From Okamejei kenojei (taxonomy: Eukaryota): a DNA stretch of 64,000 nt. The notes beneath the pieces were generated by a model. That model made no database searches, was not told the DNA's origin, and saw only the letters and a list, made by a program, of their open reading frames with translations. This document shows, piece by piece, positions 1 through 64,000 of the stretch; position 1 is the stretch's first letter, and each line of letters begins with the position of its first letter. The translations under genes were made by a program, and so were the position numbers. Where the stretch lies: assembly GCA_035221665.1 (NCBI GenBank), contig CM069154.1, positions 12,400,001-12,464,000 on the forward strand, in the 5' to 3' direction.

Positions 1-439
1 GTGTTATCTGATTTGATTGGATAGCAAACTAAACAGAGCTATTAAATACTTGTTTATGACCAGACAAAAGGAGGCCATTTATCCTATTGAATCCAGGCTA
101 GCTCCTAGCAGGACAATCCCATTAGCGCCATCCTCCCTCTCCTTGCTTCCCTGCAATCCTGCAATTTAATTATCTCTCCCACATGTCTGTCAACTCAATT
201 TATTTAATTTTTTTTTTATTTTTTTAAATTATTAATAATATATATATATTTGGCTTTTACTTTCACTAAGTGGCAATTGACAGTGGCCAGTTAACAGACC
301 AGCTCATGTGGGAGGAAACTGAAGCACCCAGGTGAAATCCTTCTGTACCGTTAATGGTGGCTAGGAATACACAAACTGTCCTGTCTCCCTGTCTCTAGCT
401 GAACTGAGTCACGCGACCTCTCTTCCCCTGAAATGGTTC

Positions 440-735
440 AGTTTAGAGATACAGCCTGGAAACGGGGCCCCTCTGCCCACTGAGTCCACACTGACCAGCG
501 ATCCCCGCACACTAACAATATCCTCCACACACCAGGGACAATTTGCAATTTTACTGAAGCCGATTAACCTACAAACCTGTACACCTTTGGGGTGTGGGAG
601 GAAACCAGATCACCCAGAGAAACCCACGCAGGTCACGGGGAGAATGTACAAACTCCGTGCAGACAGCACCCATAGTCAGGATCTAACCCGGGTCCCTGCC
701 GCTGTAAGGCAGCAACTCTACCGCTCTGCCACCCG
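440..735 (-). mobile_element. HE1-type tRNA-derived V-SINE
   Basis: Reverse complement of tRNA-like head, V-domain and CR1-like tail. Confidence 0.85.
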
Positions 736-1090
736 CTGAATTTTTTCTTGAAGGTCTCTCATTAATCGCCCCCACCAAGTTTCCCAGCCTGTCTTGGAAA
801 AAAATGAATAGGTGACGTTTCGGGTTGAGACTGCTCACCTAATCCTTTTCTCTGGAGATGCTGGCTGGCCCGCTGAGGTAGTCCAGCATTTTGCGTCTAT
901 CCCTCAGTAGAAGTATTGGTTTCTAGTCGAGAAATAACTAAAGATCTTGAAGCCGAGACAATAAAGGGCTGCTGAATTGCGCATCAGAAGTAATTATTTT
1001 CCGATGCGAATAATTCTGACAGAGTATCCTCTTCGTGACTGACTGTCCGTAGGTACCCACAGTTTTTCAGAAGGCAGTCTCTGAAAGAAT

Positions 1091-1387
1091 GGGTGGCACA
1101 GTAGCACAGTGGTTGAGTTGCTGTCTTATAGCGCCAGAGATCCGGGTTTGATCCTGACTTTGGGTGCCGTCTGTACGGAGTTTGTACGTTCTCCCTGTGA
1201 CCACGTGGGTTTTCTCCGGGTGCTCGGGTTTCCTCCCACACTCCAAAGACATACTGCTTTGTAGGTTAATTCGCTTTGGTAAATTGTCCCCAGTGTGAAG
1301 GATAGTGTGGGTGTACAGGTGATCGATGGTCAGCATGGACACGGTGGAGCGATGTGCCTGTTTCCACGCTGTATCTCTAAACTAAAC
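1091..1387 (+). mobile_element. HE1-type V-SINE, full length
   Basis: A-box-like head, B-box-like GGTTTGATCC, V-domain GTTTGTACGTTCTCCC...TTTCCTCCCACA, tail GCCTGTTTCC...CTCTAAACTAAAC. Confidence 0.9.
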
Positions 1388-1646
1388 CCAGTCTCAATTC
1401 ATTACACAGGCTTGCACGACATTCTCTTTTAAGCTTGCTTTTACTTTTAATATACCCTGAAGAAGTCCCATTGCTTATGGGTAAACATCTGAGTTAAAGG
1501 CGCAGGCAAGTACAACAGATCTTTTATAAGTATTTTGTTGTTGCCACTGTTTGAGGGAGGATTGTTGGTCTGGACTCCTGTAGAATTCACTGAGCATTTG
1601 CCCTGAGTACAGTCATTGTTCTCTTCCCAATGAACCTATTTTATTC

Positions 1647-1851
1647 AAAAAATGCTGGAGTAACTCAGTGGGACAGGCAGCATCTCTGGATAGAAGGACT
1701 GGGAGACCTTTTGGGTCGAGACCCTTCTTCAGACTCGACCCGAAACATCTCCTGTTCCTTCTCTCCAGAGATGTTGCCTGACCTGCTGAGTTGCTCCAGA
1801 ATTTTGAGTCTATCTCCGGTGTAAACCAGCATCTGCAGTTCCTTCCTACAC
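1647..1851. mobile_element. Penelope-derived fold-back element (inverted arms)
   Basis: Arm TGCTGGAGTAACTCAG...GGCAGCATCTCTGGA...CTTCTTCAGAC followed by its reverse complement; the same arm ends the GIY-YIG-bearing copies. Confidence 0.75.
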
Positions 1852-2242
1852 TGTTTTATTCACAAATCATTTTCTCCAATGTATCTGGGTGGTTTCCTCC
1901 TGATCACTCTGCAAGGTGTATTCATCTGGTGTTTGTGTGATACCAACTGTTGGCTTCATAGCAACTAGTTAATCCGGGAGTATTGTGTTTATAGGCCTGT
2001 AATGCTGCTGCAAGAAAGAATGTAATTGTTCAGTTTTTGTGACGTATGACAATTCAACACGTTGACTCTTGATCAAACCGAAGGTAGTTCTGCCTTTGTG
2101 ATCATCAATTACAGTCTGACCCTGCGTCGGTAGAATTTATCCTAAACCCAACCTACAGAGCATGTAATATCTAACCCAGGCTGTCCTTGCAGTCGCAGTG
2201 TAGCCATTGTGTGCTTGGTGTCCAGTAGAGCTATGGGTTATA

Positions 2243-2452
2243 ATAGGAAGGAACTGCAGATGCAGGTTTACACCATAGATAGACAGAATAAGTGCTGAAG
2301 TAACTCAGCGGGTCAGGCAGCATCTCTGGAGGAAAAAGGGTAGGTGACGTTTCGGGTCGGGACCATTTCTCAGGCTTGACCTGAGATGTCGCCCACCCTT
2401 TATCTCCAGAGATGCTGCCTGACCCGCTGAGTTACTCCAGCATTTGTGTCTG
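2243..2452. mobile_element. Penelope-derived fold-back element with probable 11-bp TSD
   Basis: Inverted arms; flanks agctatgggtt (2229-2239) and agctataggtt (2457-2467). Confidence 0.75.
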
Positions 2453-3137
2453 TATTAGCTATAGGTTGTGTTCGCTTGGTACTTGGTCCTCGCTGAGCTA
2501 TGCAACATCAGAGAGAGGTTGCCGGAGCAGCAGCCAGTTTATATCTGTGTGCAAGGGTGTGAGTTAATATTGGGCAGCAATGTGTGGTGGGCTGATATGT
2601 GGTGCATGGCAGCCAAGTATTATGAGGAGGAGCAGCGTGGAGCAAAACTCCACAATCTCTTGCAGCAAAACAGGAAATGCAGTCAGTTCCTGAGAAGAGC
2701 AAAAACTGGGTTTAAAAAAAGTTTTCAGTTCCATCACCACAAATGTTTGGACAGTAGACGTTGAATGCGCCCCTCTCTCTGGAAGCAGCTGGAATAAATA
2801 TGAGTATCCTTTTATTCCACATTCCTAATGGAATGATGAGCAGCCAGCTCCAAACCCAGGTACAGGCATGTGGGTCAAAGGTAACGTGACCTTGTGAAGT
2901 CAATTCCTCCGTCCTGTTTACCATGAAGGATATGACTTTTGTTTAAAAAGACAAAAAACTGGAGTTTCTTTGTATTTCTCTTACTTTGGCAAATCAGTCG
3001 TGATAATTGCATTCTTGACACTCTGGCCAGATCCCAATTAAAATAAATGTCCTGATGCTGAGTGCAACAAAATAGAGTCTGAAGAAGGGTTCCGATCGAA
3101 ACGTCACCTATTCCTTCCCTCCAGAGATGCTGCCGTA

Positions 3138-3383
3138 AGGGCCTCTCCCGTTTGACGATTTTCTCGGCGACTGTCGGCATCATTGACTGACGTTTCAGGT
3201 CACCAAAAAAGTCCTGGCGGTGACGTGGCGTGACAGCGTATTGACGAGTGGTGTCTCCTCAAGTGTTACAACATTTTTTTTGTCGCTGCTGGATTTTGAA
3301 ATGTTCAAAATCTTTCAGTGACCTGATACGTCAGTCAATGACACCGGCAGTCGTCGAAAAAATCGCCATGTGAGACAGGCCCT
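3138..3383. mobile_element. Harbinger-type MITE nested in a Penelope-derived arm
   Basis: TIRs AGGGCCTCTCCC / GAGACAGGCCCT with long internal inverted arms; TAA on the right flank. Confidence 0.65.
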
Positions 3384-3626
3384 TAACCCGCTGAGTTACT
3401 CCGGCATTTTGTGACTATCTTTGGTATTAACCAGCACATGCAGTTACTTCCTGCGCAAAATGCAAACTGATGTTGATCTGCTTTTGTAGTAGGTGTGCAT
3501 TTGGGAAACAAATGTGACACTGACTCGTGCGAGACCTTGTGGCCTGGTTGGAAGAATTTGTGATCTACCCTATCTGGGTAATAACTGTCTAAATTGAGAA
3601 GACCAGGAAATAAATCTACGTTACAG

Positions 3627-4165
3627 ATGATACGATACAATAGAAATTTATTTATCCCAGGAGGGAAATTGGTCTGCCAATAGTCATGAAACACAACAAG
3701 ATACATGAAATTAAAGTGANNNNNNNNNNNNNNNNNNNNNNNNNNNNNNNNNNNNNNNNNNNNNNNNNNNNNNNNNNNNNNNNNNNNNNNNNNNNNNNNN
3801 NNNNNNNNNNNNNNNNNNNNNNNNNNNNNNNNNNNNNNNNNNNNNNNNNNNNNNNNNNNNNNNNNNCCCCCCTCCCCCCCTCTCCTGTGGGGAAGCAGCT
3901 ATTCCTGAACCTGGATGTTGCACATTTCAGGGGAGTGGAAAGTCCAGGATTGGGGATCTGCAAAGATGGGGGCAGGGGAGTCAGTCTACCCCACGACGGG
4001 AGGGGTTGTACAGTTTGATAGCCACAGGGACAAAGGATCTCCTGTGGCGTTCTGTGCTGCATCTTGGAGGAACCAGTCTGCTGCCGAAGGTGCTCCTCGG
4101 GTTGACCAGTGTGTCATGGAGGGGGTGAGCTGTATTGTCCAGGGTGCTCCGCAAGACTTGCACCT
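3627..4165 (-). mobile_element. Rex1/Babar-like LINE 3' fragment
   Basis: Minus-strand peptide HPLHDTL...LVPPRCSTERHRRSFVPVAIKLYN, then 3' UTR and short tandem tail; spans the gap. Confidence 0.65.
3720..3866. other. Assembly gap (run of N)
   Basis: Continuous N bases inside a LINE 3' fragment, next to a C-run. Confidence 0.99.
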
Positions 4166-4434
4166 TTGAAAGCAGCTGCTTTTTTTAACGAATAAAATAT
4201 TTTTTCTGTGGTCGATTCACAGGGGTATGCCAAAAACGATGAAGATATTCCATGATTGATGTTTTGAAAAGTTATGAAACGATTGATTTATTTAAAACAT
4301 TGAAGGAGTTTTCACATCTGGGGGAGTTCAAGCTAAAGGTTGCAGATAAAAGACCTCATAAATAAAACCAATGCATCAGTTCAAGATTTTTTGAATAAAA
4401 CAAGTTTTGTGCAGAGTGGTTACAGTATCCTGTT

Positions 4435-4683
4435 AGCCAGGACAGTTTCTACCCGGCTGTTATCAGGCAACGACACCATCCCACCACAACTAGAGAGCAG
4501 TCCTGATCTACGATCTACGATCTACCTCATTGGTGACCCTCGGACTATCTTTGACCGGACTTTACTTGCTTTATCTCGCACCAGACGTTATTCTCTTATC
4601 GTGTATCCATACACTGTAAATGACTCTATTATAACCATGTATTGTCTTTCCGCTAGCTGGTTAGCACGCAACAAAAGCTTTTC
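4435..4683 (+). mobile_element. LINE 3' tail (probably Rex1-type); related copies at ~6170-6405, 14665-14940, 43325-43565, 53575-53832
   Basis: Recurrent CTACCTCATTGGTGACCCTCGGACTATC...AGCACGCAACAAAAGCTTTT; other copies end in (CTAAA)n. Confidence 0.55.
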
Positions 4684-5065
4684 TGAAGCTTTGAACTGAG
4701 GGATAACCGTAGCAAATGGCGCAGTGCATTTTGGGGGAACCTGGAAGAATGTAGCACCTTATATTTTGCTTCAAGTATAAATATTAATTTCTCTATCATC
4801 AAGTAACCCTTGCATCCTCTCTCTCACTGTCCCTCCCCCACCCTAGTATTCCTTCTAGTGTCCTTGTCATGCTATGATCTTCCCCACAGCCACCAATGGA
4901 CCATTGTGGGCTCCACTTTTCCTTGATCATCGTTGCCAGCTTTGATCTGTCTTTCTTTCATTCATTTGTTTCCTGTACCTTTCCCACGCCTCTCGGTTCC
5001 CTCTCCCCTGACTCGCAGCCTGAAGAATGATCTCGACCCGAAATGTCACCTATTCCTTTTCTCCA

Positions 5066-5285
5066 GGCCCACCGAGTCTGTACCAACCAACGATCCCTAC
5101 ACACACTAGGGACAATTTACAATTATACCAAGCCAATTAACCAACAAACCTGTACGTCTTTGGAGTGTGGGAGGAAACAGAAGATCTTGGAGAAAACCCA
5201 CGCAGGTCATGGGGAGAACGTACAAACTCTGTGAAGACAGCGCCCGTAGTCTGGATCGAACCTGGGTCTCTGGCAGCACTACCGT
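5066..5285 (-). mobile_element. HE1-type V-SINE fused to a Penelope 3' fragment (4770-5066)
   Basis: V-domain reverse complement. Confidence 0.8.
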
Positions 5286-5754
5286 TTGATTTGATAGCTT
5301 TTTTCCTTTCCCATTTAGTTTGGTTTATTTAGTTTATTTTATTGTCACATGTATCGAGGTACAGTGAAAAGCATTGGCCTGGGCAGTTGCGGGGTCTAAA
5401 CATAGTCGTAACTAAACTGAATCAGAAGGTCGTGATCGGAAGAATAAGTTCCCGATTATTTTTATACCACAATGGTACTGAGCTGGACAGAGCCCGAAGG
5501 TTTGCAAGTTCAGTTGTTGCCTCGTTGTGAATAAGCTCACTGCCCGCTAATCATTTCGAAGTCACAGCATCCGGGAGGCGTTAGAAGATGATCTATGAAT
5601 GACACTGACCTTGTGGTCTTTGCTGATGAGATCTTCCTCAGATTTCTATTGTTCCTGACATTGTGTGTGTGTCAAACCATTCTGTAACCGTTCCCATTAT
5701 AGACCGTAGCACAAAAACAACAACTGGCGGTGTGTTGACTTTAGACCTTGCTCT

Positions 5755-6012
5755 TTAGACTTTGGAGGTACTGTGTGGAGACAGGCCTTTGGCCCACTGA
5801 GTGCGTGCCGACGAGCGATCACCCTGTACACTAGCACTATCCTACACGCTGGGGGCAATTTTTCTATTTTACAGAACCCAATGAACCTACATACCTCTGT
5901 GTGGGAGGCACCCGGAGAAAACCCACTCTGTCCCAGGGAGAAGGTACAAACTCCGTACATACAGTAGCCAAAGTCAGGATCGAACCCGGATCTCTGGCAC
6001 TCTGCTGCTGCG
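5755..6012 (-). mobile_element. HE1-type V-SINE
   Basis: V-domain and tail reverse complement. Confidence 0.8.
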
Positions 6013-6447
6013 CAACCGTTCCGTCCCAAGGCATAAGAACGTGGAGTGCCCGCTTTGTAGGCTGTTTCAGTGTTCTGCTGTTTGCTGCCATTGTTAATGG
6101 AGCCATCAGTGATAGCTGTTTGTGTGAATGACTATTGATGCCTTGTGAATTTGGGGTTAGAAGGATTGGCTGTGAACTGCCATAACCTGAGAGCAGTGCT
6201 GAACTACTATCTACCTCCTTGCTGACCATTGGACTATCCTTGATCTGCCTTTGCTGGCTTTACCTTGCACTAAACATTATTCCCTTATGTATCTATACAC
6301 TGTATATGGCTCGATTGTAATCAATGTATTGTCTTTCTGCTGACTGGTTAGCACGCAACAAAAGCTTTTCTCTGTACCTTGGTACACGTGACAATAAACT
6401 AAGCTGATGTACACACTGAACTGATATTACTGCATGAAGAGCAAATG

Positions 6448-6872
6448 TTCTGAGGAAGAGTCCCAACCCGAAACATCACCTATCCATGGTAGACAAAAGT
6501 GCTGGAGTAACTCAGCGGGTGAGGCTGCATCTATGGAGCGAAGGAAATAGGCAACGTTTTGGGCAGAAAACCTTCTTCAGACTGATGTAGGGTGGGTGGG
6601 GGACGGGAAGAAGAAAGGAAGAGGAGGAGCCAGAGGGCTGAGGGAGAGCTGAGAAGGGGAGGGGACAGCAAGGATTTCCTTTGCTCCATAGATGCTGCCT
6701 CACCCGCTGAGTTTCTCCAGCACTTTTGTCTACCTTCGATTTTCCAGCATTTGCAGTTCCTTCTTGAACGTTACCTATCCGTGTTCTCCAGAGATACTGC
6801 TTGACCTGCTGTGTTACTCCAGCACTTTGTGTCTTTTCTTTGTAAACCAGCATCTGTTGTTCATCGTTTCTA
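6448..6872. mobile_element. Nested Penelope-derived fold-back elements (one subfamily inserted in another)
   Basis: Outer arm interrupted with acctatcc(a/g)tg duplicated; inner element has inverted arms. Confidence 0.65.
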
Positions 6873-6974
6873 CTCCATTCTGAGATTGTTAGATTTTTTT
6901 TTCCCCAGTAAATATGTGTAGTAGGGGAAGGTATAACGCTATCTTAATATATTGCTGTTAATTAAAAACAGATC

Positions 6975-7303
6975 AGAAGCAGGAGTAACTCAGCGGGTCA
7001 GCCAGCATCACTGCAGAAAATGAATGTGACGTTTGGGGTCGAGACCCTTCTTCAGACTGAGAGTAAGGGGGAAAAGGAAAGGAGAGATAAAGGCGGTGAT
7101 ATGGAACAAATGAATGAAAGATGCAAAAAAAAAAACAATGATAAAGGAAACAGGCCATTTTTAGCTGTGGACTAGGTGAAAACGAGTTACAGACAATGAA
7201 ACTAGTACAGCAACTAGAGTGGGGGAGGGACAGAGAGAGAGGGGATGCAAGGCTTACTTGAAGTTAGAGCAATCAAGATTCGCACCACTGGGTTGTAAGC
7301 TGC
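6975..7303 (-). mobile_element. Penelope 3' end fragment
   Basis: Arm, purine-rich spacer and end of the GIY-YIG region, similar to 34425-34975. Confidence 0.7.
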
Positions 7304-8239
7304 TTAAAAAGAACGTTGCACACTTTGTGCAAAGTCTTTGGAAGGAGAATCAGAGTTAACGTTTAAGGTTTGTAAGAAAGAACTGCAGATGCAGGTTTCT
7401 TTCGAAGAGAGGCACAAAGTGCTGGAGTAACTCGGCGGGTCAGGCAGCATCTCTGGAGGCCGAGGACAGAAAGGTCAGTGTAGGTCGAAGTGTTTAGCAA
7501 TTAATTAACTTCCCCGAACGTGATGAAATAACAGCTGGTGTAGGCTATTTGGAAAGAAGAAGTTAGACTGGCATTTAAAGGTTGAGTTGGTTCCTTCATT
7601 TCCCAGCTTCAGTCGGCCTTTTGCAATAGTCCTCAGAAAGAGAAGTAGGTTCTGTGAAGAAAATAAGAACAGGTTTTGTAGTGCGCTGTAGTAAATATCA
7701 GCAGGAAGTTTAGACAAATCAAATGAGGGACACTCTGCAAATCTGCAGACTCAACCCATCAGTTGAGGTTTAGCGATAAGCTGTATTATAGGGATGGCAG
7801 ATGAACATAGAGCCTGGATTGATGCTTGGAAGTTGATGTTGTGGCCATTGTGGAAATGTGGTTGCACCTCAGTGCTCCTGGTTTCATGATTTCGGAAGCA
7901 AAAAGAGGTAGAGGAATTGTGCTCCGTGGCTCAGATCGACAGTTAACTCTATTGAACAATGTAACAGACAGCCTTTGGTAATTTTTTTTTTTTAGCTTGC
8001 AGTAACAAAAATAAATTTTTAGCTGCTTAAAAAGAACGTTGCACACTTTGTGCAAAGTCTTTGGAAGGAGAATTAGAGTTAACGTTTAAGGTTTGTAAGA
8101 AAGAACTGCAGATGCAGGTTTCTTTTGAAGAGAGATACAAAATGCTGGAGTAACTCGGCGGGTCAGGCAGCATCTCTGGAGAGAAGGAATGGGTGACGTT
8201 CCGGGTCGTGTACCTTCTTCAGACTTAAAGGTTGATGTC

Positions 8240-8609
8240 CTTTCACCCTGACATCCGGGCGAGCATCTGTCGGGGGAGACAGGGTTTCCTCACCCCGCTA
8301 CACCAACGGCCCAGACCTCCCGTTTTGCGCTCAAACACTGAGTGCGGTAAACAGCTGCAGGGGCAGCGGTTATTGCTGGTTCCCTGGTTGCGCTGGGCAA
8401 GGTGTTGCCGGGGGGGGCCTTCTTGGGCCACTGCACGTGGTGAAGGAGGTCCCACTGGGCCTCAGTCATGGGGCTCCAGCATTCTGACGCGATGCCCGGG
8501 GGAAGAAAACCCCTTACTCTGTTATAGTGGACAGTCGGCAATAACGGACACCATTCCCCCCCCCCCACAAGCCTCTATATGGTCCGTTATTATGAGAGTT
8601 TACTGTAGT
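8240..8609. mobile_element. Tc1/mariner (Tigger-like) MITE fragment, GC-rich interior
   Basis: Right end ...GAGAGTTTACTG followed by TA, with AATAACGGA subterminal motifs in both orientations; left end not seen. Confidence 0.4.
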
Positions 8610-10000
8610 TGTAAATTCATCCCTGGCACTAATTTGAAACCATGTTGTCGTGGGATACTGGATGTTGCAGTAGATGAGAAAATGTTCGCCTAAACTAAAC
8701 TGAATGAAATTTGCCATTGCATAAACTTAATTGAGATGGTAACTAACCTACAGACAACAACCCCCTCCTCCCTTTTTCCCCATCGCTTCCCTGTGCCCCA
8801 TCAGGATTTGTACACATTTTTCCCCACCCTTCCCCGTTTCCTTCCGCTGAGGTACTCCAGCACTTTGTCTTTTTTTTAGTAAAACAGCCTCTGCATTCCT
8901 TGTTTCCCAATCTACATTCCCTCCCCTGGCTTCACAATTCACTCTATCCTGTCTCACACTTATTGTTTATTTCCATCTGTGGCCTTTGTCCAACCATAGG
9001 CCCATCAACCCCCTCCACATACCCACATATCACTTGCCAGGCTTTGTCCTCGTCCTGCCCCTACTTCTCTTCCAGTTTTCCTCCCTATCTCCACTCCTTG
9101 CACACTACAATCAGTTTGAAGAAGGTTCCTGACCTGAAACATTGCCTACTAAACAGGTGTCAGAGGTTATTGGGAGAAGGCAGGAGAATGGGGTTAGGAG
9201 GGGGAGATAGATCTGCCATGATTGAATGGCAGAGTAGACTTGATGGGCCGAATGGCCTATTTCTACTCCTATTCCTTATGACCTATCCATGCTCAACAGA
9301 GATGCTACCAGACCTGCTGAGTTACTCCAGCACTTTTTGTAACTGAGACAATCTCGACTTCCTTAGAGCCGAGCTGTAAATGGGGTCACAAATTTGCATT
9401 TTCAAGTTAGACAACAGGTGCAGGAGTAGGCCATTCGGCCCTTCGAGCCAGCATCGCCATTCACTGTGATCATGGCTGATCATCCACAATCAGTACCCCG
9501 TTCCTGCCTTCTCCCCATATCCCTTACTAATATTAATACTTTTCGGAAAGTGCAGCTAACTATCGGCAGTTTTAATTTACCTCTACAGTGCCCAGCCTGA
9601 TCAGTGAATTCATTTGTGATGTTTCCACTCTGAGGCGAAGCATTGATTAAAGTGGATATTTAGCTATTCTTTGTCCCACTGCAATGTTGAATCACCAGCA
9701 GGAATAAAGCGTCCAGACTTGGCCAAGAAAGCTTCCTTTTAACTTGCAAATTATGGTTGAGTGCAGCGTTATCCTGAAAGCAAGACTCTAAAGGGACCGT
9801 AAAGGCTTCACTGTGTGATATGTAGAGGAGTCGGGGCCAAAAGAGGCCTCATGATGTAAGCTTTTAACTTTTGGTCTGTGGTAACCCTTTCATGGTATAG
9901 TACGTGTGGAGATTTCCCTTCATACACGCTTCACTTTTATCATCTTTGTTAATTGCCCCGTGCTTTCTCAGTACATGAGGTTATGAAAAACAAACATTAA

Positions 10001-10517
10001 AGGGGCGGTCCCACTTGGGCGACCTAATTGACGAGTTTAGAAGAGTTTAAAAAGATGACGTTGAAGACCCCCTTCAACTTTGTAGAAGACCTCCCTTGAC
10101 TATGTTGAAGACCTCCTTCGACTAGCTACGACTAGCTACGGCCAACTTTGGGAAATTAGACATCGAATAGTGGAGAGTGAAGACAACCTCCTTCGACCTC
10201 CCTTCGACTATGGTGAAGACTATGTACGACTACCTTCGATTACCTACGACTAACATGCCAACCTTCTACGACTAAACCTACGAGTAAAAAAAGTATCGAT
10301 TTTTTTCCTATGGTGACCTTTTTTTACTCGCGGGCATTTTTTAACATATAGAAAAAACGCCACGACCTAGCTGAGGCCTTGAGTACGCGGAGACCATTCT
10401 CGAGCATGAAGGAGAGCTATGAAGACCTACGACCTCGTGCCGACCATGCTGCGAGTATGCATCGAAGGCAAACTCACCAGAACTCGCGGATTAGGTCGCC
10501 CAAGTGGGACAGGCCCT
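10001..10517. mobile_element. PIF/Harbinger-type MITE, TAA TSD
   Basis: TAA 9998-10000 and 10518-10520; TIR AGGGGCGGTCCCACTTGGGCGACCTAAT / ATTAGGTCGCCCAAGTGGGACAGGCCCT; second copy at 56669-57155. Confidence 0.85.
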
Positions 10518-11584
10518 TAAGTTGACTAGCAGCTACGTCAAACCACCAGGATTTCTCCATCCCTCCCCCATCGTGGCCTCTACATTTCCTTAATCATCCT
10601 TACCTTTTTTAATTTATTTCATTAATTTGTTCTTTATCTCTCTCTATCACTGTCTATATCCCTCCTTTCCCTCTCCCCTCCTCTGAAGAAGGGTCTCAAC
10701 CCCAAAACTTTTTCTCCAGAGATGCTGCCTGACCCACTGAGTTACTCCAACTTTGTGTGTTTATCTTTGGATTTCTGGTTTATTTGGTTAGTTTGAAGTC
10801 GCTTCAAATTTATTTCTGCTGGTAAATCGTGTATGTGTGATGTGAAGAAATCTATACGTTACACTAAAATAAGAGATGAGAGGTAAATGTTAGACTAAGA
10901 TCTGTAGCAATTCCTGTAGAAGTGATAATAAAATTCTTCCATCGTAAACATTCTCAAATTCTCCAATAATGGAAGCAAGCCATTGCATAACGTCATTTAA
11001 AAGAATTTGGACAGGCACATGGATAGGAAAGGTTTAGAGGTATATGTGGGTCAAACGTGGGCAGGCGGGACTTGCATAGATGGACCATCTTGGTCTTCAC
11101 GGGCAAGTTGGGCTGAAGGGCCTGTTTCCGTGCAGTTTGACTGAATCGGGAGACATTTGGGCGTACAATCTGGGTGGACTGCATGAAATCCCATAGGACT
11201 GCAGCACCAGTAGTAAGGAGGCAAAACGATAACTTGCTGGAGATTCGGGGACATAATCTGGGTCAACAGCATAAAATTCCACAGCAATGTTCAAAGCAAG
11301 GACGTTCCAGTTTTCCGCCCATATTTCAAATTGTCTCGCATGGTTTTTACAGCAGTTTTCATTGCCAACCATCAAAGTGGAAAAATGTTTAAAGCGTGTC
11401 AGCGTTTCACTCCAGGCAGTCCGATCAATCCATGGGCAGCGGTTTGGTTTCACTTGCGATTACAGCATCTGCAGTCTCTGGTGTCCCGGGGGTCGTATTT
11501 GGCTGGGAGATTTGAAGGTAAATGGAAAGAGTAAATGATGTCAACAGCACAGCAGAAACATTTGGCAAAGCAGTCACTTTGGCT

Positions 11585-11888
11585 TGGAGAAACAGCACGG
11601 AAACAGGCCCTTCGGCCCACCGAGTCCGGGCCGACTAGCGATCCCCGCACATTAACACGATCCTACACACACTAGGGACAATTTTTACACTTACCAAGCC
11701 AATTTACCAACAAACTTGCATGATCTATGGAGTGTGGGAGGGAACCGAAGATCTCGGAGAAAACCCACACAGTCACAGGGAGAACGTACAAACTCTGTAC
11801 CGACAGCACCCGTAGTCGGGATCGAACCCGGTCTGCGGTGCAGCAAGCGCTGTAAGGCAGCATCTCTACCGCTACGCTGCCATGCTGC
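11585..11888 (-). mobile_element. HE1-type V-SINE (variant with extended head)
   Basis: Full reverse-complement copy. Confidence 0.85.
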
Positions 11889-13161
11889 CTCTTGATACGG
11901 GTCCCCTCACTCCTCCCTCCTCCCACCCATCCCCAAAACAGACCAGGGGCCATGCAATAAACACTGCATTCAAAGCTCTGTAAGTGTCAATATAGTCGTA
12001 CAGCATGGAAACAGGCCCTTCAGCCCAACTTGGCCCTGCCAACCATCTACACTAGTCCCACTGACCTGCGTTTGGACCATATCCCTCTAAACCTCTGAAG
12101 TGCAGGGAATGTGATGTAAATTGCTGCCCCCACTTGGAAAAAGCGTTGTGACCCTGGGGTGCGAGAGGCAACAAACAGGTACTGAAGAGAGACAAAATGC
12201 TGGAGTAACTCAGCGGGGCAGGCAGCTTCTCGGGAATGGGTGACATTTCTGGTCGAGCCCCTTGCTGATCTTTGGCAGTGGGTTAAGTTCATATTTAGCA
12301 GAGAGACAGACAATCGCTCACACAGATTGGAACAGGAGCCTGGGCAGAGAAAGGAAAGTTAGTCTGAGCACGTCTTGCCGTCTGCCTGCCTCTTTGCCGG
12401 ATGTTGTCTCTGTCTCTGTCATTGTCGTGAGCGTTTGAGTTGCTTCCTTCCACGCTCGACAGGACAATGTGCTGTTGTTTACTATTGTGTTGAAGAGCTC
12501 TGCAGAGCCAGTGCTCCAGAGTGGCCTGGCTCGCATCCAACCCAGCTCTATGCATGTCACTGTACTTTCCACTGTAATTGGACACTGCGCAGAAGAGAAA
12601 CTTGGAATCTGCCTGTTTGTGATTTTGTGTCGAGCTCGGCAGTTATCCGATTCATTACTGATGCTGCCCAGGCATTCCATAGATTTAAAACCTAATTTTC
12701 TTGCTACATTCCATACTAATTTTCTTTCTACATTTCTTGCTAATTTTACAAACTGCACGTCATGTTGTGTATGAACGAACTGCAAATAACGGTTTACACT
12801 GAAGATGTACTGTAAATGACAAACATGCACATACTGAAGGTGGAGAAAAACGCTGGGAGAAACTCAGCAGATCAGGCAGCATCTCTGGAGACTGAGCTTG
12901 TTCAATACCTGTTATCAGGGAAAGATGACAATGGTTAAATTAAACACCTAGTTTTCCTACTTAGTTTTTAAAAAAAGGTGCGCAAAATGATGGAGTAACT
13001 CGCTGAGACAGGCAACTGGCCTGGGGAGCATGGATAGGTTGAGACCCTTCTTCAGACTCCAGCACGTTTTTTTGGAAACCAGCATCTGCAGTTCCTTATT
13101 TCTACATTTCATAATTAGTACTTCAAATAAGCATCTGATAACTGACTTGATTGAAACGTAA

Positions 13162-13823
13162 AGGGCCTGTCCCACTTGCGTTTCCTTGGCACGCAAATTA
13201 CACGACCTCGTGGTCACGTAGAGCCGCGACAGTCCCGTGAAGGTCGCGCGCGACTTCATTCGACCGCACAGCCGTCTGGAGCGCGTGACGTCATTTGAAG
13301 ATGGGCACAAAATGTCGGAGTAACTCAGCGGGATTGGCAGCATCTATGGAGATAAGCAATGGGTGATGTTTCGGGTCGAGACTCTTCGTCAGTCTGAAAG
13401 AAGGGTCTTGACCCGAAATGTCACCCATTCCTTCTCTCCAGAGATGCTGCCGGTCCCGCTGAATTACTCCAGCATTTTGTGATCTATCTTCAATTTTCTT
13501 GGCCCCGCTCTGGGAGTAGAAGTGGGGGCGGATCCGGACAGCAACGGCCGTGAGCCCCAGTCCGAGTTCAGCGATCGTTTGCCTGCTTCTGCTGCTGTTG
13601 GAGGTGAGGCGTTGCGTCACGCCAAGGTCTTGGGCCTGTCCCACTTTGGCCGTCATTCGCTACAAAAATTTCGGAGCCCTGCGCGATGTCGCGCACAACT
13701 TCATACCCCTCCGCGCTTCTCAGTGGGACTGACCCCGCACGGCCATACGACGCCCATATGCCTCAAAGCAACCACTAGGTCGCGTAATTTGCATGCCATG
13801 GTCATGTAAGTGGGACAGGCCCT
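13162..13823. mobile_element. PIF/Harbinger-type MITE, TAA TSD, with nested Penelope fold-back element (~13300-13490)
   Basis: TAA|AGGGCCTGTCCCACTT ... AAGTGGGACAGGCCCT|TAA. Confidence 0.85.
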
Positions 13824-13997
13824 TAAATGACCCATTAGGAGAGATTCACTGTGTTAATGAATGGAATTTTATTATCCTGGTAACATTTGTTTTTTTAACT
13901 TTGAACTTTCCTTGATCTTTTTAAGTTAAATGAAGATGTCCCCCTCATTTAGAAGAATGGGAGGTGACTTCATTTAACTTGAAGAACAGATAATTCC

Positions 13998-14302
13998 ATG
14001 GCTATCTGGACTACACTTCTTCCCACCCTGCTTCCTGTAAGGACTCCATCCCCTACTCCCAATTCCTTCGTCTACGCCGCATCTGCACCTAGGATGCGGT
14101 GTTCCACACCAGGTCATCAGAGATGTCCTCATTCTTCAGGGATCGGGGATTCCCCTCCTCTACCATAGATGAAGATCTCACCAGGGTCTCTTCGACCCAA
14201 AATGTTGCCTATTTCATTCGCTCCATAGATGCTGCTCACCCGCTGAGTTTCTCCAGCATTTTTGTCTACCTTTGATTTTCCAGCATCTGCAGGTCCTTGT
14301 TA
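13998..14302 (+). mobile_element. Internally deleted Penelope element with 13-bp TSD
   Basis: Encodes YLDYTSSHPASCKDSIPYSQFLRLRRIC (post-RT linker) joined to the terminal arm; flanks aacagataattcc / aactgataattcc. Confidence 0.8.
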
Positions 14303-14349
14303 AACTGATAATTCCTCACTTGTTTGCCAGTAAGATCCACTCCCTACAC

Positions 14350-14564
14350 CAGGGGTTCCGAACATTTTTTGTCCCGTTTACCCCTGGCACCTTTAATAGC
14401 AAATAACAATGTTATTTCACTTATTTCTGAACAACTAATGATGAACAGATACCGGTATACCAGAACCAAACACAGTCAGTCAATGAGAAAAAATATGTAC
14501 AAATCCAGAATCAACAAACGTACCCCCTGGGTTGGCAAAATTTACCGCAGGTTGGGTCCCTTTG
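14350..14564. mobile_element. hAT (Charlie-like) MITE
   Basis: 8-bp TSD ccctacac (14342-14349, 14565-14572); left TIR CAGGGGTTCC. Confidence 0.8.
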
Positions 14565-15654
14565 CCCTACACAATCTGGGCAGACGGACAGCAAACCTGA
14601 AGTTTAGAAATCAAGGCTTCACCTCTGTTGGGTTGCCAGTTAAAATAACCAGGGCAGATTTCATCCTATCAACAACTGGAGAGCGGTCCCGAGCCATTAT
14701 CTATCTCAATTTGGAGAACCTCGCACTATCTCTAAATCGGACTTGACTGGACTTTATCTTGCTCTGGTCTGAAGAGGGCCTCTACCCGAAACGTCACCCA
14801 CTCCTTCTCTCCAGTGATGCCGCTTGTCCCGCTGAGTTACTCCAGCTTTTTGTGTCCGTGCTCGATTGTAATCATGTGCAGTCTTTTCGCGGACTAATTA
14901 GCAAAAAGCTGTTCATTGTACACATGACAATAAACTAAACTAGATCGACGGTTAAAATAAGCAGTCAAGCTAAACTAACTCAATTCTGCTGATGCAAGTC
15001 ATCTTTGTATCGAATGTTAGACGTCCATCGAGTGATAGAATACAGTGAATGTACCTTAATTAAAACCCAGGAAATGGAAAGGAGAAAGGCCAATTCTCCT
15101 CCTGAAAAACACATCTCCAGAGTTGGGCTGTTTCCAATTCCCCTTGCATCTATTTTCTTAGCTGTCAGCAGAAATGAAGAACAAACCATTAGTGCGTTGC
15201 AGCTACTTGCCTGTTGTGAATGGCGGCTGACAAAGGGTTTCTGTCCATATACTCGGTACCGGTTTCAGCAGCTTGTGGGGCAGGCAGTGGCTGCCCTACA
15301 GCTGATGCGGTGAGAGGAATGTTGGCACCAATTGAATTGACTGGGGTTGCAATGCAATTGTTACATTGATGCTCTCATCCCTATTCATGAACCAACAATC
15401 AGACTGGGCGTCTGACCAAAGTCACAAGTCACGTTGGTTTGGAGTCAAAGCTGATGCTTGGAATTTTTTTTTAAACCTAGCACAGTTTTGTTCTGACCGG
15501 AATGTAATAAAAAGGAACTGCGGATGCGGGTTTATACCAAAGATAGGCACAAAATGCTGGCAGATCAGACCAAAGGTCAGACATCATCTCTGGGGGAAGA
15601 TGGATAGGTGACGTTTCGGGTCGGTATCCTTCTTCAGACTGATTGGGGGGCGTC

Positions 15655-15685
<31 letters not shown>

Positions 15686-16199
15686 AAGAGGAGACTGGAA
15701 GCAAGAAAAGATCAGGACCAGCAACAGATGACCTGATGTAGGGAGGTTCCCTGATAAGTTGATTGTTGTCGAGGGATGGTGTGATCACATGAGGGTTCAT
15801 TGTTGTGAACTGGGGTACTGGTTACCTTACTTTTAGTGGGGGGGGGGGGGGGGAAGCAGGGTGGAGAGTGATGGCAGAAGGGGGCAGGGAGTGTTTATAC
15901 CGAGGACGATTGGGGCTAGGGGGAGAGGAAAGGTTGGGGGGAGGGGAAGGAAGGAAAGAAAGAAAGAAACCAGGAGTTACTTGATCCTCTTTTTTTTTTT
16001 AACATTTCAAAATAGAACTTTATTCAGGTAATAAATATATACAATACATGAACCGGGCGGAGAATTCATCCGACATTTTCGGAGGCTATACAAATTATTC
16101 AATGCAGTTTATATACATTTCTCAAATCTGTCCCCCACCCGTGCCACTCATGTGGGCCACTGGCGTGGGATACCTTCCCTTATTTTGTGTGGCGTTACT

Positions 16200-16606
16200 T
16201 GCTCCTCATCGCATTAGCCAACCTGATCGCCCGGTGGCTCAGGACTTCAACTCCCCCTCCCATTCCGAATCCGACCTTTCTGTCCTGGGCCTCCTCCATG
16301 GCCAGAGTGAGTGCCACTGCAAATTGGAGGAGCAGCGCCTCGTATTTCGCTTGGACAGTTTACACCTCAGTGGTATGAACATTGACTTCTCCAATTTCAG
16401 GTGTTGCTTGCTTTCTCCCTCCTTCCCCTCCCCTTCCCGGCTCTCCCACAGCCTACTGTCTCCGCCTCTTCCTTTCTTCTTCCCGCCCCCCCCCCCCCCC
16501 CCCCCCCACCCCCACATCAGTCTGAAGAAGGGTGTCGACCCGATACGTCACCTATTGCTTTGTTCCATAAACTCACCCGCTGAGTTTCTCCAGCATTTTT
16601 GTGTAC
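16200..16606 (+). mobile_element. Penelope 3' fragment (GIY-YIG C-terminus plus terminal arm)
   Basis: PVAQDFNSPSHSESDLSVLGLL...KLEEQRLVFRLDSLHLSGMNIDF. Confidence 0.85.
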
Positions 16607-17037
16607 CCAGGAGTTAGTTACTTGAAATGAGAGAAATCAATGTTTATACTGCTGGGTTGTCACCTACTCGAGCAAAATATGGATAGCCTATATGTTCCTC
16701 CAATTTGTGTGTGGCCTCGCTCTGGCAATGGGGGAGGCCCAGGACAGGAAGGTCAGTGTGGAAATGGGATGAGGAGGTAAAGTGGTTTGCAACCGGAAGA
16801 ACTGTTCGAACTACAGTTCAGTTTTTTTATTTTATGGGAACTGTGGTTGGTAAACAGAGTAAAACTCCAGTGGGAATCTGTTGCAGATGAATGTGTATGG
16901 AATAATGTGAATGTGCAAGTCAGCAGTCCTGCTTTCTATCAGTGCTCCGTGTGGTTTGTATTGAGAGTTTGCTTCCATTCTCTCTCTGGTGAAAGTTGCA
17001 TTTGTGTCGGATGATCCTGGCAAAGTAAATGTGAAGT

Positions 17038-17525
17038 GAAACATAGAAAATAGGTGCAGGAGTAGGCCATTCGGCCCTTCGAGCCTGCACTGCCATTCAA
17101 TATGATCATGGCTGATCATGCAACTCAGTATACTGTACCTGCCTTCTCTCCATACCCCCTGATCCCTTTGGCCACAAGGGCCACATCTAACTCCCTCTTA
17201 AATATAGCCAATGAACTGGCCTCAACTACCTTCTGTGGCAGAGAATTCCAGAGACTCACCACTCTGTGTGAAAAATGCTTTCCTCATCTCGGTCCTAAAG
17301 GAATTCCCCCTTATCCTTAAACTGTGACCCCTTGTTCTGGACCTTCCCAACATCAGGAACAATCTTCCTGCATCTAGCCTGTCCAACCTCTTAAGAATTT
17401 TGTAAGTTTCTATAAGATCCCCCCTTAGTCTTCTAAATTCTAGCGAGTACAAGCCGAGTCTATGCGGTGTTTCCTCATATGAAAGTCCTGACATCCCAGG
17501 AATCAGTCTGGTGAACCTTGTCTGT
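17038..17525 (-). mobile_element. CR1/HER1-type LINE 3' fragment
   Basis: LGLYSLEFRRLRGDLIETYKIL...RTRGHSLRI; GAAACATA-type tail. Confidence 0.9.
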
Positions 17526-17764
17526 ACCCCCTCTCAAGATCAATATATGTGCATGGACCGGAATGGTGTAAATGAAACAAGCGATCTAGCACACAGGTAG
17601 ACACAGGCTTTAGGGATATCTGGGTGCTCCAAGCTCCATCTGAACAATGGTCCAAAACATCTCTGATAGCAACCGTAGGAACGGCTGAATCCTTAAACCT
17701 GTTAATGTAATACTGCAATGAGTAGAGGGTACTAGCTGTAATAAGAGACGGACATACGTGGAAG

Positions 17765-18645
17765 GATGCAAAGTGCTGATGTAACTCAGCGGATCAGGCA
17801 GCATCTTTGGAGAATATGAATAGGTCTGAAGAAGCGTCTCGACCCGAAACATCACCTACTACTTTTCTCCAGAGATACTACATATCCTGCTGAGTTACTC
17901 CAGCGTTTTGTGGCTATTTTCGGCTTAGAGCAGCATTTGCAGTTCCTTCCCACATGATGCTTTGGGTCGAGACCCTCCTTCAGTCCGATTGGGGAGGGGG
18001 GGGGGGGGAAGAGAGAAGAAAGCTGGAAGAGAGGAAAGCCAGAAGAAAGCTTGGCAGGTAATAGGCCGTCACAGGTGAGGGATTTTTTTTTAATGGTAGA
18101 CAGATGGTTGGAACGAAAGGCCAGATATAAAGGCAGGAACGTGAGGCAGATAGATTGAAGATTTGCAAATTGTGAAGCCAGAGGAAGGAGTGTAGGAGGA
18201 GAGGACAGAAATAGGTGTCAGTCCAGCTTGGGGGAGGGAATAAAAATGTGGGAGGGGGGAGGTGCAGGAGAGGGGGCGGAGGTTATCTAAAATTCAATGT
18301 TCGTACTGCTGGGTTGCAAGCGGAATGTGTGGCCTCACTCTGGCAATGGAGGAGGCCCCGGACAGAAAGGCCAGTATAAGTGTTAAAGAAGGAACTGCAG
18401 ATGCTGGAGAATCGAGGGTACACAAAAGGCTGGAGAAACTCAGCGGGTGCAGCAGCATCTAAGGAGCGAAGGAGATAGGGGATGTTTTGGGTCGAGACCC
18501 TTCTTCAGGCCAGTATAAGAATGGGAAGGGGAATTAAAAGGTTGGCAACCTTGAAAGGCCGAGTGTAAGTGTTTGGTCGCTGAGCCTACTCATCGATTGG
18601 TCTTGCCAATGTAAATCAGCATCTGCAGTTCCTTGATTCTACCTT
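17765..18645. mobile_element. Cluster of Penelope-derived arms and a minus-strand 3' fragment
   Basis: Fold-back element 17765-17952, then further arms and GIY-YIG remnants. Confidence 0.7.
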
Positions 18646-19924
18646 TTGGTGAAATTTGGGTTGTTTCTCTGGAGGCTGAGGGGAAATATATCTGATCACG
18701 AGAGGCGTGGATAAGGTAGATGGTCAGAACCGGTTTCCCAGCATGGAAATGTCATGGACTAGCGGCTTTAAGATGAGAGGGGCAAAGTACAAAGGTGTAC
18801 GGGCGGGCACACAGAGTGCACGGAATGCATTGTCAGGGGTGGTGGCAGAGGCAGATATGATAATGACAGTTCAGAGGCTTTGAGTAAGCATATGAACGTG
18901 AAGGGAAATGGATTATCTGCAGACAGAGGAGATTAGTTTAACACGGCAGTATGTTCAGCACAGACAATGTGGAACAAACATCCTGTCCCTGCGCTGTACT
19001 GTTCGATCTGTAAGAAAGAACTGCAGATGCTGGTTTAAATCCAAGGTTGACACAAAATGCTGGAGTAACTCGAGATTTCGCCCATTCCTTCTCTCCAGAG
19101 ATGCTGCCTCACCCGCTGAGTTACTCCAGCATTTTGTGTCTACCTGTCCTGTTCTATGCTCAATAACTACAATCATAATAACTGTGAAATCATGTTGCAA
19201 TTAATTCACTCTAAGAATAATATAAATTTCTCGGAATACAAACTGTGCAATATTAGTCTGCGCACATGTATGTATTATGGTAATGGAATAGAATATGCAC
19301 AGTTATTCTGCAGTACAGATTGTGTTGGAATGCATCTCTCGTGTAAACTGCAGTGTATTTTGAGCAACTGTCTATGAGATTGGATGGTGATGCCAATAAT
19401 AGAAGCCGATTGAGGTTGTACAGTGATCCACGTTGTGCTATATAATTGGACATTGTACTGTGCACCAACAATGTGTGTGGTGTGGAATTTGCACAGCCTG
19501 TATGGTTATTGAATAATAGTCCATGTTTGATGAAGTTGCCCTGGTATAATAGTAACTGTGTGTGTGGTTTAACATTTTAATGACTGCCAAGAAAGACTCT
19601 TTTGTCAGTACACCCAGGACAAGTATTTTTGAAAACCAAAATAATACTACAAAATGCAGGATGACACACAGCCTCTTGGTTACGTATGACTGCAATTGTC
19701 TTCACATGGATCTGTAATCTCTCGTTTTAGTCATCTTCTTGTGTATGGCGTGCACCGCCTAAAGATGTAGACACCAAAACACTACATCTATTTGTTTGTG
19801 CACATCGAGTTGGTTCTTTAGTCGAAATAGGGTGGACCACGTGAAGGTTGCAATCTCCCACCCCTCTCATGCTAGTAATGTGTGTTATTCACTAGTCAAT
19901 ATCACTGCTTCAACTTAGAAGTTT

Positions 19925-20334
19925 AGTTTAGAAGGATGAGGGGGTAATTTTATTGGAACATATAAGATTATTAAGGGTTTGGGCACACTAGAGGCAGGAA
20001 ACGTGTTCCCGATGTTGAGGGGAGTCCAGAACCAGGGGCCACTGTTTAAGAATAAGGGGTAGGCCATTTAGAACTGAGATGAGGAAACACTTTTTCACAC
20101 AGAGAGAGTTGTGAGTCTGTGGAATTCTCTGCCTCAGAGGGTGGTGGAAGCCGGTTCTCATGGATACTTTCTAGAGAGAGCTAGATAGGGCTCTTAAAGA
20201 AAGCGGAGTCAAGGGATATGGGGAGAAGGCAGGAACGGGGTACTGATTGAGGATGATCAGCCATGATCACATTGAATGGCGGTGCTGGCTCGAAAGGCCC
20301 AATGGCCGACTCCTGCACCTATTGTCTATTGTCT
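19925..20334 (+). mobile_element. CR1/HER1-type LINE 3' fragment
   Basis: Degenerate RMRGxLIxTYKI / RTRGH region and 3' UTR GATCAGCCATGATCACATTGAATGGCGG. Confidence 0.85.
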
Positions 20335-20779
20335 AACTTTTAACTGCTCTGGCAACTTATAATGGGGTGCTTTGCCTCTTTAATAATTGTAATAATCATT
20401 AAGTTAATAAACAAATAATCACTGTTTTGTTCCCCATCCCCTCCCGCACAGATGCTGCTTCACTTACTGAATCTTTCTTCCTTTGACATTTTCTTTTAAT
20501 TTCAGGTACAGCCCATAGTTTGGTCCTAATCCTTTCAATTCCAATTTAGCTACTGCTGTTGGAATACTGCTCCCAACTTCCCAGAGCCAAAATAAATGGT
20601 TGTCTCATTGCTTGACCATCTGTGATAATGTATTGTGCAGTATTTATCAACTTACCAGTAGTACATCAAACATCCTACAGAGTGACCATGCAATAATATC
20701 AGCCAATATAGTAATGAATTGGCCACCGGGGTCTTTATTCTCCAAGAGAAGCTACTGACACCATGTGACAAGTGTATCG

Positions 20780-21100
20780 ATTTTAGAGTTAGAGATACAG
20801 CATGGAAATAGGCTACTCGGCCCATCGACTCCATTCTGACCATCGATCACCGTACAAACTACTTCCATGTTATCCCACTTTCTCATCCGCTCCCCACACC
20901 CTATGGATAATTTACACAGGTCGATTAGTCTACAAACCCGCACGTCTTTCGGATGTGGGATGAAACCGGAGCACCCGGACGAAACCCACGTGTTCACAGG
21001 GAGAACTTGCAAACCCCACACAGGCAGCAACCCGAGGTCAGGATAGAACCAGAGGTCACTGGCTCTGTGTGGCAGCGGCTCTACCAGCTGTGCCACTCTG
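20780..21100 (-). mobile_element. HE1-related V-SINE
   Basis: V-domain reverse complement. Confidence 0.8.
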
Positions 21101-21889
21101 CCAGTTTGATCAATAGTGATGTTCTTTTCTGCATTGTGGATTCTCAATTGGAGAAGATTATCAAAGGAATAAAAGAGAAGTTTATAAAGTCGTGTAGGTA
21201 TAAGGAGCGGCATCGCAGAGTTGCGGCTTTACAGCGCCAGAGGCCTGGGTTCGATCCTGACTATGGGTGCTGTCTGTGTGGAGTTTGTACATTCTCCCTG
21301 TGACAGCGTTTTTCATTCTCCCTGTGACAGAGTTTGTACATTCTCCCTGTGACAGTTTTCTCCGGGTAAAGCAAATGCATTTGGAACTTTGGGCTATGTT
21401 TTGTTATTTTGCACAATATTGAGGTTTTTTTTTAAAAATTGAGCTTCTTATTTTGTTTGGTTTATTATATCTATTTAGTACTATGTTTACAAATCTGTCC
21501 TGCTTCTGCTGCTGCAAGGAATAATTTCATTGGATGGGCTGAATGGCCGGCTTTTCTCAGAGTTCTGCGTTGCCAAAGAACCTGTGGAGACTCGTTGCCT
21601 TAACACACAGGTTAAACATAGAGAGAAGGGCGAGGCCAGTGAATCACCACCCTAACTACACTCAACTCTATAAAAGATGACGTCTAAAGATTAGATCTGC
21701 TATAATTTGCTTTTCCAGTTGCCTTAATGTACCTGCAGTCATGTGCTTTCCTGAGGTCATTTCCATGGAAACGCTAAATCGAAAAGAGCTCCATTCTGAT
21801 TTGCTTGAGTTATTACTGACCTTGCCAGTTACTTAATGAAATTCAATGTGATTTAGAGGGCTCAGTGCTTCCTTTCCTCATCTGGATTC

Positions 21890-22560
21890 ATAGAACCTTA
21901 CAGTGTAGAAACAGGCCCTTTGGCACAACTTGCCCACATCGACCGACATGTCCCATCTACACTAGTCCCACCTGCCTGCGTTTGGCCCATATCCCTCTAA
22001 ACCTGTCCTATCCATGTACCTGCCTAATTGCTTCTTAAACATTGTGATAATACCTGCCACCTACCTCCACTGGCAGTTTTTCCATAAACCTATCACCCTT
22101 TTGCATGAAAATGTTACCCCTCTGATTACTATTAAATCTTTTCCCCTCACCTTAAACCTGTGCCCGCTGGTTCTCAATTCCCCTACTCTGGGCAAGAGAC
22201 CCTGCGGTGGGCCTGCCTCGACTGAGGGTGTCTTGTGATAAAAGGCCAAAACACCCAGTGACGTTGAGGTACACAACTGAAGATGTGTCTGAATTGGAGC
22301 AAAATGACCTAGTGGTCATCCTCAAAAGAATACCAAGATGTCAATCGTAGTGAAAAACCTTGGGGATTGTAACATCCAGTCCTACTAATCAACCTGTGCG
22401 TCTATTCAACCTATTCCTCTCATGATTTTATACACCACTATTAGATCATTCTCCAGCACTCCAAGGAATAGGGTCCCAGCCTGCTCAACCTCTCCCTATA
22501 ACTCAGGCCCTCGAGTCCTGGCAACGTCCTTGTAAATCTTCGCTGCACCCTTTCCATTTG
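21890..22560 (-). mobile_element. CR1-type LINE 3' fragment interrupted by an unassigned insert (~22200-22390)
   Basis: RTSGHRFKVRG peptide; tail shared with HE1. Confidence 0.75.
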
Positions 22561-22809
22561 TTATTTGCTTTTTGACTGTGGAAGCTCTCACCAGGTACAT
22601 TGGACCAGCTTGAGGGCAAGAATGTGTAAAATTTTCCAATGTCCACATCATATGTTAACGCTGTAAGATAAGGCACGCTGTCAGAACGTGGCTTCATTTT
22701 GCCCCGAACTACTACCTACCTCATGGGAGACCCTCAGACTATCTTTGATTGGCTGAAAAAAAGGCACCTCTGTCAGTGCATTTCTTTATTAGCCTAAATG
22801 TTATTGTTG

Positions 22810-23091
22810 GGCGGTGCAGCGGTAGAGTTGCTGCCTTACAGCGCCGGGTTCGATCCTGACTGCCGCTGCTTGTCTGTATGGAGTTTGTGCCTTCTTGCCG
22901 TGACCAGTGTGGGTTTTCTCTGGGATCTCCGGTTTCCCCCCACACCGAAGGTTTGTGGGTTAATTGGCTTGGTATAATTGTAAATTGTCTCTAGTGTATG
23001 TAGGATAGCGTTGGTGTGCAGGGAATCACAGCTCAGCGTGGACTCGGTGGGCCGAAGGGCCTGTTTCCATGCTGTATCCCTAGAGTCTAAA
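22810..23091 (+). mobile_element. HE1-type V-SINE
   Basis: Head, V-domain and tail. Confidence 0.85.
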
Positions 23092-24224
23092 GATCAGGAT
23101 TCAGTGGAAGGGCTCAATTTGTGAGTCCCTGCACTTTAGTCAACATGTAAATAAACCGACTGAAGGTGAATTGGCTTGAAAAGTAGTGGGAGTCTTTAAT
23201 GCATTCCTCCGAGAGGTTCTTGAACAAGTGAACGTCTGTAGAACTTGTTTTCCTTGACCTGGTAAAGACGCTTGCGGTAAAGTGTGGAATCGCATGGAAT
23301 TTTACTGTACGGGATATTCAACTGGTGTTTGTGCCTCTTCCCATCTTGCGAGCTACCTCCCTGACAACATCTCGCCATCCCTGATAACAACACTGCACAC
23401 GTTCCATGTAGGTCCGTTAAAATGCATTTGAATCTCAGTTCTGAGCTTGATGCCCATCTCCAAACTTTGCAAACAGCAGCTTGCAAAATCAGCACTGCTG
23501 AGGTAGCACCAATACATATAGAAACTAAGAACCGCAGATGCTGGTTTATACCAGAGACAAAGTGTCAGTCATACAGTGTGGAAACAGGCCCTTCGGTCCA
23601 ACTTGCCCACACCGACCAACATGTCCCATCTACACTAGTCCCACCTGCCTGCCTTTGGCCCATATCCCTCTAAACCTGTTCCAGCCATGTACCTGTCTAA
23701 TTGTTTCCTGAGCATTGTGATGGTCCCTACCTCCTCTGGCAGCTCGTTCCATACACCTGCCACCCTTTGTGTGAAAATGTTATCCCTCCGTTTCCTTTCC
23801 CCCTTCACCTTAAAGCTACGTCCTCTGATTCTGTATTCCCGCCACTCTGGGCAAGCGCAGCAGTAACTCAACGGGTCAGGCAGCAGGATGCCTGAGGTTT
23901 GGAACAAAGATTGGGTGACGTTTCATTTTCTCCAGTGATGCTTCTTGACCAGCTGAGTTACTCCAGCACTGTGTGTCATCTATCTTTAGTACCAATAAGT
24001 ATTGCCCTACCCTTCTCAGCGGGCAGGGTCAATCTGCCTGAGCCACGCAAAGTGGAGGCTTGCAGGAAGACGGGCAATGCCTGAAGGTTATTCCGCCGAC
24101 TTGCGGATATGCTGTTCAAATGGACGAGGACGGATATACATTCTGTGCAGGTAGATGAGATTAGATTATCCTGGCATCACGTTTGGCACAGACATTATGG
24201 GCTGATGGGCCTAGTCCAGTGACT

Positions 24225-24511
24225 TTAGAGATACTGCGTGGAAACAGGGCCTTTGGCCCACCGAGTCCATGCCGACCACCATCACCCCATGTCCAGTATT
24301 ATCCTACACACTAGAGACAATATACACTTTACACAAGCTAATTGGCCTACAAAGCTATACGTCTTTGGAGTGTGGTAGGAAACCGGAGCACCTGTAGCAA
24401 ACCCACATGGTCAGACGGAGAACGTACTAGCTCCATACAGACGGCACCCATAGTCGGGATCGAACCCGGATCTCTGGTGTTGTAACGCACCAACTCTACC
24501 ACTGTGCTGCC
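24225..24511 (-). mobile_element. HE1-type V-SINE
   Basis: Full reverse-complement copy. Confidence 0.85.
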
Positions 24512-24949
24512 CTCTGCTGCATTGTATGATGCTCTGTTCTTTGATATCAGAACCATGATGGATGGTTTGTTTTACCACACATACATGGAAAGATCTAACT
24601 TGAAGCCAGGATAATTAAAAACATTGTCCAGTATTTTTGTTTAAAAGCACCTACAATTGATGCATAATTGGAGATGGGTTTGTGTTATTGAGCTCAGTTT
24701 TCTCTTTGCTCCTGCTCTCTGAATTTCTATCTGCCCTCCAATGCTCCCATGTAAGTTAACCCACCTTGTGTATATCTGGATGTTGAGTGTTGCAGAACCG
24801 TCGTTGACTGGATTGTGTCTATTTACACAACCTGTGTGGAAGGGAGGTGAGCGGAAACAGGACACAAGATCTTGCACCTATGTTGAACTCAGAAGGTCAC
24901 AGCAAGTTGTGGACCTGGTGGCCTGCGGGTGGAAGAGCAGTGCAGCACC

Positions 24950-25450
24950 TAAACGAGCCCTTCAACCCACAATGTTCGCCCCAAACATGATGCCAAGTTA
25001 ATCATCTCATCTGCCTGCACGTGATCCATATCCCTCTCTTTTTTCCACTTCCATATGCCTATCTAAAAGCCTCTTAAACACCACTAAATGTATGTCTCCA
25101 TCACCACCTCTAGCAATGCGTTCCAGGCCCCACCCACTCTGTGTAAGCAAAAACGTTCCTCGCTCATCTCCATTAAACTTTTCCCCCTCTCGCCTTACAG
25201 CTGTCCCCCCTGCTGTTGGACATTTCCACCCTGGAGGAAAAAGGTTCTGACTTGTCTACCCTGTCAATGTCTCTCGTAATTTTATAGTCTCCCCTCAACC
25301 TCCGACGTTCCAGAGAACATAATCCAAGTTTATCCAACCTCTCTTTGTAGCTGAGACCCTCTAATACAAGCAGCATTCTGGTAAACCTCCTGTGCACCCT
25401 CTCCAAAGCCTCCACATCCATCCTATAGTGTGGTGACCAGAACTGTACAT
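24950..25450 (-). mobile_element. CR1-type LINE 3' fragment
   Basis: DVEALERVHRRFTRML...LSYKERLDKLGLCSLERRRLRGD. Confidence 0.9.
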
Positions 25451-26264
25451 GACATATGCACTGCGCACACGTGAACTCCCCACTACAGTCCAGTCAGTCG
25501 ACCCATGTGTATCTCCCAGTGGAGCTTCGGGACTGTTGAGTTTGTGTCAAACAATGACTAGCAATCACGTCACTGTGACTTAATCATTGTTGGGTCAGAG
25601 TCCTGAAACTTCTTTCACACTCGCACTGTGGAAGCTCCTTCTTCAGACGGGCTGCATTGGCTTCAGGAGGCTGTTCGGCAGCAACTTCTCAGGGGAATAA
25701 GCCGGAACGGGGGTACTGATTTTGGATGATAGGCCAGGATCATATTGAATGGCGGTGCTGGCTCAACGGGGCGAATGTCCTACTCCTGCACCTATTGTCT
25801 ACGTTTCTATTCACAAGAACAGCTGGCGATGGGCTACAATACCTTACACCTCCCTGCTCCCACCCCACTGATATTTTAGTTATAAAAGTATTAGTAATGA
25901 AGGAAACAATTGATTATTGGCTGAATATCCTTGGGATCCACCTGTCCGCCTACACCACCAGTGTCCAGATCGCGATTTCATTTAGAATCACAGTGAGTGT
26001 AACTTGAGTTTGGGACTTGAGATCTTTCTCCTCTTCCCAGTGCAGTAGCTCGTACAATTAGTTCTAGTGTTGCATATTAGCTGTGTGCCTAAGAAACCTT
26101 GAGTTACAGAAAATCGTGTTATAAAGATGATTGTGTCAATGGGGAAAGGGGGTTAAAGAGTGTTTCAGACTCACAATCACAATGTTATTTTTTCCCACTG
26201 GATATTCAGAAATAAAGGTCATTTCAATAACAATGTTTACTTTTGTTACTGCAAGCTAGAAATA

Positions 26265-26605
26265 CTAGGTAGAAGTAGCGGGTGACGTCCGCCATAATGC
26301 CCCACAGCTGGAATTGGGCCTCTGCCTGCTGAAACCAGACGCGAGGACAGGCGGTCCAGAACGTAGGTAGTTTAACGGAGACTGGGTCGGCCTGTGAGGT
26401 GGACGAACGGGCGGCTCTGTCTTTTGACTCCATTATGACACCAATGGAGCGTCGGGGTCACCAATGTGGCGCGGCGATAAGCCCGAAATGAAGGCGAGGA
26501 GCCAGGTTTATTCGGGAAGTGTTGTTCTCTTGTCCGGTCGGGCCTAAACCCCTGCCCTTTATCCCTGTAGCTCAGAGCCGCCCCCGACCCTTGGGAGCCG
26601 CCACA
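26265..26605 (-). mobile_element. Gypsy-type LTR retrotransposon 5' stub: 141-bp LTR (26465-26605), tRNA-Trp PBS (26450-26463), gag N-terminus
   Basis: LTR ends TGTGGCG...CGCCACA with AATAAA on the minus strand; PBS TGGTGACCCCGACG; peptide VSVKLPTFWTACPRVWFQQAEAQFQLWGI. Confidence 0.85.
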
Positions 26606-27005
26606 GTATGTTATTTTGCTAAATAAGGTATTGTGGTAAATGTGACTATAGACATAATGGCTTTAGTTTCAATGGTGAAACTGACAAATTATTTTCTTAA
26701 GAGACAATGGTGCCTGAATACTGTCAGGAGATTACATAGAAACATTTTGTCCCCAGTACTGTTTAACTTCAAGACAGCTTTTTTTTCTGCTTGACAATTT
26801 CGCAACTAACCTTTAAATGGTTGGCGCATTCCCTATTGAAATCATGCCATTGCTTCCATGCACCTACCTTGCCGTTCTTGGGGGTCGAGTTCATGGATAT
26901 GAGAAATGCTGCCAGGGTTTAGTACGCAGCTGCAGTGCATTATGACAGCGATGCACACTGGAATCACCCTGCACGGGTGGTAGAGGGATTGAATGTTTAT
27001 AGTTC

Positions 27006-27305
27006 AGGCGACACAGTGACTCAGCGGTAGGGTTGCTGCCTTACAGCGCCAGAGACCCAGGTTTGATCCTGACCTCGGATGCTGTCCGTGTGGAGTTTGC
27101 ATGTTCTCTCTGTGACCACGTGGGTTTCCTCTGGGTGGACTGGTTTCCTCCCACATCCCAGTCTCATGCTGAGTTGTAGGTAGGTTAATTGGCCTCCTTA
27201 CAAGTGCCCCAAATGTGTTGTGGGGTAACTAGCGAGAACAGGTTGGCATGGACTCGATGGGCCAAAGGCCCAGTTTCCGTGCTGCATCTCTAAACTAAAC
27301 TAAAC
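27006..27305 (+). mobile_element. HE1-type V-SINE
   Basis: Head, V-domain, (CTAAA)3 tail. Confidence 0.85.
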
Positions 27306-27491
27306 TTGCCACCTTTGTATGTAAACTCCTGCTTCCAAGAATCCAGCAACCTTGGTATAATTGCATGTTCAGCCAACCTCTCTCCATTGTTATATTGTTG
27401 ATAGCTTTTTGATTTAACGTCTTTCACGTTTAAATTCCACTCTGTCTCTTTCCATTCTAGGTGAGAGTGAGATTTGTCTGGGGATGGAGTA

Positions 27492-27553
27492 ATGAGTGAG
27501 ACCAGGCTTGGAATAACTTCGAACAGCCCCTCCAATCCCCTGGGTACCAGCAG
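27492..27553 (+). CDS. DENND2C: DENND2C predicted first coding exon (exon 27461-27553), MSETRLGITSNSPSNPLGTS, phase-2 end
   Basis: Polypyrimidine acceptor ctctgtctctttccattctag|27461; donor CAG|gtcagt; in-frame TGA at 27462 upstream of ATG 27492; phase 2 fits the acceptor at 29785. Confidence 0.62.
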
Positions 27554-28124
27554 GTCAGTGGATCTGAGCTATTGTGCTACCCATGTACTGTTTTAATTTA
27601 ATTTGTCACGGGTTGCAGAAGTGACCGAGGTTGCCAGCGTTTATTGACCATCCCCAATTACCCTAGACCTGGTAGAGCTGCTGCCTCACAGCGCCAGAGA
27701 CCCGGGTTCCATCCTGACCTCGGGTATTGTCTGTGTGGAGTTTACACCTTCTCTCTGTTGCCATGTGGGTTTCCTTCGTTTTTCCTCCCACATCCCAAAG
27801 ACATGCGGATTTGTAGGTTAATTGCCAGTAGTGTGTAGGAAGTGGGTTGGAGAATGGGATAACAAAGAACTAGTGTGAATAAGTGATCTATGAGCGGCAT
27901 AGTCTCCGTGGGCTGAATGGTCTGTTTCCGTGCTGAATCTCTAAACTAAACTGAAGTTAGTAAAGTTAGGAATGTAAAGTTAGCGATCAACAGCAATGGT
28001 GCATTGGCGGGGGGGAAAGTATGGCAGATTTCCTTTCCTGCTGGCTGTCAGTGATGAGTCTTTGCTTCAGTTGGTGGGTTGTGCCATCGCATTTGAAATT
28101 CCAAGATTATTTAGACACAAACTT

Positions 28125-28432
28125 GGGTGGCACGGTGGCGCAGGTGTATAGTTGCTGCCTTGCAGTGCCAGAGACCTAGGTTCGACCCTGACTACAGTTA
28201 CTGTCAGTACGGAGTTTGTACGCTCTCCGTGTGACTGCGTGGGTTTTCTTCGAGTGATCCGGTTTCCTCCCACATCCCAAAGACACGCAGGTGTGTAGGT
28301 TAATTGGCCTCAGTAAAAAAATTGTGAATTGTATCCCGCGTGTAGGATAGTGAAGATGTACGGGATGGTCGCTGGTCAGCGCTGACTTGGTAGGCCGAAG
28401 AGCCTGTTTTCACCCTGTATCTCTAAAGTTTA
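28125..28432 (+). mobile_element. HE1-type V-SINE
   Basis: Head, V-domain and tail. Confidence 0.85.
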
Positions 28433-29074
28433 AAATGTCAAAGCCTGCAGATGCTAGAATCTGGGGCAAGGTAGTATTTGCCCATTCATACTAGTAGAGT
28501 CGTACAGTATGGAAACTCGCCCTTTGGCCCAACTTGTCCATGTTGTTGTTAGAGTTCGATGTTGTCCAGCTTTTTTGCATTTACTCCCTGCAGACCAGGG
28601 GCAATTTTGAGAGGTCAATTAACCTATAAACCTGCATGTCTTTAGCAGGTGGGAGGACACCAGAGGAAGCCCACACAGTCAAAGGGGAAAATGTGCAAGC
28701 TCCACAGAGACAGCGCCGGAGGTCAGGATCGAACCGGGTATCTTGGGCTCTGAGGCAGCAGCTGCGCCATCCGTTGCCTTGTGCAACGAGGCAGGAGAGA
28801 GTTGACAAATGGTCACCTCCCCCTCCTGACCCAATGCAAGTGCAGCCAGATCTCTCAAGAGGATGCACTACACTTAATAATTCAGCATTCTTCCTCCACC
28901 TCCCCCTCTCACCCCACAACATAGGGACTGTGTCTGCCCCTCACCCCGACAGCACACACCGTCTGATTCCCTCTCCGCCAAATCAGTGGCTCTTTGCCAT
29001 TCCAAAGATCTAAACCTGAATGCCTACTCCTGGAATCCTGTCACTGACTAATTGAGGCAAATATGGATTTACCT

Positions 29075-29298
29075 AAAGATAGACACAAAGTGCTGGAATA
29101 CCTCAGCAGGTCAGGTGAGAAAACGATGGGTAATAGCTGCCTGCCTCGCTGAGATACTCCAGCACTTTGTGTCTATCTTCGGTATTAGTTAGTTAGTTTA
29201 GTTTATTGTCACGGGTACAGTGAAAAGCTTTTGTTCCGTGCTAACCAGTGAAGGGAAGACGATACATGATTACCAGCACCTGCAGTTCCTTTCTACAC
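29075..29298. mobile_element. Penelope-derived fold-back element interrupted by a LINE tail
   Basis: Inverted arms AAGATAGACACAAAGTGCTGGA / TCCAGCACTTTGTGTCTATCTT. Confidence 0.7.
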
Positions 29299-29784
29299 GT
29301 ATATTTTTTTCCTGAAATATAGGATATTTTGTTATGATGCTGCAGTGAGAGGGGTTTCTGTTTGTTTAAAAAAAACAGGACCGAAAACTGAGTTGACTTT
29401 AAAAATGTTTCAATATTAATCGCACATGTTGTTTTTCTTTAATGGCGCCTACTAATGGCATTCCTTAAAAACTTCTCAATCTTATCTCATGAGTTGTCTC
29501 TGAGGTTTTTTTTTTAATGAGTGGTTGATAATGTTCTGGTAAAACTATTTTCCTTTCTGCGTTACACATGAGCAGGACGTTATCCATCCGAACTGCCAGC
29601 TCCGATGTGGTTGATCGTCAAGTGAACAATTATTAATCCTTGGCTCCATGTTCCCATTTCCCTGCCAAGTAGTACTCCCTTTTGACACTTGGCTGCCAAG
29701 TTTCCCCCCTCTTGCTGTTACGCCTCCCAGTCATATGAGTGACTAATCAGCTTTTAATACAGTCATATGTTTTTGTCTTGACAG

Positions 29785-30855
29785 CGTCAGGAACATAGTG
29801 AAAAGAATCGAAGATTCCCTGAGCCAAACCTCTTGTATTTCAACGTGCAACGTTCTCCGGAAATACAGCTGTCCTCCGACCAGGAATTTGGACCAGGTTA
29901 ACCCCAACACTGGAGGCCGGAAGGTCGAACCTTCGGGAAAGTCTGTGATCTCTGTGGACCTTGGTTCGGGCAGAACCAGGCCAAATGAGACTCCATCCCC
30001 CAGACACAGAGCATCGGGGTGGGGGGGAGGTGCTCGAGATGGACGGGTTGTGAAGAGTTTACTGGAGAAGATGCACTCATCGGGCAGTGCCCCCAATCTC
30101 GGAGATCACTTCATCCCCCGCCACCGTGCTGTCAACATTAAACAGAAGATTCTGCAATGGGAGGGGAAATCGAACGTTGTCTCCAGCACGGGCCAGCCCA
30201 CGGAGGGCACTCTATCCCCAGAGTGCGGCAGTCCACTTGCTTCTGAGGCAAAAACTGAGAGCCTGGCGGGTAGCAACAAGCGAGGCCTAGTGAAAACGAA
30301 AAGCCTGGGCCTGGATTTCAGGGAAGAATGGAATGCAAGTGACCAAAAGGTGAACAGTACTGTAGAGAAAAATGGGGGAGAAGCTAACTCGAGAGTGTTG
30401 TCTCCTGTCTTCCCTCAAGCAAAGAAAGTGGATAGTTTGGCCAAGAACACTGCAGAATCTGCAAAGCTGCTACCTCCAGGGAATTTTTACACATCCCAGA
30501 AATTTTGGAAGAAGATGCAAAGCATTCCACAGGATGAAAATGCAATATCTGCCTTGGAGCTGAAAAGGAAGCGGGAAAGCTCCAGCTCAACTGAAAAAGA
30601 CTTGGATTTGACGAATTTTAAGAACAGAGAGATTGCCAGTAGGAATACGGAGAACGTGTACAACACACATTCTGAGGAAACTGGAGAATCGCGTGCAATT
30701 AATCCCGTTCCTAAACCTCGACGGACCTTTAAATATGCTGTAGATAAAACTCCTGGTGCAAAAGAAAATGACCAGTCCACTCCCCCTCTGCCAACCCACC
30801 CCCCTCCTGCAGCCAAGACACCCGGGACACAAGCACAACTAATAAAGGCAAAAAG
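29785..30855 (+). CDS. DENND2C: DENND2C large N-terminal exon (1071 nt, phase 2-2)
   Basis: ttttgtcttgacag acceptor; AG|gtagg donor; open throughout; encodes NIKQKILQWEG, LPPGNFYTSQ, ENVYN, INPVPKPRRTFKY; internal ATG at 30071. Confidence 0.9.
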
Positions 30856-31074
30856 GTAGGCCAACCTCCATTCATTTTGGAACCGATTACTTTTGGAGGA
30901 TTGACAGTTTGGAGACCAAATTATCACACATCATTATGGCTGAAAGGTATCAGTGGATGCCAGGCTATGACACCGGGGTCTACATTGTAGCTTCCATCTG
31001 ATTTACAAGGGTTGACAATGTGAAAGCTGGCACTGAAATATCACAGTAACCAGTGCGGTTCATTTACTGCAGTA

Positions 31075-31273
31075 TGTAGAAAGGAACTGCAGATGCTGGT
31101 ATATACCGAAGATAGACACGAAGTGCTGGAGTAAATGTGCGGGTCAGGCAGCATCTCTGGAGAAAGCGGATGGGTGGGGTCTGAAGAAGAGTCCCGACCC
31201 GAAACGCCACCCATCCTTTTTCTTTAGAAATACTGCCTGACCCGTTGATTTACTCCAGCACTTTGTGTCTATC
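31075..31273. mobile_element. Penelope-derived fold-back element
   Basis: Inverted arms with CTGAAGA...GAAAC core near the apex. Confidence 0.75.
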
Positions 31274-32111
31274 ATTGTGATTTACCGCAATGTCCGATTG
31301 TAGGTAGTGTTTAATCCCGGTGTTTTGCATGTTTTCATGGCAAGTACCTGACTTTGCGTATCAAGATACTTCCGTCATCCTGTGACCACTCTGTCTCATT
31401 CTGTTGTGTTTATTGATAGGCCAAATTCAGAGCACTTCAACTGTCCAGTAGTCCATTCACAAGTTTTTGCTGATCTAACTTTTTATTTTCCTTGCTTCCC
31501 TGCCCTTTCGCCGTACTTCCTCCCCTGTCAACCAGAACGTAGACGGTTCCGCAGTAGATTGCTTACTACTATACTACTACATATCATTCTTCACCTTGCG
31601 TCCTTGTTTGAAAACTGAGTTTTAAAGTGTCAGCGCTTTCGGCAGCACAAGAAATAATAATGTAATCAGGAAGATCTTCAACCAGGATGATTCCTCTTCG
31701 CCTGTGCAAAATTGAACGATCACATGCAGGTTCCGTACAGGCAGCCATTATCGGGATCGAACCCGGGCCTCTGGCGCTGTGAGGCAGCAACTCTACTGTT
31801 GCGCCACTGTGCCACACTCGTTGCTCTTTCTGCCTTGTTTAGTACAGGTAACCACAGTGTTCTCATGGTCCAGCTGAAGAATGCTGTCCTTGTGTGGTTT
31901 CACACTTCCACCCTGAAATTGCTTCGTGTCCTGCTCCAAGAGTCTATTCTAGTTCACCTCCTATTTCAATCTATGTACACTTGACAACCTCAACCACATT
32001 TCCCGTGACTATATCCTCTCCTGCCTCACAACAGTCCAATTCATTGTCCCAGGTGGCTGTAGAGGCCGTCAATGGATATTTTTAAAGCAGAGTGTGCCCG
32101 AGTCTTGATTA

Positions 32112-32366
32112 GAAACTCGGGAGAGCTCTTGAATGAACTTGTACAGTGGGACAGGGCCATTATGACCCTGTCCCACTGTACAAGTTCATTCAAGAGCTCT
32201 CCCGAGCTTAAAAAAGAAATCAAACTTATGGTAAGCACGAAGAATGTACGTAGCGGGAACCTCGGAGCCCCGAGTACCGACGAGCGGTCATTACCATAAA
32301 TCCCCAAGTTCGAATCTGTGGAAACTCGGGAGAACTCTTGAATGAACACGTACAGTGGGACAGGGC
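32112..32366. mobile_element. Harbinger-like MITE with an extra inverted terminal copy, inside a CR1 tail
   Basis: TIR core CCCTGTCCCACTGTAC; TTA and TAA near the junctions. Confidence 0.65.
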
Positions 32367-32756
32367 TAAAAGGACTGATTCTTGATTAGCAGGGGAATGG
32401 GGTTGAGGGGGGAAAGATAGATAGATAGATCAGCCATGATTGAATGGCATAGATTTGATGAGCCGAATGGTCTAATTCTGCTCCTTGAACTTATGAACGC
32501 ACCTCTCCATCCCATTCATTATTTGTCCTACATTCAGTGTTGCTCGAGCTGAATCCTTGTTCCAGTCCACTGCCAGGAAAACCACAGCCTTTGGCTCCAG
32601 CTGCAATCTACATTCCCTCGTCATGAATCCCGTCCACGTCCTTGCCCGTTGCCAGGGAGATGAGTCACACCTTCACAACAATTTCATCTGGGGCTAAATG
32701 TCTATTCCCTTTTCCCTTTCAATCACAAAGATTGCCTGCTACCAGAGAGCTGAATG

Positions 32757-33635
32757 GCACAGGAACAGGCCCTTCAGCCCAACTGCTCCATGCTGACTAA
32801 CCTAGCTCGTTCTACTTCCCTCCCCCTGGCTCGTACGCATCCAGTCCTTTCCTATCCACATAGTAGCTGTCCAAGTGCCTTTTAAATGTTGTTATTGTAC
32901 TCACTTCTCCTACTTTCTCTGGCAGCTCGTCCCACGTACCCTCTGTGTGGAAAAAGTTTTCCCTCTGATTCTTTTTAAACCTTTCCCCGCTCACCTTAAA
33001 CCTATTCCCTCTCGTTTTAGACTTCCGTGCCTTTGGGGAAAGACTGTGGCTCTTCACCTTATCCGTAGCAGGGGTGATCTTTATCGAGGTGTATACAATT
33101 ATGAGGGGAACAGATAACATGAAGAGGCAGTGTCCTTCATCCAGAATAGGAGAGTCGAGAAGCAGAGGACATAGGTTTAATGTGAAGAGACAGATATAAT
33201 GGGAACCTGGGGCAATCTTTTTCACACAGAAGGTGTATATGGATGAAGTGGGTATATGGAGCGAGCTGTTGCTATTTGAGGCAGGTACCAAACAAATATT
33301 TAAAAGACATTTAGACAGATATGTGGATAGGAACGGTTTGGAAGGATATAGGCCAAATGCAGGCAGATGGGGCCAGTGTGGATGAGGCATCTTGGTGGGC
33401 ATAGACAATGATGGTGGGCTGACGGGCCTATTTCTGTACACTGTGACTGATTCCCAGCCACCCACGCTCAGGGGAAAGACCCAACCTGTCCAAGTCTCGT
33501 AATTCAACCACTCTGGACCCGGTAACATTCTTGTAAATGTCTTTGTGCACCCGTTACACATTGAAAACCTCCTTTCCGTAGAACAATGACCAGAACTGTC
33601 CGCAGTACTCAATGTGACTTTACCAACTTTTTGTA
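32757..33635. mobile_element. Nested opposite-orientation CR1 3' fragments (minus 32757-33066, plus 33069-33446, minus 33480-33635)
   Basis: KTRGNRFKV (minus) and SRSRGHRFNV (plus) peptides; both with HE1-like tails. Confidence 0.75.
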
Positions 33636-34424
33636 CGGCATTAATATTACGTTCTAATTCCTATACTCAGTCTGCCGACTGATAGAGACAAGTGTGCCCC
33701 GGGGGCTCCTCCCGCAGCTGGCCTTGATGGTGCAGGAGATGAGACCCCACAGATCTTCTTCCCGGCCCTTTGTCCAGCGTCCGCCGCCAACTCTGGCCCC
33801 CCCCACCCCCCTCCTCTGGTTCCCGGTCCTTGGGGGCTGAACAGAAGACGGCCTTGGATGGGGCCCCCACTCAGGACGGGTTTCCGGTTCAGCGGTGGGA
33901 GAGGGGGACCTACTTCCTGCTGGGGTATGGCCGACCTCCGCGGTCCTCTGGGATCCTCTGCTGCCCACGTCCCTTTGGCAACTTGTCCCGCATATTTATC
34001 AACCGCCATGCATCTTAAAACTTCCAGCATCTTTTCCTTTGTTAATGACTATCTTCAAGACTGGGAGAGGTTTGGCCAGTGTGGGCAAGTTGGGCTGAAG
34101 GGCCTGTTTCCACATTGTATAACTCTATAACTATTAACTTTGTCGAGTTCCTGAGCATCCATGTTTTTCTCCATGGTAAATACATTCAAGAAAGATTCAT
34201 CTACCATCTCTGCCATATCTTGTGTCCCTATACATATACAACCTTTATTTTCTCTGTTATTATTATTTTGCCCTCGATTTACTAGTAGAATCCCTGTTGA
34301 ATCTCCTTTACTTTTTATCCATTTACCACCGTCAATTTTCCTATCCTTTTTATAATGCTGCCAAAACCCATCTTCCATCCTTCATGAACCCTAAATTGAT
34401 TCAAAATGGTCTTCCAGTATCGGA

Positions 34425-34975
34425 GATAGACACAAAAAGCTGGAGTAACTCAGCGGGACAGGCAGCATCTCTGGAGAGAAGGAATGGGTGATGTTTCTGG
34501 TCGAGACCCTTCTTCTGACTGGTTAGGGATAAGGGAAACGAGAGATATAGACAATGGAGAGATAAAGAACAATGAATAAAAGAGATGCAAAAAGTAACGA
34601 TGATACAGGAAACAGGCCATTGTTAGGTGTTTGTAGGGTGAAAATGAGAAGCTAGTGCGACTTGGGTGGGGGAGGGATAGAGAGAAAGTGAATGCCGGGG
34701 CTACCTGAAGTGAGAGAAATCAATATTCATATCACTGGACTGTCCAAGCGGAATATGAGATGCTGCTCCTCCAATTTGTGTTTAGCCTCACTGTGACAAT
34801 GGAGGAGACCGAGGACAGAAAGGTCTGTGTAGGAATGGGAAGGAGAATTCAAGTGTCCAGCAACCGGGAGATCAGATGGGTTCAGGCGGGCTGAGTGAAG
34901 GTGTTCTGCGAAACGATCGCCAAGTCTGCGTTTGGTCTCGCCGATGTATAAACGTCCACATCTTGAACAATGGAT
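34425..34975 (-). mobile_element. Penelope 3' fragment with GIY-YIG endonuclease remnant
   Basis: CSRCGRLYIGETKRRLGDRFAEHL...HLNSPSH...KLEEQHLIFRL. Confidence 0.9.
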
Positions 34976-35254
34976 GTTCAAGCTTTACTCTGTTTTTGAA
35001 ATGGGTTCACGCTTCCCAATCACTGCAGGCTCCTCCAGCTCCGTGATGCCCTCAAAATCTTTCCTCTCTTCCAAACTTGGTCTTGTATCTCGCACATTTG
35101 GCCACCAATGGTTGTCCAGTCGTCACCCAACTAGGACCTGTGTTCGGAGCGTTCTAAATCTCTCTGGCTCCTTCGCCTACATACACTTGGCTCTTGGACA
35201 CCTTGGGTGCAGTAAAGACAAAACGGATGACTCGATGTTTTTAGTTTTTTTAAT

Positions 35255-35530
35255 TTTAGAGATACAGCACGGAAACAGGCCCTTTGTCTCGCCACGTCCG
35301 TGCCGACCAGCAATCTCCACACATTAACATTATCCGACACGCACCAGGGACAATTTACATTTTTGCCAACCCAATTAACCTACAAACCTGTAACGTCTTT
35401 GGAGTGTGGGAGGAAAGCGAAGCTTCCGGGGAAAACCCGCGCAGGTCACGGAGAGAACGTACAAACTCCATACCGGCAGCACCCTTAGTCGGGATCGAAC
35501 CCGGGTTTCTGCCTCTACCGTGCTGCCCTG
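35255..35530 (-). mobile_element. HE1-type V-SINE
   Basis: V-domain reverse complement. Confidence 0.8.
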
Positions 35531-35962
35531 CCTGTGGACTGGTGTGAAATTTAACTGATCACTAAACATTAAAAAATTCTACAGAGGCTTAATTCCATTA
35601 AAAGTGCCACATCAATCTGGTTGGTGGTTTTGCTGATGCTAGTTTAGCTGAGATTAGTTTATTGTCGCGTGTACTGGGGTACAGTGAGTTGGACGGTCCT
35701 GATACATGCGAGTAACCCAGGCCCAGTTTACAGTTTCACTGCATTGGGATGAAATCTTGGTGTTTTGCTTCCATGCTGGTTGTGTGATCTAATGATCCCT
35801 GTTGAGATGCAGACAGACTATGTCACAGTGAGTCACTGTTGTGGTGCTAATCTTTGGCTGAGACACTGATGAGCAAACCGTGATTCCTTCCAAGAACGGG
35901 AAGCTTCAAAATGTGTGAGTCTGTTTCCTGAGGTTGCCAATTGGTGACCATCTGCCCCGTTG

Positions 35963-36397
35963 TTTCAGCGCGGAAACAGGCCCTTCGGCCCACCGAGTTC
36001 ACGCCCACCAGCGATCCCCGTACGCTAGCGCTATCCTACACATCAGGGACAGTTTACAGTCTGTAGCGAGATGTACTTCAGAAGAAAAAGGGTCTCGACC
36101 CGAAACGTCAGACTTTCCTTCACTCCAGAGATGCTGCCTGTCCCACCAAGTTGCTGGAGTTTTTTTGCGTCTATCTTTGGTTTAAACCAGCATCTGCTGT
36201 CTTGTCCTACACTTTACCAAATCCAATTAGCCTACAAATCTGTACGTCTTTGGAGTGTGGGAGGAAACCGGAGATCCCGGAGAAAACCCAGGCAGGTCAC
36301 AGGGAGAAGGTAGAAGCTCCGTATAGACAGCACCTGTCGTGAGGATTGGATCCGGGTTTCTCGTAAGGCAGCAACTCTACCACTGCGCCACCATGCC
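35963..36397 (-). mobile_element. HE1-type V-SINE interrupted by a Penelope arm (~36075-36210)
   Basis: SINE resumes after the insert. Confidence 0.8.
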
Positions 36398-36974
36398 TCT
36401 CCCAAAAATGGACTAGCTTTTTGTATGTTGTTACAAGATCCAGATGGGAGGATCCTAAACAGTGTTTGGAATGGTAGAGAATCCTTCATAGTCTCCCACA
36501 TTAACGTTTTAAGAGTGCCAGAGGGGACTTGTCCATACCATGTTGAATTCTCTAATTTCAAGTATCTCTCTGTCCTGGGTCTCCTCCACTGTTGGAGTGA
36601 GGCCTCATGCAAATTGAAGGAACAGCACCTCATATTTCACTTGGGCAGTTTATACCCCAGCATCTGCTGTAGTTCCTTCCTACACTAGGCCTGGCTAACA
36701 TCCATGAAAACATGTTCAGGAGGGAACTGCAGATGCTGGTTTACACTGAAGATAAACACAAAATCTTGGAGTAACTCAGCGGGATAGGCAGCATCTCTGG
36801 ATAGAAGGAATGGGTGACGTTTTGGGTCAAGGCCCTTCTTCAGACTGAGTCAGGGAAGAGGGAGACATGGAAGGGTGAAGTGTGAAAACGAGAGGTATAA
36901 AAACCACGAGAACATAATGGGTCAGGCCAATGTCGGGTGGATTATTTGATAATTGCTCAACTCCATGCACTAGG

Positions 36975-37042
36975 GTGTGTGTGTGTCTGTGTGTGTGTCT
37001 CTGTGTGTGTGTGTGTGTGTCTGTGTGTGTCTGTCTGTCTGT
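36975..37042. repeat. (TG)n/(TGTC)n microsatellite
   Basis: Directly visible. Confidence 0.95.
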
Positions 37043-38469
37043 CTTAGGGGTTTGGGGGAGGCTACATGTGTTCCCCTGCTGGCTGGATGTCTGCACCAGG
37101 AGGTCAGGATCTGGATTAATCAATCTGTCTTGCACTGATTCTCACAATGAACAATGCCAGTTCGAGGGTAGTGGCAGAGGGCACTGGGATCCCGGGGGCA
37201 CCATTCCAGCAGGCAGCAAGAGAGAGAAGAATTTTGTTTCGGGAGAAAATGGCATAACAAGGGGTCTATTTTCCTTGCGTTCTGTGAGCAGTTGATGCGG
37301 GGGTTGCATTTTACGCTGTGTAACTGACCTTGCATTCCAAGCACTGTGGAGTTGGCACTTCTGTGACTAGGTCCTGTGATGTGCTTCACATACCCCCCCC
37401 CCCCATGGTCTCTGGGCGTGGCCACCTCTTCAATGGGGCACTTTGACAGCCGGAGAGGAGAATGAATGGGGCAAGTCTGCCCACGTTATCCATTGGTATT
37501 TCAACCGACCTTTAACCAGTTTAGAACATGTAACCAGAAGTGCAGAATCTCTTCAATTAAGCAGATCATGTCCAGGGAGGCATCAACTGGCATTCGCTCT
37601 TGTACTTGGGTACGAATGTGCCGAATGTACAGTAAGATCGTTGCTGAACTGTATGCAAAAAAGCATTTCACTGTACTTTGGTACGTGTCAAGTGTGTTTT
37701 TAATAGCCACATGTCCCATACAGAGCAATGACATTCTTACTTGTAGCAGCACAACAGAGTACGTAAACATAGTACTCTGTAAACAATATAATAAACAAAA
37801 AAAGTGCAGGAGAGGCGCACAGAAGTCTATATTTCAGAGCTTATTTGGAGGTGTAATAGCTGTTTAGTTGTTTAATAGCCTGATGGCTGTGGGGGAGAAG
37901 CTGTTCCTGAACCTGGACATTCGAGTTTGCAGATATAAATCATCTTCCCAATGATGGGAGTGAAATGAGTGTGTGGCCAGGGTGGTGTGGGTCTCTGGTG
38001 ATGCTTGATGGTGGTGGGGTTAGTACCTGTGATGGTCAATAAAGTACCAGTTCACCAAATAAAACTTCATTCTTGGCAAAGAAAGAAAGTCCACGTATTC
38101 TACCTCCTCGGCTAATCTTTGATGAAAGTGTGGGGAAAAGTGACACCTACTCTGGGAATGGGATTCGCTACTGTAGGAGAAATCCTGGCTTGATTGCTTC
38201 CCCTCCACTTGAGTATTCGGATCTGGATTGTGCCTGTTGGCTGTAACGAGCTGTTGAAATGACCCAGTTTATTTATCTGTTGGTTTGTGATGAGCGTTCT
38301 GTGCTCTGATGTGGGAAGAGTTTCCAAAGGGAAAGATCCAAGGATGTTCTTCAAGCATCATTAGGGTAGGGACGGTGGGAACCCCTGACCCATAGCGTGA
38401 GTCCTGCTCGACGTGGAGAAGGACCATTCAAGAAGATATTGAGAACCTCATGTCCCTGTGTCAGAAGGT

Positions 38470-39048
38470 CTCACTGGTCAAGGCATTGAATATAATGGTC
38501 GGGAAGCCATGTTGCTCTTGGGGACTTTTGTTTGGCTACATTTACAGTTCTGGTCGCCCCTTACAGGAAAGATGTAGATGTTTTGAGGAGAGTACAGAAG
38601 AGGTTTACCAGATACTGCCTGGATTAGATGGTATTACTTACAAGGAGAGGTTGGACCTACGTAGATCTATCTTGCCTAGAATGTCGGAGGCTGAGGGGAG
38701 AGCTGAAAGAAGGATATAAAATTAGGAGAGGCATAGATAGTAGACAGTCAGAAACATTTTCCCCATGATGATAATGTCAAAGACTTGAGGGCATAGCTTT
38801 AAGGTGAAAGGGGGAAAGTTTAAAGGAGATGTATGGGGCAAGTAATTTTACACAGGGTGGAGGGTGGCTGGAATGTGCTTCCAGGGGTGGTGGTGGAAGC
38901 AGATATGATGACTAAATGTTACTTTTAGATAGGCACGTATGTACAGGAAATGGAGGGATATGGATCATGTGCAGACGGATGAGAGTATATTGCAGTACTT
39001 GGTTCAGCATGGACATTGTGGGCTGAAGGGTCTGACCCTGTACTGTTC
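38470..39048 (+). mobile_element. CR1-type LINE 3' fragment, degenerate
   Basis: ILPGLDGITYKERLD peptide and 3' tail. Confidence 0.8.
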
Positions 39049-39279
39049 TGTCGGGGGAGCCGACCACCCACCCTGTCAGGCATGTTCCGCCTGCCCTCGG
39101 CACCCACTGAACGAGTGGGAGTGAGGGATCAGGTGTGAAAAAGGAATGGGGTTGTTACCACAGGGAGGGGAGAGCCAAAGCTGGAGTGGTAATCTGGGCA
39201 GCTTCACACACACAGGCAGTGGTGTTAGATTCAACAACCGAGAAGGGTCGGCTGAGAGAAACGAGAGGTGGTCCCAGCA

Positions 39280-39757
39280 TAGGGTTGTCAACTTTCTCAC
39301 TCCCAAATAAGGGATAAATGCCTAAATTTCGACCGACTCAGCCGTGGCTGGGTGAATGATGAGTTGGCCCGGATGTTGGACTGCGTACAAAGCTTTGGTC
39401 TGACGCCCGGGCCAAAACTCCTCAGCTGGCCCGCCGGCTGGGCTTTGCGTTCTGCTGGACGTTATGTCCGGCACCCCATCCAACTCATGAACTGATGATC
39501 GGCCATGAGAAGGAGGGGTGGAGGTGTCGGTGGTATGCGAAGGTCCGAAGCTGCCGACTGACGGGGCCACGGGCGAGGTGCTGCTGCTGCACTCCATGGG
39601 CTGCACTACGTCGGGACGGGTGAGGCGGGGCCGGACGCGGCGCTCCGACCCGAGTAGTAGCAGTCAAATACGGGACAAGGGCGGTCCAGTATGGGACAAA
39701 CCAATTTACCCCATTATACGGGTTGTCCCGGCTAATACGGGACAGTTGGCAACCCTA
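39280..39757. mobile_element. hAT MITE with TAGGGTTG(C/T)CAACT TIRs, CpG-rich interior
   Basis: TIRs at both ends; 8-bp TSD tcccagca / gcccagca (7 of 8 match). Confidence 0.8.
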
Positions 39758-41150
39758 GCCCAGCACATTACTCCATTTGTCACACTATTAAAACCACAAG
39801 CCACACGGCAATGGAAAGGAAGTGCAGTTACGAATGGAAGATGTTGGTTCACCACAGACTTAACTAGCAATCGCATTGTAACTGACCTCAGCATTTGTCT
39901 TCGAACTGTTATCAAGATGACCTTTACTGGACAATATATGTTGAAAAACCCGGTGATGATCACCTCCCTGTTGAAGTAATAGTGAAGTCCCATCGCTCCC
40001 TGATAAAGTGACATCTTTATACGTGTCTTCAAGCAATGGCAAACACACACATTTTTTCTTTATTCCACCGTCCCTCCTCAAGCCTCTCGTCATTTATACC
40101 TGTGCTCTTATTCTCTTGCTTCTCTGGCCTGCATCATCCACTTCCTCCTCCTCTTACTTCCCCATTACATGTTCTGTTCCACACCACTTTATCCTCTGTC
40201 TTCCACCATCTCCCTTTGCATCCCACTCCATCTTGTACTTCTCTCATTTGCTGTCCCCCGCCTGCTCCCCAAAATGTCTCGCACCTCCATGTCCCACACC
40301 TAATTGGCCATTAATCCATATTGACAAAAACACAAAGTGCTGGGGTCAGGCAGCATCTCAGGGGGACGTGGAATCGGTGACGTTTCAGGTCGGGACCCTT
40401 CTTCAGACTGATGGTGGTGGGGAGGAGGAAGCTGAGAAAGGGGTTGGGGTGGGATAAAACATAGCTAGTGATAGGTGGACACGCGTGAAGGATGTTTTGC
40501 TTGGGAGATGGGTGGACAGAGGCGAGAAATGAGAAGGAGGCAAAAGTGTGTTGTATAAAGAGAGATGGGTGAAATGTAAAGCCAGAGGGTGGGATACAGG
40601 TGGGGGTGGAAGGGGGGTGGGACGGGTAGTTGAGTGGGGAAGGTGCATTATAGTGGGAGAAATGGGTGTGTATCAGGTTTGAACATAGAGAGGAGATGGG
40701 GGGCTGTTACTTAAAATTGTAGAATTCAAAGTTGCTCCATCTTCTGCTTTGCTTTGCTCCAAGGCCTTTAATCATCACTCCCATCCCCAAATCTCGGTTT
40801 CTGCATTTTTTTTTCTCCTCACATTAAACCCATTCATTTTGTCTAGGCTTCTTGTGTATTCCAACAGGAATCTTGGTGTTAACTAGTGTTTGATACCAGT
40901 CTTGCGTAGGGCTTGCGGCTGTAATGCTGTGTTCTAGTTGTTTGATGTTATTGTCAGTGCGCACCACGGCTGCTCCTGGCTTCCCTCTCCTCCTCACCAC
41001 CCCTCTCCTTTTGTTTATCCCTCCTCACACTTTCCCTCTCCCCCCCCCTCCACTTCCTACTGTTCCTTCCTACTCCCCTACTTCTTCCTTTCTCCCTCTC
41101 CCCAACTCAAGTAGGTTTGACACCATGCGAGCCTGCCGCCATGTATTACA

Positions 41151-41180
41151 TCTCTCTCTCTCTCTCCCTCTCTCTCTCTC
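41151..41180. repeat. (TC)n microsatellite forming the polypyrimidine tract of the exon at 41186
   Basis: Directly abuts the tgcag acceptor. Confidence 0.9.
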
Positions 41181-41185
41181 TGCAG

Positions 41186-41334
41186 GAAATCCTACGAGTT
41201 TGAGGACGCGGACGGTCTTAAGCTCCTCCTGACACCCGCGGGGCGTGAGAAAAAACACGAACAAAATGGCAAGGGTACAGAGAAGACACTTCCCCACACT
41301 CTATCCGAAGAGAACATCTACGAGGATATTATAA
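41186..41334 (+). CDS. DENND2C: DENND2C exon (R)KSYEFEDADGL...SEENIYEDII, phase 2-1
   Basis: (TC)n-tgcag acceptor; A|gtaagg donor; conserved RKSxEFED and EENIYEDI motifs. Confidence 0.93.
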
Positions 41335-41688
41335 GTAAGGAGTCTAATTTGACTGTGGTCAGTGGATTATTTCCATCTTACTGCTCCTCTATGTATTAAC
41401 CCCTTCATAATTCCTTATTTATTCAATAAAAGATCAGTGGGAATGGTAATTCCAGGGGTCAAAGGGGGAATAAGTGGCTCTCTCACTTAAATCATAGCTG
41501 TAAATGCAGAAATGGGCTGTTCAGACGACCAGGTCCATGCTGGCCTTTTTCTCATCTGTACTGTTCCCTTTTTTGCTTGGCACCTCCTATCTCTCTCTCT
41601 CTCCCTCTTCCCCTCACCCCTCCAGCACTGGTAGCCTTGGGGCTCCTACTTTATCTTCTCCACCATCTATCTCCCAACTCCACCCTTT

Positions 41689-42074
41689 AGCCCCTGTCCT
41701 ACTTAGGGGACCTAAACAGCAACCTCTGGTGACCTTGCCCGCCAACCAAGGTTTCCATGAGGTCACCGGAGGTTTTGGTCACTCTCCTTAATGGTCGAAA
41801 GTGGTTTCCACGTGGTCGAGGCTTCATCTAGGTTGCTGCTATTTTTTTCATCATGTTTAAAACCGCTCGACTAAAAATAGGTTGCCATTTTAAAAATTGA
41901 TAATTTTTTTGTCGCAGGTCTAATTGAAGCTGGTTTTCTTCATAGTCAAGGAAGGTTTTCAACATATGCGTGGGAGGTGGTAGGAGGTTGCAGGTCACCT
42001 CGACTTTTTATTTTTGGATGCTGGTCAAGGTCACCAGAGGTTGCTCTTTAGGTCTCCTAAGTGGGACATGGGCT
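41689..42074. mobile_element. Harbinger-like MITE
   Basis: Long imperfect TIRs CCCTGTCCTACTTAGGGGACCTAAA...CTCTGGTGACCTTG / CAAGGTCACCAGAG...CCTAAGTGGGACA; TSD degraded. Confidence 0.65.
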
Positions 42075-42227
42075 TTCTCCTTCTTCCACATGGCTTTTTT
42101 GCCCATCACCCGTCACCTCTCCTCAGTCCAGTGCCGACCCCTACCTCACGCTGTCCCCCTCTTCTCTTTGCAGCAGCTGTTTTGCCTCCCTCTACTCTCA
42201 GACCTGAATTGTTTTCATATTTATTTT

Positions 42228-42510
42228 GGTTTTCGAGATACAGCACGGAAACAAGGCCTTCAGCCCACCGTCCGCACCGACCAGCGATCCCCGCACATTA
42301 ACGCCATCGTACAAACACAAACAATGGAGACAATTTGTTTGCATTTATACCAAGCCAATTAACCTACAAACGTCCACGTCTTTGGAGTGTGTGAGCAAAC
42401 CGAAGATGTCGGAGACAAACGCTGTACAGACAAGCAGCCCGTGGTCGGGTTCAAGGCCGATCTCTGGTGCTCTAAGACAGCAACTCTACCGCTGCGCCAC
42501 CGTGCCGCCC
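42228..42510 (-). mobile_element. HE1-type V-SINE
   Basis: Reverse-complement copy with intact head. Confidence 0.8.
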
Positions 42511-44179
42511 TTCAGTGAAGCACCAAAGCATCGACAATACCCTCTCCCCACCCCCACGGATGTGCCCGACTCACTGAGATCCTCCAGCAACTTCCTATTG
42601 CGGCAGACTCCAGCATTTGCAGTCTCTTGAAAACCAAGTTCTCCCCAAAGATAGGATTTGTTTCAGATTTATTTCCACCCCCAAGTATGAAGGAAAGAAA
42701 TATAAACCTAGAGCAGGGTATTAGTCCCCTCTTGCCTGCAGCATTATTCAGTAAATCAAGACGGATCCCTTTCCTCAATGCCCCTCAACTGCGCTGAACT
42801 CACAATCTTTGATTTCCTTCTCTCTATATCCGAGCCTCCAGAGCCCTCTCCGGTATAATCCCAGCCATTTGGTTTCATCTCAATGAAGGCATTCCTGCTC
42901 CCCACTCTCCATGAATGTTGACCCTTAGTTTGAGACTGACCTCTTGATATTCGATACCGGGGCGAAACTATCGAGCCCTGCCAGCATTTGATACACTTCA
43001 ATAAAACCTGATCTCTACAGGATGTGGCACTAGATTGTTCAATCTGCACTCATGGGTCAAACGACACTCCATTCCCAAGCACCCTGTATTACATTTCTCG
43101 TAGTGGCCTACAGCTTGTAAAACACTCTTTGGCCCCTTAAGTCCACAGCGAGCATTCGCCACCTGTTTGCACTCATTTTATTTTTCTCTCCCCCCACATT
43201 CACATCGACTCCCCCTATATCCATCATCCATGTACACACTAGGGTAATTTACACTGTACAACCTCTCTCATCACGGGGAATAATTGCGCACAGCTCCGAA
43301 GGACCCACTCGAGGCCAATTATCCTACAAACAATCATCCTACCACAACCAGAGAGCAATGCTGAACATCTACCTCTGTGATGCCCCTCGGACTATCCTTG
43401 ATTGCACTTTGCTGGCTTTACCTTGCACTAGACGTCATTCTCTTGTGCATCTATGCACTGTAAATGGATCGATTCTAATCACATATTGTCTTTCTGCTGA
43501 CTGGCTGGCACGCAACAAGAAGCTTTTAACTGTACCTCGGTACACGTGACAATAAACTAAACTAAAATAAAACTTGGGACGTGGGGAAACTGTAGGTTAC
43601 CAATGTGGTCACAGGAAGAACATGCAGACTCCACACAGGTAGCACTCGAGTTCAGGATCGAACCTGCGTCTCTGTCGCCCTGAGGCAACAGCTGGGCAGG
43701 GTGAGACGAGTGAAGTGCACGTCCTCTACGCTCGAGCACAATGGGACTACTGGGCAAATGGCCAGCATGGGATTCATCCGCTCATTATACAGAGCGGCCT
43801 CCACACAAACTCCTTCCGCCTGGTTGGAAGAGCTCCAGCAGTCCTCTGGAGCGTCGCTGCAATACTTTATATCCCCCGTTACAAATTGCCTGACAAATTC
43901 CTGGAATGTGCAAGAGATTGTCAGTAAGTGTTTTGCTGCAACGGTAGCAGGGTGCTGTGAGAAACCCGGGACCTCCGCTTCCCGATGCCTTTCATCCTCC
44001 CATTTACTTTCAGCCTCGCAGCTGTCGGACGGGACTCTACATCATGGAGCCCCACAGTTAGAGCAGTGCTTTGCTCCAGCAGCGTACCCGGAGCTCCAGT
44101 GTCAACACGCCTTGTGTGTTAGTCAACAGCCCCCACCTGGAGCAGGAAACTGGGCACCCAAGACCAACTTTGCAGGCTG

Positions 44180-44565
44180 CATAGTGAGTTGCTGCCTTAC
44201 AGCGCCAGAGACCCGGGTTCGATCCTGACCACGGGTGCTGTCTGTACGGAGTTTGTACGTTCTCCCCGCGTGTGTTTTCTCCGGGTGCTCCGGTTTCCTC
44301 CCACACTCCAAAGACAAGCAGGTTTGTAGCAGTCTGAAGAAAGGTCTTGACCCGAAACGTCACCCATTCCTTCTCTCCAGAGATGCTGCCTGTCCCGCTG
44401 AGTTGCTCCAGCATTATGTGTCTATCTTAGGTTTGTAGGTTAATTGGCTTCTTTAAATTGTCCCTAGTGTGTGAAGTAATACTAGTGCATGGCTGATTGT
44501 TTGGCGGTGTGGACCCGATGGGCTGAAGGGCTTGTTTCCACTCTGTATCTCTATACTAAACTAAA
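44180..44565 (+). mobile_element. HE1-type V-SINE carrying a 99-bp Penelope arm (44330-44428) with 10-bp TSD
   Basis: aggtttgtag at 44320-44329 and 44429-44438. Confidence 0.85.
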
Positions 44566-45506
44566 ACTTGTACCATGTTTGGTGAGAGGAGGTGGTGGTA
44601 TCTGAGCTACGATCAGCTGGAAGCTCTTGGTCCATAGAAGGAAGCTGCTTCATTTTTTTTTAAACTCTGTGTTCAATAAATTACATTTACATTTAATTAC
44701 AATGACCTGCTAACTTCTTCTATTTCAAAATTCAGACATGTTTATTTGTCATATTCACTGTAATGAACTGGAGGAGTGCAATTCTTACTAGCTGCAACTT
44801 AACAAACGGATTAGGTGCAACACCAAAACAAAATATGCATTAAATTATTTATAAGAAAAATTAAGGAGTTTGTACGTTCTCCCTGTAACCCCGTGGGTTT
44901 ACTCCGAGTGCTCCGGGTTCCCCCCACGCTCCAAAGATGTGCAAGTTTGTAGATTAATTGGCTATGTTTAAAAATTGTAAATTTTTCACCCTCGTGTACA
45001 AGGTGATCGTTGGCCGGCACGGACTCGATGGGCTGAAGGGCCTTTTTCTGAGCTGTATCTCTGAAGTCTAAAGTTAAGGAAGGTGATATATGTTTGAAAG
45101 ACTGGAGGCCGAGGGCTTTTGGGATCTGGCACAGAATAGCAGCCGAGGCCTGGAGTGGATGAGCCATGATAGTATTGAATAGAGAAGCCGAGTGGCCTTC
45201 TTATTTCCGAATGTTCTTGTATTCAGAGGCGAGGCATTCTTTTATTGTATTGTATATCTTTATTATCATTTTTCCTGAGTACTTACATACCCAGAGGAAA
45301 TGAAAAAACGTTGCGCAACCAGTGTCCATTCAGTGTGCGGTAAAAAATAAATAGAAATAAAAATAAAAATACATATCATGAGTTCCAATCGGCAGCGGCA
45401 CGACAATGGCTCTGCTTCAGTGTGTCCAGGTTGGTGGTTGGTGCGCGATACTTTGGCAGGGGGCAAACATTCTGATTGATATGTTCCTCCTCCTCTTTGC
45501 CTTCAG

Positions 45507-45616
45507 GTCCTTCTAAGGAAAATCCATATGAAGACGTCAAATTCACCCCGTCACTCCTGGCCAGAGGACGGCGAGTTTGGGGTTCGCCGACAACACGACC
45601 CAGGCGGCCCCCAGAG
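45507..45616 (+). CDS. DENND2C: DENND2C exon (S)PSKENPYEDVKF...RRPPE, phase 1-0
   Basis: ctctttgccttcag acceptor; GAG|gtatgg donor; KENPYED motif. Confidence 0.9.
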
Positions 45617-45631
45617 GTATGGATCTCAAAC

Positions 45632-45895
45632 CGTTTAGATGAGGAAATACGCTTTCACCCAGAGGGTTGTGAATCCGTGGAATTCTCTGCCACAGAAGAC
45701 AGTGGAGGCCAATTCACTGGACGTATTCAAGAGAGAGTTGGATATAGCTCTTAGGGCTAACGGAATCAAGGGATATGGGGAGAAAGCAGGAATGGAGTAC
45801 TGATTCTGGATGATCAGCCATGATCATATTGAATGGCGGTGCAGGCTCGAAGGGCCAAATGGCCCACTCCTGCACCTATTTTCTATGATTCTATA
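45632..45895 (+). mobile_element. CR1/HER1-type LINE 3' end, starting about 15 bp after the exon donor at 45616
   Basis: Same 3' UTR as 17038 and 19925 copies. Confidence 0.85.
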
Positions 45896-46247
45896 TATTA
45901 AGATTTCGATCAATTGCTATCTAACTGAATATTTGGAAGGGCCACCACGGATTTACCATCGACTGCATTGAACAAACTGAGCCGCACCAGCCCCAGTTTA
46001 GTACAGCAGAAGTAATTGAGTGCCTGCAACCAAGTATGCAGGGTCTGATTGAAGTGAGCGGGAGGAAGCCTCTATAATTCACGGCATGGTTTTCTAGCAC
46101 CAATCAAACCACTCCCCTGAAGTTGAGAACCAACCAATTTATCAGAAAGGTGACTGTAAAGGTTACTGTTTGTAGTGATTCGGATCCAGAGGCAGTAGCA
46201 ATGAGTGGGTTGTCCAGGGCTTTGCTTCATTGTACGAGCCTCTATAC

Positions 46248-46591
46248 CAGGGGTGGGGAACCTGCGGCCTTAAGGCCATTAAGTGCGGCCTTTTGAATAA
46301 ATCCAAATTTTGTAGAACAAATCCTTTTATTTTTATTAATATGTTCTTGTTTGTCTTATTATTTTTATTTTAATCTTAAAATGAACGTATTTAAAATACT
46401 AAAGAGTAAAAGAAGAAAATTATCCTCCCCAGACTGACGGCCACAATTAAAACATTGTGAGTCATGAGGGCTATTTTAACAAAATAATGTACATTTTGAA
46501 GTATATCTAATTGAAGTTTCTTGGATGTGGCATTATAAGATTACAGCTAACTTAATGCGGTATTCCAACAAGGAAAGGTTCCCCACCCCTG
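46248..46591. mobile_element. hAT (Charlie-like) MITE
   Basis: Perfect TIR CAGGGGTGGGGAACCT; 8-bp TSD ctctatac (46240-46247, 46592-46599). Confidence 0.92.
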
Positions 46592-46849
46592 CTCTATACC
46601 AAACGACTGATCATTAGGCTGCTTTTTTGCATACTTTGTCCATTACAATGTTTGAAGGCCATCGCACGTTGTGTATAAAATATTCCAATGTAACTTTACA
46701 AATGGCCAGCAAAGACATGGAAGGCCAAAAGGCCTGCTTCTGTTCTGTCTGGCTCTGACTGCACGGACTGTTGTGTAAGCAGTGCAGTTTTCCAGTGGCT
46801 ATAAGTTGACTCGCTGAATGTGAGTTGGAACCTACTCCTGTGTTCCTGA

Positions 46850-47442
46850 ATCACGAGAGGAATAGGTGAACAGGGTCTTTTACCCAGAGTAGGGGAATCG
46901 AGAAGCAGAGGACCTCGAGGGGGGAGAGGGGGAAGAGAGCTGGAAAGGGTACAGAGTCAATTTACGAGGATGATATCAGGACTCGAGGCCCTGAGCTCTA
47001 GGGAGAGGTTGAGCAGACTAGCACTATTTCTAGCAGTGCAAGAGGATGAGGGGTGATCTTATAAGAGGTGGAAAAAATCATGAGAGGAATAGATAGGCTA
47101 GATGCACAGAGTCTCTTGCCCAGAGTTGGGGATTCAATAACAAGAGAACACAGGTTTAAGGTGTGGAGGGGTGGGAGGGAGAGGATTTCATAGGAACCCG
47201 AGGGGTAACGTTTTCACATGAAGGGTGATGGGTGTATGGAATGAGCTGCCGGAGGATGTAGATGAGGCAGGTGATATTGCAATGTTTAAGAAACATTTAG
47301 ACAGGTACATGGATAGGATAGGTTTGGAGGGATATGGACTATACGCAGGCAGGTGGGACGCATGTTAATGGGACATGCTGGTTGGTATGGGCAAGTTAGG
47401 CTGTAGGGCCTGTTTCTATGCTGTATATAACTCTATAACTCT
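46850..47442 (+). mobile_element. CR1-type LINE 3' fragments
   Basis: Degenerate LERVQSQFTRMISGL region and tail with (CTATAACT)n. Confidence 0.8.
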
Positions 47443-47556
47443 ACTGGCAGATATTGTGCAGCAAAGACAGGGCTATTTTCCAACGCTTTATGGCCCAGAG
47501 CTGGCGATTTAACTCCCTCCAATCTAATGCTTGTATGTTTGTTCCACTTTTGTCAG

Positions 47557-47748
47557 CTTCCACCAAAACCCCCCATTCTGCTGGGACAAGCTCAGGAAAG
47601 TAAAACTTTGAAAGTGGCAGACCAGAGGAAGGTTGGTAAAGACGGCACAGTCCCTTTGCTCCGCTCCACTCCCCTGTCCATATCGGGCAACCCTGAAGAC
47701 TCTGTCGCTGGAGACATACTGGTGAAGAAAAGAAAGAAGATCCCCCTG
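47557..47748 (+). CDS. DENND2C: DENND2C exon LPPKPPILL...KKRKKIPL, phase 0-0
   Basis: ccacttttgtcag acceptor; CTG|gtgagt donor; LPPKP and KRKKIP motifs. Confidence 0.9.
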
Positions 47749-47804
47749 GTGAGTTAAGATGATGTGGTTTGTACAACCACACCACTGATCCACTGCACAA
47801 CATG

Positions 47805-48303
47805 CGGGCGGCACAGTACCTCACAGCGCCAGAGACCCGGCTTCCATCCTGACCTCGGGTGCTGTCTGTGTGGAGCATGTACGTTCTCCCTGTGATCACA
47901 CGTGTTTCCTCCGGGTGCTCCGGTTTCCTCCCACATCCCAAAGACGTGAGGGTTTGTAGGTTAAGTACAGGAAGGAACTGCAGATGCTGGCTTTAAACCG
48001 AAGACACAAAAAGCTGGAGTAACGCTGGGTTAGGCAGCATCTCTGGAGAAAATTAATAGGTTGTGTCTGAAGAAGGGTCTCAACCCAAAACATCGCCTAT
48101 TCCTTTCTCCAGAGATGCTGTCTGACCCGCTGATGTTACTCCGGCCTTTTGTGTCTATATCTTGGGTTTGGCCTCTGAAATTACCCCTCAGTATGAAGGG
48201 AGTGGATGAGAATGTAGGATAACATGGACTGCTGTGAACTGGTGATAGATGGTCGGTTTGGAGGGCCGAAGGGCCTGTTTCCACGCTGTACCTCTAAACT
48301 AAA
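47805..48303 (+). mobile_element. HE1-related V-SINE interrupted by a Penelope fold-back element (~47966-48163)
   Basis: Insert follows GGTTTGTAGGTTAA; SINE resumes at TTGGCCTC. Confidence 0.8.
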
Positions 48304-48854
48304 TGAAATGCCTCTTCTCCTTTTATATGAAGCCCGTTTGTCTCCTTTTCACTTCTAACACTTGTTACTTACGCCACCCATCTATCAGTCAAATTGCCTT
48401 CAGCTGTATCCACCTATCACTTGCCAGGGGGAAAAAACCCAGCAAGTGCTGGAGTAACTCAGCGGTGCAGCAGCATCTCTGGAAGATGTTGAAAGGTGAC
48501 TTTTTGAGTCTGGGTTCTTCATCGCACTTGGGACCTGAAGGGTTCAGACTTGAAACGTCACCTACCTTTGCTTTTCAGAGGTGCTAGCTGATTCACTGAG
48601 TCCAAGCCGACCATCGATTACCCGTTCACGCTAATTCAATGTTATCCCACTTTTGCAGGTGCAGTTTCACAGTAATGCATTAGGTTAGACGTTGCCTGCG
48701 TAACTATGAAGTGTGTTGGCTTGTAGTAACAAGGAACTGCAGATGCAGGTTGCACAAAAGAACACAGTGCAGGAGTAACTCAGCAGGTCAGGCAGCATCT
48801 CTGGAGAGCATGGATAGGTGACGTTTTGGGTCGGGACCCTGTTTCAGATCTGAA

Positions 48855-49398
48855 TAAGTAAGTACGTTTATTGGCCAAGTATTCACATACAAGGAATTTG
48901 CCTTGGTGCTCCGCCCACAAGTAACAACATGACATACAGTGACAGTTTACGAATGACTCAGAAAACACTAAACATTAATAATAACAAAACAGTAATGATA
49001 AAACACCATTGATCAAGCATGTCAACCAACAAAATATCAGATCAAAGGGAGGCTACAGATTTTTGGCTGTTGAGTAGAGCAACTACTCGTGGATAAAAAC
49101 TGTTTTTATGTCTGGCTGTGGCAGCTTTGACAGTCTGGATTCGTCTTCCAGAAGGAAGTGATTCAAAGAGTTTGTGGCCAGGGTGAGAGGGGTCAGAGAT
49201 GATCTTGCCCGCTCGCTTCCTGGCCCTTGCAGTGTACAGTTCATCAATGGAGGGAAGGTTGCAGCCAATAACCTTCTCTGCTGATCGGACGATTCGCTGT
49301 AGCCTCCAGGTGTTGTGCTTGGTGTGGAGCCAAACCAGACCACGATGGGGAAGGTGAGAACAGACTCTACGATGGCCGTGTAGAATTGGACAAACATT
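48855..49398 (-). mobile_element. Rex1/Babar-like LINE 3' fragment inserted at the apex of a Penelope fold-back element (48730-49485)
   Basis: FYTAIVESVLTFPIVVWFGS and, after a frameshift, HKLFESLPSGR...TARHKNSFYP. Confidence 0.8.
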
Positions 49399-49734
49399 AG
49401 TAGGGTCCCAACCTGAAAAGTTACCTATCCATGTTCTCCAAAGATGCTGCCTGACCGGCTGTGTTACTCCAGCACCTGGTGTCTTTCAGTGTCAGCTTGT
49501 GTTTTACCCCACTCTAATCAGTCTTTACTGGTAAGGTCATAGGTTCTAGGAGCAGTATTAGGCCATTCGGCCCATCAAGTCTACTCCGCCATTCAATCAT
49601 GGCTGATCTATCGCTCCCTCCTAACCCCATTCTCCTGCCTTGTCCCCACAGCTTCAGACACCTAACAGGCACCTTGCGTTTTATGCGGTGGTTATGTGCT
49701 TGAAAATCAGCGCGCAATTTAAAAGCTTTTTTTT

Positions 49735-50010
49735 GTTTAGTTTAGAGATGCAGTGTGGAAACGGGCCTTTCGGTCCACCGAGTTCGCCCCGACCAGCATT
49801 CCCCGCATATTAACACTATTTATGAACACTAGGGACCAAGCCAATTAACCAACAAACCTGCGCGTCTTTGGAGTGTGGGAGGAAACCGTTGATCCTGGGG
49901 AAAACTCACACCGGTCACGGGGAGAACATACAAACCGTAGACAGCACCCATAGTCAGGATTGATGCTGGTTTCTGGCGCTGGAAGGCATCAGGTCTACCG
50001 CTGTGCCGGC
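49735..50010 (-). mobile_element. HE1-type V-SINE
   Basis: Reverse-complement copy. Confidence 0.8.
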
Positions 50011-50195
50011 CCTTCTACAGGAAGCAGTCCCCAGTATTTGGAGCTCGTGCTTATACTTATAAACTGTAGAAAGCATCTTCAGTGTTTGCTTAGTGGTGTA
50101 TCATCATATGTTACTGGTACCCCTGTGTTAACAGACTCTGGCAGGTAGACAGCACAGCGTTGCCATGGTGATTAACTGCGGCCATTTTGTTCCAG

Positions 50196-50292
50196 CTGGT
50201 TTTGAAGATCCAGGCAGCGTACGATGCTAAAAGAGGGAAGAAAAAAGTGAAGGCTTTTACATCATCAGGACCAGAGTCCACCCCACAGAAAG
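50196..50292 (+). CDS. DENND2C: DENND2C exon LVLKIQAAYDAKRGKKKVK...PQK, phase 0-1
   Basis: ccattttgttccag acceptor; AAG|gtgcac donor; LVLKI...KRGKKKVK family motif. Confidence 0.9.
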
Positions 50293-50998
50293 GTGCACAA
50301 TTTACATCCGTATATTTACATTAAAAGTTTCCAATTAAATGTATGTTGTGGAAAGCAGAGATATGTGCAATGTTATACATTTCGAATTTTTGGAAAGTCT
50401 GTACAAACAATGTCTTAATGACATTCTGGTTCCTGCACAACTGATTTTAGATGATAAAGTCAGTTTTACAGCAGATATTTTTAGTTCCCCTTTGACTCTT
50501 CGGAGTATGTTCCACTCACTGTGGCGATCACTGGTGTTACTACTTATTCAGCAGGATATAGGTTATTACGAGGCAGACGATGACAGATTGTCACTTCAGA
50601 TAACTCCTCTCTGAGAGTGGTGCTTTGTGTTTGGTATGTTGGCAGGAAACTGTCTGAGAGGCTCTGGTTGAGAAAGTTGGTGATTGCAACAATACGGATT
50701 CACAGGGTTCTCACCGACGTCCTTGACATCCCAAGAGTGCATGTTAGTTTAACTAACCCCACCCCCCTTCCCTCCCCTCTGCCCCACCTGGATTCCCACT
50801 TAAACTCCCACCTATATCTCCCCTCCCCGCGACCTTCCTCCCTCTAGCTTCACAATCCGCAACTTGCAAACCTGTTTCACACCTTATGCTCTTATCGTTG
50901 GTCTTTGTTCCAACCTGTCATAAAACCGTCCAGGTTTATGTCCACCTATTGCCTGCCACGCTTTGTCATGCCTCTAGCCTCTTCCAATTTTTTTTCTC

Positions 50999-51034
<36 letters not shown>

Positions 51035-51344
51035 ACCACTACTCCCTCCTTGCAATCAGTCTGAAAAAGTGTCTCGACCCGAAATGTCACCACTCCATGT
51101 TCTCCCGAGATGCTGGCTGACCTGCTGAGTTATTTTTGTGCATTAACCAGGATCTGCGGTTCTCTGTTTCTCCAAGTAATCCAAAAGAATGGTTAAAACA
51201 GTGAGTGGAAATTATACTGTGGCTCGACTTGTGGTACGCACTGCCAAAGGTCAAACTGACCCACTGTGCAGTTAGTGCGTGATGGGGAGTTAGAGAGCTT
51301 TGATTGGGAGCCTAGTTAAAGAGGTGATGTGACCAAAAATATCA

Positions 51345-51642
51345 CGGCAGCCCAGTGGCGCAGCGGTAGAGCTGCTGCCTCACAGCGCCAAAGACCCGGG
51401 TTCGATCCTGACTGCGGATGCTGTCTGTATGGTGTTTGCATGTTCTCCCCGTGACCACGTGGGTTCTCTCCGGGTGCTCCAGCTTCCTCCCACACTCCAA
51501 GCGTGCAGGTATGTAGGGTAACTAACTCCGGTAAAATTGTTAATTGTCTCCAGTGTGTAGGATAGTGCTAGTGTACAGGGTGATCGCTGGTCGGCATGGG
51601 TTCATTGGGCCGAAGGGTCTTTATCCGTGCTGTGCCTCTAAA
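51345..51642 (+). mobile_element. HE1-type V-SINE
   Basis: A-box, B-box GGTTCGATCC, V-domain. Confidence 0.85.
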
Positions 51643-52579
51643 GCTGAGGTAAAGGCTTAGGATTTATTCAGGAGACGGCTTTTTCACTGTTCAACTACTC
51701 CTGTGAATAATTCTTGCTGGGAAAGCTGAGGTTGCCCTCTGCATGTCTGATGAACGCTTACTGACTGGTCAGTTTAGTGTGTCTACTGGGGTATTCTTGA
51801 GCCATTGCATGGTGTGGTTCTCAATCATGTACAGTAAAGGCCCACAATCTGCTGTCAGTAGTAAGCATGAAGATAGACACAAATAAACCGTGAACACCTG
51901 GCGCGGTCATGGGGAGAACGTACAAACTCCGCACAGACAGCACCCGTAGTCAGGATCGAACCCGGGCCGTGGCCTGCAGGGGGGAAGCAGCCATGCCACC
52001 CCCCTGCTCATGCCCCCGAGGACCAGAGACCAGGTGTAAGCCTGACCACGGTTCCTTCAGCCGGAGAGGAGAAGGAACCTTGTAGGAGAAGGGACCATGG
52101 TCTGGCCTACCGCGCCCTCGAGGTCACCTCTAGGTGGTGCCCCAGGGCAACAAAGGTGGACGGGTGAGGAGAGGGACGTCGATTCATTGAGCGATCCACA
52201 AGGCCAAGGAAGCCAACAGCTGAGGCTCCGCAGCAGCAAGGGGTTTGCCTGGAGTGGGAACCACTCATCAGAACTAGAGATCAGACTGGACTTTGTAAAT
52301 GGTGCCAAGACCTGGCGTCTTTTGTGGTCTCGGAGGACTATTTCTGTACACTGTGCTAATCGGAGATTGTTCTTGGGTATAGCAATACTTTACTGAACAC
52401 TGTGTAAGAAAAGCATTTCACTGTGTGTTTGCACATGTGACAGTAAAGCAGCCTTGTCAAACAGGATGCCAAGTTTAACAAATCCCCCACAGCTGCATGT
52501 GACCCGCACCCCTCCATTCCCTGCAGTTCCATGTGTCGTATTAATATTTCATATCCATCTGTATTCTTGTATCTTTCAG

Positions 52580-52624
52580 ATGAGAATAGTGAGACGGAGA
52601 GTGATACGGAAGAGCAGCAGAAAG
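52580..52624 (+). CDS. DENND2C: DENND2C 45-nt exon DENSETESDTEEQQK, phase 1-1
   Basis: atctttcag acceptor; AAG|gtaatg donor; DENSE.ESD motif of the DENND2 family. Confidence 0.9.
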
Positions 52625-52709
52625 GTAATGGACTGTCTCATGGATGTGTGCGTTTTGATAGAACGTTGACAATATTCTTCACTCTAACAGTCTGTTGGGA
52701 CCTACGATT

Positions 52710-52988
52710 ATGGTGTAGCGCAGCGGCAGAGGTGCTGCCTTACTGCGCCAAGTTTGATCCTGACTACGGGTGCTGTCTGTATGGAGTTTGTACGTTCTCC
52801 CTGTGACCACGTGGGTTTTCTCCAGGTGCTCTGGTTTCCTCCCACATTCCAAAGACGTACGGGTGTGTAGGTTAATTGGCTTGGTATAATTGTATATTGT
52901 CCCTAGTGTGTAGGATAATGTCAGTGTATGGGGTGATTGCGGGACGGCACGGACTAGATGGGCTGAAGAGCCTGTTTTTGTGCTGTGT
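52710..52988 (+). mobile_element. HE1-type V-SINE
   Basis: V-domain and tail. Confidence 0.8.
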
Positions 52989-53339
52989 CAAAAGATTACC
53001 TGTTCACCAGCAGGTTAATGTGAGAACTGCAGACCCTGCAAAATGGGGCAGGAGTTGCTTTTGTGAGTGGGCTGGCAGTCACCTTTGTAAGCGTTGTGAG
53101 AATCCATAGAGCATACGTTCTTGATCCCATTCTGAATGCTCCTTCCTCAGTCTGAGTGGCTGTGGACCAGAGATTCACTGGAGGCACCAGGGATGTTGGG
53201 GGCATCCCTTCCATTGACCTCATCTACACTTCACCCTGCCTCGGCAAGTCCAGCAGCATGATCAAGGACAGGTCTCGCCCGGTCACTTCCTCGTCACCCC
53301 TCTCCCATTAGGCAAGAGGTACAGAAGTGTGAAAATGGA

Positions 53340-53573
53340 TACATAGAAACATAGAAAATAGGTGCAGGAGGCGGCCATTCAGCCTTTCGAGCCAGCACCG
53401 CCATTCATTGTGATCATGGCTGATTGTTCGCTATCAATAACCTGTGCCTGCCTTCTCCCCATATCCCTTGACTCCACTAGCCTCTCGAGTTCTATCCAAT
53501 TCTCTCTTAAACCCATTCAGTGATTTGGCCTCCACTGCCCTCCGTGGCAGGGAATTCCATAAATTCACAACTC
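53340..53573 (-). mobile_element. CR1/HER1 3' end inserted in a Rex1-like fragment (53110-53832)
   Basis: (ACATAGAA)2 tail; flanking LINE resumes after the insert. Confidence 0.75.
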
Positions 53574-55285
53574 AAGATTCAGGGTCAGTTTCTTCACAGC
53601 TGTTATCCGCCAACTGAACCATCCTGTCACCACTAGAGAGAGGTCCTGACCTTCCATCTCCCTCATGGGAACCCTTGACTATCATTAATCGGACTTTATC
53701 TTACATTAAACGTTATTCCCGTTATCCTGTATCGGTACATTATGGGCAGCTTGATTGTAATCATGTAGCCTCTTCGCAACAAAAAGCTTTTCACTGAACC
53801 TCGGTACTCATGACAATAATAAACTAGACTAAACATCCTTGAGTCTTTTCCTTTGTCTGCCAGGTATCCTTTCCTGTGACAGAGTGTAGAATGGAGCATC
53901 TGTTTTGGGGGTCTGGGGTCATCAGTGCCAATAGTGTGGTCAGCCCAATGCAACTGATGGTTTGTAGCAAGGTTATGAATGGGATGGGATTTGGCCACAA
54001 GGGCGCAGGCATCCCTTGGGTTGAATGAGGCAAGCTATTGAGGACACACGACTGTGGTGCCATTATGAAGTTGCTGTACAACATCACATACAGGTTCACC
54101 AATTATTTTCCAGCAACTGGTAGTCCAGCACCTCCTTTAAACTGGGTAAAATTACGGGAGGGCACTTGGAATCCCCCCCCCCCCCCATAATTGTGGGGCC
54201 TAGGCCGGGTGAGTCGGCCAATCTTCACCTCGTCGGGACTTCCGCGGCCGATCGGCCAAACTTAAATTTGCCCCCTGTGGCCAGTGTTCTGGAGCTCCAA
54301 CCCAGCGTCAGCAAATCCGTTCCCATGGCCGATTGACGGGACGAATTTGCCGTCTGTGGTCAGGGCTCTGGAATTCCGGGGGCCCGGCCGGAGCCGGCAG
54401 ATCCGCTCCCACCTCCGCGGCCGACTATGCGGACAGGTATCTCGGCCCCCCCAATGCCATGATGGCAAGGGTCTGGAATCCAGGGCGCCGAATAGGTGGG
54501 TCCATGGAACGAGCTGTCAGAGGAGGTAGTTGAGGCAGGCACTATTGAAACTGTTTAAGAAGCATATAGACAAGGTACGTGGATAGGAAGGATTTAGAGG
54601 GATATGGGCCAAAGGTGGCAGTAGTGTAGGTGGGGCATGTTGGTCGGTGTGGGTAAGCTGGGCCGAAGGGCCTGTTTCCATGCTGTATCACTCTATCTAA
54701 CAACTTTAAATAATCTCATGAACACAACAATGTTGGGATTCTTGCGTTGGCAACCAAACAGCAGAACCCGCATGTTAGAGCTGCCTGTTTATGGCATATA
54801 ATCGACCCGCCGATGTTTTCATGCACGTGTATCCCTCCTGCTGACTCTGTAGCTCCATACGGGCACGTCACCATCCCAGGAGTTCACCAGCACTGTGTCT
54901 TCTGATAATAATTCTGTCCCAATTTGCTTCTAGCCTGCAATTTCTTCCGTCAGAGGGTGGCGAATCTGTGGAATTCATTGCCACAGACGGCTATGGAGCC
55001 CACGCTTAGTGGATATTTTTTAGGGAGGGGAGGGATTAACAGATTCTTGATTGCTGGGGACGTCGGAGATTATGGGGCGAAGGCAGGAGAATGAGGTTGA
55101 GAGGGAAACATAGATCAGCCATGGTTGAATGACGGAGTAGACTTGATGGGCGGAATGGCCTAATTCGGCTCCTGGAACTTATGAACTCCTTGGGGCTTGC
55201 CCGGAAGTAGGTGTCTCCTGTTTTATATTGCTGCAGTGTTTGTTTGTGTGTGATTTTAATGTTTAAATGGCTTCAATGCTTGCAG

Positions 55286-55473
55286 CACACAGTCAGCGCT
55301 TGGTGTATGTGCACTCCACGTTGAAGAGGAACGCACGCTACCAAACCCTGGAGCGAGATCTAATCGAGTTGCAGGAACAGCAGCTTTTTGAGTACTTTGT
55401 GGTGGTATCTCTTCGCAAGAAGGTCCCCACTAATAACTATGAGCCGCAGGTCACGCAACAGTTTCCGAGTAAG
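55286..55473 (+). CDS. DENND2C: DENND2C exon (A)HSQRLVYV...LFEYFVVVSL...QQFPSK, start of uDENN, phase 1-0
   Basis: tgcttgcag acceptor; AAG|gtaaga donor; LFEYFVVVSL hallmark. Confidence 0.95.
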
Positions 55474-55567
55474 GTAAGAATGAATTCACCCCGTGTGTGT
55501 ACGTTTAGTGGCATGACCACTTGTCCAAGTTCTTGCGAATATTGACCAAGAATTCCTGGTCGAACAC

Positions 55568-55886
55568 AGGCGGCACAGTGACACAGCGGTAGTGTTGCTG
55601 CCTCACAGCGCCTGAGACCCGGGATCGATCCTGACTACGGGTGCTGTCTGTACAGAGTTTGTACCTTCTCCGCGTGGGTTTTCTACAGGTGAGTTTGTAC
55701 CTTCTCTGCGTGGGTTTTCTACAGGTGCTCCATTTTCCTCCCGCACTCCAAAGACGTGCAGGTTTATTGGTTAATTGGCTTCTCTAAATTTTCCCTAGAG
55801 TGTAAGATAGAACTAGCGTACGGGTGATTACGGCGCAGACTCGGTGGGCCAAAGAGCCTGTTTCCACGCTGTGTCTCTAAACTAAG
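55568..55886 (+). mobile_element. HE1-type V-SINE with internal tandem duplication
   Basis: GAGTTTGTACCTTCTC(C/T)GCGTGGGTTTTCTACAGGT occurs twice. Confidence 0.85.
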
Positions 55887-56668
55887 CATAGAGAGACAGC
55901 TCAAACAGTTTCCTAAATTTAAATGTTTCGCAATGAACAGCAGAACAGACTTGAAGGGCTAAATGGCCTACTTTTCCCATTTGCTTTGTAAGCCATGCTA
56001 CTGGACAAGGGCCATTGGGTGTGTGGGAATTAGGCTTGACCTGTGGCTTCTATAAAAGATCATGAGGGGAATAGATAGGGTCTTTTACCCAGAGTAGAGG
56101 TATCAAGAACCAAAGGAGATACAGTAGATTTAAGGTGAGGAGGGAAAGGTTTAATAGGAACCTGAGGGGCAACTTTTTTTTACTGGTGGGTATATGGAAT
56201 GAGCTGCCGGAGGAAGTAGTTGAGGCAGGTTCTATCATAACATTTAAAAGACCGGTGCCCACTTGATACTCTCAATTATATACTGGCATCTCCACACCTA
56301 GTCTTTGTTGTCCCATAGTTTAACTGCGTAAATGCATTTGGGATTTTCTTGTGGCATTGGGTTTCTTGGTTAAACATTTTGCTTGTGTGTTTGTTAACTT
56401 GTAGATAATTCATTACTGAATATGAAGTTAATATTGTCTTAGTTTAGTTTAGAGATACAGTGCAGACACCGACTCTAGGCCCACTGAGTCCGCGCTGGCC
56501 ACACGCACACGCACACGCACACACGCCTACAAACCTGTACGTCTTTAGAGCGTGGGAGGAAACTGGGGCTTCCTGGAGAAAACTCACGCAAGTCACGGCA
56601 GGAACATACAAACTCCATACAGACGGCTCCCTTAGTCAGGATCAAAACCCGGGTCTCTGGCGCTGTAA

Positions 56669-57155
56669 AGGGGCTGTTCCACTGTGATGACCTATTGGCG
56701 AGTTTAGGAGAGTTTGAAAAAGTGTCATGTTGAAGACCTCCTTCGACTATGTTGAAGACCTCCTCTGACTATGTTGAAGACTCGCTTAGACTAGCTTCGG
56801 GAAAATTGGTCACCGAATAGTGGAGAGTGAAAACAACCTCCCTTCGACTATGTTGAAGACTATCTAGGACTACCCTCGATTACCTATGAATAACATGCCG
56901 ACCTACTTCGACTAAACCTACGAGTAATTAAAATATCGATTTTTTTTTTTTCCCATGGCGACCTTTTTTTTACTGTCGGGCATTTTTCAGCATGTTTAAA
57001 AATACGCCGCGACCTAGCTGAGGCCTCGCGTACACGGGGACTACTCCCAAGCATGAATGAGAGTTACAAAGACCTCCTAGGACCTCGTGTTGACCATGCT
57101 GCGAGTATGATTCGAGGCAAAACTCTTCTAAACTCGCCGCCGTGGGACAGCCCCT
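56669..57155. mobile_element. PIF/Harbinger-type MITE (same family as 10001-10517) inserted in the head of a minus-strand HE1 SINE (56440-57190)
   Basis: TAA TSD 56666-56668 and 57156-57158; shared interior. Confidence 0.85.
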
Positions 57156-57946
57156 TAAGACAGCAACTCGACCACTGTGCCACCATGCCCACTGTTAACC
57201 AAGAGCATAAGTGTGTATTGGTAGTTTAGATACTACTTTTGCATTGGGCTTGGTTTTCTTGTTTGAACGATTACCCTGGAGTTTTACACAAGTACTTTGT
57301 GTTTTACCAGTAATTCATTTGGTCAGTTACAGGGATAGGAAAGGTTTAGAGGGATCTGGGCCAAACACAGGCAGGTGGGACTAGTGTAGCTGGGACATGT
57401 TGGCCTGCAAGGGCTAGTTGAGCCGGTTTCCACACTGTGTCACTGTTCGACCCAACTAACCCATGCCGGCCGACGTAAATTATCCCTAGTGTGTGTAGGA
57501 TTGTGTTAATGTGCGGGGATCGCTAGTCGGCGTGGGCCGAAGGGCCTGTTTCTGCACTGTATCTCTTATCTAAGCTAAACTAAACATTGTGTGTAGGAAA
57601 GAACTGCAGATGCTGGTTTAAATCAAAGATAGACAAAAAATGCTGGAGTAACTCAGCGGGACAGGCAACATCTCTGGAGATGAGGAGTGGGTGACCTTTC
57701 GGGTCCAGACAAGTCTGAAGAAAGGTTTTGACCTGAAACGTCATCCATTTTCTCCGGGTGCTCCAGGTTTGCTCCCACACTCCAAAGACAGGCAGGTTTG
57801 TAGGTTTATAGCAGTCTGAAGAAGGGTCTTGACCAAAAAACGTTACCCATTCCTTCTTTCCAGAGATGCTGCCTGTCCCGCTGAGTTACTCCAGCATTTT
57901 GTGTCTAAACTACACATTCTCTGGTTGCTTGACGGGAGGCTTATTC

Positions 57947-58334
57947 TTTTTTAAATTTTTTTTTTTTAATTTTTTAATTAGAAGCAAGTGTTCAAAAATA
58001 GAACCAACGGCATATAAAATTATACAGTTATTGTACAGCTTCAATTTTAACTTTTTAACTATAGTTGGAAAAGAGGAAAGGAGAAGAAGCAAGAAAGAGA
58101 AAAAGTGAGATGTGCAAAGATAGAACCCCTAGACTACCAAAGTAGTGCAGCCAAAGAGTGAATAAATGACAGAAAGAAAAGAGGAATAGAAAAAATAAAA
58201 AATAAAAATAAAAGGACAAAAAAAGAAAGAAAAAGGAAAAACTGCCTCGCATCGCTCCCCACCCACCTCACCCAACCCGTAATTAGATTTGAATCCAAAA
58301 TTGTGTTGTACCATACTATCCTTGTAATAAATCA
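57947..58334 (-). mobile_element. Poly(A)-tailed retroposed 3' fragment (L1/Tx1-like mechanism) with 15-bp TSD
   Basis: T-rich start on the + strand; ACGGGAGGCTTATTC at 57932-57946 and 58335-58349. Confidence 0.75.
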
Positions 58335-58365
58335 ACGGGAGGCTTATTCACCTCTTGTGTTGCAG

Positions 58366-58475
58366 CTGGAGAAGTCGACGAGGCAGGCCCGTGATGCCGA
58401 GGAGAGACTGAAGGCCATCCCGCAGTTCTGCTTTCCAGACATCAATGAATGGACTCCGGTTTCCCAGCTGATCAG
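58366..58475 (+). CDS. DENND2C: DENND2C exon LEKSTRQ...KAIPQFCFPD...SQLI, phase 0-2
   Basis: cttgtgttgcag acceptor; AG|gtgagg donor; IPQFCFPD uDENN motif. Confidence 0.95.
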
Positions 58476-59190
58476 GTGAGGCACCTCGTGACCTGCGTGG
58501 TTTCAGTCAATGAGACCTCGCTCTCCTGTCATCCCCATGGAACGTTGCTCCAACCCTGCGGCACGACGAAAACCGATATCGGTTTCCGTTTATTATTGTC
58601 GCATGTCCCGAGATACAGAGGAAAACGTTTTGTTCGCTATCCAGGAACATCATCCGTGTATGTTTCCAATCAAACCATGCACAAGTGCAACTGGTAGTGC
58701 AAAAAAAAGAAAATAATGCAGAATGTAGTGCTACCTCATCAAAGAAAACGCAGATTAAAAAAACTGCAAGTGCCGCAACGAGGTAGGTTGGAAATAAGTC
58801 CTTATGAGAGGACTGTTCAGATGTCTGAAACGACAAGGAAGAAGCTGTTCCCGTATCTGTGGTACATGATTTCAAGCTGTTGTATCTTTTAAATTCTATG
58901 CAAAAAATTAATAATTTCACCGTGTGATAATTAAGAACCATTGTACCAGTTTTAAAGCTGGTGAAGCCACGAACAATAGATACATGTTCTGTCATCAATG
59001 GTACATCTCAACATAGCAGAGCTTGCTATTGATGATCAGTCTGAAGTAGGATCCCGACTCGAAACGTCGCCTGTCCATTCGCTCCGCAGATGCGGCCTGA
59101 CCCGCTTTGTTCCTCCAGCGTCTGCGTTTTGCCGTTGATGTTCTCTGATTAATGGTGGCTGTTACCAGTTTGTCATCCTTGTGTCTACAG

Positions 59191-59260
59191 TGAGACCTTC
59201 TCCTTTGTTCTGACCGGTGAGGATGGAAGCAGGAGGTTCGGGTACTGCAGGAAGCTATTG
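59191..59260 (+). CDS. DENND2C: DENND2C exon (S)ETFSFVLTGEDGSRRFGYCRKLL, phase 2-0
   Basis: gtgtctacag acceptor; TTG|gtaagt donor; FSFVLTGEDGSRRFGYC uDENN motif. Confidence 0.96.
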
Positions 59261-59399
59261 GTAAGTCCTTCACTCATCCCCATCCAGCACCTGCACAGTA
59301 GGAATAACCAATTCCCACAAATTGTATGCTGGCAATTTACGATCGTTGCTTAAAAAGTAGCGGGGTGCTGTGTTCGAGACCCAGTGGTTAGTCGTAGAG

Positions 59400-59850
59400 A
59401 TTAGAATCTTACAGCATAGAAACTGGCCCTTCAGCCCAACTTGCCCCCACTGGACAACATGTCCCATCTACACTAGGTCATACGTGACAGGCGCAGAATT
59501 AGGCCATTCGGCCCATCAAGTCTAGTCCACCATTCAATCTTGACTGATCTACATGTCCCTCCTAACCCCATTCTCCTGCCTTCTCCCCATAACCCCTGAC
59601 ACACGTACTATTCAAAACTAGGTTAATCACACTAGACCCACCTGCCTGCGTTTGGCCCATATCTATCTAAACCTTCTACCTGTTTAAATGTTTCTTAAAT
59701 ATTGCAAAAGTACCAGCCTCAACTACATCCTCCGGCAGCTCATTTCATACACCCACCACCCTTTGGGTGAAAAAGCTACCCTTCAGGTTCCTATTTGAAT
59801 CTTTTACCCCTCATCTTAAACTTATGTCCTCGATTCCCCTACTCTGGGCT
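59400..59850 (-). mobile_element. Nested CR1 3' fragments
   Basis: Two CR1 tail types, with acactag repeated at the junctions. Confidence 0.75.
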
Positions 59851-60103
59851 GACGGAGTACACAGACAACCTTAATGTAATTTACATCAACCATTCCCAAA
59901 GTGAAGGGTGGTGTTCTGGAGGGGCAGCGGGATTACCTAGAGGGGTGCGAAGAGGCAAGGGGGTGGCACGGGAGTGTCAGAGATGGATGGGGCTTTGGGG
60001 AAGATTGATGTCAGAATGCCAAAGAATCATGAAGGTGTGATGTTACCTTTCAACTATTTTGAGTTGACAATTTCATCTTCTTCATTCCATGTGCTTTGTC
60101 TAG

Positions 60104-60181
60104 CCGAATGGGAAAGGTAAAAGACTGCCGGAGGTTTATTGCATCGTCAGTCGTCTAGGCTGCTTCAATCTCTTCTCAAAG
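60104..60181 (+). CDS. DENND2C: DENND2C exon PNGKGKRLPEVYCIVSRLGCFNLFSK, phase 0-0
   Basis: gctttgtctag acceptor; AAG|gtaaaa donor; RLPEVYCIVSRLGCF motif. The next expected exon (ILDEVE...) was not found in the window. Confidence 0.95.
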
Positions 60182-60199
60182 GTAAAAGCAAATCAAAAA

Positions 60200-60290
60200 G
60201 TGTCTGTCTGTGTGTCTGCGTGTGCGTATGTGTGTGCGACTCTGTGTCTGCGTGTGCGTCTCTGTGTCTGCGCGTGTCTGTCTGTCTCCG
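60200..60290. repeat. Imperfect (TG)n-rich microsatellite about 20 bp after an exon donor
   Basis: Directly visible. Confidence 0.9.
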
Positions 60291-60736
60291 CATGTCTGAC
60301 GCTGTAAGGCAGCAACTCTACCGCTGCGCCACCATGTTGCCATGTTCTCCAGAGATGCTGCATAATCCGCTGAGTTACTACAGCACTCTGTGTCCTTTTG
60401 TGTAAACCAGTATCTGCAGTTCCTTGTTTCAAGGTGGATGTAGATGGGTTGGTGCTGTTTTGGTTGCATTTAGGTAGACACATGGATATGCATGGAGGGA
60501 TACGGCTCACATGCAGGCAAATGGGATTAGCTTGGCAGCATATTTGGCAGACGTTGTGGGCTGAAGGGCCTGTTCCTTTGCTGTAATACTCTGTGCTGTA
60601 ACTGGCTTTGTTTCCATCGTCTGCCCCCCTGCTTTAGGTTAAAATATTATTCATTTGCTGCCGTCAATATGTTGCCCACCCACATATTCCTGACACTGGG
60701 ATGTACGGAGAACTGACCTGGTCCAGTGGGAAGGAT

Positions 60737-60770
<34 letters not shown>

Positions 60771-61133
60771 GGGGAGGGAGAAGGTGTGTATGTGCAGAAA
60801 GCAAGGCCGAGCCTTTAAATAGCTTCTCCTCCACTTCCTGACAACCCCTCTCGCTTGAGAGAAAATCTCAGCGGTTCTCTCAGGTTCCTGGATGTGCAGG
60901 TTTTGTGTACAATCCGTCAGATAAAAGCCCGCAACTAGTTCCTGGCTAAACAAACCTCGGAAGTGCTTAAATAGGAAATGCAGGAAGCAGCAGTAAGACT
61001 GATTGTTGCTTCAGATTGTTACCTGCTGTTACTGCTCTGGCCTCTGGTGTATTTCAAGGGGATCCCATGTATTTCCTGTTGCAGCATCGCTTGTATTATT
61101 GGAGAAAGGCCAGGTTGACAATCAGCACAGTCA

Positions 61134-61453
61134 TTTAGTTTTTTAGTTTGGTTTAGTTCAGGGATACAGCGTGGAAACAGGCCCAAAGGCCCACCGAGTC
61201 CGCACCGACCAGTGATCCCCGCGCATTAACACTACCCCACACACACTGGGGACAATTTTACACTTATACCAAGCCAATTAACCTACAAACCTGTACGTCT
61301 TTGGAGTTTTGGAGGAGACCGAAGATCTCGGAGAAAACCCACACAGGTCACGGGGAGATCGTACAAACTCCGTACAGACAGCACCCGTAGTCGGGATCGA
61401 ACCCGGGTCTCCGGCGCTGCAAGGCAGCAACTCTACCGCTGCGCCACCGTGCC
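61134..61453 (-). mobile_element. HE1-type V-SINE, well preserved
   Basis: Near-consensus full-length reverse complement. Confidence 0.9.
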
Positions 61454-61752
61454 GTTTAAGTAATCAAACAAATCATTTTGCTCTTTCACTCAGAAACAGC
61501 TGCAAGTGTTGTTGCATCGTAAAATCTGATCCCCCTCACATCCGCCGGCTGCAATAAAATATCACCCAGTGTGTAGAATAACAATGAAAATGATCGCGGT
61601 TCTCAGCAGCGATGCTGGTTAGAGTGTGGTTGTACTAAAATGATGAGAGATGGCCATTTTAAGTTGGAATTTGGCTCCAATTTTCTCGATTGCCACACAG
61701 GCTGAGATCTGCCAACTTGGCCCAGATAGTGGATTAATCTCATGGCAAATTA

Positions 61753-62062
61753 GGCGCAGCACGGTGATGCAGCGGTAGAGTTGCTGCCTTACAGCACCAG
61801 AGTCCTGGGTTCGATCCTGACCACGGGTGCTGTCCGTGCGGAGTTTGTATGTTCTTCCTGTGACCGAGTGGGTTTTCTCCAGGTGCTCCAGTTTCCTCCC
61901 ACACTCCAAAGACATATAGGTTTGTAGCTTAATTGGCTTCGGTAAAAATTGTAAATTGTCCCTAGTGTGTGTAGGGTAGTGTTAATGTGCGGAGATCGCT
62001 GGTCGACGAGGACTCGGTGGGCCAAAGGGCCTTTTTCCGCGCTGTATCTCTAAACTAAACTA
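61753..62062 (+). mobile_element. HE1-type V-SINE, well preserved
   Basis: Head, V-domain, (CTAAA)n tail. Confidence 0.9.
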
Positions 62063-62246
62063 GTGTGAACATGTGATTGATGGTCGCTGTGGACTTGGTG
62101 GGCCGAAGGGCCTGTTTTTGTGCCATATCTTTCAACTATTCACTCTTCTGCCCCTCTATCAAAACTATCTTTTCATAATGTTATGCCAGCACCGTCCGTA
62201 CTCTGAAAGGGTTCCTGCAATGCTGAGCTGTCGGCATTGGTAGCAA

Positions 62247-63293
62247 AGGTAGACAAAAATGCTGGAGAAACTCAGCGGGTGAGGCAGCATCTATGGAGCG
62301 AAGGAAATAGGCAGCGTTTCGGGTCGAAACCCTTCTTCAGACTGAAGTGAGGGGGGGGGGGGGGTGCGGGATGAAGAAAAGAAGAGGTGGAACCAGTGGG
62401 CTGAGGGAGAGCTGAGCAGGGGAGAAGAAAGTAGGGACTACCTGAAATTAGAGATCAATGTTCACACTGCTGGGGTGTAAACTGCCCAAGCAAAATATGA
62501 GGTGCTCCTCCAATTTACGGTCCTCACTCTGGCCATGGAGGAGGCCCAGGACAGAAAGATCAGATTCGGAATGGGAGGGGGAGTTGAAGTGCTGAGCCAC
62601 CGGGAGATCAAGTTGGTTATTGCGAACTGAGCGGAGGTTTTGGGCGAAGCGATCGCCAAGCCTACACTTGGTCTCACCGATGTAGAGCAGCTGACATCTA
62701 GAGCAGCGGATGCAACAGATATGGTCGGAGGAGGTGCAGGTGAACCTCTGCCGCACCTGGAAAGACTGCTTGGGTCCTTGAATGGTGTCAAGGGGGGAGG
62801 TAAAGCGACAAGTGTAGCATTTCCTGTGGTTGCAAGGGAAGGTGCCCGGAGATGGGTTGGTTCAGGTGGGAAGGGACGAATTGACCAGGGAGTTATGGAG
62901 GGAGCGCTCTCTGCGGAAAGCCGACAGGGGAGGAGATGGGAAGATGTGGCAAGTGGTGGGGTCACGTTGGAGGTAGCAAAAATGTCGGAGGATTATTTGT
63001 TGTACGTGACGGCTGGTAGGGTGGAAGGCGAGGACAAGGGGGACTCTGTCCTTGTTGCGAGTGGGGGGGGATGGGAAGTGAGAGCAGAGTCACGGGGTAT
63101 AGAAGAGACCCTGGTGAGAGCCTCATCTATAGTAGAAGAGTGGAACCCCCGTTCCCAGAAGAATGAGGATATCTCTGATGCCCTGGTGTGGAACACCTCA
63201 TCCTGGGTGCAGATGCGGCGTAGACGAAGGAATTGGGAGTACGGGATTGGAGTCCTTACAGGAAGCAGGGTGGGAAGACGTGTAGTCCAGGTA
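62247..63293 (-). mobile_element. Penelope-like element, 5'-truncated (~1.05 kb; post-RT linker, GIY-YIG, terminal arm), frameshifted
   Basis: LDYTSSHPASCKDS...FHTRASEISSFF; FTCTSSDHICCIRCSRCQLLYIGETKCRLGDRF...HFNSPSH; flanks gcattggtagcaa / gcatttgtagcaa. Confidence 0.92.
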
Positions 63294-63756
63294 GCATTTG
63301 TAGCAAGCTTCCTTTCTTAGTATTTATCTCACCCAGCATATTACGTGAAGCTGTGGGGAATGCATGTGGGAGATCGCTGCCTTTTTTTTCTCGGCTCTCA
63401 ACATAATCTCCCCATTCTACACACCACCCTCCTCCCCGCTACGATTTGCCTTCTTGTAATTGTTTCCAGTCCGCTTTTGTCAGTCTGACAAAACTGAGCT
63501 CACTAAAACCAGATGGATACAAAATGCTGGAGTAACTCAGCGGGTCAGGCAGCATCTCGGGAGAAATGGAATGGGTGATGTTTCAGCTCGGAACCCTACT
63601 TCAGACTGAAAGATGGAGAAGGCCAGGACAGAACAGGGCCAGCAACAGATGACCTCTGGAAGGGTGGAGTCCATAATGGCGCATTGTTGGCTGGGGAAGA
63701 TTAATAAAGACAGGGATACAAGGAGGTAAACAGTGGAAGTAGTAAGAACTAGTAGT

Positions 63757-64000
63757 CACGGTGGCGCAGCGGTAGAGTTGCTGCCTTACAGCGAATGCAG
63801 CGCCGGAGATCCGGGTTCCATCCCGATTGGGCGTGCTGTCTGCAGGCAGTTTATACATTCTCCCCGTGACCTGTGTAGGTTTTGTCGGAGATCTTCGGTT
63901 TCCTCCCACATTCCAAAGACGTACAGGTTTGTAGGGTAATTGGCTTGGTAAATGTCTTTTTTTTTAATTGTCCCCAGTTGATGTAGGATAGTGTTCATGT
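63757..64000 (+). mobile_element. HE1-type V-SINE (extended-head variant), cut by window end
   Basis: CACGGTGGCGCAGCGGTAGAG...CAGCGAATGCAGCGCC, V-domain. Confidence 0.85.

Follow-up and report, generated by a model that had tools for sequence, protein, structure and literature searches.

How Penelope-like elements (PLEs) form their inverted ends is still an open question in the literature (PMC8557442, PMC11167929). In the EN+ PLE insertions that have been described (Pen2a_Av of Adineta, PMC3846280; scheme in PMC8557442), pseudo-LTRs (pLTRs) stand head to head, a 30–40-bp tail is found on one side only, a target duplication (TSD) of about 9–17 nt surrounds the whole unit, the element is strongly 5′-truncated, and small overlaps or palindromes occur at the junction. 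The pLTRs of metazoan PLEs also carry minimal hammerheads (PMC4209133), in which CUGANGA, one unpaired base before stem II, a G-C closing pair and GAAA are combined with a palindromic ACGU in place of helix III; these occur as scattered single motifs, and dual motifs on opposite strands 100–700 bp apart have already been noted there. In the green anole Poseidon element PAc, both DNA strands are nicked and extended in vitro, two internal reverse transcription start sites bound the tail, the tail is the sequence that follows the pLTR in the element body, and the pLTR hammerhead seems dispensable for insertion (PMC11167929). Animal non-LTR retrozymes, as described in PMC7229834 and bioRxiv 10.64898/2026.07.22.740005, are non-coding, pLTR-related, head-to-tail tandems with a type I hammerhead in each unit. 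For PLEs, the literature thus already covers inverted pLTRs, tails and minimal hammerheads, and as a family claim the present observation is ordinary.

The DNA analyzed here, 64,000 nt of the Okamejei kenojei genome (hereafter, the window), contains short hairpins, or fold-backs, that have the head-to-head pLTRs, one-sided tail, TSD around the whole unit, small junctional overlaps or palindromes and strong 5′ truncation of the published EN+ PLE insertions, and that differ from those examples in that the direct copy is mostly trimmed to the pLTR itself. They are non-coding, pLTR-related and equipped with a type I hammerhead, as the described retrozymes are, but they are inverted pairs, and their cores are mostly broken. 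We put at roughly 80% the probability that each hairpin is a head-to-head pair of 5′-truncated pLTR copies that probably arises afresh with each insertion as a dead end and does not propagate itself.

The arm is the pseudo-LTR of a Penelope-like element

The initial annotation had counted the arm by hand at more than 30 loci in the window, and a profile built from the window copies raises this number to 61. The same profile finds none in the reversed sequence but 541 arms in genome samples taken at even spacing and totalling 1.2 Mb, so the abundance of the arm is not due to chance; arms make up about 4% of the sampled DNA (52,739 of 1.2 million bases). The arm is the 3′ pLTR of a PLE encoding RT and a GIY-YIG endonuclease. 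Its position at the end of GIY-YIG-coding copies, also recognized initially, holds for three copies in the window and for 42 of the 44 loci with RT that were retrieved from the genome, two of the 44 being the same place. The window copies are as follows.

62246–63295, minus strand: 5′-truncated coding PLE copy with RT thumb, Cys linker and GIY-YIG, ending in a tailless arm at 62246–62386
16210–16607, plus strand: 3′ fragment of a coding PLE (end of GIY-YIG), with the arm at 16477–16607
34421–34975, minus strand: 3′ fragment of a coding PLE (GIY-YIG), with the arm at 34421–34552

Pfam assigned no family to the short window frames, and RT together with GIY-YIG was found only in a 755-aa frame at a genome locus (L245), with matches to RVT_1 (E = 2.5e-6) and GIY-YIG (E = 0.002) that both lie slightly below the Pfam cut-offs. 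This frame is a single ORF with RT followed by the endonuclease, as in an EN+ PLE. A search of sequencing runs for the coding copy listed no RNA run that contains it. YIDD and LxYIGET motifs are visible in the parent frames, as is a C-x4-C-x2-C linker between RT and endonuclease. A Zn-finger-like Cys motif at this place is described as a mark of the Neptune clade (PMC8557442), to which the parent element probably belongs. The tail, 35–40 nt long, is the start of the element body, and at one locus (L244) arm and tail continue directly into that body; the tail is thus the sequence after the pLTR, as in PAc (PMC11167929). As read from the DNA, the element would also share with PAc the two start sites bounding the tail and a pLTR hammerhead that may be dispensable for insertion, and it would differ in its Neptune-like Cys-rich linker and longer body. 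The Penelope origin of the fold-backs is supported.

Fold-backs in the window and in the genome sample

Twelve head-to-head arm pairs lie in the window, including all six of the approximately 200-bp inverted pairs cited initially, which map to the first six intervals below (no strand is assigned to a pair).

1646–1851: fold-back in which a tailless minus arm, starting 2 nt before the core, is joined to a tail-bearing plus arm starting in the stem II loop; core broken; 13-nt TSD at 1639 and 1854 (1 mismatch)
2244–2463: fold-back with the junction type of 1646–1851 but the other arm tailed; core broken; 11-nt TSD at 2229 and 2457 (1 mismatch)
13297–13491: symmetric fold-back turning at a CAG-T-CTG palindrome; neither arm has a tail, and the core is broken in each; DNA-transposon cargo
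17769–17954: fold-back with a minus arm beginning at the predicted cleavage position; the core lies in the loop and is broken by loss of the ACGU palindrome and a mismatch in stem II
31075–31286: fold-back with a tailed minus arm from the cleavage region; 10-nt TSD (1 mismatch); core broken
47969–48165: fold-back with a tailed minus arm that begins at the cleavage position; core broken by the loss of G12; the 40 scored places include no close sibling, the nearest match elsewhere being 85%
785–901: short fold-back remnant without core
19009–19145: fold-back without core; 11-nt TSD (1 mismatch)
23853–23991: old fold-back without core
29064–29183: old fold-back without core
48432–48601: old fold-back, strongly diverged
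57590–57754: fold-back with the only core among the window pairs that scores as intact; in the predicted fold this core lies buried in the arm–arm helix

The 1.2-Mb sample contains 92 head-to-head neighbors within 40 nt of each other, compared with 5.5 (maximum 13) under random placement and with 8 tail-to-tail pairs. Extrapolation from this sample gives about 200,000–210,000 fold-backs genome-wide, in units of 90–250 bp. The tail is present on exactly one arm in 73 of the 92 pairs (44.8 expected) and on both in only 2, and the two arms belong to the same subfamily in 73 of the 92 (mean 20.3, maximum 35 in 10,000 permutations). These ORF-less units have their own TSDs, with duplications of at least 8 nt (8–17 nt, around the whole unit) in 23 of 53 complete pairs, versus 0–2 in six controls.

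The hammerhead core

By its sequence, the arm core has the textbook architecture of a minimal type I hammerhead: CUGANGA, GAAA and UH, an unpaired base before stem II, a G10.1–C11.1 pair and a palindromic 15.2–16.2 are the majority state in all six subfamilies, one of which has GUU in place of GUC. The fit to such a core proposed in the initial annotation therefore stands, and the core string has 48,215 exact matches in the genome and none in the reversed control. An extra A after CUGAAGA, listed there as a caveat, is no flaw but a feature described for PLE minimal hammerheads, which also share the palindromic ACGU and the occurrence as scattered single motifs (PMC4209133). Helix I is indeed only 2 bp, compared with 4–5 bp in the elements of PMC4209133 and 2 bp in D. 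virilis, and stem II is 4–5 bp, compared with 7–8 bp in Schistosoma (PMC4209133). One unpaired arm of the window keeps the motif.

40311–40428, minus strand: lone arm in which the minimal hammerhead core (40380–40406) and stem II are both intact

An Rfam scan of the window returned 13 weak matches, all below the gathering score and none to a hammerhead family, as expected for a motif without helix III. A descriptor search of the 1.2 Mb for other minimal hammerhead families gave 31 matches, all in the arm, with none elsewhere or in the control; with no second family at hand, the test of stem II covariation has low power, and it found solely one-sided or CpG-type changes among 255 arms and no compensatory change among subfamilies. 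A lack of excess core conservation, together with a lack of cleavage after GUC in dimers, had been named initially as refuting the proposal, and a slight excess of conservation is seen: non-CpG core bases are mutated in 6.5% of cases versus 8.4% at other invariant arm positions (Fisher p = 2e-4, per-position p = 0.04), and in 7.9% versus 8.9% within fold-backs, with base composition and copy age uncontrolled in both comparisons. The cores of fold-backs decay at CpG rates. An intact core is kept in 7 of the 92 sampled fold-backs, two intact cores in 1 of 92, and none in the six window pairs cited initially. The claim that the motif lies on both strands is true of 19 of the 92 sampled fold-backs, a minority; in the window, just 1 of 12 pairs retains the core region in each of its arms.

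Each fold-back strand has one sense core, and folding predicts a stem II probability of 0.00–0.19 in fold-backs, with the intact cores predicted to be buried in the arm–arm hairpin; folding does not set the parents apart, as 15 coding copies give 0.01–0.03. Because cores are broken or hairpin-buried, with one sense core per strand, the proposed seeding of cleavable RNA into introns is unlikely for nearly all copies, and putative structured RNA from intronic fold-backs is plausible. The hammerhead is probably an inherited motif, of consequence, if at all, in the parent element. In annotation, hammerhead counts across the genome are inflated by the arm, whose motifs are mostly dead.

Junctions and the formation of the inverted arm

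Tentatively, and at somewhat less than even odds, we propose that the fold-backs are a genome-scale record of the last step of PLE insertion, carried out by a dimeric RT-endonuclease using two fixed RNA priming sites. The element protein would nick both DNA strands, and each nick would prime reverse transcription on uncleaved element RNA, one at the tail end and one at the pLTR end. The cDNAs would terminate prematurely or extend to the very 5′ end of the RNA, so that the 5′ pLTR of the transcript would be copied up to a putative start 2–4 nt before the core, and their ends would be joined through 2–4 nt of complementarity.

Several features of the sampled junctions bear on this proposal. Many arms stop 2–4 nt before the core and most never reach the upstream linker, of which at least 15 nt are present in 2 of 184 fold-back arms. 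Junctions track complementarity to the putative RNA start, as deduced from DNA, with 43 at a 4-bp site and 7 at the 3-bp cleavage site (hand count, first 100 listed). The arms are not nested in 39 of 73 one-tailed pairs, the tailless arm reaching further 5′ while the other alone is tailed; they are nested in 11 and tied in 23 (39 versus 11, p = 9e-5). A cap-derived G before the 5′ start is a weak signal (12 of 22, p = 0.015; 34 of 100 by hand count).

The published explanation likewise makes the fold-backs by-products, with the inverted arm produced by self-priming: at a palindrome, the cDNA (or an antisense template) folds onto itself and is extended along its own sequence, the apex being deleted later (PMC3846280). 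Palindromic junctions are the argument advanced for it there, and in our sample 4 of 92 junctions are symmetric at CAG-T-CTG and 3 at stem II, two of the 4 being cargo copies of one insertion. The arms of one copy also share variants: non-consensus variants common to both number 75 versus 41 (maximum 61) in the random sample, where the identity gap within subfamilies is small (0.840 versus 0.824), and gene conversion between arms could also produce such likeness. Self-priming requires nested arms, however, and a side-blind apex deletion would yield neither the 39:11 ratio nor the 24:5 ratio seen at one recurrent junction (see below); moreover, 49 of 92 junctions hold at least 3 unassigned bases. 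Non-nested arms could also result if a palindrome that began as perfect lost sequence asymmetrically. Because of the fixed 5′ start and the non-nested arms, we favor two separate priming events and consider self-priming unlikely.

An inverted arm is also found at the 5′ end of the coding body at two loci (L246, L247), and at L246 this arm, whose end lies 2 nt before the core, is fused to the coding copy at its 5′ break. Such an inverted piece is found in only 4 of 49 coding-body segments, from 3 insertions, so a continuum of fold-backs with long copies is not the rule. Two other loci, L207 and L243, considered as full-length elements with a 5′ fold-back, proved to be separate insertions.

Two-ended priming, if true, would replace self-priming as the explanation of inverted pLTRs and would explain why most copies are pLTR-only stubs. 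Fold-back junctions may then record how Penelope-type elements insert, and the approximately 200,000 estimated junctions offer testable predictions: a fixed start, non-nested arms, one tail, and a junction frequency ranked by microhomology.

Shared junctions and amplified fold-backs

The initial annotation had suggested a mobile retrozyme-like family, that is, non-autonomous units that are transcribed, processed as RNA by the hammerhead and re-inserted by PLE proteins. Non-autonomous PLE derivatives have been described (PMC8557442; bioRxiv 10.64898/2026.07.22.740005), and the TSDs of the fold-backs, their approximately 210,000 extrapolated copies and the slight over-conservation of non-CpG core bases would all suit such a family. 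Its apex junctions should be shared. Among the 73 one-tailed pairs, 68 junctions are distinct, as for insertion by-products (a count from arm mapping with added linkers, which gave false starts near −12 at palindromic junctions; other arm starts were mapped without linker), yet shared junctions with 281, 1,317 and 2,156 exact genome matches exist.

The 281-match junction, that of 1646–1851, recurs across subfamilies and tail sides: the first 30 copies examined span five subfamilies, with the tail on the right in 24, on the left in 5 and absent in 1. In these copies arm identity is 0.869 within a copy versus 0.820–0.823 between copies, and one-sided flank sharing occurs in 1 of 435 pairs. The remaining shared junctions share both flanks. 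The amplified fold-backs traced here, comprising those with 1,317 and 2,156 matches and that at 13297–13491, are carried as cargo by larger elements, of which two are Harbinger-type DNA transposons, including the following one.

13162–13823, no strand assigned: non-autonomous Harbinger-type DNA transposon with 63-nt inverted ends starting AGGGCC and TAA on both sides; carries the 13297–13491 fold-back

Both marks of Harbinger-type MITEs, a TAA/TTA target duplication and GG(G/C)CC inverted ends, are present in this transposon (superfamily features from PMC4423477, Table 1), which resembles the non-autonomous elements tabulated there in its TAA duplication and GGGCC ends and differs from them in its internal PLE cargo; siblings were found at L073, L132 and L205. 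Two amplified fold-back versions lie inside a 2-kb transposon, and both have broken cores. Three groups of loci considered as candidate fold-back families (L070/L103 with L153–L162; L255–L284; L285–L304 with L066 and L087) share their flanks and are likewise cargo. Fold-backs riding in DNA transposons may be mistaken for a mobile family, and high copy number would be reached only as cargo of larger elements.

Propagation as a unit, visible as a shared junction with side-specific mutations and distinct flanks, was absent from the fold-backs examined, and the 1.2-Mb sample leaves room for many small families below about 100 copies. Head-to-tail tandem units each with a complete hammerhead were likewise absent; of 18 tandem neighbors, 2 span both cores and none has both intact. 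The scarcity of intact cores, the single sense core per strand and the low stem II probabilities also speak against such a family. As junctions are mostly unique or cross-subfamily, arms pair by subfamily, cores decay at CpG rates and the traced amplified copies are cargo, a mobile family is unsupported, and we regard it as improbable.

Still less credible is that hammerhead cleavage fixes where the fold-back turns or where the inserted RNA begins and ends: in 3 of 12 window pairs one arm starts at the cleavage position, a point that also tells against the by-product reading, and 7 of the first 100 listed junctions fall there, which helix I complementarity itself accounts for, but the 541 arms show no excess of starts at that site (10 at positions 28–30; 3.3 versus 3.8 per position), which rules it out as their 5′ boundary, most arms include sequence upstream of it, and in the anole element no read was seen to terminate there (PMC11167929).

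Host gene setting

The window also contains a long open frame whose link to a gene rests on its surroundings.

29747–30859, plus strand: long open frame of 370 aa, likely a host exon

An Atlas search with this frame gave no match of at least 0.9, and Pfam assigned it no family. DENN-domain exons lie 9–11 kb to the right of the window on the same strand as the frame, and most arms in the window are therefore probably intronic.

Arm identity

The ~120-bp arm is Penelope-derived, as the initial annotation had proposed, and is the 3′ pseudo-LTR (pLTR) of a Penelope-like element (PLE). It lies downstream of the reverse transcriptase (RT) in 42 of 44 RT-bearing loci, and in the window it trails three fragments that encode GIY-YIG. 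RVT_1 and GIY-YIG both match a 755-aa frame, slightly below the Pfam cut-offs; the frame also contains a Cys-rich linker, a feature attributed to Neptune and Nematis (PMC8557442). In the near-full-length copy L244, arm, 35–40-nt tail and body follow one another uninterrupted, the arrangement given in the description of the anole element. The arms fall into six rough subfamilies (5–22% divergence), and coding sequence precedes some copies in every one.

Two variant forms were also seen. At 14001–14305, an internal deletion or a template jump has left an RT-thumb fragment directly abutting an arm whose start lies in stem II. Short tandem arrays made of ~54–66-nt units from the 3′ half of the arm, lacking the core (L013:8072–8406, L013:9311–9660, L021:6760–7065), suggest repeated re-priming or slippage.

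Abundance and origin of the fold-backs

A profile made from the window copies detects 61 arms in the window, where more than 30 loci had been counted by eye, and 12 head-to-head pairs; the six pairs cited originally are all among them. A wider sample, 120 segments of 10 kb each taken at round coordinates from large contigs, contains 541 arms; the reversed sequence yields none. Neighbours no more than 40 nt apart number 118 (92 head-to-head, 8 tail-to-tail, 18 tandem), and the 92 head-to-head cases compare with 5.5 under random placement. Extrapolation to the 2.76-Gb genome would put the arms at ~1.2 million and the fold-backs at ~210,000; the hammerhead core string has 48,215 exact genome matches.

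The fold-backs are real, abundant and of a kind already known, but the claim that they constitute a mobile, retrozyme-like family fails. Exactly one arm bears a tail in 73 of the 92 pairs (44.8 expected), the two arms agree in subfamily in 73 of 92 (20.3 expected), and 23 of 53 complete pairs are flanked by target duplications of 8–17 nt (controls, 0–2). Apex junctions are mostly unique, with 68 among the 73 one-tailed pairs. The junction of 1646–1851 has 281 exact genome matches. The first 30 of these represent five subfamilies, differ in which side bears the tail (24:5, one tailless), have unrelated flanks, and show higher arm identity within a copy (0.869) than between same-side arms of different copies (0.82), so this junction arises repeatedly. 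No close sibling of the 47969–48165 junction was found among 40 scored places. Where junctions with private marks are common to several loci, the flanks are common as well; both flanks are common in 4 of the 5,356 pairs among 104 fold-backs, involving five loci. Many families of fewer than ~100 copies each could escape a sample of this size. An inverted piece at the 5′ break accompanies only 4 of 49 coding-body segments, with L246 and L247 showing this long form clearly.

Amplification as cargo

The fold-back at 13297–13491, among the six cited originally, is one of the five loci with common flanks and lies inside a 662-bp element. Three repeats carry arms or fold-backs:

Window 13162–13823: Harbinger-type non-autonomous DNA transposon with 63-nt inverted ends and a TAA duplication, carrying 13297–13491
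L255–L284 and L153–L162, outside the window: young composite element, ~2 kb long; short inverted ends, sites of TAA/TTA type
L285–L304, L066 and L087: third host repeat, beginning ~220 bp ahead of the junction and more than 1 kb long

The first, assigned to the Harbinger type on features in Table 1 of PMC4423477, has an additional internal copy of its end motif at 13632 and siblings at L073, L132 and L205. The ~2-kb element has similar ends and several internal rearrangements, and combines SINE-like pieces and a GT-rich array, formed from the 16-mer at the 3′ end of the arm, with several PLE fold-backs. The two fold-backs read in detail have broken cores, and the element's junction has 2,156 exact matches. 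The third host carries a single arm-plus-tail insertion with the same target duplication in 22 of 22 copies seen (1,317 exact matches).

A very abundant second dispersed repeat (families D3, D5, D9 and D10) was also observed:

Window 1096–1385, 27011–27298, 61759–62058 and others, both strands: SINE-like repeat of ~290 bp

Hammerhead core

The majority arm sequence agrees with the minimal motif in print, in which an unpaired base likewise stands ahead of stem II, so the "extra A" regarded initially as a flaw is none; helix I is indeed only 2 bp. Positions are numbered from C3 of the hammerhead, placing predicted cleavage between 28 and 29. Stem II shows no compensatory changes in the covariation check. 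The core is intact in 39 of 255 arms spanning it, in 7 of 92 fold-backs (both cores in one) and in none of the six originally cited pairs. The CpG core bases G12, C15.2 and G16.2 are mutated in 22–27% of copies, and other CpG sites in 23%. Non-CpG core bases are mutated at 6.5% vs 8.4% at other invariant positions (p=2e-4), and in fold-backs at 7.9% vs 8.9%, all as raw rates pooled over base composition and age. This slightly better keeping counts against the by-product reading.

Each strand of a fold-back has one sense core. Predicted stem II probability is 0.00 in the 41 cases whose core is covered by the opposite arm, 0.04 in another 15 and 0.19 in the 18 that keep the core in the loop. Coding copies are likewise low (0.01–0.03; 15), so all that folding shows is that no RNA in this set is predicted to take the hammerhead shape unaided. 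This agrees with a report of cleavage assisted by protein (PMC11167929). Arm 5′ ends show no pile-up at the predicted cleavage site. The family may already figure in the supplementary motif alignments of PMC4209133 or the tables of bioRxiv 10.64898/2026.07.22.740005.

Junction formation

Among arms with near-consensus cores, 110 of 205 lack the pyrimidine-rich linker, homology ending between −2 and −5; at least 15 nt of linker remain in 2 of 184 fold-back arms. Such an arm start would correspond to the RNA 5′ end, at an initiator-like TCAGT. By hand count of the first 100 of 2,952 junction-pattern matches, 43 lie where the second arm is complementary to the start over 4 bp, and 7 at the 3-bp site that is also the cleavage position. 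Both DNA nicks may prime on the RNA, at two known start sites, the cDNA ends then being joined through microhomology. This scheme would resemble L1 twin priming; our search of literature available without subscription found no paper linking "twin priming" with pLTRs.

In 39 pairs it is the tailless arm that extends further 5′; in 11 the tailed arm does, and 23 pairs are tied. Self-priming, proposed for inverted arms in PMC3846280, requires one arm to be nested in the other and could account for no more than the 11 pairs and the 23 ties; later deletion at the apex is a remaining alternative for non-nested arms. For the still open mechanistic question of PLE insertion, the junctions offer a modest lead.

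Host context

DENN-domain exons lie on the + strand 9–11 kb right of the window (G000:C24:12472686–12474727), and an exon-like 370-aa open frame occupies 29747–30859 (+). Together they probably belong to one DENN-domain gene, which we guess to be DENND2-like, and the arms in the window are therefore probably intronic. Of the suggestion that they seed cleavable or structured RNA into introns, long pre-mRNA hairpins are plausible, but cleavage is implausible for nearly all copies.

Elsewhere, NACHT-type open frames (NLR-like by eye) adjoin PLE copies on small contigs (L020:1771–3534, L022:248–2091). Within the window, 3720–3866 is 147 N, and 32112–32210 forms a near-perfect ~99-nt hairpin, unrelated to the arm, with a weak Rfam miRNA-precursor match below the gathering score.
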